DNA from: Lama guanicoe
Lineage: Eukaryota
Assembly (NCBI GenBank): GCA_013239625.1
Contig: MU053881.1
Location: forward strand, 4,423,957-4,487,956
Length of the DNA stretch: 64,000 nt
Direction of reading: 5' to 3'
Part shown: positions 1 to 64,000 of the stretch, one piece after another
How positions within the stretch are numbered: the first letter of the stretch is position 1
Layout: the number at the start of each line of letters is the position of its first letter
Notes under the pieces: model-generated
Told to the model about the DNA's origin: nothing
Database searches by the model: none
What the model saw: the letters and a program-made list of their open reading frames with translations, nothing else
Made by a program: the position numbers and the translations under genes

Positions 1-718
1 CATTTTTTTGTACATGGATGAGCAGTTTCCAGCACCGTCTGTTGAGCAGAGTACCTTTGCTCCATTGTCTGCCTTTGTTCCTTTTTCAAAAAATGGCTTC
101 GCTGTATTTATGTGGGGCTGCTTCTGGGCTCTCTGTTCTGTTCCACTGATCAATTTGTCTGTTCCCTTGCCGATACCACACTGTCTTGATTACTTTGCAG
201 CTTTATAGCAAGCCTGGAAGTTGGGTAGTGTCAACCTTCCAACTTTTTTTTCCCCTTCAATACTGTGTTGGTTATTCTGGGTCTTTTGTCTCTTCATATA
301 AACTTCAGAATCATTTTGTTGAGATCCACAAAATAACGTGCTAGGATTTTAATCGGGACTGCATTAAACCTATAGATCCATTTGGGAAGAACTGACATTT
401 TGACAATATTCATTTACTTGTTTTTTTTTATTTTGTGCATCAGTTTTGTCATTTTTCTCATATGATCTTGAACATATTTTGTTAGACTTATACCTAAGTG
501 TTTCATTCTGGCGGGGTGCTCATGTAAATGGTATTATGTTTTTAACTTCAAATTTTACTTGCTCATTTTCCTATATATAGGAAAGCAACTGACTTGTTTT
601 TAATCTATGCTTTTTTTTTCATAGAAGTATAGTCAATTTACAATGCTATGTTAAAGCAATTGGCTTTTATACATTAATCTTATGTCCTGCGATCTGCTGT
701 ACTTGCTTATTAATTCCA
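1..718 (-). mobile_element. Old L1 (L1M-type) ORF2 3' region fragment
   Basis: Antisense L1 ORF2 phrases: 'tctgttctgttccactgatc', 'ataccacactgtcttgattac', 'gcattaaacctatagatccatttgggaagaactgacatttt'. Confidence 0.85.
596..652 (-). mobile_element. Ultra-short 5'-truncated younger L1 3' end nested in the old L1
   Basis: T-run plus 'atagaagtatagtcaatttacaatgctatgtt' (reverse complement of an L1 terminus), flanked by aaagcaactgactt (582-595) and aaagcaattggctt (653-666). Confidence 0.6.
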
Positions 719-874
719 GGATGGATGCTCTTTCTCAGATAGGGGCCACGGATTGTATAGACCTCAGGGTCCACCAAACCTGGATTGGGTCCTGGCTGAG
801 AAGGAAGCCCCTCCTTAATCTGGGAGACCAGTGGTTGATGCTACGTGTCCAGCCCGGAGCACACCTAGCCCTCA

Positions 875-968
875 CCCCAAGGAGGAAACTGAAGCCCAGA
901 GTGATGGAGTGCCTCCCTCAACATCACACAGCTGGGAAGTGGGCAGAGAAAGGCCTTGAACCCAGGTT
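875..968 (-). mobile_element. MIR SINE fragment
   Basis: MIR core 'gaggaaactgaagcccagag...cacacagct...ttgaacccagg'. Confidence 0.7.
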
Positions 969-1197
969 GAGTTTCCTCCTTGCTGGAAGAGCAGTGTTCA
1001 GGGCCCTGCTTTCCCGTGGGACTTGCGGGAAGGAGAGAGTCTGTTCCCTGAGGGTCCCTGCTGGTTCAAGCACTTCAGGAAGGGACCGACCCCTCAGGGA
1101 GAGCCAGGGTCCTAGTCAGGGCCGGAGCAGGAGGGCATTCTAGAATCACAAATGAAAGTTACAGAATTATGTTCAACAACTAAAAATACCATCAAGC

Positions 1198-1395
1198 AGC
1201 CATTTTGTGCCAGGCACGGTTGCTAGGAGACTTCACAAGCATAATTTCATTGAACCCTCACAGCAGGCCTGCGAGGCCAGTTTGATTTTGAGCAGTGTTT
1301 GGCAGATGAGAGAACCAAGGCTCAAAGAGATGGTGTGGGTGCCCGAGGACACCCTGTGGGTAAGCAGACCTGGGATTTGAGGCCAGGTGTTCTGA
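1198..1395 (-). mobile_element. MIR SINE
   Basis: 'tgtgccaggcac...cagatgagagaaccaaggctcaaagag...ctgggatttgaggccagg'. Confidence 0.8.
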
Positions 1396-1465
1396 GAGAA
1401 GGGAAGAGACTGGAGAGTCAGGAGAGAGATGGTACCGGGCTGCTGCAGGGGTAGGCGAGGGCTGC

Positions 1466-1951
1466 TGTGTTAGTTTCCTAGGGCTGCTGTAAAAACGGTC
1501 GCAAACCTAGTGGCCAGAACAATGCAGATGTAATACCTTACACTTCCGGAGGTCAGAAGCCCAAGTGGGTCTCACTGGGCTGCAATCAAGGCAGTGGCTG
1601 AGCTGTGTTCCTTCCGGAAGATTTAGGGGAGAATCCAATCCCTTTCTTTTCCAGTTCGTCAAGGTCACCTGTGTCTCTTCGCTTATGGCCTCTTCCTCCA
1701 TCTCCAAAGCCAGTAGCATAGCATCTTCTAACCTCTCTCTGACGCTCACTTTCTACCTCCTTCTTCCATATTTTAAGGACCCTTGTAATAACTAGGTCCA
1801 CCCCAAATAATTCAGGATCACCTCCCCAGCTCAAGATCCTTAACTTCATCACATCTGTAAAATCCCTTTTGCCACATAAGGCAATGTATTCATAAGTTTA
1901 GGGAACTGGGACATGGACATCTTTAGAGGGGACACTATTCTGGCTACCACA
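1466..1951 (-). mobile_element. MLT1D-type MaLR solo LTR
   Basis: Begins 'tgtgttagtttcctagggctgctgtaa' and ends 'ggacatggacatctttagaggggacactattctggctaccaca' (TG...CA termini); internal 'tcaagatccttaacttcatcacatctgtaaaatcccttttgcca'. Confidence 0.9.
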
Positions 1952-2329
1952 ACTTCCTTGGCCTGCTGTGGGCTCTGCCTCTGTTCTAGAGGTAGGGGTG
2001 AAGTCACTGGGCTGGAGTTGAGGGTAGGGATGGGGCTGGACTGGTGAGTGAAGGGAGGCCATGGAAACAGGTGTCCTTTAGGTTGGGCCACGGGCAGAAT
2101 CAAGGGATGATCTTCGCTGAGAGCCTCTGACCAAGACTTTACGGAAGTATATGTCATCTTTCAAGTCAGGGGTGATTCCTGCCCACTGAACCATGACAGG
2201 GGCCACATGGCAGGGCCCAGCCCCTCTCAGGGGTGTCATCCAGGTCTGTGTCACTGGGTGGGACAGAGAAGATCCCAGACAGGCAGGTGGAGTGGCCTGG
2301 TGGTTCATGTCTGGTCATGTTTGAACAGC

Positions 2330-2822
2330 GTGATCTTTCGACTTAGAAGTTCCATTCATAGGAGTTTTTCCTGCAACAAACTCAATCATTTGTGAAGTTA
2401 CGTGTACAATCTTAACATCTGCAAGATTATTTGTAAACTGGGAACAACCTGAATGACCATCAATAAGGAACCGTCTTGGTGGCTTAAGATTTCATACAAT
2501 GGAATCCTATGCTCTTTACACGCCATCATGAAAAAATTTCTCAAACAAAAAGTAAGGTACTTGATATTGTACACTACAGTGAATGCAAAAACAGGCAAAG
2601 GGAAAATATAAATACATATAGTACTTACAGGTGCACAAAACATCACTGGAGGAACGTACAGGGAACTGAGAGAACTGGCCACCTCCAGGGAGGCAAAGTG
2701 GGTCCCTAAGAGAGAGGGTGGAAGGAAGATTCCATGATTTACTCTTTCACACTTTTAAAATCTTGATCCATACGAGTGGGTTGTGGATCAATAAATTAAA
2801 AATTAAAACGTTATTTTTTAAA
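2330..2822 (+). mobile_element. L1ME-type 3' end
   Basis: 'gaacaacctgaatgaccatcaataagg', 'catacaatggaatcctatgc'; terminal 'aataaattaaaaattaaaa'. Confidence 0.75.
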
Positions 2823-3059
2823 TCCTATGAAATCACATGCTCACAGACTTACCTGACAGTCTGAGTTGGAAACAGCTTCAGCCATTTGACCCAAGCTGAT
2901 GTCCTTTGAGCATAAGCTCCTATCCATGGCCCCCCTTTAGGGGGTGGGATCCTAAGTGCTGGTTCCCCAGTACACTTTGCTAGCTTTCCTCCAGGCCTTT
3001 GCACACAACAGTTCCCCTATCTGAAGTACCCTACATCCCCCTCCCTGTACCCCTCCCAA

Positions 3060-3428
3060 TGACAATACCTGTGTTACTCCCCTTCCTGAGCACATAGCTG
3101 GACTACATTTCCCAGCAGCCATTGCAGCTAGCTGTGGCCAAGAGACGGAGTTCAGACCCATGAGTGAAGTATGTTGACATATCCAGGCTCGGCCTATTAA
3201 AACCTTCCATGCTCAGTCCTGCTCCACTTCCCCAACCACTCTCTGAAGAGAAGAGACTCCAAAGGCCTAGAGGAAGGTCCAGACAGAAGGAACCTGAGAC
3301 CCTGAATGACTGTGTGGAGCAGAGTCCCACCAACCTTTAGCACACTGTGACAGGAGCAGGAAACAGACTTGTATTAGCTTAAGTCACTAAGATTTGGGGT
3401 TATTACAGTAATTGGCCTTGACTAATAT
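3060..3428 (+). mobile_element. MLT1J-like MaLR LTR
   Basis: 'ctacatttcccagcagccattgcagctag', 'gaaggaacctgagaccctgaatgactgtgtggagcagag', end 'ttgactaatat'. Confidence 0.7.
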
Positions 3429-3859
3429 TCTAAATAACTCTGATTCATTCTTCAGGCTTAAATGCTACTGTGTCTTCTGGGCTGACCTCTTGTTTACCTT
3501 ACATGCCTGGAGGTGGGACCGAAAGATGGCTGGATGCAACCGCGGGGTGTGCCTGGGGCTTGGCCCGGATTCAGGCCAGAGACGGGCAGACAGACACCCA
3601 AACTGAAAATAATACACTTGGCTGTAATATCTAAGGGCCTACAGCAAAGTTCCTTGAAAAGTTTGATATTTGTAGCAAGAGGGATTTAGGGCTCCCTTGA
3701 GTCCAGTGACTGTGGCCGAATCACCAGCCCAGGTTCCTTTCCTAAGAGAGAGGCGACATCCCTTCTGGTACGGTTAGGTTATAAAGGCCACATGTGTTCT
3801 GCAAAAATGGTTTTTCTTTGAGGCTTGTCTTACGTTGGTGGCTTATAATGAATCAATCG

Positions 3860-4190
3860 TTAACTAATTTATTTGTTCACCTGACTTATTGAGCCCTTTC
3901 TGCAACAGGCTCTGGGCTGGGTTATAGAAACTAACGCCCAGCCACTACCCTCATGGGACTGACAGCCTCAGTGGAGAACCAGGTACCATTATAACGCAGG
4001 GTGCTGAGGGCTACAATGGGAGGACGAGCTTTCTCCATGGGGCTGCAGAACCTGAAGGAAGGGCCCTGAAATTTAGCCAAGGGGTCTGATCTGCAACCTT
4101 CAGGGAGAGTAGGAGTTACCCTGGAGAGGAGAAGGGAGGAGGGGACAGCATTTGGAAAGATGGAGAAGTGAAGAAGTGGAGAATGTTGGG
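3860..4190 (-). mobile_element. L2 3' end
   Basis: 'ttattgagccctttctgcaacaggctctgggctgg...ccctcatgggactgacag' antisense L2 tail. Confidence 0.6.
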
Positions 4191-4368
4191 TGGACTAAGT
4201 TTACCTGAGGTTAAACCTGCAAATATATCAAGGCACAATCAACCCAATAACATCCTACACTCCTCGACGTCCTGCTGTGTGCCAGGCATTGAGCCAGCCA
4301 CGAGTTAACCTTCACAAGAACTCTAGGAAGTAGGTACTAATGTTCTCTCTATCTTATGGCTGCATTAA

Positions 4369-4758
4369 TGCTATGGACTGAATTGTGTCCCCTCTAAATT
4401 CATGTTGAAGCCCTAACCCCCAGTTTGACTGGACTGGGAGATAGGGCTTTGGGGAGGTAATTAAGTTTAAACGAGATCATAGGCTGGGACTCAAATCCAA
4501 TAGGACTGGTGGCCTCATAAGAAGAGGAAGAGATCATAGCTCTCCACGTGTACACACCAAGGAAAAGTGATAAGAGGACATGGTGAGAAGGCGGCCACCT
4601 GCCATGTGAGCCAGCAAGAGAGCTCTCACCAGAAGCTGAACCCTGCTGGACATTGATCTTGAAATTTCCAGCCTCCAGAACTGCGAGAAAATATATTTGT
4701 ATTGTTTACACCAGCCAGTCTATGGTATTTGTTACAGCAGCCTGAGCTGACTAATACA
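4369..4758 (+). mobile_element. MLT1A-type MaLR solo LTR
   Basis: 'tgctatggactgaattgtgtcccctctaaattcatgttgaagccctaaccccc' ... 'ctatggtatttgttacagcagcctgagctgactaataca'. Confidence 0.9.
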
Positions 4759-4824
4759 ATCAGCATCATTTTGATTTTCATTACCATCGTCATCATTGTT
4801 GGTTTAGTAGACATTTCTTTTTTG

Positions 4825-4925
4825 TTCCTTCCAATTTTATTGAGATACAATTGACACACAGCACTGAATAAGTTAAAGGTGCACAACATAATGATTTGAC
4901 TTACATATATCATGAAATGATCACT
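4825..4925 (-). mobile_element. L1MA-type 3' terminus
   Basis: 'ttttattgagatacaattgacacacagcactgaataagttaaaggtgcacaacataatgatttga'. Confidence 0.75.
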
Positions 4926-4941
4926 TTTACTGAGCTCCAGA

Positions 4942-5108
4942 CCTCAAAGTCCACAAATAACAAATATTGACAAGGATGTGGAGAAAAGGGAACCCTTGTA
5001 TGCTGTTGGTGGGAATGTAACTTGGTGCAACCACTATAGAAAACAGAATGGAGATTCCTCAAAAAACTATGAATCGAGCTACCATAAGATCCAGCAATCC
5101 CATGCTTG
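4942..5108 (+). mobile_element. L1 ORF2 C-terminal fragment
   Basis: 'gacaaggatgtggagaaaagggaaccc...gatccagcaatccca'. Confidence 0.85.
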
Positions 5109-5414
5109 GTACGAGGCCAACAGGCTGTGGATCTCCTCAAGTCCGTTTCACCAGCTAGACCCTATATTGAAACCTCGAAGCCTCTCCGAGGGTCTGATTC
5201 TTGGCTGAAACCCCAGCTTCTGGGACAGGACCAGGCACAGAATAAGCACACCCATGTTCAATGAATGGACAGATGAGATCGGAAGAGTACATGTTTCCTT
5301 CTGTTCCTGAACTCTAAGCCCAGCTTGGGTTTGAGTAAAGCAAAATGTAGTGAAAGAGCAAATTTCTCTCTGTGTTTTTCTTTTATTACTGCCTAATGTT
5401 CCCTTTTGTGTAAT

Positions 5415-5830
5415 CATCCATCCATTCATTTGTTCCATGCACTCATTTACTCAATTGATTACACAATTACAAGCACCCATTCTGGGAATTACCAGGAAGA
5501 GCAAGTAGAGACTCTGTCTTCCAAGAGCTCACAGCCGAGTCAAGGAGTCAGGGCGTGGTGGAGGGCAGAAAAGATGGGAGAGACAGTTACAGATAGTTCC
5601 CATACAATGTGGCAGGATGGTATAAAAAGTATAAGCAAATTACCGTTGGGGTACCAAGGACAAAATAACTAACTGCTTGGGAAGTCAGGGAAGGCTTCAC
5701 GGAGGAGGTTACACTTAAGCTGGGCCTTGGAGGATCAATAGAAGTTTGCTAAGCAAGTCATGTAGGAGATCAGTGATCTGGGTAGAGGGGCTCGCACGTG
5801 CAAAGCACATCAATGTGAAAGGCCTATTTA
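5415..5830 (-). mobile_element. L2 3' region
   Basis: 'catccattcattt', 'gtcagggaaggcttcacggaggaggt...agctgggccttggagga'. Confidence 0.7.
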
Positions 5831-5884
5831 GGGAGGAACAGGAGGGGACCAGGCTAAAGAAAACACTAGTAGCTGTCACTCACT

Positions 5885-6065
5885 GTTCAGAGTGATATTC
5901 GTCCACGTGTTTGCATCAATTTAATTTTCACAACAAGCTGCAGAAGTACCTTATGGTTGGAGAATTTGAGACTCAGAACAGTGAAATCACTTGCCAAAGG
6001 TCACACAAGCTGGTAAGAGGCAGAGCCAGGACTCAGATCAAGTCTGCCTGGCTCTGGGACCCTGG
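5885..6065 (-). mobile_element. MIR SINE
   Basis: 'acttgccaaaggtcacacaagctggtaagaggcagagccaggactc'. Confidence 0.8.
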
Positions 6066-6754
6066 ACTCCTCTGTCTCAGGCTGAGATGTTAGGATGGGG
6101 ACAGTCATGGAACCCTATGGAACCCCAGCGTGTTCCCGAATCTGCAGTGAGGTGGCCTGCAGCCTGGTGGAGTTATTTTCAGTTATTTTCCAGGACCCTT
6201 TCCTTTGCGCTCAATGTCAGGACTGAAGTCTTGGGCCCTTGTGTGACAGGACCCTCCTTGGCATCCTTCTCTCCATCCATCCAAGTCACACAGGCCTTGT
6301 CTCAGTTAACCTTGCATTAAGGAAGGCCATGCTGAGAACCGACACGGCCTCATCTCCAAAGATGTCCCTGTGCACAGGGCTGAGTTCTCATCAACAAGAA
6401 AATGGCCCCGACAGAGGCGGGAAGCTGGGGGTGCTGGCCGGCACGTTCTCCGAAACCAGGCAGCTGTCTAATTACAGGCCGGCTCTGTAATGAGAGGCAG
6501 GCGGTCTGGATAACAAGGAGTGGCCCCGGGGCTGAGGCGGACCAGTGTCCAGGCCTGCAGGAGGCCTTCACGGGGGCCACCAGCTCAGCGTCCAGCTGGC
6601 TGCAGACCACACACATGTCGGCCCTACAGAGGATGAAGGGAAGGTGGGAAAGGGAACCATGCTGAACGCTGGCCCTGGGCCAGATGCTAAGCTGGACGTC
6701 TACCTCCACATTCTCAGGTGATCCCCCAGCCACCTAGAGAAACAGGTGTAACTG

Positions 6755-6865
6755 ACTCCATTTTACAGAGGAGAAAATGAAGGCTCCCAGAAGCGAAACA
6801 AATTGCTCAGACACCTAAGAGTGGTGGACGGAGGATCCAAACTCCAGTCTGGGTGAATCCAAAAG
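6755..6865 (-). mobile_element. MIR SINE fragment
   Basis: 'ccattttacagaggagaaaatgaaggctc'. Confidence 0.7.
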
Positions 6866-7107
6866 CTGGTTTCCTTCCCAGGAGGAAATGAAGGAAAAGG
6901 TGAGTCTACGCTGGATCTGAGAAACTGTGAGGAACTGGGGTCGGGGGAACAACAGAGAAGCAAAAAGCGGACATGAGGTTGGCTGTCAGCCCGTTGGGGA
7001 GCCCCCCAGTGCATGTGGGACAGGAGCCCGGGGCACCTGGACGGTAAAACACCTGGTGACATCAGAAGGCTGAGTGGTTTGGTTATAAACTGGGGAGTCG
7101 TATTTCT

Positions 7108-7335
7108 CTTTTTTATTGAGGTATAGTAGGTTTGCAATGTCGTGTTAACTTCTGGTGTGCAGCATACTGACTCATTTATACACATATATATTCCTTTTCA
7201 TGTTCTTTTTCATTATAGGCCATTACAAGTTATTGAATATAGTTCCCTGTGCCCTACAGTAGGACCTTGTTTATCTATTTATATATAGTAGTTTGTATCT
7301 GCAAATCCCAAACCCCCAATTTATCCTTCCTCACG
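7108..7335 (-). mobile_element. Artiodactyl/camelid-type L1 3' end
   Basis: 'ttttattgaggtatagt...ttctggtgtgcagcat...attgaatatagttccctgtgccctacagtaggaccttg'. Confidence 0.85.
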
Positions 7336-7944
7336 CTTTTCTTTCTTTGATTTCTTCCCTTGCTTCTCTTTGGAGGCATAAACCCCTAGGAAAGCAAACT
7401 TCCCCATAACCCCCTGAACCGGGCTGAGCTCCCCTCTGACCATCCTCAGAAAGCTTCTCCGGCATGTGCCATCCTCCTTGGAAGGTCCAGGTGGCTCTTT
7501 AGGAAGAGACCCATGCTTTCCCCTGGGGCCTTGGGGCCTGTTCAGCAGAAATCTCAGTCGTCAGCGGCTTGGTTACATCTGCGTAGGCCGAGCAGCTATG
7601 ACTAACCTCCCAGAGCAAATGCGGCCCCCGTGGTGCACAAAAGCGGCCCCCACAGCCCCTCTCGGCAGCATCACCTGCTCCTGATTCAGCACAGGGCCTG
7701 CCGGGGGGAGGGGGGCTGCGGGTGCAGCTGCTCTCCTGGGCTCAGATCGCCGCAGGAGCACCAAGCTCTGGCTGGAGTCTGGGTCTCCCAGCCTGGCAGG
7801 ACTCGTCACAGCACTCTCTGGGTGAGTTCTGGGGCTCAGGAGAGAGCTAGAGAGCTTCCCGCTTGTAAAACGCCCATGCACAGCCAGGAAGCATCTCCCT
7901 GTGTCCAAGATGCTCCCCTGCCTATTCCAGTGACCTGGCAGCGT

Positions 7945-8285
7945 GAGCAAAGGTTGGAGCACAAGAGACCGAGTTTCACATCCTGGCTTTGCAACTTCTT
8001 AGCTGAGTGACCGTTGGCATTTGATGTCATCTCTGGGAGCCGCAGCATCCTCAGGTGTAAACTGGGGGTGATAACCGTTACCCATCACATTTGTACACAA
8101 TAGTGCTGTGAAGTCATGTAAGACCTCAGGCTCCGGAAGAAGAGGTCTTGATGCAAATCCTCGCTCAGCTGCCCGCCAGAAGTGCCATCTTGGGTGCCTT
8201 GTTTGCCCTCGCTAAGCCTCAGTTTCCTCATCTGCAAAATGGGGATAATGAGAGCCTCTAATCCACAGGCTTGTGGTAAAGACCA
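7945..8285 (+). mobile_element. Two MIR fragments
   Basis: 'agctgagtgaccgttggca'; 'agcctcagtttcctcatctgcaaaatggggataat'. Confidence 0.7.
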
Positions 8286-9929
8286 AACATGACCCAAAGT
8301 GTTCCCTCCACCATTATCAGCTCTTCTCTGGGCACTTACTCAGGGCTCACCCCGAGGTGCAAACGCCCTAAAGATGCCTGGGCTACTTGCCTTTTCCTTT
8401 TTTGGGGGGAACACCATCCATTCAGACACACAAGAATTTTCTTTCATCATCCAGGAATCAGAAAAGATGCTGTCATGTTAACTGCAAAACAGCTCTCTTT
8501 CCACAAAGGGAAATTTCCATGACAGGAGCTAAGGAAACACACCAACAGGGCAGGGCCCTCTGTCTGCATCATGAAGGCTGGTGTAAGAGCTGAACTCACT
8601 CATGTCTATACGTATAGATGTCACACAGTAGGTCTGCACACCTCAGGGTGGCTGGCGAGGGTGATGCATGTTTCCACTTCCACTCAAGGACTGTGTTTCT
8701 TTCACTGTACCAACAGATTGGCTGTATGTAGGACAGCCCTCCACCGCCCCAAAAAGCAGGTGGTGAGGTTGAAGGTTTGGAAGATGTTGCCATTAAAAGA
8801 GACTGGAAGGGCCTTGTGTGTTTTGATCTCAGAGGCTTAGATCGTATCTTGTCAGCCCTGTGGCCACTTTCGCCTTGTGCGAAGGCAGAAGCAGCTGGCA
8901 TCGCCATGGCAACCAGGCAGCATCAACTTTCCAATTCACCCCTGAATTTTCTATAACAAAGGCAGAGCCAGTGAAAACATGTTTGGGAAGTGAGAGCCAC
9001 GAACAGAAAATCACACCAGGGAGCTGCAGGGAGCTGAAAAGGAGGGGCGGTCATGTTTCCAACATTTTCGGTTAACCAAAAACGCAGCGAAAAGACATGA
9101 GATCAACCCCCATTCAGGCCGAGAGAAAGAAACGTTCCTAAGACTTCCTGAGATCCCAAGCACAGGGACTGCTTTTTCCAGTAAGATCACAGGCACTCAC
9201 TGTTGTCTGCCAAGCTCCGGGTTAGATGCTGGAGTGAGAAGAAGGCGATGAGAGAAGAGAATGGGACCAGGTGATCGGTGGGATGCAAGTACCTGGAACC
9301 CAGATCGGAGAGGACTTCACGAAAGAGAGGTCCTCGGAAGATTTTTGAGATCCAGATTCTCAGAAGATTCATCAGGACACAAGCTGAGGATGGGGGTGGG
9401 CCAGGGATGGGGTAGGCCAGGCTGGGCTGGTGGGGAGCAGAGAAATTCGGGCTGACTCTCAGAGCACAGCTCTGGGGGGCCAGGCACAATTAGCCACAGG
9501 TGGTGGGGAGGGCAGGCGACGGAAGCCAGGTCAGTGAGCTGAACAACTAGTTCTGGGCCTTGGGGATGCCAACGGGAGCCTCCCTGGGTTGGTGGCCGCC
9601 TGGAGCACAATGATGAATTCTTACTATGACCCTGCTTGATTATATTTAGTTGTTGGGCAACTACAGGCAAACAGGCCAGACACCTGAGGAACAGCAACCT
9701 TAAAGACAAGAGGTCCTACGGGAAGCTGAGAGTAGGTGAGCTCCCCCAGGAGAAGAGCCTGCGATGGGCCCTGGGGGGACCACCTTGGGAAACGAAGAGA
9801 CAGGAGCCAGCCAGAGGGAGGAAAGAGGCCTGGCGGCAACTCCACACACATCCCACCAGTAGCGCGGGCTCATTCCTGAGAAGCCTGACCCCTCTGCTCA
9901 GGAGTGGCGAGTGCAGCTCCCTCACACCC

Positions 9930-11090
9930 GCCTTGTGCCCTTGGGTGTGACTTCTCTGAGCCAAGCTTCCTTATCTGTAAATTGTGGGTAGGATCTGCCA
10001 CCCCACGGAATTACCGTAAAGATCAGATGGGGCTATAATTGCTAAACGTGAGGCACATAATAGATGTTTAATAAACTGCTTGGACTGCCTGTTGGCAGCT
10101 GCCTGGTGTTGGAGCACACGCCCCTGCCTGCCCTGAGTGTGGGGAGGAGCACGCTGGTCTTTTCCTCCTCTAAGAGCAGCCATTGCTGGGCTCTCCCTGT
10201 GAGCCAAGAGCTTTTCTAATTGCTTTACACTCACTCCTCAAACAGCCCTGGGGGTCGCACTGGGATTGTTACCTCTATTTCACAGATGAAGAAACTGAGG
10301 CTCAGGGACGTATACAAAGGCACACAGCTCTGAAGTGTTGGAGCTGAGCTGCTGGACTGGGAACCTGTTCAGCTCTGCTCGGCCACCCCATGATGTTTGG
10401 CACCAGACCCTGAGCTCCCTGAGGGCAGGCAGGGCCCTCACTGACAATCTAACCTGAGGGGAGCGACAGATGCTCTATAGAGAATTCAAACAGCGCACCT
10501 GGAGACAGCGGGACTCCACCCTGCCTCTGGGTCCTCAGCGCATCTTCTCATAGCACCGAGGCTCCAGGGTTGAGCAGTCACTCTGGAACAACAAGCAAAG
10601 TGATCTGACAGACAAGAGGCAGAGTTCGCTGAGGCCAGATCGCCAGATGGACCCAGAGCCAGATGCTGGGCTGTGAATGCTGAACCCATCACTTACTAAC
10701 TCTGGGGGCTTTGGGCAAGTTACTTCACCTCTCTTGGCTCAGAGACCTCAAATATAAGGCAGATCACGAAAATATCAACCACACACAGTTGGTTATTTAC
10801 AGGTAAAGCCTGGTACATAGGGAGTGCCCAATCAATGTCACTCATCTTCAGATGAGGTGCTGAGGCCTAGAAATGAAAGACAACAGCTACCACTTATTAG
10901 GCATCGGAGATGTTCCAGGCCCTTTCTCTGCATTATATTCACAGACTCTCACCACCCGCCTGGGAGGCAGGGATCATTATTCCCCGTGACTGACAGATGA
11001 AGAAGTTAAGGGACGGAGAGGGCAAGGAAGGACTCCAGGTCACAGAGCTGAATGGCAAAGGCAAGACTTCCCTTTGTCTCTGACTCGAAA
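9930..11090. mobile_element. Cluster of four MIRs in alternating orientation (+ ~9930-10085, - ~10220-10365, + ~10670-10840, - ~10885-11090)
   Basis: MIR cores 'ctctgagccaagcttccttatctgtaaa', 'cagatgaagaaactgaggctcag', 'tgggcaagttacttcacctctct', 'cagatgaagaagttaag...ggtcacagagct'. Confidence 0.75.
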
Positions 11091-11220
11091 CTCCACACCC
11101 TCTCCTGCCCTCAGTGCATCCTGGAATGTTGAAGGGGAGCACAGACCTGTTCCTCAGATGGGAGAGAACACAAACCAGGGCAGAGGAGTGTGATGACTCT
11201 CATTCAAAATTCTAATTCAA

Positions 11221-11368
11221 ACAGATACATGCACCCCAAGGTTCATAGCAGCACTATTTACAATAGCTAAGACACAGAAGCAACCTAAATGTCCACCAAC
11301 AGATGACTGGATAAAGACAATGTGGTCTATTTATACAATGAAATACTACTCAGCCATTAAAAAGAATG
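11221..11368 (+). mobile_element. Isolated L1 ORF2-end fragment with no 3' UTR or poly(A)
   Basis: 'gatacatgcacccc...gcagcactatttacaatagctaagac...gcaacctaaatgtcca...tactcagccattaaaaagaatg'. Confidence 0.85.
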
Positions 11369-11599
11369 TTTTATACATGCATTGACAGGTCCTGAAGCCA
11401 AACTGCAAAGCTATCCCATAGGCATGGGGTCTTATCCTATTCCCAAAGTATTTCAAGTCCTTGGAAGCTAATTTCAACTTCAGTATGAGTTTAATAGTGT
11501 CCATAGGAGCCCCTGGACACTGAAACACGTTTGGGGCCCAATCAGATAAACCTCTGAAGAAAATTCAAGCATTTGGACAGCAGATCAGGTGTAATCAAT

Positions 11600-11950
11600 A
11601 ACCATGATCCTACCCACCGGGCACCACTCTCATTTCCTGAGAAGAACTCTGCCCTTACTCCAACCACCAGACCTCTCTCTGAAGAGGCCATGTTTTCTAT
11701 GACCCTGCTCCCCAACCTCTGTTGACTGGTCCAAACTGAGCCAATCGTGATACCCTCCTACCTCAGGCAGTTTTGATTGGCCCCATCCAGACCAATCAGA
11801 GACATTGTCTAGGACTTTTTGAATGGGAACTGAGGGAAGAGGATAGTCCCTCTCTGGTGACATGATGTGCAAAATGTTCCATTCAAGAATCAAGAGGTCG
11901 CAGATTCTCAGATATTTGACAGCTGAGACAACCTGCTGCTTTGTGTCCCT
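11600..11950. mobile_element. Old ERVL/MaLR LTR remnant (LTR16 or MLT1K/L-like)
   Basis: 'gactggtccaaactgagccaatc', 'gaccaatcagagac...ggacttttt' resemble these LTRs; subfamily uncertain. Confidence 0.45.
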
Positions 11951-12279
11951 GAGGACTCGTGAGGCTGGTGGCAGGAGAGTGGGGTAGAGGGGTGGGGGGT
12001 GGTCTTCTGTGGCTGCACTGTTCCGCACTACAGCCTGCTTCTCCCGGGGATTTCTCCATGGAAATGCTGCCCTCACGGGGGCCAGGCTCACTTTGGCCCC
12101 ACAATGCCCTCCAAAGGTCTTACTCCTCATCCTTTCTCTGGCCTGAGCCTTGCCCAGCTGGGCCTGGAATGGCGAACCCCAGAATTCCTGGCCGAGCGCG
12201 GAGCCCTTCTGCTGTCATCCGAAATTCACCCAGAGAGACCTCCCACCCACATCTGCTCCCTCCCCTCCAGGGGGCCGGG

Positions 12280-12555
12280 TGTGCACACGCACGGGGCACA
12301 CAGCTGCGCTAGGCGCACATGCACCAGGCACACACGCAGACGCACGCCCACTCACCCTCTCACAGCACGCTCCCATTAATAGATGCAGATTCACACTTCA
12401 TGGAGTACTTTGTGCCCTTGAATCCCACCCTCTCGTTTCCACGCATGCGCACACACACTCGGCCGCATCCGCACGCGGGCACAGGAGCATCCGCAAACGC
12501 CCATGACATCCAACACCCACACCCACACACACACACTCACAACACATCCCCACAA
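12280..12555. repeat. CA-rich low-complexity tract
   Basis: Degenerate cacacg/cacaca repeats. Confidence 0.8.
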
Positions 12556-14981
12556 TCCTCTTCTTTGGGACAAAGCAGACTTGCCCTGGGAAGCCCTTGT
12601 ACCCCAGTGTGTGCAAAGAGAGCAGGAGGAAGTTAGCAAGCGGATGGCGGGCTGGGGCAGGGGAGCAACACGTGGCAGGAACGGAAATGGGCTTTAGTCC
12701 CAGGATTTCAATAAAAAGGTGGTTTTATTAATATATTGTTTCATCATCATGCTGTGCTCACTTAACCTGATCGAGGGCAAGTTCACTGCCCTTGCCTGGA
12801 CTGGGGTTGCCCATCTGCAAGATGAAGTTAAAGGAAGTATTCTGTCATCTCCCCTGTCCCCCTGTCCCCTTGTCCCCCTGCCCCCATGCCACTGGACGGA
12901 GAGTGTGTGATTTCATAGGTAACTCTTGGCAGGTGTGAGAAACTCGTCGCCTGTCAAAGCATTTCCAAATCCCCACCTGACTGGATTCGCACAACCTAGA
13001 TGGGAACCTGGGGGCTCAGGATAGGCTAAGTCCCGTCCCCAGTTAGTGGTGGGGCCAACAGGGAGCACCTGGGTGTCCCCAGGGTTCTGGGTTGCCAGAG
13101 TGGCACAGACGCCTTCCCATCTCCTGTCCAGGGGTGGGGGGGATTCGCTCCCCCAGAGAAGTCACAACCCCTGGAACCTCCAGCTTCTCCCTTCTTTCTT
13201 TCATTCAACTACTAGTGAGCGAATATTCAGTACCTACGACAAGCTAGGAGCTGCGCCGGCCGCGAGGGTAGAGGCCATCGCTGCCCCCGGCCAGCCTGCA
13301 TTCCAGAAGAGGAGCAGTGAACCCTGCGTGTGCGTGGTGGGACTGAAGGTGGAAGTTCAGGGACCCCTAGGGGCACATGGGCGTGGGCCCTCAGGGTCCA
13401 GGAAGATTTCCCTGAAGAGGACTGATGCCTTCCTGGACTGGATTTGAAGGAATAAATGAAATGGCAGCGGAAGAGTGGGGGGTTCCTGTGCTGAGCCCCA
13501 AAGGTCAGGGAGCCAAGCCACTGCGAGAACTCACCCCCTCTCCCCTACCCCCCGCCACCAGTCGGCTCTGGGGACACAACCCTGCACAGCTAGTGCCTCC
13601 GAGGCCACCGACTCTCCTCAGAACGTCCTCCTTTCAGTGTCACCCAAAGGCTGGCTGCTGCAGGGCTCTGGGGACCCGCCAGCTTTCCCTCTGCTTGGCC
13701 TGCCTCCCCTCGTCTCCAGGGAAGCAGGCTCATCCTAGGCCTGATTTATTAGCCTCGTCCTGGAAGCATCCCGGATGCTGTCACTGGTTTCATTTACTGA
13801 CCTGCCTGAGGGCTGGGGAAGGAAATTCATTAGGCCGGGGGAGCTGGCGGCCGGGCCCATCTGTCTGGGCATCTGTGCCCCCATCCTCCCTCCCTCCCTT
13901 CTCTCCCCTCCCCTCCCCCTCTTCTGTTCTCTCCACCTGCAAAGGGAGGAGAGTTCTGTGCCTGCCACCTCGCTCAGGGTCACCAAGGCAATGACAGCAC
14001 AGGCAGACCTGGCCCCAGAGGGGAGGCAGAGCTCCTTAGGCATTGCAATCCCAGGCTCCAGGGCGTGCCGCCCTGCCCGGGGAGACAGAGCCTCGTCCAT
14101 CTGGGGCCCCGGAAACCTCTCTCCCGGTGCAGGTATACACCAGACCTGCCTTCTTTGTTTGTTGGTTTTTATTTTGTTTTGTTTTGTAAAAGGTGTCTTT
14201 CTGAGCAAGTCGTATGGAAATCAGATCTTCTGATGCTGTTATGTTTAAAGCTAAAGGCAAGAGGGGACTTCCAGGGCACTCTCATCCCAAAGCGGGGCAA
14301 GCAAGAGGATCTGAAAGGAGTACAGGGATCAGGGCCCTTTACTTTAATATGTATTAAATTCATTTTAAAAATATATCCATTTATAAGTAGCATATCTAAT
14401 CTTTGATTACTTAAGATATAATTGCTTTGAGTAAAGCTTTTAAATATTTTTAAAAGCAGATCAATTTTTAAAATGCTAAATAAAGAACAGTTACAGGAGA
14501 TGTACAGATTTGGCAAAAACATTATAGAGTTTAGGACACATCACTTTAAATGAACTAGGCAGTGAATGCATCGCCAAAGTTCAACTTTTCTTGAGGTGAG
14601 GGCCACCTTGACGAGGCCCGCCCATCCCGCCGAGGGGAAGTGCAACCCCGCGTCACCTGGTCCGCCAGCACCTGCTCTCCTCGGCCCCCAGAAGGGAAAG
14701 CACTCAAACCAGAGGTTGCCCGTGTGCCGTGGCCCTGGGGCTTTAAGCAAACATGGCCTCGGGTCTCAGGAAGTGTTTAGCCTCAGTGACTGGCTGGCAG
14801 TCACTGTCCCTGACATCTCGTACCATGGCAGCCAGTGGGGTGCAGGGAAGGGGACCCGCTCCCCTCCACACGGTTACCTCTTCTGGCCTGAGGAGACGTA
14901 AGGTGCTGAGACCCTTGGAGGCTGCAAGGAACAAATGAAGAGCAGCGTTTGCAGCTTCATTTGTGTTGGTGGTAGCCTGAA

Positions 14982-15580
14982 GTCTCTCTCTCTCTCTCAC
15001 AAAACACACACACATACACAGCAATCACTGTGCACACTCACCACCATCTACACACTCTCTCCCTGCCTCTCTTTCCCTCTCTCTCAACACACACACACAG
15101 AGCAATCACTGTCACCGCCATCTACACGCACACAGAGACACAGCCTACATCGTCACAGGCACCCATTTACATGCAGACAGACTGTCTCCTCAAACATAGA
15201 AATGTTGCTATGGATACACCCCCCCCACAAACATCTGCGTACATAAAAAAACATCAACACACCTTCATGTGTGCACATACACGTGCACAGACTCATTTTA
15301 CACACACATAGATACAACCATGCCCACAGTCACCTGCCTATATACACATGCACACGAGGACACAGCACTAGCACAGAGAGAAGCAAGCCCACAGACATGT
15401 CTGCCTGGATATTCAAACACATGCAAATAGAGAAAGGCAGGTGTCACATACACAAAGAAGGACACCTCTGCACAAAGACACACAACACACTCTCACACAT
15501 GTACAGCCATAGATCTGCCATGATGCATACAAACCAGTACACATGTAGGTGAACTCACACACACACACACACACACATAT
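14982..15580. repeat. (TC)n/(CA)n degenerate microsatellite tract
   Basis: 'tctctctctctctctcac', many 'acacacac' runs, pure (CA)n near 15556-15577. Confidence 0.85.
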
Positions 15581-15959
15581 GAAAAGGATGTGAATATATA
15601 CTCCCAGCTGTAGTACAGAACAGCCACCTTTGGCTTGGGAACGTCACATCAGACGTAACAGGATCTGTTGACCACGTGTCCCCTCTCTGCCAGCTTCTTA
15701 GCTCATAGAGGATGCCCCAGAGCAGGGCCTGAGCTAGGGGTCTAGGTACCAGGAGGAAGGTATCCCTGGCCCTCTGTCAGCCTCCCCTGCCACCGAGGTA
15801 CATGGGAGGGGCCAAGATCACACCAGACCCTCACCCCACACAAGCCTTTGGTACCTGATTTGTATTAGACACTCCATCTAGGGCTAGAGCATGAAGCCAG
15901 ATGACCCACTGACACTCAATCACAAGGACAGGAGAGAAAAGGGGGACCAGAGACCATTT

Positions 15960-16180
15960 GGGGTAGTGGAGTCAAGCAGACCAGAGTTCAAATGCTTCCC
16001 CTGCCTCTCCAAAGCTGTGGGCCTTGAGCAGATCACTTCACCTCTCTGAGCCTCAGTCTCTTCATCTATAAAGTGGGTGTGGTGATAATCCTAGCTCAAA
16101 GAATGGCATGAGGACTAAATCAGATGGTAGAAAGGCCAGACAAAGCACCCAGCACAGTTCCCAGCACATGGTAAGCAGAC
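15960..16180 (+). mobile_element. MIR SINE
   Basis: 'cagaccagagttcaaat...cacttcacctctctgagcctcagtctcttcatctataaagtggg'. Confidence 0.85.
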
Positions 16181-16187
16181 CGTGCAC

Positions 16188-16411
16188 CAGGGTTTCTCAG
16201 CCTTGGTGTTGCTGACATTTTGGGCCAGATAATTCTTGCTGTGCACGTGTGGTTGGGGGATGCCCAGTAGTACAGGATGTGCAGCAGCACCCCTGGCCTC
16301 CACCCACTAGGTGCCAACAGCACCCTCTTCCAAGTTGTGACAACAAAACATGTCTCCAGACACTGCCACATGTCCCCTGGGGGCAAACCTCTCCCCTGTT
16401 GAGGGTCACTG
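16188..16411. mobile_element. MER20 (hAT-Charlie MITE)
   Basis: 'cagggtttctcagccttgg...gacattttgggccagataattctt...ccaagttgtgacaacaaaacatgtctccagacactgccacatgtcccctgggggca'. Confidence 0.9.
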
Positions 16412-16929
16412 CTATAAATGTCAACTGCTCTTATTATTTCTGTTGCTATGGTTGTCATCATCATCATTAGGATGACGTTAGCTCTAAGACAGAACAGAAA
16501 GGGGACCCAGCGCAGAATGAGAACATGCCCTTATTCCAACAGTCACTTTCCTCCTCTCTCTCCTCCTCCCCTCCTCTTTCTCTGCATTTGCTCCCAAAGC
16601 CACCTCACCTGACCAGACCTGGCCTAGCTGAGAAGCTGAGGGGAACATGGTCAAGGCACCTGCAGGGGAGCGGGGAGTGGGGTTGGAATTGGTTCCCCCA
16701 AATAAGCAGGCTGGCCAGGAGCAACCACACACCTGGAAAGCAGGCTTCCAGGGACGAAGTTCAGGATGCACCCAACTTCTGGGTGACTTTGGGTGGGGTG
16801 GGAGTGGGGAGCCAGGACCAGGGAAGCCAAGAGCGAGGAAAGCCACCTGGAAAAACAAAGGGGCAGGACAAATGGCTTCTTGGAAAGGAACTTTGTTATA
16901 GTGATTAAAATACAAAATATTCATAGATT

Positions 16930-17390
16930 TTGACTAAATAATTCTTTACGAGAATCTATCCAACATACCACCAGTTTATAAGATTTGTGAGTTGTGTCTT
17001 TATCGCAGCACTGTTTGTAGTGGCAAAGATCTGGAAACAGCAGTTGTATGTCCATCAACTGAGGGCCAGTTGAGTAAATCACTGGTCAACCACCCAATGG
17101 AATATTAATGCAGTTTTAAAAAGAAATGAGCTATTTAGCCAATAATCTGGATTGCTGTCTAGGATACAGTTAAATGAGAAAAACAAGATATAGCATAATG
17201 CCAATAATGGGATCCCACTTTTTGGTAAAAAGCATCTAAAAAGCCCTATTTGTGTATGTGTTTGAGCATGAAGACCACTAACACCAGTTGCTGGGCAAGA
17301 AAGGAGGAATGAAATGAACGTGGAGAGGTTACTTTTTGTATAGATGTGTATATATCGATGCATGTGATCACTGGGCGTTCTCACTCGTAG
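16930..17390 (+). mobile_element. L1ME-type 3' fragment
   Basis: 'gcagcactgtttgtagtggcaaagatctggaaaca...tgtccatcaac...caatggaatattaatgcag'. Confidence 0.7.
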
Positions 17391-17509
17391 TAATGAGAGA
17401 ACCCTACTTTGTACAATTCTGCCAAAAAATTTAGTAAGGGATGTTGTTCAAGGAAAAGAACTCAGGACTGAACTAATCTCCGAATCTGCGGCTTTAGTGT
17501 ATGGCGGGC

Positions 17510-17990
17510 AATTCATTCATTCATTCATTCACTCATTGATTCACTCAACAGATACTTCCTGAGAGAGCACTGCTGTAGGCACAGCCCAGTGGCAGGAAAC
17601 AAGATGCACCCGTGCCTCTCGGAGCTCACGCCCTGGGGGAGAAGCAGACAACAGAGGAACACCTGTGTATAAAGCGTTGTGAGGTCATGTTTGCATGAAA
17701 AATAGAGCTGGGCAGGGACAGAGAGTGATGGGTGGTGGCCTGTCCTCTAGATGGGGTGGTCAGACAAGGTCCCTGGGCACAGACCTGAAGGGACTGAGGG
17801 AGCAAGAAGCCAGGGAGAGACTCGAGCAAGAGTGTTCCTACAGAGGGTTCTGAAGGGTAAACCCCTGGCGACACGTTTGTCATGTTCACGCACAGGAGAT
17901 GGTGCTTTGCACACACAGGAAGGATGCTGAACTTGAATGCAGATGAGGAGGACACCTTTGGAAGGTTTTGGGAAAAGGAACACAATGGTC
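17510..17990 (-). mobile_element. L2 3' end
   Basis: (ttca)n tail 'attcattcattcattcattcactcattgattcactcaacagata' followed by L2 body. Confidence 0.8.
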
Positions 17991-18219
17991 TTATTTCCCC
18001 CTGGCCAGGTTGGCTAAAGAGTCTCAAGTTTCTTCTAGAAAAGCAGGCTGCATCGTTTCTGGACTTCGTCAAGACTTCCATCAGCCCAGGCCCTGGTAGT
18101 CCTGGTGGGCTCAGGCAAGAACTGAAGGCACACAACACCCCAGTCGTTCTTATGAACTAAAGCCCTGGATGCAGACCAGTGGGCACTCTCATCTTTCGCT
18201 GGGGGGAGAAGCCTCGCAG

Positions 18220-18660
18220 AATGATCCCTTTGGAAACAGTCCAGCTTTACCCAGTTCAGCTGAACACACACATACCTGGGGAGCCACAGCTGGAGTCCCG
18301 GCTGTGTACCCTCCAGACACTCACGCACTCGCGTGCCTGGAGCGCACACTCATGGCAACACTACTAACGATTGCAGAAATCAGAACAGCCCAAACGTCCA
18401 GAGAGTAGAATCCGTGAGGAAACAAGGCGATACTCCTCCCACAGAACACAGCCCAGCAGTGAGGACGGATGACCCGCTGCACACCCGGGCCTGGGGGAGC
18501 CTAATGCGAGTGAAATCAGCAAGTCACAGAACGCGTCCAGTCCGATTTCATTTACACAAAGTCCCCAAGCAGCCAAAACTGCTTTCACATTGCATAGGAA
18601 TCCGTAAGTAGGTCATCAAATTATAAAGAAAAACAAGGGAAGGATTAACACATCATTCAA
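18220..18660 (+). mobile_element. L1ME-type fragment, GC-shifted
   Basis: 'ctttggaaacagt', 'aacagcccaaacgtcca', 'gcaagtcacagaac...gatttcatttacacaaagt'. Confidence 0.65.
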
Positions 18661-18747
18661 AATAAGGTGGCATAGACATCGTAATTTTTTTTAAGTGAAA
18701 ATAGTTGATACTTCATTGTGTAACTCACTTAAAAAGAAGTCAAAATT

Positions 18748-18858
18748 AGAGGGGAGGATATAGCTCAGGGGTAGAGTGCATGCTGAGCGCTGGGTTCAAT
18801 CCTCAATGCCTCCATTAAAAAAAAAGTAAATAAATAAACCTAATTACCTCCCCCCACC
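18748..18858 (+). mobile_element. Camelid tRNA-derived SINE (Vic-1 type)
   Basis: 'ggggaggatatagctcaggggtagagtgcatgct...ctgggttcaatcc' (A/B boxes), tail 'aaataaataaacctaattacctcccccc'; TSD aaaagaagtcaaaatt (18732-18747) / aaaagaagccaaaatt (18859-18874). Confidence 0.85.
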
Positions 18859-19039
18859 AAAAGAAGCCAAAATTTATTAATATCTCCGACTTATTTTGTT
18901 GTTAAAGTAGAAGATGCTGATCAGATTATCAAGATATGAAATTAACCCCTCCTCCCTTTTCTGTGAGGTTGTAGGTTTCCAGCAAAAGAGCGCCGCACAG
19001 AGGCTGTGTTGTTTCAGCCTTGAAATAAGCTACATAATT

Positions 19040-19570
19040 ATGCCCATTTCAGAGGGAAGCAGAGTGAGGCTCAAAGAGGTACGGGCACCTACCCAAGGTG
19101 ACCTGGGATTCAAATCCAGGTCAGTGTGACTCCAAAGCCAGAAAGGACTCAAAGCATGGGAAGAACCGAAAATAGGCCAGGGTGGCTGGTGTACGGTGTG
19201 TGAGGGCCCGAGGCTGCAGGGGTTTGTAGGTCGCGGAGAGAAACGTGGGTTTTATTAATGGTGCCCTGGGGAGCCACTGATGGGTTTTAAGGGCAGAACA
19301 GTGACAAGGCCAGATCTGCATTTTATAAAAATTCCTCCAGCCGCTGTGTCAAGAATAGACTGGGAAGGAGCCAGAGTGATTGTGGAGACAATCCCTGCCA
19401 CGGCGTCGAGTGCAGACAGAGGGGAGCTAGCACATTCTCGAGACTTTTCAGGGAGGGTCACCCAACTTGACGACGGATTGAACTGGGGGCTTGAGGAGAA
19501 AGGAGAGGTCAAGGGTCATCCAGGTTTCTGACTTCAACAACTGAGTAGAAAGTAGTGACCTTTGAAATAA
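19040..19570 (-). mobile_element. MIR followed by L2 fragment
   Basis: 'gtgaggctcaaagaggt...gggattcaaatccaggtc'; L2 'ggggagccactgatgggttttaagggcag...ccagatctgcatttt'. Confidence 0.75.
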
Positions 19571-20089
19571 TTGAAGAAAAAGCAATTGGAGGAAGGGGAA
19601 GCCCTTTAATTAAATAGGCCTTCTGGTTTCTGTCCTGGTCCCCACGCTGGAGCAAAGGGACAAGCATGAGCTGCAGTAAGAGTCGCCCCTGCCCCCCAGC
19701 AGAGGCTGTGCCCCCAGCCTGCCCATGCACCCCGACTCCCTTTCTCTGCTGCTCAGCCCTTTTCCAGGGGCTCCCTCTGCCTTTCATGCAAACTGATGCC
19801 TCTGTGGGCCCAGGCCTGTCTGAAGCCCTGGGGGAGTCCAGGCTCGGCTGCCAAGCTGCAACCCCCCCACCGCCGTGTATTTGGTGTTGTTTGCTCCTCT
19901 TGCCTTGGGTGAAGTCCTCTGGTTCTCTGCCTTTTGCAAGGTTGGAGAGAGTCCTCAAAAATCTGGCCTAGGAGCTACCAAAAACTGCTTTCAGGGTCTC
20001 CAGAAGTTGGGGAGGAGCATGAAAAGCAACTGAACATATTTCTTCTTCCCCTAAGTGTGCCTCTGAATTATTTAATAATTTGCTTTTCC

Positions 20090-20360
20090 TGGAGATGGTA
20101 GAACAGAGTGCTTTAGCCAGTGGCCTTTGGAGTCACACAGTTTTAGGATGCAGCCAGCTCTTGCTGCAGCCATAGCTGTGTTATCTTGGGTGTGGGAGCC
20201 CAGGGCCTGGCACATAGTAGGGCCTTTTACTTAATGGAAGATGGTAGTAATTTAAGGAAGGTGAGAATGGACGAGAGAACTATGGCTGGAAGAGCCCTTA
20301 GAGATCTTCATGCCATTATAGAGGTGGGGTAAACTGAGGCCCGGAGAGATTGAAGGGTCT
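20090..20360. mobile_element. MIR fragments
   Basis: 'tttggagtcacacag...agctgtgttatcttggg...gcctggcacatagtagg'; 'gtaaactgaggcccggagag'. Confidence 0.65.
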
Positions 20361-20539
20361 GCTCTAGGAATTCCATTAGATGTAGAAGTGGGGAGTAAAT
20401 TCCACCCCTTGACCCCCAGTCCAGTTTTCCCTCCAGACCTCCTCTGGGAGAGCTGGGGACACTGGCGGAGGCAGCAGAAATTACACAACACGTGCTTCCA
20501 GTTGACCGTGAGGCTGGTCTAGAGCAGAGGCACACGGGT

Positions 20540-20935
20540 GCCATGGGCTGGGTGGGTTTGCCTGTTTGCACAGGGTAGGCAGCACGATGATCTGAAAAAT
20601 ATCTGAACACGTTGCTACAATTTACAAATCAGGAGGTTTCAGATAAAAATCCAAATTACTGAATTTTGGGGAAAAAATCAGAAGATGTGATCACCCTGGA
20701 CCTGTATTCATTCATGGCAATACCTGGCTGGACCTGGTGCTGCTCCCTTTGGCTGGCTCTGCGCTCTCTACTTTGCCACAGTCTCCACCCCTCTCTATTG
20801 TCTCCTGGATACTACAGGCCGGTGTTGCCTACAGTCGACCATCATGCTTGACCTACTGCATTTTGAACATGCGGCCCACTTCCCTCATTTGTCTGGCCTA
20901 CCCTGTCACGTAGTCATGCATTTATGATTCTGGCC
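20540..20935 (+). mobile_element. MER102-like hAT-Charlie element
   Basis: 'aaatcaggaggtttcagataaaaatccaaatt...aaaatcagaagatgtg...tttgccacagtctccacc...ggcccacttccctcattt'. Confidence 0.75.
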
Positions 20936-21589
20936 CCAGAGCATCTCCTTAAAAAAATATTTTTAGGAGACAGAGCTATATACACATTCTAACCCATCTG
21001 TACCATATTACCTTCTGTTGTGTAATCCTGAGTCATTTCTCCCAAACTCGTGGCAAATGAAATCTTCCTCCTCACGTCTGTTTGGAAATGGAAAATCCTG
21101 CCTGCAGTCTCGTGGGACCCTTTCTCTAGATTCCTCACTTTTCCTCTTAGTTTGGATTTTACCAAGGGTTACGGTCCTCACTTTTCCACATTTTTTTCCT
21201 TCCCCACCTCCTAGCCCCCTTGCCTGCCCGTGAAGGGCCGCTCCTCCTCTACTCCGTGCAGAAGCCCAGCTCTGCGCTCTGCCCCCTGCAGCTCGGAGGG
21301 GCTTGCTCTTCCTTTCTGCATCGGGGGAACAGACAGCATCGCCAAGTGCACTATTTACCTGGGAGGTGGGGCAGGGCTGAGGTCAGATTTCTTGAATTTC
21401 TTGGAGCAGGAGAAACAACCATCACCTCCCTCCCCCCACGGGCTGCTCTGGACAGTGGGGTGAGAAATCTTTACCTGCCTCGTCTCCACTTTCGGAGATG
21501 AATGAATGAAATGTCCTGCCTGTTCAGAGCCTCTGTTCAGGCCTGCAACACTTTCAAACATGCTGTAGCCTCCCAGCCAGCCTCCCTAC

Positions 21590-22090
21590 CTCCACCTCTT
21601 CCCCTCCTGCCCCTTTTTCACCCTGCCTCAAGCATGACCAGGTCTCTCCAGTGCTTAACTGCCATCCAGAGCTCCCCATCACCTCCAGAACAAAGCCTAA
21701 GGCCTTAGCCACCCGGGTGGGGCCACCAAACTTCCCAGCCTCATCTCTCGCCTTCCCCGTGAGCCGTGGGCACTCGGGCCAGAAAGCCGCAAGCTCTCAC
21801 CTGGTCCTCTGTTTTGCCAGTGCTTCTTCCCCTACCAGCACAATCTCCCGTCCAGCCTTTAGGAATCCGCTTAAATACTCCTCCTTCCTGACTCTTTGCC
21901 CCACCAAAGTGGTTAAATTGTCTTACTCCTGCTCCGTGCTCATGCCTCTGTGCTGTGGCCTGCACGGTTAGACTGTGTTTATAGATGTCTCCCAGATTCT
22001 GAGGCTCTCAGACAAGGACCCTCTGGTTTGTGTCCTCAGAACCTGGCATGGGGCCTGGCAGGAGGAATGGCTAATAAAGACTGAGGAGTT
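21590..22090 (+). mobile_element. L2 3' region
   Basis: 'ctccccatcacctccagaacaaagcc', 'tgaggctctcagacaaggacc...agaacctggcatggggcctggca'. Confidence 0.6.
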
Positions 22091-22406
22091 GAAAAACGCA
22101 GCACTGAATTTCAGCCAAGGCGTAGTAAGGTGTTTGCAGTTGGAAGAAGCTGTCCTTGGGTCCTTTGAAAATGTGTCTCCTGCTTCATACAAACAAAATC
22201 TCTCTCCTTCAAGGAGATGACCATGGGCCCTCCACCCTTGCGAGCCACAAGGTCCTTCCTCTTCTTCATTCCTCTCACAGGAGTAAGTCCTTTGGTTAAA
22301 CACACTAGACCACAAGGTGCCCTGAGTTAACAACTGACCGTTTTGTGGGTCTAGATCTTATGACTCCAAATGGACAGTAAGTTCCTCAAGGGCAAATCTG
22401 TGATAC

Positions 22407-22630
22407 TTATCTGTCTATCTATCCGTTCATCTATCCATCTATTCATCTGACCATCCATCCATCCATCCATCCTTCCACCCATCTATCCATCTGACCATCC
22501 ATCCATCCAATGCATCCATCCAAACAACCATCCATCTGACCACTTGTCTATCCATCTATTCATCCAACTATCCATCTGTCCATGCAGCCATCCATCCATC
22601 CATACATCCACCCAGCCGATCAAGCATCTA
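22407..22630. repeat. (TCCA)n/(TCTA)n degenerate tetranucleotide repeat (expanded L2 tail)
   Basis: 'ccatccatccatccatccatcc' arrays. Confidence 0.9.
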
Positions 22631-22870
22631 TCCTGTACCACACACTCCGGTGGGTACTGGGGAAAACATGGAAAGCAAAATCAGATGAGCTCTCTGCCCT
22701 CATTGCTGCTAACAGTGTAGTCTGGTAAAGGAGACATGCAAACAGATACTGCCAAATAAATGTAAAATATCAACTGTGACAAGTACTTTCGAAGGAGAAA
22801 TCAGCGTGCTGTGAAGTTCTGTAACAGGGTGCCTGGTCCTGGTGCGGGGGGCAGGAAAAGCTCTGGGTGG
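22630..22870 (-). mobile_element. L2 3' end
   Basis: 'ctctgccctcattgctgctaacagtgtagt...tgtgacaagtact'. Confidence 0.65.
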
Positions 22871-23324
22871 CAGCAGCAGTGAGAACACAGGAGAGCGTAG
22901 TACAGAAGAGCAGGTGCTGTGGAGCTGGGAGGCCATGTCCAGGAGCCCTCTCTTTGTGTACGAGTAACACAAGACAGGGGCCTGTGTGCAGGCAGCATTG
23001 CGCCACCGAGCTGGCGTTCTCAATGCTTCTTTGTTCATTCATTTAGACGAACGTGCCCAATAATATATATGCATTTTTCCTGTGATGTCACTTTCTCTTA
23101 CATAATGCAAAGTGTATATTTATACACCGTGGACGTCTATATATAAACACACAGACACACGCACATATGCACAAGCACACGTGCACAGAGCTTCTCCCTC
23201 CTCCCAGATGCTCAGTCTACAAAAGGTAGTCCACTGAAATGCAGTCAGCATCGTTGTCATCTTCAGAGTTATGTAACAATCACACCTTATACTTCTACAA
23301 AATAGTATATATTTGATACTCATA

Positions 23325-23620
23325 CCAAAGCCAGACTCACGGACGTAGAAAACAAAGTATGGTTACCAAAGGGGAAAGGGCAGGGAGGGATAAATTAGGG
23401 GCTGGGGACTAACAGACACACATTACTATATATAAAACAGATAAACAACAAGGACCTACTGTAGAGCATAGGGAGCTATATTCGGTTTCTTGTAATAACA
23501 TAATGGAAGAGAATCTGAAAAGAAAAAAATATATATGTATGTATATGTATAACTGAATCACTTTGCTGTACACCTGAAACTAACACTGTAAATCAATTAC
23601 ACTTGAATAAATTTTTTTTA
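23325..23620 (+). mobile_element. Artiodactyl/camelid-type L1 3' end
   Basis: 'agactcacggacgtagaaaacaaagtatggttaccaaagggg...actgaatcactttgctgtacacctgaaactaacactgtaaatcaattacacttgaataaa'. Confidence 0.9.
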
Positions 23621-23679
23621 ACATTATACGTTTGATGTTTACGTAACTCCTTAGGGAGTACTGCTTTACCAGGAAAATC

Positions 23680-23835
23680 ATACGCATCATCTCTACTCCT
23701 CACAACAGCTCCACTGGCTAGGTTTTGTTTCCCCATTTCACAGATGTGGGGACTGAGGCTCAGAGACATGAAGTTACTTGCCTAGTGTCACAGAGACAGA
23801 AGTGTAGGGAGGCAGCCCTGGAGTCCAGGTTCGCA
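23680..23835 (-). mobile_element. MIR SINE
   Basis: 'ccccatttcacagatgtggggactgaggctcagagacatgaagttacttgcctagtgtcacag'. Confidence 0.85.
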
Positions 23836-24249
23836 TGATGCCACCTCTCTGCTGCCTCCTTTCTAGAATTTCCAGACCCAGAGGAACCTGAGAGAGTGGT
23901 CAGAGAGCTGGCTGAGTTCGGAGCTGCCTGTGGCTGCTGAAGAGTTTATTTAAAGAAAGAGCCATGCAGGGAATGGGGAACATGACCATGGCTGCAAAGA
24001 CCAGCTGGGCCCTGGGGGGCTCAATGGAGCCACCCAGCCATCAACAGCCCCTGCACAATAGATCCGCTGACCCTGTGGTCAGAGGTGAGCCCCAGAGGTC
24101 ACTGGCCCCTGGCCGAGGAGCAGGAGCACAGACCTATGGGGACCACACAGGGAGGGGAGCGAGGCTCTGAGCTCAGACGGACAACCTCAAGGCCCACTGG
24201 GAATCTGTCTCAGGTCTTTGGGGTCAGACTTAGATTCGTATGCACCCAG

Positions 24250-24830
24250 CTTGGGTTATGTGCCTGCTGTTTGCTTGGTACTTTCACACGCGTCTTTTCA
24301 CCAATCCTCAGTCACCCTTCAAGAACAGTACTATTCATATCCCCATTTAGAGAGAAGGAGAGGCCTAGAGAGGTTAAGTGTCCGACCCAAGCTCACACAG
24401 CTACTTCGTAGAATTCTACTCAGTACAGCGTAGCATCCATCCATTCATACGGTAAATGTTTCTGACCTGTCTGAATGGCCCAGGCTCTGTTCTAAGCACT
24501 TGGAATTCATAGATAAACAAAACGGACACAGTCCCCTCCGCATGGAGCTGACGTTCAAGGCCACAGTGCCAGAATCAGTGCAGTTATAACCAAAACTAAG
24601 CCCCAGTTCTTGCCTTCAGGGTGATACAGTCTAGTGGAGGAGACGCATAGACAGCAAATTTAAAAGCACCAGGGAAAGTTCTGGGTCCTTTGATTAACAA
24701 AGGGCTGTGAGAACAAAGGGTGGGCATCAGGAAGGCTTCCTGGAGGTGGTGTTTCCTGAAATGAGCCCTGCAGGATTAGTCAGGGTCAGTAAAGTCATTC
24801 CAGGTAGAATTCACAGCAAAGAATGGAGCC
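24250..24830 (-). mobile_element. MIR (~24250-24405) then L2 fragments
   Basis: 'tatccccatttagagag...gaggttaagt'; 'catccattcatacggtaaatgttt...catcaggaaggcttcctggaggtggtg'. Confidence 0.7.
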
Positions 24831-25261
24831 GAAACATGATCTCTTTTGGCTGCTGCACCCTGAGGCCTTGAAGAAGCTGCCCAGACTTGACTTGTTCTCC
24901 CAAGTACAGCTTGAGCAAAGACCCAGAGGCAGGAAGCAGGCCTTCTGTTCAAGGAACTCTGCTTCTGGCTACAAAGGTCAGGGATCAACGTGGCTAAAGA
25001 GGAGAATGGGCTCAGATGGCCTCAGGCTTTCAGTTTCAAGCAGGAAAGTGGCCCAATGACAAGTGGTTTAGAAGATCCCTCTGGGGTTGAGTAGAGGCTG
25101 AAGTGGAGGGGGGAGGGGGGGCGGGGAGGGAGCTGCAGGGGCATCCAGGCAACGACAGCGGCAGCGGGACTGGGAGGGGGGCTACTCCAAGCCCAGTGCT
25201 CTGAATATTGTTTCATAATTTGTTTTTTTAGAGGCAAATTTATCCCTGCATATTAAAATAC

Positions 25262-25452
25262 AGAAAGAAGAAAAAGAGAGCGAGAGAAAGAAAGGAAGAA
25301 AGAAAGAAAGAAGAGAGAGAGAGAAGGAAGGGAGGAAAGAAAGAAAGAGAGAAAGGAAGGAAGGAAGGAAGGTAGGAAGGAAGGAAGGAAGGGCGAAATG
25401 AATGAATCAGGGAGGGAGGGAGGAGAAAGGAAGGAAGGAAGAAAGAAAACAG
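25262..25452. repeat. Polypurine (GAAA/GGAA/GAGA)n tract
   Basis: 'gaaagaaagaaag', 'ggaaggaaggaaggaaggtaggaaggaaggaaggaag'. Confidence 0.9.
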
Positions 25453-25695
25453 AAGGTGGGGAGAAACATATCCAACAGCAAAGTCAAGCCGACCACGCCC
25501 TGCGTTTCACTTTGGTCTCTTCTCCTTGTTTTGCCTTCCGTGTTTATCAAATGCAAATGTGTCTCTAAACAACATAGTGCAGATTTTCTTGTTTTCAAGT
25601 TTGATTAAAAACGCATCTTAGATCCTCTGCCGCTTGCATTTTAAGTTCAGTATCCTGTGTCTCCTACTGATCCATGTTGATGCACGTGGGTGTAG

Positions 25696-26822
25696 TTTTT
25701 ATTTTTAACTGAAGTATAGTTGATGTGCACTAATATTATATGTTACAGGGGTACAATTTAGTGATTCACAATTTTTAAAGGTTATACTACATTTATAATT
25801 ATTATAAAACATTGGCACAGGGAGGGTATCTCTGTGGTAGAATGCATGCTTAACATGCACAGGGTCCTGGGTTCAATCCCCAGTGTCTCCATTAAAAAAA
25901 ATTTTTTTTTAAACAATGGCTATATTCTCCACATTGTATAATATATCCTTGTGGCTTATTTTATACCTAGTAGTTTGTGCCTCCCACTCTCTCATCCCTA
26001 TATTGCTCCCCGCTCCCGCCCCTGCGGACCACTAGTTTATTCTCTGTATCTGTGAGTCTGCTTCTTTTTTGTTATATTCACTAGTTTGTTGTATTTTTTA
26101 GATTCCACATATAAGTAATATCATACAGTATTTGTCTTTCTCTGTCTTTTTTCCCTTAGCGTAATACCCTCCAAGTCCACCCATGTTGCTATAAATGGCA
26201 TTATTTCATTCTTTTTTATGGCTGAGTAGTATTCTATGTATATATATACCACAGCCCCTCTATTCATTCACCTGTCGATGGACACTTACGCTGCTTCCAT
26301 ACCAAGGCTACTATAAATTGTGCTGCTACGAACATTGGGATGCATGTATCTTTTCGAATTATTTTTTTTTCCTTCGGATGTATACCCAGGAGTGGAATTG
26401 CTGGGTCCTGTAGTAGTTCCATTTGTAGGAGTTTGAGAAGCCTCCATCCTGTCGTCCACAGTGGCTGCACCAATTCACATTCCCATCAGCAATGTGCAAG
26501 GGTTCCCTTTTCTCCACATCCCTGCCAACATTTGTTATTTGTGTTCCTTTCGATGATAGCCACTGTGACCGATGTGAGGTGATACCTCATTGCGGCTTTG
26601 ATTTGCATCTCCCTGGTGATTGGCGATGCCGAGCATCTTTTCATGTGCCTGTCGGCTATCTGCATTTCCTCTTTGGAAAAAATGTCTATGGAATTGTTCT
26701 GCCCATTTCTTAATCAGATTGTTTTTGGGTTTTTTTTTTTTTGATGCTGAGTGGTATGAGCTGTTTATATATAATGAATATTAACCCTAATCAGTCATAT
26801 CTTTTGCAAATATTTTTTCCTA
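25696..26822 (-). mobile_element. Younger ~1.1 kb 5'-truncated L1 (3' UTR and ORF2 end)
   Basis: 'tttttaactgaagtatagttgat', 'ttagattccacatataag', 'ggagtggaattgctgggtc', 'tctccacatccctgccaacattt'. Confidence 0.9.
25819..25909 (+). mobile_element. Camelid tRNA-derived SINE (Vic-1 type) nested in L1
   Basis: 'gggagggtat...gtggtagaatgcatgcttaacatgcacagggtcctgggttcaatccccagtgtctccattaaaaaaaa'; TSD-like aaacattggc / aaacaatggc. Confidence 0.85.
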
Positions 26823-27299
26823 GTATGCAGCTGTGGTTTATTCGCTCTCACACATATCTGGTGTCTTCCACTGTGATATATAACCCAGCTCATCTACCCA
26901 TTCTCCTGTCGGCAGGCCTTGGGCGGCATCCAGGAGTTCGCCACCTCAAACAGTACTGGGACCGCCATTCGTGTGCACCACTCGGGGGCACCTGTGCATG
27001 AGCCTCTCAGGGAAACCTCGGGGTGGAACTGCTAGGCTGGAGGACCAGGCAGCCCCCACACGGGCTTTGGTGCCAGCACCCTGGGAGCCCAGGCCCAGGC
27101 CAGCCCCCCGGTCATCTCCCAGGACTCAGTGGGCACCCCAGATGCCCCTCATCTGCCAGCAAGACCAGCAGCCCTCCAGCTGGCTACTAATTAGGTCACG
27201 AGAGAGCATCGCTCTCGCACTCTAAGTTTGCTCCATTTCCTTCAGCACTTGAGCCTGGGGAGGCTCTGTTCACAAGCCACTGGGCCCCAGGGAGGTGGC

Positions 27300-27520
27300 A
27301 ATAATAGCAGCTGTCAAGCTGATGCACGCCAGGTACTGTTCAGATCCCCTTACGTGTACATTAACTCAATCTGGAGAATAGCACGAGGCCCGTAAGGCTT
27401 TATTCCCATTTTACAGATCAGAAACCAAAGCACAGAAAGTAGAGGCTCTTTCCCAGAGGAACACGTGCTAATAAGTGATGAGATAAGGCTTCAAACCCTG
27501 GCAGCCTGGCCCTGACTCTC
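27300..27520 (-). mobile_element. MIR SINE
   Basis: 'attcccattttacagatcagaaaccaaagcacagaaag'. Confidence 0.8.
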
Positions 27521-29719
27521 CCTACCACTCTGCTAGCCTATCTCCCAAAAGATGGAGAGACCCAACCTTGCCCATTTGTGAATCCATCAGCATTCTTTGA
27601 CTCGGAAAAAAAAAAAAGGAAGAGAAAGAAAAAAAGAAACAGAATTCAAATGGATGAACATAAGCAAAAAGGGAGACTTAGTGGATGACAAAAATAAATC
27701 CAGAAAAGACAGGTAGGAAGCAGACACCAGGGCCCACTGGGGGCAGGGAGGCAAACACGCGCAGAAACCTCTCCATCCCCGCCTTGACATCTCTGGATGC
27801 GCTGCCTCTGTGAGGGGGCAGGAACGCGGCTGCCTACAGCTTTCCCTTTGCTTCTAACACATCCACCCACTCCTGCTAAAAAACGAAAGCTAAACAAATA
27901 GATAAACCAAACAGGGAAGGATGCTCATTAGCTCCACCTGGGCCTCCGTCCCTTCCTGGAGCGACACAGTAACCCGGGGAGGCTGGGTGCTGGCGTTGGT
28001 GCAGGGAGGATCACGGGGTGCAGCCCACAACCACAGGAAGGGGCCCGAGTGCGGGCGGGGCAACTGGGCCACAACGCTGGCGTCACGGACTACCGGCGCC
28101 CTGTCCGTGCCCAGCGATGGGAGAAGACTTGGCGGTCCCGGCCATCCCTCTGGACATTCATCACCGCACAGCCAGCTCCTCCTTCCTGAGCGAGGCCTGG
28201 GTCCTCACGCAGGATTCAACTAGACTGAAAATTCCCCTTTTAATAGCTTTCTATTCAGCATTCAGGGAAAAGAACTTTCATCCTGGTTTTTTTAACCAAC
28301 AAAAGCCTTCTTTCATACACCTCACCCATGCAGGGCCCTGGGACCAGCAGAAGCATGGACATTATCCAGGGCTCAGGGGAGCCGCAGAGCCTCAGGAGTG
28401 GGGTGGGGGTCCCCTCCTGGCCTGCTGCTTACAAGCGCTGCAATCTGGGGTGCCACTCACCCCGGCCATGCTGGGGAGGCAAGTGTACGGCCTCATCCTC
28501 AGGAGAGTTGCCTCAGTGCACAGGGAAGGGAAGCAGAAAGCCGGGCAGGGGATGCATGAGTTGACATGAGAAAATCCTGTGTGGGCTGGCCTGGCCCCTC
28601 ACTGCCCATCTGAGGGCACCCAACCTGCAGCCAGCCCTGCGCTCTGGCCACCCCTGTGGACCCCGGCAAAGATCTGAGGTGTCCTCAGTGAAACCAGGTC
28701 AGAAAGCATTCGAGAAGCAATTTGGGGAGTCCGGCAGACACAAATATGGACAGCAGAACAAAGCAGACCTGTCGGCCAAGGAAATTCAATCCACTTACAC
28801 CCAGGAGCTCCCTTGTGCCGGAGAAGAAAGGGCGCTTTCACGGGCCTGGCCCTGGCTGCTGGCAAAATGGGTCCTGCAGGTGCCCTGCCCTCTCTCCAAG
28901 CACCTGCCCCTGGGATCTGCCGGCCCCCCAGCCTGGGGGTGGATGTGGGGAAGGGACCCCCTCCTTGGGCCACAGAGGAGACGGGAGGGGAAGAGGGGCA
29001 CAGGAAAAGCCCCGGGCAGTGAGTGGCTTCAAGGTTAAGGTTCTGGAGATAAAAAAAGACAATGTGTGTTTGTCATGGAAATTGGCTCATGGACAGATTA
29101 AATTTAGGAGTGACTGGGGCAGATACGCAGAGAAGCATGTTTCCTTAATGAGCCGTCTTTATTTAACTGCTTAATCATTTACTGGGCAAAAAAATCTGGA
29201 GGTGACTTCAAAAGTCACGAGGATGAAGACAGTGACTAATTGTACACTGTCAAGCGGCTTCAGGGCCCAGCTCCCGTGACATCGCCTTGTCACCCCGATG
29301 GGGTGAGGATGGGCTGCCCTGACCCCCAGGGGAACCCACATGTGGCCCGGCTGTTAGGCTGGGGAACAACTGTCTTGGCCATTTCCGTTTCCTGACAGGG
29401 AGGTGATGGGGAGGGGCGGAGCTGATGTGGGTGGGGCTTCCTCCTCTGGCCCTGACCCTACCTCCCGCCAACCTCCTGTGTTCCTTCACTTCTCAGCCAG
29501 CCATCCGTTCATGCATTCATTCAACAAAGTGGTTTCAAGCAACCAATATATGTCCTGAAGCACGGTGTTGAAAAAGTCCATTGTGGGAGTTGCTTTCTTG
29601 AAGCTTCTTTACAGCCCGGCGGCAGAGGCAGGCTTGGATCCAGGGAGCCCAGAATTGTATCGTTACACACCACCATCAGGGCACTGAAGAAAGAGTGAAG
29701 AAACCTGGGTCCAGAGGGA

Positions 29720-30055
29720 AGAGGGAGGGATGAATGGGTGGAGATCTGGCATTTTTAGGGCGGGGAAACTATTCTGTCTGACACTGTCTCGGTGGATACA
29801 GGCATGATGAGTTTGTCAAAACCCAGGGTGTACAACACAGAGGGAACCCTAATGGAATCTATGGACTTTAGTTAATAATAATGTACCAGCATCGGTTCAG
29901 CAATCGTAAGGGCACTGTCCACTAATGCAAGATGTTAGAAACAGGGAAAGCCAGGGGCGGGGTGGGGGAGCGAGCACGTGGGAACTCCCTGTACTTCCTG
30001 GGCAATTTTTTCCGTAAACCTGAAACTGCTCAGAAAAATAAAATTTATTTTTAAA
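29720..30055 (+). mobile_element. L1MC-type 3' end
   Basis: 'atttttagggcggggaaactattctgt...tttgtcaaaaccca...ctatggactttagttaataataatgtac...gtaaacctgaaactgctcagaaaaataaa'. Confidence 0.85.
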
Positions 30056-30574
30056 TAAGCGAAGACGACTATGAAAGACTATAATAGGGGGCTTTATCTA
30101 CATTTGGGCATCAGCAGAGATGCTGCTTGAAACCGTAATCTGGTTGATGGTCATTTGGCCATGGCCGCTTATCTGCCTGCAGGGATGGGAGGGAACCACT
30201 GTTTTCAGTGAACAGAACAGGCACTGCCCACCTGTTCTACTTGCTGTGGGAGTAGGGGGGAGGGGGTGCATTCTCCTAGGGATGCACCAGGACCAAGATG
30301 GAAAGAGGCAAGAAGAAAGGAATGTACATACGTCGAAACAATAGAGCCAGCATAGTATTATAATTTTATATTTGTGGGGAAAGTCTAATACAAATTGTGG
30401 GAAAGCCAGATCAAGTATTCTTGGTTGGTGGATGTGCATGAACTATTTATCATCGGGCCATGGAGAGGCGGAGACTTTGAGGAAGAAGGCAGAGATTTTT
30501 GCATTGAGCACAAGAGGACACAGACTAGGGAAGGGTGAGAAACGCTGTGCTGTCACAGGTGATCCCACCACCAA

Positions 30575-30700
30575 CATGCGAGCAAGATGACATGGCTCCC
30601 ACTTTCCAGAAGAGGAAACTGGGGCTCAATCAGTTTAAGTCGCATGTCTGTGTCACACAACTAAAGAGTTACAGAGGTAGAATTTGAACCCCAACAAGTC
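30575..30700 (-). mobile_element. MIR fragment
   Basis: 'gaggaaactggggctca...gtcacacaact...agaatttgaacccca'. Confidence 0.7.
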
Positions 30701-31275
30701 CCATGAATTCAGTAGTCATTATTCCAAGTGCAGGGAGCTCCAGAGGACACCAGTAACAGTCCTTGGGAGACAAGAAGTCACAGCCCAGAGTCAGCAGGTC
30801 AGCAAGTCACCCTGTGCTGCATGGCGCGCATGGGACGGCAGCAGTGGGAACCCCACGGGGTACGTTCCAGGGGAGAAGGGGACCTGGGATCTTGATGCTG
30901 TTCAGAAGCCGGAGGCGTCAGCCCAGGAAGCAGGGTGACTGATCTGGAAGTCACTCACGTGGGGCACTGTCGACCAAGCCCAGGCTGAGCCGAGGTGCAG
31001 GCTGTTCTAGGTGTTACAAAGTTTTATAGAGCTAAGAAGGGAGGCAGGGCCTAATCGATTTCAGTTAACCCTTCAGGAATTTCAGGTTATCTGTTTTTTC
31101 GTTTTTTCTTTGAAGGAGCTAATTAAAGCATTTGGTAGGTGATTCCAAATGCATGTTTCCCTCTTCCTCCTAAAAGCAGGAGCAAGAGGACTTCCAAAGG
31201 GCTAAACGTCATTCGCCATGTGAGGACGTGAAAACAAGAAACATCTGCGACCATCACAGGGCAGCACGACCTCCT

Positions 31276-31480
31276 CAGTGCTGTCCTGCTGGACTCCGCC
31301 ACGGGGGACATGTCCCCTGCCTGCCCTGTCCAATGTGGTAGCCACAGGCCACACGTGTCTGTCAAGCACTGGAAATGTGGCTGCCACACCAGAGAAACTG
31401 CATGCGTCATTGTAATTTAAATAAATCAGGTTAATTAAATAGCCACATGTGCCGAATGGCTCCGTCTTCGGACAGGGCAG
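31276..31480. mobile_element. MER3 (hAT-Charlie MITE)
   Basis: 'cagtgctgtcc', 'ctgtccaatgtggtagccacaggccacacgtg', 'aaatagccacatgtg...ggacagggcag'. Confidence 0.85.
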
Positions 31481-32029
31481 ACTTAGACATATCCCTTCTG
31501 AGGGCTGAAACCTCTCTCCCTTTTAGTCCAAATTCTTATTCTCACCAAAGTAGCCATGACAGCACCTCAGCTCCCCAGGACGGTCCCCTGTCACGAGCCT
31601 TTCACGCCTGCCAAATTGGCAGAAACCATGGGAAGGATGGGCTGGGAGAGGCCTCAGAGGAGGACCCCTATGGCCCAGAGAGGAAAGGTGACTTTCCCAA
31701 GGTCTCCCAGCCTCTCAGGGGCCAAATGGGATGGGATCTGAGGCCCCCGTTCTCAGAAGGTGGTCCTGCTGGGAACTTTGAGCTGTAACATATAAACATT
31801 CACCGTCAACAAACAAACATATATATCAAGGCCCAGCCATACGGCAGACCCTGTGCCAGCCTTGGGGACACAGTATTAAACACAGCAGATGGGACCCCTT
31901 CCTGCTCCCTCCACAGGTCCCAGCCCAGAAAACAATATTTCTCTTCCAGGAGACCAACAACTGCTCAGCAGCATTTTAAGGAAGGGGAGAGGGAGGATGC
32001 AGTCGGAGGAGTGGACAGAGGCCTGGGTT

Positions 32030-32140
32030 TGAGGTTAGCCAGCCTCACTTCTAAATCCTTGCTCTGTCCCAAATGGGTGACATTTGGCAGAAGCCCTTCT
32101 GAGCCTCAGTTTGTGCGTCTGTAAAATGGGAATGATGGGA
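32030..32140 (+). mobile_element. MIR fragment
   Basis: 'tctgagcctcagtttgtgcgtctgtaaaatgggaatgat'. Confidence 0.75.
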
Positions 32141-32946
32141 ACGTTGCATCTTCTCTATGACAGGGCATGGGGTCTGTGCCCAGCCTGGGGTGATGCTCTG
32201 TGATCGACGGTTTCCTTTTCCTTCACCTGGTGGAAATGTGAAGGGTGGGGAGGGGAGGTTGATCGGGGATTTATCTGGCTGGCCAGCCTGGGCAGACTTT
32301 GATCACAAGAGAAGGAAGGAAGGGCCTGTAATTGATTGTCACCAGGTTCCCTTCAGAGCATGCAACACTCTAGATGGTGGAATGGAAGGAAACAGACCCC
32401 CTCTGCCCTGAGCCTCCCGGCTCCTCATTTGCCCCAGGTTCTGGCCCTTTAGGCTGCCTATCCCTGCTTGGGGTTCCTCTGTGCAAGCACGAGTCAGCTT
32501 CAAGGGGGGATCCAAGCCAGCCCTCAGAAAGGCCAGGCCAGCCTGCGCACATGGCCACTCCTCGGGAGCCCACCATGGCCCAAGCCAAGGCCTGCAGGAG
32601 AATGTGGGCGACCTCCTGGGGCCACAACAGAGACGGCTCCTTAGAAGCAGCACTGACACAGTTCTCTGTGTTCTTTCTGGTGGAGGCAAAATCAAAATGT
32701 AACATCCGCCTCACCGAGGCCACATCTTTGGTTGGCAAATCAAAGACATGGGCTGAGTCCTGGCTCTGTGACCTTCCTGAAATGGACAAGTTGCCTCTTT
32801 TCCAGTCCCACATCCTAGCTAGGAGCCTTTAGGAAAAGTAAATTCAGCTGTCCAAGCCTCAGTTTCCTCTTCAGAAAAAAATGGGGATGAAAATATGTGC
32901 CTCTTACACTTGGGTAGTACAGGCTTACAGCACGTATTCCCTAGAC

Positions 32947-33134
32947 CAGCGGTTCTCAAAGTGGGGTCCTTGGACCTGGAGCATCAGCCACACCTGGGAA
33001 CTTGCTAGAAATGCAAATTCTTGGGTTCTACCCCAGATCTATTGCATCATAACTCGAAATCGGGTCTAGCAATCTGTGAGTTTTAACAAGATCTCCAGGG
33101 GTTTCTGAAACTTGCTCACGTTTTCAAGGCCCTG
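32947..33134. mobile_element. MER5A (hAT-Charlie MITE)
   Basis: 'cagcggttctcaaagtggggtcc...cacctgggaacttgctagaaatgcaaattcttggg...ttttaacaagatctccagg'. Confidence 0.9.
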
Positions 33135-33219
33135 CGCTAAGTGGTAGCTGTCTGGGGGGCCTCCGATGTTCTCAGAATCCCCTCTAGCTCCTGGTCTGAC
33201 CGTAGCTGTCCAAGGCTAG

Positions 33220-33430
33220 GGCATGGGGATCAAACAGAGCTGGGAGAGGTCCTGGTGCCTGCACTTCTAGCCTGTGGCTTTAGGCAAGCTGGTGGCTCTC
33301 TCTGAGCCTCAGTTTCCTAATCTTTGAAATGGGAGTGACGCCTGTCTGGCAGTTTGCCACAAGGTGCTGGATGTAATTATCTCAGTGCCGGGAACACAGG
33401 AAGAGCTCAGGAACGGGTAGTTACTATTGT
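33220..33430 (+). mobile_element. MIR SINE
   Basis: 'ctctctgagcctcagtttcctaatctttgaaatggg'. Confidence 0.75.
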
Positions 33431-34149
33431 TGTTGGTTTTCTTCTTAAACAATCAGATTCCAGGGATTTTTGTTCTTAAAAAGGGTCAAGTTTCCCTGGC
33501 ATGAATCCCCGCCCACCCTGCCATCATTCCCCAAATAAGGATCCCATACGGACTGGTGAGTAAATTGCCAAAGGGCCCTCTGCTACCCATCAGAAGAACC
33601 CTTTCCGCGTCTGAATGAGGCAGAGGATTTCAATTACCCAGGACTACAAAGGAGGACCTCGGATGCACCATATGGCCTGGGCCTGGCCGCCCCGACGTTC
33701 TGCATGATTGGAGGCTCTTGTGTGAGATATTAACATAATATCCCTTCCAAAAGCGATTACAGAGTTGCAGGCAGCAGAATGTCATTTGGTGGCCGCAGTC
33801 CGCTCTCATCAGCAGCAATGACTAAACAAGCTAATCAAATCAGCACAAATTTGCACACGGGCCTGGCAGCTGGGCCTGAAATCACTGTGGCAAAGGCATA
33901 ATCCTACCGTCGGGTGACTTAACTAATGGGCTCCCGGTGGGCTGCCTGGCAGTCTGTAGGGTGAGGGCGGTTGCACCCACAGACAGCCAGGGCCAGGGTC
34001 CCGGAAGGGACGGAGGCCAGGTTAGCAAACAGCAAACAGAGGGAGAGGAGCACGAAGGGCTGGAACCTTTCATCAGCGTCTCCAACCTCACCATGTGCCT
34101 GTGTGTGTGGAGAGGGAGGGACAGAGAGACACTGGCTGCCACATGCACC

Positions 34150-34290
34150 GAGAATATGGGCTCCAGAGGCTGCCTTGGTTCCCGTTTTAGTTCTGTCATT
34201 TGCTGTGTGCCCCTGAGCAAGATGCTTACCATCTCTGAGCTCAGTGTCATTCATAAAATGGGGATACCCAGTGAGTGTTCAGTAAAAGCA
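34150..34290 (+). mobile_element. MIR fragment
   Basis: 'gctgtgtgcccctgagcaagatgcttaccatctctgagctcagt...aaaatggggata'. Confidence 0.75.
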
Positions 34291-34291
34291 A

Positions 34292-34305
34292 TTGTTGTTT
34301 TGTTG

Positions 34306-34354
<49 letters not shown>
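34292..34354. repeat. Compound (TTG)n(TTA)~15 microsatellite
   Basis: Uninterrupted tta run at ~34309-34353, preceded by ttg units. Confidence 0.95.
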
Positions 34355-34356
<2 letters not shown>

Positions 34357-34640
34357 TGTTCAACAAACTTCACGTGGGCCTTCTAAATGCCAGGCTCTAG
34401 ACTCTGGGAATGCCAAGTTAAGGATACCACTGCCCTTCCTTCAAGGGGTGCATAATGTAACAGGGGCAATGGCTGAGTAACTAGACAGTGACAGTATCCC
34501 ATGACAAGTGCTGTGACAGAAAGAGCATGTGGCTGAGAGCACAGAGCAGGGGCACTCAGCCTCGGGGACCCGAGAAATTATCCGAGAAGAGATGGTACTC
34601 CAGCTGAGCTGGGGAAGGTGGGCCTGGGGTTACGCAGGAG
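34355..34640 (-). mobile_element. L2 3' end
   Basis: 'ttcaacaaact...aatgccaggctct...atgacaagtgctgtgacaga'. Confidence 0.65.
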
Positions 34641-35030
34641 AATGACAACAGAGGCAGGGCCGGGAAGTCAGAGACACGGCCGCCTGGCCAGGCGTCAGGG
34701 GTCTCCCGAGGGGCAGACAGACACCTGCTGCCCAGATCAGCCCGGCGGGGAAATCTGCCCAGAGGCGGGGGGCTTCTCAAGTCTGAGACAAGATCAGAAG
34801 GTACAGCCACGTCCAAGGAGGCTGGCATAAACGGACACACGCTATGGGAGAACTCCATCCACCACATCTTGGTCTCCAGGCTTATAAACAATAGAGGAAG
34901 CCAAGGGACGCTGTCAGATAGCCACAGGAGAGAAAAGTGGTCGGAAGTTGCCTGCTCGCCCCGCCTTGCTGCCTGCCTCTGGGCAAAACCCTTCTCAGCT
35001 TCCATCAACAGCGCTGGAGGGTCGCTGGCT

Positions 35031-35559
35031 CAGTGCCTCCCGCCTTCAGTCACCTCCCTTCTGCTTCAAAAGTTGCCACACCCACGAAACCCTGCGTGAT
35101 TACTGACTTAATATTTGTCCCTAAAACAGAGGCACTCCCTTTTGAAAACATACTTGCTAATTTAAACAAAAACTTTCTAACACTACCGTAACTGAGAAGC
35201 CAGTACCTCTGGCCACTGATAGAAGAGAAGCCATAGACCACACAAGGTGACACATCCCTCGTTAGACGCTGTCACTTCCTGAAGACTCCGGGCCTCAGTT
35301 CTGGGGTGAGCGGCTGGGAGGAGATTAGCAGGTGTTCCGGGAGGTGTTTAAGACAGCCCAGCACCAAGGTGAGACTTTACCAAGCTGAGGCTCTCTCCCG
35401 ACATAATCACAAGGGTTGAAGGAGACCGGAAAGGGAATCCATGCCTCGTTGGTTAATTCAATGTCATTGAGTACCAGGTATGTGTCATTCAGTACCTGTT
35501 CCACCAGGGAGGTGGCGCACACACTTGGTACTAACTGCCCTGTTCTTTGGGAAACGCTG
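35031..35559. mobile_element. hAT-Charlie non-autonomous element (MER113-like)
   Basis: Degenerate termini 'cagtgcctccc' ... 'tttgggaaacgctg'; internal 'acactaccgtaactgagaagccagtacc', 'gagattagcaggtgtt', 'cagcaccaaggtgagacttt'. Confidence 0.55.
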
Positions 35560-35569
35560 GCCCCAATAA

Positions 35570-36260
35570 TCTCAAAAGCTGTTTCCAGCTATAAAACACT
35601 TCAATGCTGTGACTGTCTCGACTCCACAGGACAGGTACAGGTGACCAGACAGGAACCACCGGGCCACACCCCCGTCCTCCCTACTCCCACCCAGTGACGC
35701 AGACCTGGACAAGCCCCCTGAAAGGGGCCGTGCCCAGCCGGTGGCCCCGGTGTGATTCAGCAGCGGGCAGGAACCACCTCGCCCTCAGAGGATGGCAGTG
35801 CCCAGGATGCCCTCCTCGGGGTCTTGTTCAGAGACCTCTCAGGGAGGATCATCCGTGCCCCCTCCCGTGGGCCCACCTCAGACACCCGTTTCCATGGCCT
35901 CCCTTCGTCCACAGGCCCAGCCTCACCCCTACATTCAACTCCAGCCCACTGCCTTCACCCCTAAGCCCAGACCAGAGGCAGAGCCCAAAGGAGCCGAAGG
36001 CAGCCCTGGCCTGCCCGTGCAGCATCCCTGACCTGCCTCCCTCCTGACTCCCCCCTGACTCCCCAGCTACTCCCCTCTCCCACAAGACCTGGTTTCAAGT
36101 TCTCGCCCTGCCACCTGCCTGCTGGGGTCTTGGACGGCACACTTACCCCTCGGAACATCAGCTACCTCATCAGTAGTCAGAGTTATAACTAACCTCATAA
36201 GGTTATTTCAAGAGTCAAGTGAAATAAAGTTAACAAACACACCAAAATGCTGCTCAGCAG
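35570..36260. repeat. Arm B of the ancient inverted duplication (uninterrupted; empty MLT1D and L1ME sites)
   Basis: Reverse-complement homolog of ~1200-1465, ~1952-2320 and ~2823-2880. Confidence 0.9.
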
Positions 36261-36450
36261 ACTGAACAAATAAATGAGTGAGTGAATGAATAAATGAATG
36301 ACACCAGAGGGCCTGTGGTTGATAAGAGAACCAGACGTCAAGTCCAGGGACCTGAGTTTTAGTCCCAGGCCAGAGCTCGCTGACTGCAGAACCTTGGGCA
36401 AGTCGCTTCGCCTCACTGGGTCTCAATTTCTCCATCTGTCAAGCAGAGAG
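36085..36450 (+). mobile_element. Two MIRs (the first is the paralog of the MIR at 1198-1395)
   Basis: 'agacctggtttcaagttctcgccctgccac'; 'accttgggcaagtcgcttcgcctcactgggtctcaatttctccatctgt'. Confidence 0.7.
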
Positions 36451-37269
36451 CCTGAACTGGGATTTCTGCAGGCATTGTTTTCAACTTTAACTGGTAAGCT
36501 AAGACTCAGCGTATGAGACCAGGAAGCAAGTCCTTGGTTTACCTGAAACACAGTCTACACCTGTCATCTCTCCGGCACAAGGTAGTGTAGCCAGGAGGGT
36601 GGTTAGCTGAGCGGGCAGGAAAAAGCAATCCCTTTTTTGCAGCAGAGTCGGCACAGAGTTGAACAGTGCCACTTCCTAGCTGTGTGATGACCTTAAGGAA
36701 GTCACGTGAGCCGTGAGCCTCACATCAGTAATGTGGGGCTTACTTTACCGTTCTCTGTGCGCATGATGAGACTCAAACAAGAGCACGGATTCTCATCGCT
36801 TGCTGGTTCTTGCTACGTAAATGTCACAAACTCAAGAAATGGCATTTTTTACATTTTTCAGTTTTATTAATCCTGTTCCAAACAGCCTTCATGTTGAATG
36901 CAAGGGTCTAAGAGTAAAGGCAGGAAGTTAAGTCACAGGAGTTTCAGGGTGCTCAGTCCTTCAGGCCCCCCCACCAGCACTTGGGGCATCCCAACCTGGA
37001 GGGGCCCAGACGGGTGGCAGGAGGGCCTCTGCTGAGAGAGGACGCCAGGCCTCAGGGATGGACAGTGGTCCTGTCTGCCTCTGGCCCCCTGGCACAGCTG
37101 AGTGCACACTGCCCTGGGCCTCTGGAGGTTGGTATAGAGACCAGATCCCCGCCTCCCACCCCACGTACATCCCTAACTCCTCCGAAGCCCATGCCGCAAT
37201 CTTAAGGAGCAGAAATGAAGACTGCTGAGCACATGTGTGTGTGTGTGTGAGTGCACAGCAGAGTGGTTT

Positions 37270-37450
37270 CCAGGGCCAGACAGGAAACAGGACCCCGTGT
37301 CTAAATTCTGGTGCCACCACCCACCAGCACTGTGACCTGTGCAAACACGTCCACCCTCTGGGCCTCAGTTTCCTCCTCTGTACAGTGAGGACGGTGTGGG
37401 GAGGAAGACATGACATCATGCAGGGAACCAGTTAGCCCTGATCTGGTTCA
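37270..37450 (+). mobile_element. MIR SINE
   Basis: 'tgtgacctgtgcaaac...ctctgggcctcagtttcctcctctgta'. Confidence 0.75.
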
Positions 37451-37636
37451 CAGTCCACGCTCCATCCATCCCAACAGTCTTGTTTTGTTTTGCTTTAAAG
37501 GATGGCTGTACACTTCCCTTTAAGCCGGCCTGGAATTACGAAAGGCGAAATCAGGAAGGGAACATTGGCTTTGAAACCAGCCCCTTGGCTCCCTGAACTC
37601 GGAGGCACTACAGCAACATGTGAGATGAATTCCAAG

Positions 37637-37810
37637 CAGGGGTTCTCCACCCTGGCCACACATTCAGGTCTCCTGGGGAGCTCTGAGCAATGCTACGCAG
37701 GGGCCACACCTCAAGCCGACTGCTTTGGACTCACGGGGGCAACACCTGGTGCAGGATTATTTAAAGCTCCCCCAGGGCTCCCAGTGTGGAGCCAGGGTTG
37801 AGAACGAGGG
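37637..37810. mobile_element. MER5-family MITE
   Basis: 'caggggttctccaccctggcc...cctggggagct...tttaaagctccccagg...agccagggttgagaac'. Confidence 0.8.
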
Positions 37811-37814
37811 GCTT

Positions 37815-38030
37815 AAATCAAAAGGACAAGCTTAGGGGTGGGATCGGTTGAAATTCTGGTTCTGTCGCTTCTAAGTGCAGCCCAGTGTGAGGCACTCAAC
37901 TCACCGCAGTCTTGGTCTGTTTACTTATTAAAAATCAGCAATAATAAAGCAGCCTCACAAGGACGGTATGGAGATTCGCCGAGACAGCGGGTAAACGCAG
38001 GGGGCCCGGTACTCATAAAGTACACAGTAA
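37815..38030 (+). mobile_element. MIR SINE
   Basis: Degenerate 5' and core; 'aataataaagcagcctcacaagg'. Confidence 0.6.
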
Positions 38031-38489
38031 AATAAGAGCTGGTCCCCCTATGAGTTCTTCCAGTAAATTTAAATTCACATTATAATGTGAAGGCAAATGT
38101 AGCCACAAATATTCAAAACCGCAACATTTACATATGTGTTTATATTTCTTCTGATTTGCTTGTTGGTGTTTGTGAAACCCTGCCTCGTCTTAGGAAACAT
38201 GTAAGACCGCCAGGTGTGTCTGCAGCACAAGCGCTGTAAAGTCACTCAAAGTGGCGCCCTTCCCCAGCAGACATGCATGCTTTCCCGGCTGGGTTCTTCA
38301 CGGCTGTGTTTCTAGGAGGGACTCCGGGAGCCGCTCAGGGGAGCCGGAGGCTAATGAAGTCGGGCAGGGAGGACACTCTCTGACAGCTGCTCGAATCCCT
38401 GCTCTATGAAGGGCCCTCACCCCCACGGGCTGATTGCCAGGTCTCCAAAGACCATGCATAGACCACTGTTACCCCCAACCACGGCAGTT

Positions 38490-39235
38490 CACGTCCAGCA
38501 AGCACACATGCCAGAAACCCTGGCTCCTCCCTCTTCCCCACGGTCCCCATCAAGCTAGCTAGCACCGTCCTGCTGACTGTTACTCCTGCACAGTTCTCAT
38601 ATCCACACCCACCTCTCCATCCCTGCACAATGCCACAGTTCAGGTCTTCATCACCCCATTCCTGGACCACTGCCCAAGTCTCCCCTGACAGCTCTCTGGA
38701 CATCTGGTATTTACCAACTCCTAAATCCATCCTCCTCCCAACAGCTAGCATGAATTTAAGCAACTGAATTTCAGCCAAATTTAAGCTCCTTAATTGTATA
38801 TACAGTATGGACTACTGTCGTCAGACCCCTTCCTGCCTTTCCAGACTCACTTCCATCACACAGCAAGTTCCCTGAGCACTGATCTGCTTGTAGCTCCACA
38901 CCTACAACATGTTGTTTGCACCTCAGGACCTTTGCACATGCAAGTCTCCCTGCCTGGAACACCATTCCCATTTCTAGCCTGCCTGCATACTCTTTAAAGG
39001 CATGGACTCTATCTGTCTTGTTGGGGCTTTTGTCAGGAGGAAGGGAGGTAATTATGTTTAATTTTTTTTTTTAGTGGAGGTACTGGGGATCGAACCAGGA
39101 CCTCATTCACCCTAGGCATGCACCCTACCACTGAGCTATACCCTTCCCCGTCTTGTTCATTGTTTATTCCTCGCCTCGGCATAAAGCCTGGCTCATACTA
39201 GGGGATCAGTAAACACTTCTGAATAATGAATGGAC
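38490..39235 (+). mobile_element. L2 3' region (interrupted by a SINE)
   Basis: 'tcctggaccactgc', 'cacctcaggacctttgcacatgc...tgcctggaacacc', tail 'cagtaaacacttctgaataatgaatg'. Confidence 0.85.
39023..39149 (-). mobile_element. Camelid tRNA-derived SINE (Vic-1 type) inserted in the L2 tail
   Basis: 'gaggtaattatgttta...tggaggtactggggatcgaaccaggacctc...taggcatgcaccctaccactgagctatacccttcccc'; TSD gtcttgtt (39015-39022 / 39150-39157). Confidence 0.9.
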
Positions 39236-39364
39236 AACTAGAGTAAAGGTTGAACCCAGCACCCCTTTTCAGAGTTCTGGTTGCATCGTTCCTTTGTGGT
39301 ATTAAGACAACATTCTCCATCTCCTCCACCAGTCCGAGAGCTCATTCCAAGTGGAGGGCCTCCA

Positions 39365-39700
39365 TCTGTGGTTACGGACCCATGGCCCCAAGCTGTTCCC
39401 TGACCTGCTTGGTTAGGTTTACCCCATGTTTTCTTTATTTCAAAAAAAAAATTTTCAGTTTATAGCCAATATTTTAATAGTGGGTGATTTCAAAAAAATC
39501 CAAACTCAGGCTTCTTTTGAAAAATATCATGGTCTGGCCGGCCTGGGCTGGGCCCCTGCATGACAAGGACAGGCCAGGGTTGAGCAGCAGTTGCCCCTTC
39601 AGCCAGGACATGTGCTGTCTGTCCTCACGGGCCCACCTGGCCCACTTTCAGCGTTTTCGTCACCTGACTGCCCCCTGGCATTTGAATTTTCAGGTCTCAG
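39365..39700 (+). mobile_element. MER102-like hAT-Charlie element
   Basis: 'gatttcaaaaaaatccaaactcaggcttcttttgaaaaat...tgagcagcagttgccccttcag...ggcatttgaattt'. Confidence 0.75.
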
Positions 39701-40599
39701 GACACATCATATTCATTGGAGAAACTCTTCTCATAAGGATGTAGCAGTGACCTTATGAGCTCTCTGCACTGTGGCAGGCCTTAGACATGAGGCCAGAGAA
39801 GTCAATGCTTCAGTTGAATTAAACCTGCTTTTCTTAGCAAAGAGAGAAACAAGCTCAATTGCAAGAGTCAAGGTGCCCATGAGATTTTTTTGAAGCAGAG
39901 GTTGTCCAAAGTCAGCACAGGCATCTCCCAAAGGAGGACTGGGGGCTGGGTCCCCTCGGGCGGTGCTTCTCCAGTTTTACTGTGTGCAGGGATCGCCGGG
40001 GGGAGTGGGGGGTCTGTTAAAAGGCACATTCGGACCAGGGGGGCCGGGGAGGGCCTGCGACTCTGTTCTAACAAGCTCCCAGGGGAGAGCAACGCCTGCT
40101 GGTCCCTGCACACTCTTTCAGCAGCGGCCTCTGTGGTGCCACCGCCCCGCCACCCAGCTGCGTGAAAGCAAGAACTTCTGGGTCATCCAGGCGTTCCTGG
40201 GACAACCGCCTGCCTGGTGTCACCACGATAAAGCCCTGCGAGAATGCCTAACCACTTCGTTCTCGTCCAGGGAAAGGAAAGGCGGAAGCAAGGGACACAC
40301 AGCAGGTGGGGGGGGGCTTAACGCCTTTGCCACTGTCTTCCCCACCCCCCACGGCTGTCCCCCTGATGTCCCCAAGTGAGCCTAGAAGTCTGAGACTGTG
40401 ACCCCACACTGGGATGGCAGATGCTCCCAAAAGGACCTGAAAATTCAGGCTCAGGTCAACCACAGCCACAAACCCCAACTTGCAAGTTGGTTTTGCTTTT
40501 TTGTTTTTCTTGCGTTTTTTTGTTTGTTGGTTTTGGTTTTTTTTTTTTTGAGCAGCCTTCTCATTCGAGCTCCTGTTCCCAGCATATTATTTTTCCAGG

Positions 40600-40800
40600 T
40601 GGCAGAGAGGAAGGCCTTTGCCCTCACACGTCAGGGATCTCAGAGGAAGCAGAAAGAAAACTGACGCGTGCAGAACTGGTCCCCAGGGCTTCTCACGTGG
40701 CGCTCGTCAACAGGAAGCTGCAGGTACACTCTTTGGGAACACTCTGGGTTTTGCTGCTGGTTGTTTTGCAGCCAATCAGCTCATTCAAGTAAACTGGGGA
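40600..40800. promoter_or_regulatory. Candidate enhancer/promoter motif cluster (CRE half-sites, CACGTG E-box, ETS, NF-Y)
   Basis: cacgtca 40627-40633, tgacg 40662-40666, cacgtg 40694-40699, cgtca 40705-40709, caggaag 40711-40717, agccaatcag 40770-40779, all in repeat-free DNA. Confidence 0.35.
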
Positions 40801-42049
40801 GAGGATGATCAAAAACTCACTGGGCCTGTTCGCAGCACACCCCCTGCGCTGGCCAGATTCGGTCATCGCAAGGTGGCTGGGCAAAGATTTGCACCCGGGA
40901 GGGGGCAGGCAGTGGCTGGTGCTCTAGGCTGCAAGGACATGCCCTCTGACCACTCTAGCCCACTTTCCCCCAAATCCCCCCATGCCATCCCCTAAAAGAA
41001 ACATTTCTCAGGGCCAGAAAGGGTAGCGGCCGGCATAGCTTTCAACAGCAAGCGAGAGGAGGCAGGGGAGATGGGGTGCGCCGGCTCACACCGGGCTGCT
41101 GGCTCTGGGCTTTCATTATAGTCCCATGTTTTCAAATTTCCAGCTCCGGAGGAGCTGGGGTGGGGAGCAGAGTTTTGGGATCTGTTCAGCCTAGGTATAC
41201 ATAAATAGCAGCAGACAAAATGTCCTTTATCAGCTATTTCCCAGGAAACAGGGAGAAAATTCTTCTCATTGCCAGATTATAAAAGAAGGGGGAGACAGCC
41301 CTGGCTTCTTCCCTCTCCCCCGTACAGAACACTAAGGCACTGTTCTGACACCCACCGGGAGGGTCCCTGTTGGAGAGAAGGCAGGGGCGGGCAGGATGGC
41401 TTGGGCAGCTGCTGAGAATACAGGTTTGCTGCCAGCCAGAGCACAGAAGTGCTTTCCCAGGGAAGGGGAGGTGACGTAGCCTGCTGGGTAAACTGGAAAT
41501 TATTAACCACAGGATGAGTAGAATCAAAAGGAGCCGAAAACCAATTGTTGGCTTCACTGGGAGTTGTAAGCACGCTAGGGGAGGAAAAAAAAAAATGACA
41601 AATCTATTTGAATTTTTTTTTTCTAAACCAGAAGAGCCAATTCCAATAATTCTGTTGAGTGAAGCTCTCCAGTGTTCTCTCCTGCTGGTATCTCAAGGCT
41701 GGTTTTGTTATTCCTTCACACAGATGGCTTAAGAAACACTTACGATACTCAATATATTTTTTTCTTTTCTTCTTCCTTTTTTTTTTTTCTTGCCCATAAG
41801 AATTTGGGTCTTTCTCATCTGCCCACTTCTTATTTTCTTTCTATTTCTGATTTAGATAAAGCGTGACTTTAAAGAGCCTTCAAGACTATTTCTATCACAG
41901 GCGGATTTGAGACTCCTTCTTACCATAAAAATAACAGGTCCAACCTCCTGCAGTCATCAACTCACATTTTATCAAGTATTTACAGTGTGTCTGGGTGCAT
42001 GTCAAGGCCTTACACCAGCGCTTCTCAAAGACCAGTGTGTGGCAGTCCT

Positions 42050-42250
42050 ATTTTTGATCGGATTTTTTTATTGCTGTCATCATTTCGTTGTGTGAGTTCT
42101 TTACGTATTTTGGGTATCAATCCTTTACCAGATACGTGATCTGCAGGTATTTTCATCCACCCTGTGGGTTGCCTTTTCATTTTGTTGACTGTTTCCTTTG
42201 CCGTGAGGAGACATTTTAGTCTGATGTAGTCCCACTTGGTGATGTTTGCT
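42050..42250 (-). mobile_element. L1 ORF2 fragment (antisense)
   Basis: 'gagttctttacgtattttgggtatcaatcctttaccagata...ttttcattttgttgactgtttcctttgccgtg'. Confidence 0.85.
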
Positions 42251-42530
42251 TGTCCGGCAGTCTGATTTGTGGGTATTTATCCAAACGAAATGAAAACAGG
42301 ATATCAAAAAGATAGCTACACTCACATGTTTATTGCAGTGTTATTCACAACAGCTAAGATATGGAAAGAACCTAAGTGTCTATCAACAATGAATGGGTAA
42401 AGAAGACATGATACATTTATATACAGTGGAATATTATTCAGCCAAGAGAAAGAAGGAAATCCTGCCACTGGTGACAACATGAATGAAGCTGGAGGGCACT
42501 ATGCTGAGTGAGATCAGTCAGACAAAGACG
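42251..42530 (+). mobile_element. L1MA/MB ORF2 end (sense)
   Basis: 'gggtatttatccaaacgaaatgaaaacagga...gtggaatattattcagcc...atgctgagtgagatcagtcagacaaagac'. Confidence 0.85.
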
Positions 42531-42931
42531 AACAATGCCTGTTGCCATTTTGAGGTCTGACTTGGCAATAATACTGCAACTTGGGGGCTATTTTTTTGTT
42601 ACAACATGTGGCATGACTGACTCCCCCATGGCTGGTGTTGAGAGAAACTGCCAGGCCCAGTCACGTAGAGACAGGATGCTCTCTGGCTAATGCTGCCAAA
42701 TCCACGGTGAAATCTAACCCTTTGTGAAAATGTAGATCGACTCTCTCACAAAGTGCTTTTCACGGTTCATCTGCCTCACGAGTGTCTAGCTATCAGCTAT
42801 TCAGCCCTTGCTAGAAGGATATCAGATGCCGTCCAATGTAAAAACCCATGACAAAGAAGAAAGACCCGTGCCCACGGCTAGAACAAAATGATGAAATCCG
42901 TCGGAATTTCATTCAGGGCAAGCACGAGAGG

Positions 42932-43640
42932 AGTTGGAACTTTTGGCTGTTCTGAATAACGCTGCTCTGAAGATGGGTGTACCAGTGTCTGTTCCATTCC
43001 CTGCTTTCAGCTCTTTTTGGCATAAACCAGAAGAATCAGATGGTAATTGTACGTTTAATTTTGTGAGGACCACCACAGCAATTTCCACAATGACAGCGCC
43101 ATTTTACATTCCCACTAGTAATACCCAAGGGTTCTAAACCTCATCAACATTTGTTATTTTTATTTATTTAATTTTTATAGTAGCCAACCTCACAGGCATG
43201 AAGTGTTACCTCACTGTGGTTTTGATTTTCATTTCTCTAACGATCAGTGATATTGAGCATCTTTTCATGTGCCTGTTGGTCATGTATTTATCTCCTTTGG
43301 ATGAACTCTTTTTTTCTGTTCCATTGATCTGTGTGTCTGGTTTTATGCCAATACCATATTGTTTGATCATTAGAGCTTTTAACATAGTTTGAAATCATAG
43401 AGCATGATACCTTCAAGCTTTGTTTTTTTCTCAAGGTTGCTTTCGCTATTCAGGGTCTTTTATGGTTCCCTACAAACTTTAGGCCTGTTTGTTCCGTGTT
43501 TGTGAAAAATGCCATTGGAATTTTGATAGGGAGTGCATTTAATCTGTAGATTGCTTTGGGTAGTATGGATATTTTAAGAACATCCTTTGCCCTTTTTAAA
43601 AAAATCGTGTTAATTGGTTTGCTGTTGTTAAGTTGACAAG
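42932..43640 (-). mobile_element. L1 ORF2 fragments (antisense, internally deleted)
   Basis: 'cttttggctgttctgaataacgctgct', 'ccattttacattcccac', 'gccattggaattttgatagggagtgcatttaatctgtaga'. Confidence 0.85.
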
Positions 43641-44339
43641 TCTGAATTGTTAAGTCCTTATAAGACTGACTTAATCTTTCTGTTCTTTGACTATCAAGTC
43701 CCCATCCCATTCCCCATGAACAAAATAAACAATCCACAACCGTCAAAGAGTCCACATGTCAAAAAAAATCACCAGCACTTCTAATTCTTCCAACGTTACT
43801 CTGTTTAGATCCTGCTTAGAGCAGCCTTGAGCTTCTGAGAGCACGCTGGGACCATCGAAGACCCCAGTGCAGGCTTATACTCCTCTCATCCTGCACTTCT
43901 CACCTGGGTAGCCTTCAATTTGCAGGGGGTGGAGACAGCCTTCACCCAGTTTCCAAGGCTGCAGCTGCCGAGGCCTGAAAAACCCCAGAGTCGCAGACAC
44001 GTGCCCCACGAGCAGCTGCTCTTTGACTTGAGTCTTTCCACTAACAGGCAGCTGGTTTTCCTTGGAAGTCAGGGAGACTGTGAGATAAGTATTGAGCAAA
44101 ATCAACCGCTCCAAGCAAGAGAGATTGAACTGGTACAGGACTGAGGCTGTTCATTCTTAAAATATCTTTTTCTTGCTTGAATACATGCAAATGTGAGCCC
44201 AGAGGAGTTTGGTCTGAAAAGCTGCACAATCATATATCTGCATGTGTATTTTAGCCCTGAGACATTTTTATGTTCCTGACCTTTGTACAGGTGTGCACAT
44301 TGTGTGTTACCTGCACTGCAGGTCAACTTGCAATTTCTT

Positions 44340-45175
44340 CGTCCAGCTCTGGGCTCCCCTACACTGGGCTAGAGATCATCTTAACTTGTCCCAGTAGGAC
44401 CCTGATTTCCTCCCCCCATGCTTGTGCCTCCCCGATCTTTCCCTTCTTAGTAAATCACACCACCTTTCACCAGCTGCTCACAGCCAGAAATGTAAGAATC
44501 ATTCCTGAGTTCTCTTTCCCTTATCCCTGAGACAGAATCCACCCCCAAATTCCATCATCTCCATCTTTGAAATACATGGGAAACTGACCACTTCTCCCCA
44601 CCCCTCCAACCCACCACGGCCAGAGGCACCATCCCCTGTTGCCTTTGCTATTAAAACAGCCTAAAACAGCAAGGTGTCCCCTCCCACCTCCAGACACTCT
44701 CCAACCACAGAGTAACCAGAGGATCCTTTAAAACCTAAGTCCCTCTCCCACTCAGAATGCTATTAGCCTCCATCCCTCTTAGGGCACAGTCCACACCTTC
44801 TCCTACAAAGCCCTGCAGGACCTGGCCTCCCCGACCTCTCATCTTCCCTCCCCTGATGCTTCCCCTTGGCCAACATGTCCCTTCCACTCTGGCCACTTTG
44901 CTGTCTCTTGAACCCACCAAGTCCATTACTGCCTCAGAGCATTTGCAGTTGCTATTCCCTCTGCCTGGGAACTCCTTCAAGTTTCTACAGTTATGTACAA
45001 GAAACAATTATGTACACACTGGCTTATTGTCTCTCTCTCTCTCCTCCTAGAGTAAAAGCTCCTTGAAGAGGTCAGAGACTGAGCATCTTGTTCACTGCTA
45101 TATCCCCGGCACCCAATAGTGCCTGGCACTTAGTAGACGTGCAACGTGTGTGTGTTGAATGACTGAGTGACTGAA
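44340..45175 (+). mobile_element. L2a-type 3' end
   Basis: 'cctcagagcatttgcagttgctattccctctgcctggga', 'tcttgttcactgctatatcccc...gtgcctggcacttagtag...tgttgaatgactgagtga'. Confidence 0.9.
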
Positions 45176-47774
45176 TTAGGATGCACCAGGTATGCTTTCT
45201 AGACCTCTGATGATGTGTATGTGTATACGTTGTTACGTATACATATATTTACATATATGCACTATTCATATTTATAAGTCTATATTCATATTCATACCTC
45301 GATAGCATTTATCTATAAGACACAAAGCAGGACATAATCATTTATAAAGGCTATAGACCAAGATTTTACTTCCAGCTCTGTATTCAAGGAGAAATTCTAG
45401 CATCAAAACAATGTTGTATTTGAAGAAACACAAGCCCAGGGTCATACAGCCACCAGGTTTATCAGAGGCCAGTTTCCCGACTGCGCTAAATTGCCTCTTA
45501 AAAGTCTCAGCATAAACTGTGGGAAAGGGGAAAATAAGAGCCAAAATATTAGCACTAGAAGGCTCTTCAAGATTTTGCATCTTCCCGACAGAATGCGTCC
45601 TCCCCCTCTCCTGTCTCGTGCCCTTGTCGGGCATCACCAAGAGGTCACAGTACCTTCCCCACTGAACTTCTGAGTCCTTCTGAACATATTGCTCCAGGCA
45701 GCCCCAGCCACTTAACAGAAATGATTTCCTATCCCAGATCTGATCCAGCCCAATCAATTTTTGGATCGAGATTCTGAGGCCCAGCGAGAAGCCCTTATTT
45801 ATCCCAAATTGTACAGCAAGCCAGAGGCAAGGCCTGGGCCACCATGGCTGAACACCTAGTTTGTGTTCCCAAGGGTCAGACATTAAGCTGGAAGGGAGGG
45901 TAGAGACTATCTTCAATATGAGATCACATGGTCAGAAAATCATTTTTTAAAAGACAGATCTTTCATTAATTCCAATTACTTCAAAAGATTTTAATCATTT
46001 GCACCCAAAGGCAACTTACTAGTAAAAAGAACTCAGGAATCAGACCACTCCTGGCTGCCAGCAAGATGCTAAATAGAACCAATTTAGCAGTCAAGCGACC
46101 AAGAAGAGATCTGTGCCTTTTTGGGAGACCAAGAGACAGTTCAGCAAAAATAGAAAGGGGCTGAACAGCTTGAATGGTGGAAAGTGAGGGAAGAGCAACA
46201 CATTTTCCAACTAAAAATGGAACCACAATTGTGTTCACATCTCCACTCCTCGGGCCAGGCAACCCCTACCCCCGGCTCAAGACTAAATCCCAACTGTCCA
46301 AGCCCAACACACAATCCCATCCCTCTGACAGTAATAAGTATGAAGCTATGCAGGACACCATTCTGACCTCAGTCCTGCTGCAGGACTCTGCGGAAAGTCT
46401 GCTCACTCTTAGAATGAGAAACACAGAGAAATTCAATCTCCTTTTCCCTCTGGCAAAAGTTGTTGCATCTGAGTGTGGTGACTGGGCTATGGCAGCCACC
46501 ATGGCACCATGAGGGAAGCAGTCTAAGGAAAAAAACCTAAGGAGAGAGGAAAGGAAGATTGGGTGGAAACACCCTCGACTGTCGTACTATCACAATGGTT
46601 CGGCAGGGCCGTCCTTGAGCTGTAGTCTACTGTCAGAGGAGTTCTGTATCTGCCAGGGATGTCCCACCTTAGTTTCCCTGCCACACAGATGTAGCAGGGG
46701 CCATGGTCACTTACACAGCCTGTAAGTAGAGGGCTGCAAGGGGCATTCTGTGGCTGTCACAGGCAGCTGGGGAAAAGATATGCTCATAGGGTGGGTGAAA
46801 GACATAGGGGTCCAGCTGGGGATCAAAGTCTGTGTGATGGTCATATGCCCTGCTCCCCCCAGGCACTCAGTCAACCTCTTTCAGTGACATCAGTGGTGTC
46901 ACCCGGGTACCTGGCTGTTGTCACTGCTGTGGGAACTCGAGGGCATGATGTGGTGTGGGCCGGGGTGGGAGGAGGGAAAGCTAGGCTCACAAGGTCCAGG
47001 AGCCACAAGCACTGGCTGACCACTGAGTTACTCCTCGGATAGAAGCTTGGCTGCTGCATCAGGGATGCAAAATTAGTGGCTTAAAGGAGAAAGCAGATGG
47101 CACGTCCCCGCCAGTCAGTGCAGGTGCAGGGTGGAAACTAGGGCCCAGGCTCCCGCACTCTTGTTGCTCTGCCCTCCCCGGAGCACTGCAGAAGCCTACT
47201 GTCGGCAGAATCTTATTGATGGGACAACATCTTGGCAGCCTGTGTACGTGTCAGGCCCCATTCTAAACACTTTCTAGATAAGGATCCTTTAACCTCTCTC
47301 CTCTGGGGTAGATAATAGTCTCTCAGTTTTGCAGAAAGCAAGGCAAAGAGGTGGAATCACCAGCTCAGCAATCTGGGCCCCTGACAGCCATGCCTCTCAA
47401 CAAGGTGGAGGGGGTGAGGCAAGAGCTGCACACGCCCCTCTCCCTTTAAGGACACAAGACAGACACGTGGGTGAGATCGCCCCCCCCTCCCCGTGGCTGC
47501 AAGGAAGACCAAGGAACACAGCCTTCAGCTGGGCAGGTATGTGTGATGTTTCCAGTGGCATTTCTGCTCCTCTGTCTGGCATGGGCTCTCCCTCAATCTT
47601 TTTGTCTGGATTTATGCCCCCATTACAACCCAAGACTCAGTGCCTCTTGGTAGGGAAGATGCTCCCACCGCTATGCTGGCTGGCTCAGTGCCCCTACCCT
47701 CACCCCAGGCTCCCATAAGCTTCTGGGACTCCTTCAATTTCAGCTCTTATCATTTATTATTATAAGATCCTCCT

Positions 47775-48078
47775 TGGGCCCAACAGGCCTACAGACATTG
47801 TTTAGCCCAGTTTTTAAAAGCAAACAAACAAAAAAACAACAACAAAAATCACACAAAATCCCAAATATATATTTTCTCCTTAAAAATCGTAAAGCACAGC
47901 CATACCGGGCAGTTATTTCTGTGTCGGGACAGTCACCTGGGGCTGACTAGCTCCCTAATCCTTGCACAGAGGACACATGACTTTTCACCCAGCCCCGACA
48001 CTGCCTCACGCCCTGTCTGCCTCATTTATTGATGTTGCCTGCCTGGCGCCTGTAGGAAAGAGGGGTTGCAACCCCCTG
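47775..48078 (+). mobile_element. MER102-like hAT-Charlie element
   Basis: End 'ctcatttattgatgttgcctgcctggcgcctgtagg...ttgcaaccccctg'. Confidence 0.75.
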
Positions 48079-50479
48079 GAACCTGGGTTTCTTGGGGGAC
48101 AAGGTGTGTTTCATCTGGGTGTGCCTTGCACTTGGCACAACGTACACACATGCTCAGCTGAGCCCGTCGAGCGTGTGAACGGATCCCCTTCAATGTTCAG
48201 AATTAAATTGCACTGCAGCTAGGCTTCCACGCCACTCACCCCTCACCCTAAAGGATCTATATTTAATTGTCTTTGCCAGATCAGAGCCTGTGACGGACTT
48301 CACACTGGAGATCCTTCCTAAAAGTCAGAAATGCGGCAGCTCGGAGGCTGTGCGCTGCAGCCTATTCACAGCCGGGCTCCCTTTGGTCACACTTCCTGGG
48401 TAGCTGCATTGTACGTGGTGGCAGAGAAGCAAAGGCGACCTTCTAAGTCCGACCTCCCCCGTGCCTCACCCAACCCTCCCTGGCGCCCTTCCTCGCATCT
48501 CTTTTCTCTGCCCAGCACGCCCGCTGTCTGCTCTGCAGGATGGTTTCTTATTTATTTTTTTGTCAGCACTAATCAGAGCGGCGGGGATGGGAATTAAGAG
48601 TCCTGGCCCACGTGAGAGTGCTTTACTGGGGTCTCCAGGGAGAATCTTGTGCCGCCTGCAGCGCCAGAGGTCACCGTCACCTTGGCCTTGAGGTGGCCTG
48701 TTTACCAAAGTGAAATGAAGATATCAGTCAGATGTCAGGGAAATGCTAACAGCGGGCAGGCGCCGGGCACAGAGCCGGGAGCAGGACTGGCCGGGCCGGG
48801 CCATCCCTTCCTTCCCAGTCCTGCAGCACAGAGGCCTCAGTGACTTAGCAACTCCGATAAGAGGTCAATAGGCAAATGTCAGGTCCCTGATTGAACGCTC
48901 CTCCTGGCCTGGTCGCAGGGCCTTCGGGGCTGCCTCTGTCCCTTTTCCACATCCCTCCCCATGTCTATTCAGCGGGAGGAAGGGTAAGTGTTTGTTTGAA
49001 ACCCTGGCCCACCCTCTCCCTATCTCTGGCAGGAAAGAAAACCTTGTCCCTCGGGTCCCAAGGTCTGGAAGCACAATGAGAGCTGGCATCATTATCCTCC
49101 AGCCATAGATGGGAAGAGTGGGGTGTGGACCACGGCTCGTCACTTAGGAGGATGGATGGGACCGGATCCTGCGGCAGAAAAGGACAGGAAACAGTGGAGC
49201 CCTGTTTCTGGCCGTGTGATAGATAGCAGAGCCGTGTGGCCTCCCAACGCGGGGCCTCGTTAAGAAGTCACCATCTGAAACAGGACCCCGGCATCATGAG
49301 GCCCAAGATGAAACAGGCCTAGTAGGTCTGTCTCCCAGGGGAGTGGCTCCTTTTCACATTCTTTCTATTGCTTTTCCATCGTAGGGGTAGACACCCCAGA
49401 TGAGCCCCCTCCGCTCTACTCCGGGGAGTCAGGCTCCACCTCTGTGGGAGCCGGCTGGCACTCCATCATCTAAGGGCAGCCCCCTTCCGCCCTCCCCACT
49501 TCAGCTGGCTCCTCCTTTGGTTTCTTTTGTGAGAAGCTAAAGAGTTACTTTGTCTGTACTCATCACCCAGGTTTTTCTGCAAAGTCTCCTGGCTCCCCAG
49601 TCAGTCAACCTGCTTCCATCCCTTTCTGGCCTTTTCCTCCAGCCCAGAAAGAGGTTTATCAGGATAAACCCCATCCATCCTGAGAGCCCTGCCCTGCTCT
49701 TCTCTAAAGCTAGACCGCTCACTATTTTGTGGATATCATTTCAGGGTAAAACAGCAAGAAAATGAGGACCCCTTCCACCTTTCCAGAAAGTTTAAATTGT
49801 CACCAACTTGCAGAGGCTGCCCTTGCTGCTTGTGAAAGGGCAGTGCTGAAAATGTGGTTTCATTTTTCCTGCCGCAAGGGCAGGGGTTGAATAAAAAGCT
49901 CCCTGGTTCCTTCCAAGCCTGAGAGCAGAACTTTGCCATTTGGGGGTGGGGGCATCTGTCGGCCACGCCAGGTTGCTCTGTTCCCGCAGGTCACTGACTC
50001 TGGATCACTTGGTGAGCCCCGCCAGTAGGATCATGCAGCAGGAGTGGGCAGAACCCGGGAAGCGGTGCTCACCAGCAATGTGGGCTCAGGAGTTCTGTTA
50101 AAGTTTGGAGGATGACTGGAGAGCTCCCCTGTGGGACACGTGGTCTGGGCAGCGAGGATGGCTGGAGATGCGGTCCCTGGGTTGGTGTATGCTGCATTCT
50201 CCCTTTTCATGTCTCATGGGGAATGGGGGAATGTCTGAGCAGTGGTGAGCACAGGCCATGGAGAAAATCACCCCCTTAAAGCTCAGAAGAAACAGTAACT
50301 AACGCACAGAGCGATCTCAAATTGTTTTCTCTTCTTCAGGAAATCAAGTGATGTCTACAGGGACCGCCCCTGAGTGTGTTTGGGTTTTCTGAGGATGGAG
50401 GGCTCCCCAGGACCACGCGAGCTGAGGACTCCTGTGGAGTAAGGGTGGGGCCCCACACACATTCCTACCTGCTGCTATT

Positions 50480-51398
50480 TCCTTTTGTGCCCTCCACCCA
50501 CCCCCAGAGCAACTCCCAGCACTGGAAGGTTGACCCTCTGGACTGTGTCAGCCAGTCTCTCTCAACTTCCAGTTTCTGGTTGGGTTTGCCCAGTAGGAGA
50601 TACTGAAAAGAAATAGAAAATGAGGAAGGGAAAGAGGTTGGGGTATCTCTTCCCCATTCCCACCTTCCTAAGGCACAGGTCTCTAGCAGTTGTGTGACCC
50701 TTCAGACCTGGGGATGGTACTGGCCTCTGCTATTATTAATTGTATCAGTTATCTATTGCTGTGTAACAAACCAACCCCGAATGTAGGGGTTCAAAACAAT
50801 CATCATTTACTTGCAGATGATTCTACAGTCTGAGCTGGGCTCATCTAGGAAGTTCTTCTGCTGTTAGGGAATCATTTACATAGCTGCCATCACCTGACAG
50901 CTTGACTTGGTGGATGACCTGATTGGCAGTTGGCGCTGGCAGTTGGCGCTGGCTGTTGGCTGGGTGCCTTGGTTCTCCTCCATGTGGCCTCTCATCACCA
51001 GGCTTCTGTACATGGAAGTCTCCTGTCATCTTCCAAGGAGGTGAAAGCAGAAGTCACAAGGCTTCTGGAAGTCTTGCTTTGGACCTCTTATGACACCATG
51101 TCTAGCACGATCCATTGGCCAAAACAAGTCCCAAGACCAGGCCAGATTCAAGGAGTGGGAAAATGGACTTCATCTTTTAATAGAAGCAACTGCAAAGTCT
51201 TTTTGCAAAGGGGCCTGGATGCTGGGGTGGGGGGAATTTGTGACAATAAATGCCATCTAGCACCATCGTCTTTGGATACCTCAAATTCTTTGGCTCCCTT
51301 CATTTTCCATTCCTACATGATTGGTGCCTTCATTAATGTCTCTTCAGTGGGATCATCTGAATGAAGTTCTATTTCCTGCCAGGACCCTGATAAATATA
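50480..51398 (+). mobile_element. LTR33-like ERVL solo LTR (split by MLT1H)
   Basis: 'ggttgaccctctggactgtgtca', 'tttctggttgggtttgccca', 'cccttcagacctgggatggta'; end 'tatttcctgccaggaccctgataaatata'. Confidence 0.7.
50741..51262 (-). mobile_element. MLT1H-like MaLR LTR nested in LTR33
   Basis: 'tgtatcagttatctattgctgtgtaacaaacc', 'ttctcctccatgtggcctctc', 'ccattggccaaaacaagtcccaagaccaggccagattcaagg'. Confidence 0.85.
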
Positions 51399-51669
51399 CC
51401 TTGTAATAGTAGCACTGTCTCCACTCAATGTATACTTATTGCTGCCTTTGTCACTGTTGTCAACACATAGCCCTGACTTGCCAGCAGTCTGATCTGCAGA
51501 GGCACACTTACATCCTTTGTGCATTTACAGCTGTGGCATTTCATGTCCAATGCAGCCCTACTCATGTGAAGACCAGCTGCCTCCCTGGGGGCAGATAACA
51601 CTTTCCCAGCATGTATCACGGCCCAAACACTGTCCCAAAAGACTGTGTGCTCGAGATCTGACTTGAAGC

Positions 51670-51770
51670 ACACAACAGCCCTGAGAAGGAGACATCATAT
51701 CATTACCACTTCACAGAGGAACAAACTGAGGCACAGAGAGGCTGATTAATTTGCTCAAAGTCACACAGCA
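51670..51770 (-). mobile_element. MIR fragment
   Basis: 'aaactgaggcacagagagg...aaagtcacacagc'. Confidence 0.8.
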
Positions 51771-52439
51771 ACTGGGAAAACGTCTGTCGAAATCTTCCCA
51801 AAGAAATCCTTCTGATTTCTTTCAACACTGATGGTATTTTTTTCAGCTCATGAAAAGTCAGAAATTACAAAGAATTTAAGAAATCTGGATTGTCTCCACT
51901 ATCACATGCAATAAAGCGGGCGAGATAGGCTCTCCTCTGTACAGCGTAACTGATAACCACGCTGAGAGACTGTGAAATATGTAGGACAGAAGTAAACGGC
52001 GGGTGTTAAACGTATCCTGATTTGTGCTGATTTCTGTAGACAGCAAGGCAGATTCAGACACAGTCTGGAACGCATGCCCGTGAGTCGGACGTGGCGTGTG
52101 TAATGTTGCCTTGCCTCACGGTTATACAACACAAACCATGGCCTCTTCCATACTCTGCTGGGGGTTTGCTTTGGAGACACTGTGCTCAAGTCCTTTCTCA
52201 CTGGCTTGTTACTGCAGGGCTGCTGGTGTTCATCAGATCAGACCCTTGCACACAGGTGCATGTCCGGGGCCTGGTTAGTAAAAGATACTTCAGAGAGCGT
52301 TCATAACCTCCAGCCAGCTCTCTACCGGAGTGAGGTTTTCAATGTGCAGAATTAGCACAATCCTGAACGGATTTTCTCGAAGAAAGGCACCCTATTTGTT
52401 TTGTGGAAGGTGCCTTCTCTCACTGGAGGATGAAACGGT

Positions 52440-52995
52440 TTCCTTCTCCCACCTGGAGCGCTGCAGTAGCTTTCTGACCAGCAACCCTGCCTCCTGCCTT
52501 GTGCCCCTCCAGTCCATTCTCCACCCAGAAAGCAGAGCGCTCCTCTTAAAATACAAATCAGGTCATCTGTCTCCCCCCCACCCCGCCTCAACATACTCAA
52601 CGACCCTCCCATACTCAGCACTTCTCCCGAACTCTTTCCTGTGACTGTGCTTGCCTCTTGACTTCATCTCATGCCCTCTCCTCCTTGATCACCAGATTCT
52701 AGCCACACTTGCTTCTTCTCTGCTTTCCAGACAGGCCAATATCACACCCTGCTCAGAGGCTCCGTACTTGCTGTTCCCTCTACCTAGGATGCTGTTCCCT
52801 CAGCTCTCTGCATGGCTGGCTCTGTCTCATCAGGACTCCCCTTGAACATCACCTCCACAGAGAAGCCCTCCCGTCTTGCTCTTTCCCACCACTCGGTTTC
52901 ACTTTAATCACAGCACTTGTCACTAGCAATATCTTTCTGGTGATTTCATTGTGCACTGTCCTTCCCTTGTGAGAAGATAAGCTCCGGGAGAGCAA
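52440..52995 (+). mobile_element. L2 3' region
   Basis: 'cccctccagtccattctccac', 'tgctgttccctctacctaggatgct', 'agataagctccgggagagca'. Confidence 0.85.
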
Positions 52996-54904
52996 CAGGA
53001 CTCTCTGGGGTCACAACCCACCAATTCCAGGTCCCCCTCCAGGCGGCTCCCAGTTCTGAGTTCCAGCCACAGCACCACCCTGCTTCTGGAACAAGTGTCG
53101 GCATTCTGTTCTCAGCAGCTTTGGAAATCAGATCTCATTCCCAAACCCCGTGACTCAGCCAGCAACAAGAAAGACGGCTGGGCTGGGCACACAAGGGTGC
53201 CTTCAGTCTTCAGAGATAGAACGGCCCTCCAGTGATAGTGGAGCCACAGATGAAGGCTGAGAATCAGGCTGGAGGGCTGCCCTGCTCGCTGGAAGCTGAC
53301 CCTCTCCTGGACCTTGCCAGCTCTCAGCATTTCACAGACTCCGCAGTCGCCCATCCTCTTGAATGCGCCAATATCGCCTAGCTACGGAATTACCATGCAG
53401 ATAGGGCTCGGGGAATGAAATTTGATTTCCCTTTGCAGAACAAAGACAAACACACACTCCTCCAGCCCATCCCTGGGAGAGCTGCACGGGGAGGGCCTGT
53501 TTCCGGGCCAGGCATTCAAAGCCCATGGGCTGTCCTGCTTGCTTCAGCAGTTCCTGGCAAAGTGCAACGGAGTTCTCCAGCTTTGAAATCTAATTGCCTG
53601 CCCATGGCTGTGACTTCATCTCCAAAGGCAAAAAAAAAAAAAAAAAGAGTTTTAAGTGCTGGGGGTGGGACAGGGGACAGTTCTCATGGAACCAGCAGAG
53701 ATGAACCTATTTTAGCTATGACATTATACCTTTGGGGGAGGCCGATTTTTCAAAAATGAGTCTGAGAAGCTCCTGTTTAAAAGAGAAAAACCCATAAATG
53801 CAGCTTCTGTCAGTAATGAGAAAATGGAAATCACAGGCAAAACCAGAAAACTCATTCCCCCAGCATCTTAATGATCTCCAGAATAATTGTGCTGGTCTCT
53901 CAAATCAAGGAGTGGACGGTGACAGCTCCGGATTTTCATACGAGGGTCAGATGGGTTCATGTTTTTTTAATTGGGCTCATTTCTAAACCGTGTGCTTGTC
54001 ATGATGCCTTAATCCCTTCCCTGTCCCCCAGAAAAATGCTTTCTCTCTCCGCATTTCCCTCAAACAAATGCAGCTTCTCAAAGGGGAAATGAGCCTCCCT
54101 CTCTTGCAAACAGATTTCTTATCATATGACTGCTCCACTGTGGGTGAACTTGTATTTCTCTTGCATAAGAGAGCAATTTCCTGAAGGGAAAAAAAGAGGG
54201 GAAAAAAATCAAACTGCTGGTCGCTCCTCGTTTTCCATGTAAATATCTTGAGCCTCAGCTCCCAGAGATAATAGGAAAGACAAGGCTTTATTTCGGGAGC
54301 ATGAGTATCAATCTTCCAGATGGCGGTGAAATGCTTTCTTGCATTTGTCTTATTTGGCGGGCCTCCCGAGGAGGAACAAATTCGTTGACAATTTTAAGGG
54401 TTCTCCAGGCAAAAGGTTACCTTCTGGTACAATCTCCTAGCAGGTTAAAGTTCAGCCACGATTAACAGATTAGAAAATTCTGCCAATATGGCTGAATATA
54501 AATTAGTGGCTTTAATTTAGGATGCTTAAAACAAGCAATGAGACCTTAAAAGTAATAAAAATAACAATAAGCCTTAGGACTTTCTTTTTTTTAGACAAAA
54601 GGAAAGTGTAATTTCTCAAGTATGCTCAGAGGTGTGAAAGGTGACAGCAGCCATCAGTTAAAAAAAGAAGCACCAACTCTGTGACAGATGTTGGCCATGC
54701 CACAGAGTCTCAGGGGAGCCTCAGATCTGTCTTGGCCCTTCCACTTTCCTTCTAGGTTCCAGCTACCAGCTTCATCCCTCCCAGAGAGGGCTGGGAGGCC
54801 CATCCCAGGTCCAGTGGGAGGGCAGCTCTGCTATTGAGGGTGACTTGTCATAGAAACAGGGAAGAGGGAGGGAAGAGAGGAGGAGGAGGGGGGCTACCAC
54901 TCCA

Positions 54905-55420
54905 CATTCATTCACTGATGTGACAAATGCTTGTCATACCTACTGCGTGAGGCTCATGCTAGGTGCCTGGGAGTCAATGGTGAGCGAAGCCAGACCCCAC
55001 TCCAGCCCTCTCAGAGCTTACAGAAAAGATAACCTCAACCACATAAACACATAAATAAATAAACACAAGACTGTCTCTGCTGAGTGCCACCAGGAGCGCC
55101 TGGGCACGTGCTCCTGTGCACAGGGAGCAGCAGGGACAAGACCCTCGCGGTGAGTCCAGACAGCGTGCCTAGGGTGAGGGGAGGTGAATGGCCACTAGGT
55201 GTGAATGCCTTCCATACGCCGGGTCCTGGCTGAATATTTTTATGAGATCATCTCATTCATTTCTCGCCCCAGCCCAGTGGGGCGGATGCCATTATAATCC
55301 CATTACCGACGGCTCAGAGAGGCAGCATTGCTCACCCAGGGTCACAGAGCGTACGATGTGGAAGAGTCCAGACTCCAAGCCGGGTGGACTTGCATCCAGA
55401 GTCCATGACCCTGACCACCA
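54905..55420 (-). mobile_element. L2 tail (~54905-55130) and MIR (~55190-55420)
   Basis: 'cattcattcactga...cctactgcgtgaggc'; 'cccagggtcacagagc'. Confidence 0.7.
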
Positions 55421-55979
55421 AGTCTACACAGCCCGCCCAGGAGTGATGAAGACAGGCAAGACCAGCACCCCCTCCTCCCCTCCCTGCACTTGCCCCCCTG
55501 CCCCTCGGGTAGGCACCCACACACGCATGCCCTCCTGCTCCCAAAAGCCAAGGTGACCGTCAGCCTGCTGCCAGCTTCCCCACTTCCTTCCTCCACCGCT
55601 GAAATGTTCCTTTGGGTCCAGTGTGACTCAGGCTAGGAGCAAAGGAAGGCACTGAGCTCCCACCAGGGGTGCAGTTGAGCAGCATGGAGGAAGGGGCATC
55701 TGAGCTGGGCCTTAGAACGTGAACAGGCGTTTGGCCCAGAGAGCAGAAAGAAACAGCCTTCCGGCAGCGGCACGTGGGAAATCCTGGCGGTGTGAGGAGC
55801 AGAGCACATTTGGGGAAAGCAAATGAAGCTCTGCGGCTGGCTCAGAGGTTCCCCCTGCTCCCCGCAGCACACCAACCCACGGCCTGCTTCTCCCCGAGGG
55901 TTCCCCATCTCAGCAGAGGCTCTGTCAGCCTCCCAGGGGCACGAGCCACCAATACAGGCAGCACCCCGGCACCTGCCCA

Positions 55980-56420
55980 CTCACCCGTCCAAGCCGTCAC
56001 CCAGTCCTCCTAATATAGCCCGAGTCTGCCCACTTCTCCACCCCATCCTTGCTGCTGCCCTCCTTCCTGCGCCCACCGGCTCCTCCTGGACCGCAGTCAC
56101 AGCCCCCTAACGGCGCCCCCGCACCTGCCACCCTGCTCTCCTGGGGCAGCCACGGGGGCCTCCATCTCTGCACATCAGAATCCCTGCTGCAAAGTGCTCT
56201 CCAGGGCCCAGCTCAAACACTCCTCCCTGACAAAGAGCCACGCCCCCAGACCAGGTCAGATCCCCTGTTCTGTGCCTCCTGATGCTCTGCACAGCTGGCA
56301 CTTCCACACATACATCTGTGATTACTTGGTCTGATGCTTGGAGCTTCTAGGAGGGTAGGCACTGCCCCTACCCATCCCTGGTCCTGCACCCAGCAAGCCT
56401 GCAGTAAATCTTTGTTGAGT
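55980..56420 (+). mobile_element. L2 fragment
   Basis: 'ccacttctccaccccat', 'gagcttctaggagggtagg...cagtaaatctttgttgagtgga'. Confidence 0.65.
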
Positions 56421-57199
56421 GGACCGGTAGCCATGAAAGCACCAGATGTGTGGCAAGGATGGGGCTTGTAGGGGAGCGGGGAAAGGAATGCATTCCTGGA
56501 GGGTCTCAGCACCACACCAAGGGATGCAAGAATGGCACTGGCAGTCCCTCTGGGAGGGATGGGCTGCAGTGACCTCCTCCTTCCCTGCTGTGGGCAGGCT
56601 TTGGAAACTGGCCAGCAGGCTCCTGGCTCTCTGCACAGCCCCTCTCCCCACCAGCAAATCTGGACTGCTGAGGACACAAGCTGGCCCAGAGAAGGTGTCT
56701 GGAAGGTGAGGTACAGGCACCTGCCACCCACAGCTAGGTGGCACCTCAGTCCCTCCCACATGCTTTGCTGCCCAAGGATGCCCAGGGTTCATTGAGCCCT
56801 GGAAGCTGGCAAGGTGGCCAGCATCTTCCTCAGGTTCCAGAAATCCCAGCAAGGCAGCTGGGGAAGATGGGGCTCCTTCCTGATGGGGGAAGACGGGGCT
56901 GTGTGATGCTCATGGCATTTCTGCAGCTGCCTGAGAGGCAAAAAGATAGGTGGTCTTATTCGTGATGAGGCCAGGCCACCAGGCCAGCCAGAGAGGTCTG
57001 GCAGTTGTGTCAGTACATCCAACAAAGGGGGGTGGCCCAGCCTGAAGCATACCACAGGAAACATTCGTCCACTTGTTCATTCACACGGCAGACACTGACA
57101 ACCTTCCTTCCACAATACGGGCCCGGGACAGGGCCCTGGGGACACAACAATGGACAGGACAGGTCCGGTCCTTCCAGTCCTAGAGCTGATGCAGGGTGA

Positions 57200-57470
57200 A
57201 CAGGCAGGCTGCCAACAGAACCCAGGTCCTGGGCATGTTGGACTTATCCTCAAAAGAAAATGGCTTCCAGCATTTAAACATTGGGCAATTTCATGTCAAA
57301 GTCTAGATTTCTGGCTTCTCTTGAGAAAACTGGAAGATTCCATTCCCTCTTGGTATCAATTGCCTAGAGTGGGTGTCGCTGCCCCCCGAGATGGGCGTGA
57401 GTTCTGCAGCCCATCAGTGCCCCGGCTCTCTGTGGACTTACACTCATTCCTATTAGCTCCTGGCCCTGCG
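57200..57470 (+). mobile_element. MER102-like hAT-Charlie element
   Basis: 'catttaaacattgggcaatttcatgtcaaagtctagatttctggcttctcttgagaaaactggaaga'. Confidence 0.8.
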
Positions 57471-58949
57471 GTCTCCTCATCGGCGCCTGAGACAGTCATC
57501 AGCTAATCCTCCGACTGGGTGATCACGTGTGTGACGCGGACACAGAGGAAAAGCAGAGGAGGGTTCCTGACCCCTTGGCCTGACCATGAGCCCCTCCCAC
57601 TACAGAATGCCGGGGAGCCTCTTGTTGGCCCGGTTCCTCTGTGTCACCCAACCCTGTCCTCTGATTGTGCAGGAACTTCAGACCCAGTGATGTTCTGGAG
57701 ACCAAGGCCCCCAGGTGGGGAGCGAGTCGCCTGAGGCCTCTTCCCAGTCAGCTGCCGGGGAGCACATTTCAAATTCTGATAGAGGCCCCAGCTCGTTCGA
57801 TGCCAACAAACTCATCCCCACTGAACATGAAGCATCTTCAGCAATGCCAGGCATGACATCCACTGCACCCCTGGTCTAAAACCTTCCATGGCTCTCCACA
57901 GACCTTGGCTGGATACTCAAGGTCGGCTCTGGCTTGCCCTGTGTGCCCTCCTCACCCTGCCCGGCTCTTCAGCACCACAGAGCCTGGTCCTGGCCAAACT
58001 GCCCCAGTGCACATCCCGCACAGAACGAGCGTGCTCTTCCCTGCCTTAGTTCATTGCTCCCCCAGCCAACACCTTCCCTTCCTGCTGCCTTCATCTGTCC
58101 CTTCCTGATCTCTCTCCCAAGGACCCAAACCAACCCCTCCAGGAGGCCTTTCTGAAGTGTGACCGAGTGTGGCCACTCTCTCCTGAGTCCTTCTGTTTAA
58201 GTCAGCTTGTTCTCCATGACAAAAACCCAACTGGGAGAAGAGGCTTACAAATCTACACACGCCCAGGCCAGCGTGGACCTAGGGCTGGTGTGAGGATGGC
58301 GGGGAGCTGCCTCTCCATCTCTCAGCCTGCTTCCCCCACCCACCTTTGGGCAGTCTCTCCCAGGTGGCAGCCCCTGGAGGACCCTGGCTCACTTCCTGCC
58401 AGCGTGGCCAGCCCATGGACAGGGAGGTCCTCTCTCCTCTCTCCCATAGCTCCAGCAAAATCCTTCAGCTGACTTCTCACTGTGGCCAGAGAGAAGGGTC
58501 AGCCCCGCCCAGACCACATGGGGTGAGACTAGAGGAAGCGTCCTTTCCCAAAGGAACAAGTTTCTGGAAGAAGAGGGCTTGGATGCTGGCCAGGCACACA
58601 CAGCAGATGTCATCGGCCCTTTGGCTGTACGTCTCTGTAATTCCGCACCTTACCCCGCCGTGCCCCTGGCTGGCTCGCCCCTGCAGCCCCTCCCGGGCAC
58701 GGCATTATGCCCCACCCAGAAGTTTATGGAAATAAACTCTGATAATTGACCTGATCTCCGCTAGGGAAGACCTTGATGTATATATGGCCTCAAGCATCAG
58801 GTCTGTTCATTTTCTCTCTCTAAATAGACAAAAGCTCCCTGAGAGCAAGCCTGGCGTCTCCTTCCTCAGTGTCATTCGTGGTCTACCGTAGCACTAGGCG
58901 CCTGGCTGACCAATAACTCTATTTATGAGAACCCGAGAGGACATCACGG

Positions 58950-59580
58950 AGAGAACAGAGGCTTCTCAGTTGGACGGAACTGGGTTTAAATCGAGGTTCC
59001 TTCCACCTCTTAGTAGCCATGCCTTTGTCAAGGTATCAGTCAGGATTCAAGCGGGGAAGAGGCTACCAGGGTCATGGAATAAAGGCTTTACTACTGGAGA
59101 TGACTCTTACACCACTGAGAAGGAAGGTCAGGACAGGGGAGGGGGAGGGTCAGATGGCTCATTGGCCCGTGGATCTGGGAGGCCAAGTGGGACTGGGAAG
59201 GGGGAACTGGCGGAGGAGACACCAGGGGACTGCTGCCTCCATGCATCTGCCACAAGTGCCCAGGGGAGACTGGACATGGAGCTGAAGACAGCAAAGCTCC
59301 CCCAGGTGCCACTGATACCTCTGCATCTCGCTGTCACCACATCCAACGAAGTCCACCACGGTGAGTGTGGCCACTGCTCACCTCCACTGCCTGATTCCTG
59401 CACACGTGCCTCTTCCTGCCAGAGCACACCCTGAGCCACGCAGGGAAGGGGATTCTGGAAAACACAGTCCAAACCACCACGGTCAAATATTGGGCTCCTC
59501 TGAGCCTGTTTCCTCATCAGTGAAATGGGGATGTTACTGCTTCATGTAAGACACGACGGGTATGCAAATTCTATTGATCA
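58950..59580 (+). mobile_element. MIR split by an ERVL LTR
   Basis: 5' half 'ctgggtttaaatcgagg...ccatgcctttgtcaag'; 3' half 'ctctgagcctgtttcctcatcagtgaaatgggga'. Confidence 0.7.
59032..59470 (-). mobile_element. ERVL solo LTR (LTR40/LTR41-like)
   Basis: 'gtatcagtcaggattcaagcgggga', 'cagggaaggggattctggaaaacacagtcc'. Confidence 0.6.
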
Positions 59581-59703
59581 TAATTATTATTTTTATAATA
59601 ATAATTTATTATTTTTATTAACCTTTGCCAAAATCTGGTTATTTATGAAAACGTCTGGTCTTTCCCTCCCACCATGGCAGTGCCTTTAAGAACTTCCACC
59701 CTT

Positions 59704-59860
59704 TGTATAGCACAGGGAACCATATTCATTATCTCGTGATAATCATAATGAAAAAGAATATGAAAAGGAATATACATATATATATATTTAGTTGAATCAC
59801 TGTGCTGTACACCAGAAACTAACACAACATTGTCAATCTACTACACTTCAATTAAAAACA
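59704..59860 (+). mobile_element. Short 5'-truncated camelid-type L1 with TSD
   Basis: 'tgtatagcacagggaac...tgaatcactgtgctgtacaccagaaactaacacaacattg'; TSD aagaacttccaccctt (59688-59703) / aagaacttccacactt (59861-59876). Confidence 0.9.
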
Positions 59861-59879
59861 AAGAACTTCCACACTTAAT

Positions 59880-60312
59880 AATTCAGACAGAGAAAGACAA
59901 ATACTGTATGATTTCACTTATACATGGAACCTGAAAATGCTGAACTCATAGAAACAGGGAGTAGACTGATGGCAGTACCAGGGGATGGGGGTAGGGAAAT
60001 GGGAAGATGCTGGTCAAAGGGCACACGCTTTCAGTTATAAGACGGCTACGTTCTGGGGATCTGACGCACAGCACGGGGACCGTGTTAACAATCGCGCTTT
60101 GTACACTTGAAAGCTGATGTGAGAGTAAATCTTAAACGTTCTCACCGTAACAACAGCAACAACATGGTAACCCTGTGAGATGAGGGACGGGTTAACTAGC
60201 CTTTTTAAGTCAACATACGCAGTATGTCCATGTGTCAAGTCATCACATTGTATGCCTTCAGTTTACACAATGTTATATGTCAATTATAGCTCAATAAAGC
60301 TGGGAGGGGGGG
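59880..60312 (+). mobile_element. L1MA9-like 3' end
   Basis: 'cagacagagaaagacaaatactgtatgatttcacttat...caatgttatatgtcaattatagctcaataaagctggg'. Confidence 0.85.
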
Positions 60313-61999
60313 AATCCTATCTCTAAAGCCCACGGCAGTGGCCTCAGAGGGCACCGTGACCAAATTTACGTCTCGCACTTTAAGCAACATTAATTATTGC
60401 CCCAAAGGAACGGCCTCACGTCCACCGTGCTCTGGCCTTTCATAGAACCAGGGTGCTCTGGTCCACTGGCCCACTGGGAGATCATGCTCATTTCCCACCT
60501 GGATTGTTTCTGGGGTCCTATTGGTATGAGAATCGGATGGGTGGCCTGCGGTTCCAACCACTGGCAGCCTGGAGAGAGCCCCAGTTCCTTGGGGCTCCTA
60601 GCTGCACTTTGCCTCCCCAGACGATAAAACTAAATGAACGCCTTGCCAGGAAGCAGCAACCATCCTGCGACTTCAGAAGGCATCTTTCCCTGGGCTGGAG
60701 GGGGCTGGCAAGAGGAAGGGATACCTCAGCTGCCTGGGGGAGGGAGGGAGAGGGAGAGAGAGAGAGAGAAGGAGAGCAGTTGTAATACCATGGCAACGCT
60801 GAACACTCCAAATGGATTTGTTTAATTTGAGGACCAATATTCAGGGAAACAGAAGGACAGCTTTCTCTGGGCTGCTCACAGGTCCCTGAGGCTGGTTCAG
60901 ATGAGAACTGGGCTGGCTGGGTGGTTGAGACCTGGTGGAAGGGACCCACCTCCTCGGAGCTAAGGTAACTGAGGCTCAGAGAGGGGAAGGACCAGTTCAT
61001 AGTCACCTAGTTTGTCAACAGCAGCTTCAGCGAACAAGTCAATGGCCCATTTGTTCCTTTAGGGAACAAAGATTTACTGAGCGCCTTCTATGTACCAGGC
61101 GCTTTTCCAGGTGCTGGAGGTACCGCACGGAACGCACATGTATAAAATTACCTTGCTCTAATCTCGGTGCAAGCACATGCGGTGAGCTGCTTGACGCCTA
61201 CAGACAAGACTCCAGACACCCGCCAAGTTCGCACACCCAGTCTGCCTGGACTCGGGGACCCGGAGTGCCCTCGCCTCTCTTCCACACGCTTGCTGGAGTG
61301 ACTCTGAGATCAGAGCTGAGGGAGCCTCACCACCGAGACCCCGGGGCGCTGGGTCCCTGGGGGCTGGGAGAGGCGCACAGGAAAGAGCGCTGGGAACACG
61401 CGACCCCAGGGCAGCAGGCCCTATTGCAGTAGGAGGCTGCTTGGGCCGTGAAAACCGGGGAACAGGACTTGCTCTGTGTCAGAAAGATCTAAGTTCAAAG
61501 GCAAGTCGCTTGACCTCTCTGTCCAGTGGGGGATGTGAGGTGTGAAGAAAAGAGGATGATGCACCTGGAGGGGGAGCTCGGAGTAAGTACCCTCTAGACA
61601 GAAGCTGGGATGCATTCACCTGTGAGTGGGCAGGGAGTCCCAGGGCACAGGGTGTGCCACTGCCGGCTCTGGCCCACGACTGTGTCCCATGACGTCCCAC
61701 CTTCCTTCTCCCTAAGAAGCCGAGGAAGCCAACCACTGTTCAGGGACCCAGCACAGCCCTTGCTTGGTGTCCCCTGGCCAGGGGGCTAGTATTTACGAAC
61801 CGCATGCACGGACAGCAGCACTTGGCCCCATCTAGACAATGTGTCATCACCACAGCCTTTCCAGACTGACTCAAGGGGAGGAGTGACGGTGACGCTGCAC
61901 TCCCAGGGCCACCCTCCAGTTTACATAGATTAGTCACTGATCCCAGGGCCCGAGTTTCAGAGCTGAGACATCCCCAGGAAGGCAGAGAATCATGGAACC

Positions 62000-62620
62000 C
62001 AGTGGTTCCCAAGCCTGGGGGCTCGTCAGATTCACCTGGGAGCTTCTCTGTTGCTAGCGTGAGCCTGGTTCCCTTCTGCATGCACACTGTGGAGCTCTCC
62101 AGCCGTACAAAAGGGTATTCAGTAAAGAGTCCCCACAGGAAGCAACCACTCTTTCTTATGTACTTTCCAGAAGGCAATCCATATACATGCAAGCAGAAGT
62201 ATTCTCTGCAGACCTGGACGCCCAGCCCACACACTGCTCTGCTCCCTACTCTTCTCATTATCAGCGGATTTTGAATGCAGGTATCAATATACCAGGTCGT
62301 GAAGATGTAACTCGTTTTTTAACGACTGCATAGTATTCTGTCGTAGGGAACTGGCCCCTTACTGACGGACGTCTGCGGACATTCTAATGCTGCGCTCAGG
62401 CAAACAGGGCAGCAGCAAGCGTCCCAGCACTTAAATTTCTTTACGCACAAATCTTTGTGTGCTTTCGTGAGTTCACTAAAGGATGTTAGGCAGCTTTAAA
62501 ATGACAGACGCCTGGGCCTTCTCAAAGATATTTGGATTCCATTGGCCTCAGGCGACAGCTGGGAATCTGCATTTTGAAAAGCACCCCCATAATTCGGAAG
62601 GACACTCCCATTGGGAGTTT
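62000..62620. mobile_element. MER5-family MITE split by an L1ME fragment
   Basis: Left 'cagtggttcccaagcctggg...attcacctgggagctt'; right 'ttaaaatgacagacgcctgggcc...gggaatctgcattttgaaaagcacccc'. Confidence 0.65.
62095..62485 (-). mobile_element. L1ME-type 3' fragment
   Basis: 'gcaaccactctttcttatgtactttccaga', 'ttttttaacgactgcatagtattctgt'. Confidence 0.65.
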
Positions 62621-64000
62621 CCCGGCTCATCCTGTAAAAGAGGAGTGTGCTGCCCTGTGAAACTCAGTGGCCTGTGTCAGGCCCCTGATGCCCAGGTCGG
62701 GGGCTGGGGTCACACCCAGAGAAAGGCCTTGCCTCGTCACCACTCCCAGTGACTGAGCAGGGGGCGTCCCTGAGCGCACGCCACACTCTCCCCAAGAAGC
62801 AGCGATCATTAGTCAAGTGGCCCTGGAGCCTGGCTGATCCCAACCAGTCCCAACTTCATGTAACTTTGTTACATGTGATGTCTGGAAGCACACACAAGAA
62901 GCCGGAAACAGTGGCTGCCTCGGGGGGGAAGACTGGGCATGCGGGGATCAGGGTAAGGAAGGGGACCTTTCAGTGATGAACACAGGAATTATTATTAGCA
63001 GTACAATTTACAAATCTGCTGAGTGAGAACAGAGGTAGCCACAGAGCATCTGGGGCTGCTACTTTTACTAACTGGACGATCTTGCACAAGTTGCCTACGT
63101 TCTCTGAGCCCCAGGCAGGCAGCGCTCCAACACTGCTGGGCGCAGTCAATGCTACATCAGTCCGTGGACGTGAAACACCGGCAGTAGCTGCAAACTGCGA
63201 CCCCAGCAGCAGCGTAAGGCATCATAAGACAGGGAGAAGCAGGGGAGGTTTTTACCATTCTGTAAAAGGGCAGAAGAACACCGAGAAACAAAGGCCGTGA
63301 GCTTGAGGCTGGCCATGGGGCAAGGTCAAGGATGAGGGTGGCATGGCTGCCCAGCCTCTCTGAGGGCCTCTGCGGCCACCGTAGGCCTGGCTCAGGCTCC
63401 CTGCGGAAGTCTCCACCTTCAGGTCCTGGACCCAGTGAACAAGGACATTCAGGGGGATGTTTCCTGCCCAGGATGGCTCCACAGGGCCACATGTGTGCAC
63501 GGAGAGAGACATCCCTCCAGGGGCCCTGGGCCGGGCCTCGGAAAACAGGAGCTGCCTGCCTCTCAGCAGGGAGTTGCCCTGGCTGGCCTCCCCTGGGAAC
63601 CAGCAGCGTTTCACAGGATGACAAGAGCTCAGAGAAGCAAAAGCCAGCGGAGACGTGGAAGATGGGCCTGGAGTCCCTGGTGAATTATCTTAACTCTGGG
63701 GGGAAATATCAGAATGTTTTGGAACCCTTTCTGGAGCTTGTGAAAACAAAATTGCTTTTTTCCTGTTGGAACAAAGGCAGCGGGTATGTTTCCCTCTCGA
63801 GGACCTAAACTGGGATGATGCTTTTGAGAGAAAGTCCGAAGCTGGGCTTCTGGGGGCCAGATCTGGTGTGTGAATGTCTTCTCCAACCCCCTTCCTCCTG
63901 ACTCAGACAAGATGGAGGAATTTGAATACTTAGAGCTTTTGAAGCATTGGAGGATCTAACGATCTTGGGCCAACCCACACACCTAGCAGCAACAGGCATG

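Follow-up and report, generated by a model that had tools for sequence, protein, structure and literature searches.

A decayed inverted duplication with an in-register MIR junction in Lama guanicoe

The window (the whole stretch of Lama guanicoe DNA that was analysed, 64,000 nucleotides) contains two stretches of about 450 bases each that are true copies of each other, one inverted with respect to the other at a distance of ~34 kb. Rather than a conserved functional element, they resemble the worn trace that old DNA-repair copying would leave after starting inside a common repeat. On balance, and judging from the sequence, we lean towards reading the pair as a neutral relic: a copying event would have linked two unrelated MIRs in register.

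Arrangement of the arms and their MIR junction

A blastn comparison of positions 1000-2700 with the window paired 1953-2317 with the minus strand of 36003-35642 at 272 identities in 377 columns (72.1%, 27 gap columns, E 1e-56). A collinear second block of 112 columns paired 1364-1465 with the minus strand of 36111-36000 at 66.1% identity (E 4e-8). This arm pair ranked first among the 12 non-self pairs of a whole-window self-BLAST, at 212 bits against 139 bits for the runner-up, and an nhmmer profile built from the arms matched 36092-35642 at 460 bits. No homology, including residual older homology, was detected past 1364-2317 and 35642-36111. The arms are thus two collinear copies of unique DNA with a similarity far above chance. 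The inverted homology described in the earlier note was confirmed, and its hand counts were exact (91/110 for 1966-2075 against 35881-35990, and 46/55 for 2209-2263 against 35685-35739). The features are listed below.

1253..1381, minus strand: MIR-type SINE body beside arm A (iterative nhmmer profile positions 3-134, 73.2 bits), outside the paralogous segment; we take its sense strand from the MIR consensus
1382..1465, no strand assigned: left piece of arm A, a putative MIR-head end plus a purine-rich linker, paralogous to 36000-36092 (75% over 84 aligned bases)
1466..1952, plus strand: dispersed LTR-like repeat inside arm A, with many genomic copies
1953..2317, no strand assigned: right piece of arm A, the core, pairing with 36003-35642 (77.5% over 346 aligned bases)
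35642..36092, no strand assigned: arm B, unbroken (core, linker and putative MIR-head end), inverted relative to arm A
36091..36217, plus strand: MIR-type SINE body beside arm B (nhmmer profile positions 2-137, 56.6 bits)

The repeat that splits arm A is 487 bp long, begins with TG and finishes with CA in the manner of a solo LTR, and presumably belongs to MaLR/MLT1. Once it was excised, the two pieces of arm A and arm B aligned seamlessly. The LTR-like insertion must be younger than the duplication. The earlier description of arm A lacked this insert between its two pieces.

Both MIRs adjoin the core in one orientation and register, with profile matches ending at positions 134 and 137 of 137, in agreement with the earlier observation that the junction between arm and MIR is the same on the two sides. 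The MIRs had been described as paralogous and more diverged than the core. Their divergence is real (54.4-55.6% identity between the MIR bodies, with 55.6% as the value set against 77% in the homologous segment), but their paralogy was not supported, for their identity of 62/114 (54.4%) is that of random MIR pairs in the window (53.7 ± 4.8%; rank 40 of 97). Nor was there an excess of shared non-consensus states, which amounted to 7 of 114 in the two bodies and to 5.1 ± 2.4% in other MIR pairs, 27% of which shared as many or more. Since the MIR bodies are no closer than random pairs, they need not be paralogous, and paralogy can begin inside the MIR. At both loci the breakpoint falls within one repeat family, in matched orientation and register, and the repeats beyond the junction behave as independent copies.

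The maximum-likelihood change point in identity was located at 1383/36092, corresponding to profile position ~136 in both arms, with ~56% identity (55.9%) on its left side and 77.2% on its right. Its likelihood ratio was attained in 0 of 500 permutations. The support interval (1358-1443, 85 bases) spans the expected MIR 5' end, so that the position alone is compatible with a neutral MIR beside a constrained non-MIR element; any junction microhomology is hidden within it by the ~23% divergence accumulated since the event. By eye, the MIR-head segment showed 18/22 identities in the insert-free arm alignment and shared 4 of 13 non-consensus bases when set against an empirical head consensus, a thin indication that the MIR head may lie on the paralogous side.

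Divergence of the arms and signs of constraint

The homologous segment showed a uniform identity of 77% over 430 aligned bases. The best 110-base window (92/110) had a permutation P of 0.50 and the best 55-base window a P of 0.73, and the unexpectedly good preservation formerly attributed to the core was therefore not borne out. Gaps made up 7.0% of the arm alignment and 5.4-6.3% of alignments between pairs of the LTR-like family made with the same aligner. The ten gap runs measured 10, 4, 2, 1, 1, 1, 8, 2, 1 and 11 bases. The transversion distance between the arms was 0.139, against 0.119 in the LTR-like family pairs. Substitution and indel rates were thus not below neutral, apart from a somewhat low JC distance of 0.276 (0.335 in the LTR-like family pairs). 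This value is also smaller than twice the terminal branch of the inserted LTR-like copy (2 x 0.177 in pairwise and 2 x 0.22 in multiple alignment). Because the insertion must postdate the duplication, it amounts to a 20-35% shortfall in transitions, which could stem from mild constraint or from a slower rate in arm B. The shortfall is attributed here, though not proved, to the fast decay of CpG-rich LTRs and to subfamily structure.

Base composition differed between the arms. A/T in arm A faced G/C in arm B at 52 sites, the converse holding at 22; arm A contained 5 CpG and arm B 14, with 1 in common, and the GC content was 0.58 in arm A and 0.66 in arm B. Because arm A has drifted toward A+T, arm B may have been the donor, although this is a guess. 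The sequencing runs that were found were near-identical to the window (word shares of 0.85-0.91), and metagenome scans found nothing.

It is unlikely that the arms are paralogous functional non-coding elements such as shadow enhancers. Such an origin would require a MIR-age duplication including the whole MIR, after which the MIRs decayed neutrally to the random-pair level and selection kept the linker and core at 77%. The sharp and significant identity step at the MIR edge fits this account, as do the arm JC distance below twice the LTR terminal branch (0.35-0.44), the 14 CpG kept in arm B and its GC content of 0.66, and the 32 MIR profile matches with few close repeat pairs in the 64 kb; dense MIRs with few close repeat pairs are typical of regulatory landscapes. 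However, the identity is uniform and lacks conserved blocks, indels, some of them 8-11 bases long, are no sparser than in neutral repeat copies, there is no reduction in the transversion distance, a 487-bp insertion was tolerated in arm A, and the A+T drift and CpG loss of that arm are ordinary. The duplication would also be needed almost right after the MIR insertion, yet the by-eye head segment suggests that derived changes were already shared. There is a similarly small chance, as the sequence stands, that weak purifying selection acts on the linker and core as an ancient duplicate pair of regulatory or RNA-pairing elements that co-opted the MIR head; in that case, the transition deficit against the inserted LTR-like copy and the CpG retention of arm B would genuinely reflect constraint.

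Homogenisation was also weighed. An older duplication including the MIR could have been followed much later by a single gene-conversion tract (~1383 to 2317) confined to the linker and core, which it made alike again, a course of events that we consider quite unlikely. It predicts the same identity step and the same in-register MIRs as the neutral relic does, and inverted repeats on one chromosome are known conversion substrates. Nevertheless, it invokes two events where one is enough, and by the time assigned to the conversion the identity of the arms would have dropped to only about two-thirds, far under what mammalian conversion tolerates. In addition, the longest identical run between the arms was 19 bases, no long identity marking a recent tract was found, and older residual homology was undetected outside the tract. 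With indels and transversions at neutral levels, a large insertion tolerated in arm A and no recent conversion tract, the earlier proposal that the core is constrained or homogenised remained unsupported, and we infer that both copies decayed approximately neutrally.

Copy number, coding potential and RNA pairing

When either arm was used as the query in a DNA search of the animal's own 2.05-Gb assembly, 2 candidates were obtained, and on scoring they were the query and the other arm. The 487-bp insert served as a positive control and yielded 2005 first-look candidates, 40 of which were scored and showed 67-79% identity. Because insert copies at ~70% identity were recovered, the search is able to detect copies at the level of divergence that separates the arms. 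Within the reach of this search, a dispersed transposon family was rejected as the source of the core, in which the earlier note, too, had recognised no repeat family. The two-copy search results and the shared MIR junction likewise favour the earlier proposal, a local and inverted duplication that gave two copies of non-repeat DNA, over two independent transposon insertions.

The search misses families of MIR age, as two MIR queries recovered only themselves, plus 5 short matches for the MIR beside arm B. This blindness leaves some room for the arms being the two remaining members of a very old, low-copy interspersed repeat that has escaped recognition, which we regard as very unlikely. Members of MIR age would be expected to be ~55% identical, not 77%. 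A search for a 25-mer conserved between the arms, allowing at most 3 mismatches, matched the arms and 1 other site, against 1 match for a reversed-pattern control, and the extra site had no wider similarity to the arms. The arm profile found nothing beyond the arms in 181,307 bases of sampled genome. Furthermore, independent insertions would not each adjoin a MIR at a matching position and orientation.

None of the 368 ORFs of at least 70 aa, those of the arms included, reached the Pfam cut-off. Mismatches were spread over the codon positions as 4/7/8, and none of the 10 gap runs was a multiple of 3. A pair of protein-coding exons was rejected on the gap runs and the lack of Pfam matches for the arm ORFs. 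A structured RNA gene was rejected as well, with 0 Rfam matches in the window and arms that folded no better than shuffles (z of +0.49, +0.16, +0.18 and +1.22, all positive).

A long-range RNA duplex within one transcript, closing a 33-kb loop for back-splicing, editing or splicing control, appears highly improbable. Pairing between the arms would be extensive: 82-84% of the 346 aligned positions are pairable (268 Watson-Crick plus 17 G-U on the plus strand or 21 G-U on the minus strand), the longest uninterrupted helix was computed at 25-26 bp, and the duplex energy (-497/-517 kcal/mol) was about twice that of shuffles (~-230 kcal/mol). Inverted MIRs have been shown to drive ciRS-7 back-splicing, according to a passage of PMC7371899. 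Common descent alone, however, yields such complementarity, and no exon was recognised between or around the arms among ORFs of at least 70 aa compared with Pfam. The best helix is slightly under the 30-40 nt of complementarity that the same passage cites for efficient back-splicing, and the 32 MIRs of the window, present in both orientations, would compete as partners.

Proposed origin and relation to known systems

For the neutral relic, the following course is proposed. A single copying event would have placed about 450 bp of unique DNA (linker and core), inverted, at a site 34 kb off. One junction would have formed within a MIR and lined up in register with another MIR that already stood at the other site, as break repair or a replication template switch primed on the diverged repeat and then copied the unique flank of the donor. 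The far end (2317/35642) would have been sealed without homology, and the product would be a chimeric MIR. Later, the LTR-like element would have entered arm A, and both copies would have decayed about neutrally to 77%. The absence of any other visible function in the Rfam, folding and Pfam analyses was counted in favour of this neutral origin, whereas MIRs of ~66% identity are poor substrates for homologous repair, which counts against it.

Chimeric Alu/Alu junctions are known from repeat-mediated rearrangements. As in those, the breakpoint here lies inside an interspersed repeat, in register with a copy of the same family, and a chimeric repeat was apparently left. Unlike young Alus, which are ~85% identical, the MIR and its partner would have shared only about two-thirds of their bases at the event; the copied piece is ~0.45 kb long, inverted and probably of roughly early-placental-radiation age, and the junction microhomology is no longer readable. 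Alu enrichment at segmental-duplication boundaries is described in bioRxiv 10.1101/2025.07.09.663898. The proposed course also resembles templated insertion by coupled double-strand-break repair (one-ended invasion, copying and end joining), with one homology-guided junction, one junction without homology and a short piece of nearby DNA (34 kb) copied; the general mechanism of coupled homologous and non-homologous repair is reviewed in PMC7407515. Here, the scar from which the mechanism is inferred is tens of millions of years old, and the same pattern would result from a replication template switch (FoSTeS/MMBIR).

Like ciRS-7/CDR1as, as described in part in PMC7371899, the pair consists of old, inverted and complementary mammalian non-coding sequences with MIRs at the site. 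In ciRS-7, by the same description, it is the MIRs that pair; they lie on either side of a circularised exon, within a few kb, and have been conserved in human and mouse alike. The complementary part here, by contrast, is non-MIR DNA, its arms are 33 kb apart, and no exon was recognised near them in the comparison of ORFs with Pfam. With shadow enhancers the arms share the presence of two related non-coding elements in one locus, but their substitution and indel patterns are without sign of constraint.

If orthologues showed constraint, the pair would become candidate duplicated regulatory elements. These results mainly call for caution, since flanking repeats that are more diverged than a core need not mean selection and may be unrelated copies that guided a copying event. 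The case also shows that even MIRs, old and diverged as they are, can be found marking a junction in a small duplication, which adds a little to the existing knowledge on Alu and L1.

Extent and copy number of the inverted pair

The window consists of non-coding DNA of mammalian type, from an assembly of 2.05 Gb. Comparison of positions 1000-2700 with the window by blastn gave two collinear inverted matches, one between 1953-2317 and 36003-35642 (72.1% of 377 columns, with 272 identities and 27 gap columns, E 1e-56) and the other between 1364-1465 and 36111-36000 (66.1% of 112 columns, E 4e-8). The inverted pair described from the sequence in the earlier note was thus confirmed, and its hand counts (91/110 and 46/55) proved exact on recount. 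No other of the 12 non-self pairs within the window was as strong. Excision of positions 1466-1952 produced a seamless alignment of the left copy to the uninterrupted right copy, and the homology ended on either side, so the duplicated unit is about 450 bp long.

1382-1465 and 1953-2317: arm A, the left copy in two parts, the second of which is the core
1466-1952: insert, an LTR-like dispersed repeat that splits arm A
36092-35642: arm B, the uninterrupted copy in the opposite orientation, 34 kb away

Homology past the unit was not found on either side in comparisons that included one of 1-19000 against 19001-45000 in inverted orientation. A large palindrome was rejected, as the 27 inverted matches in this comparison comprised the two arm blocks and short or other-repeat matches, none of which lengthened the arms. 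Overlap with matches of the MIR profile leads us to regard many of them as MIR-MIR pairs, a reading checked for part of them. Searches with the far-junction flanks (2318-3000 and 35000-35641) each returned the query alone, including the sequence from 2318 onward, which may be L1-like.

When either arm was searched against the animal's own genome, two candidates were obtained, namely the query and the other arm. Very common words are passed over in this search, and very old families escape it. The 487-bp insert, used as the positive control, gave 2005 first-look candidates and 40 scored copies that were 67-79% identical to it, so a family with members as alike as the two arms would show. A 25-mer conserved in both arms matched, with at most three mismatches, the arms and one other site, around which no wider similarity to the arms was found; the reversed 25-mer gave one match as a control. 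An nhmmer profile of the arms had no further match in 181,307 bases of window and sampled loci. Exact metagenome scans with a 25-mer of each arm gave 0 matches and were uninformative. The core, which had been matched to no repeat family in the earlier note, is therefore no dispersed repeat as far as the own-genome, 25-mer and profile searches reach, and the two genomic copies in collinear inverted blocks support its reading as a local duplication.

The insert starts with TG, ends with CA and is a member of an old dispersed family; we take it to resemble a MaLR (MLT1-type) solo LTR. Its presence in arm A only places its entry after the duplication. The window is old, little-disturbed DNA, and all of its non-self BLAST pairs were below 79% identity except one short 53-column match. 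Another old repeat had three copies, 77-78% identical, at 26207-26543, 4952-5111 and 11206-11368, and parts of it also matched at 43084-43301 and 59885-59937.

MIR copies at the junction

An iterative nhmmer profile seeded on the arm A flank converged at 137 positions, with a consensus that we take to be the MIR core. It had 37 matches, and the 32 of them within the 64 kb of the window, on both strands, represent an unusually dense occurrence of MIR-type repeats. Two of the copies adjoin the arms.

1253-1381: MIR copy beside arm A, profile positions 3-134 (nhmmer)
36217-36091: MIR copy beside arm B, profile positions 2-137 (nhmmer)

The two share one orientation relative to the core and stop at the same point of the profile, which bears out the earlier observation that the two arms meet a MIR at the same junction. 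Used as own-genome queries, the MIR pieces gave only self-matches, together with five short matches (33-44 bases) for the MIR of arm B. A CATT/CACT-rich low-complexity run lies at the far end of this MIR (36260-36300), and its motif recurs almost exactly, over 33-44 bases, at five further sites in the genome.

The two MIR bodies, outside the paralogous segment, were identical at 62/114 profile columns (54.4%), against a mean of 53.7 ± 4.8% for 97 pairs among 15 near-full copies, where the pair ranked 40th. They had common non-consensus states at 7/114 columns; other pairs had 5.1 ± 2.4%, and 27% of pairs had as many or more. Identity to the majority consensus was 66% for each of them and 69% for other copies. 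Local-alignment distances of MIR copies were set aside, as the filter lets through the best-matching pieces alone. Given this random-pair identity and the lack of excess in common non-consensus states, the bodies look like independent MIR copies and need not be paralogous, as they had been described.

A two-rate change-point fit across 1200-2317 located an identity step at 1383/36092 (2-lnL support interval 1358-1443), with 55.9% identity on its left and 77.2% on its right. The likelihood ratio of 25.7 was reached by 0 of 500 permutations. The step falls at profile position ~136 in both arms, which puts it in register within the MIR, close to the head. To the right of the step, 18 of the first 22 bases were identical by eye, and relative to an empirical head consensus of 19 copies the arms had in common 4/13 non-consensus bases and a 1-base deletion. 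These data suggest, on small numbers and with a support interval that includes the expected MIR end, that the head end of the MIR belongs to the paralogous part. The chance of a breakpoint in a same-orientation MIR at most 10 bases from the same position was estimated at ~0.5% (32 copies x 20 bases x 0.5 / 64,000).

Divergence of the arms and search for functional signals

The 430 aligned bases to the right of the step had an even identity of 77.0%, and the longest identical run was 19 bases. The best 110-base window contained 92 matches (permutation P = 0.50) and the best 55-base window 48 (P = 0.73), so the 110-base core that had appeared unexpectedly well preserved is not special. The arms and pairs of the LTR-like family were compared with one aligner throughout.

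Divergence of the arms and of LTR-like family pairs
JC distance: arms 0.276; family pairs 0.335
Transversion distance: arms 0.139; family pairs 0.119
ts/tv: arms 0.9; family pairs 1.56
Gap fraction: arms 7.0%; family pairs 5.4-6.3%

Because the duplication is older than the insertion, the distance between the arms must, under neutrality, be no less than twice the insert branch. The terminal branch of the insert was 0.177 JC and 0.06 by transversions in a star-tree estimate; multiple alignment gave larger values (0.41 against other copies, terminal branch 0.22). The arm distance reached twice this branch in transversions (0.139 vs 0.12) and fell below it over all substitutions (0.276 vs 0.35-0.44). 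The deficit is one of transitions, and fast-decaying CpG-rich LTRs and subfamily structure within the family would yield it.

Indels were not depleted in the arms, with 10 gap runs of 10, 4, 2, 1, 1, 1, 8, 2, 1 and 11 bases, 0/10 divisible by 3. The linker between MIR and core in arm B (36040-36075) contains, by eye, a direct 10-base tandem repeat (GGGGAGTCAG-like unit) present as one copy in arm A; this repeat explains the gap of 10 bases and resembles a product of replication slippage that followed the duplication. Compared with arm B, arm A has drifted to A+T (52 sites vs 22), and CpGs numbered 5 in arm A and 14 in arm B, with 1 in common. At 0.33, the CpG o/e of arm B is level with the 0.31 of the window as a whole, so the arm does not form an island.

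A history in which selection acted after an older duplication would look the same, and the sequence comparison leaves room for mild constraint on the homologous part; the even identity, undepleted indels, A+T drift and CpG counts point instead to plain decay, and we consider selection unlikely. Slightly less likely still is an older duplication with a later conversion tract, which would also give this picture. Plain decay thus appears sufficient, and the proposal of a constrained or homogenised core is unsupported.

None of the 368 stop-to-stop ORFs (≥70 aa, whole window) reached the Pfam cut-off, and three sub-threshold matches (PF11591, PF11915 and PF15840) were taken as chance. Rfam families had 0 matches within the window, and folding better than shuffles was not found for either arm on either strand (z +0.16 to +1.22). 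Arms in one transcript could, by computation, pair at 82-84% of 346 positions, a capacity that follows from common descent. Their longest clean helix of 25-26 bp is slightly short of the 30-40 nt of complementarity needed for efficient back-splicing, as cited in PMC7371899. Fifteen DNA runs with three coded organism labels contained 0.85-0.91 of the sampled words; being near-identical to the window, they are without cross-species power. Two RNA-seq runs (X16 and X17) contained ~0.12 of the sampled words of 31000-40999, part of which may be transcribed, although word share alone is no evidence of expression. Three weak, small CpG-island-like patches lie between the arms (12171-12630, 18281-18580 and 27941-28280; GC 0.56-0.61, CpG o/e 0.62-0.69), with no recognised coding exon in their vicinity.

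Proposed history of the duplication

The simplest account, which would need no selection, begins with two unrelated MIRs in opposite orientation 34 kb apart. A break or stalled fork at one MIR would have primed in register on the other, copying would have run through the MIR end into ~450 bp of unique flank, and the ends would have been sealed without homology at 2317 / 35642. The LTR-like element would later have entered arm A, and both copies would have decayed at a roughly neutral rate. Such MIR-primed copying would produce in-register MIRs, MIR bodies at random-level identity, a sharp step and an even 77% identity. With MIR pairs at JC ~0.72 (54% identity) as the scale and MIRs ~130 My old according to PMC7371899, the duplication would very roughly be 50-70 My old, an order of magnitude only.

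Chimeric Alu/Alu repeats are well known. Repeats at duplication junctions are also well known for Alu, and enrichment of Alu at segmental-duplication boundaries is reported in a preprint (bioRxiv 10.1101/2025.07.09.663898). Templated insertion in error-prone break repair is treated in a review (PMC7407515). The present pair would be a small, old and MIR-based instance of this kind.
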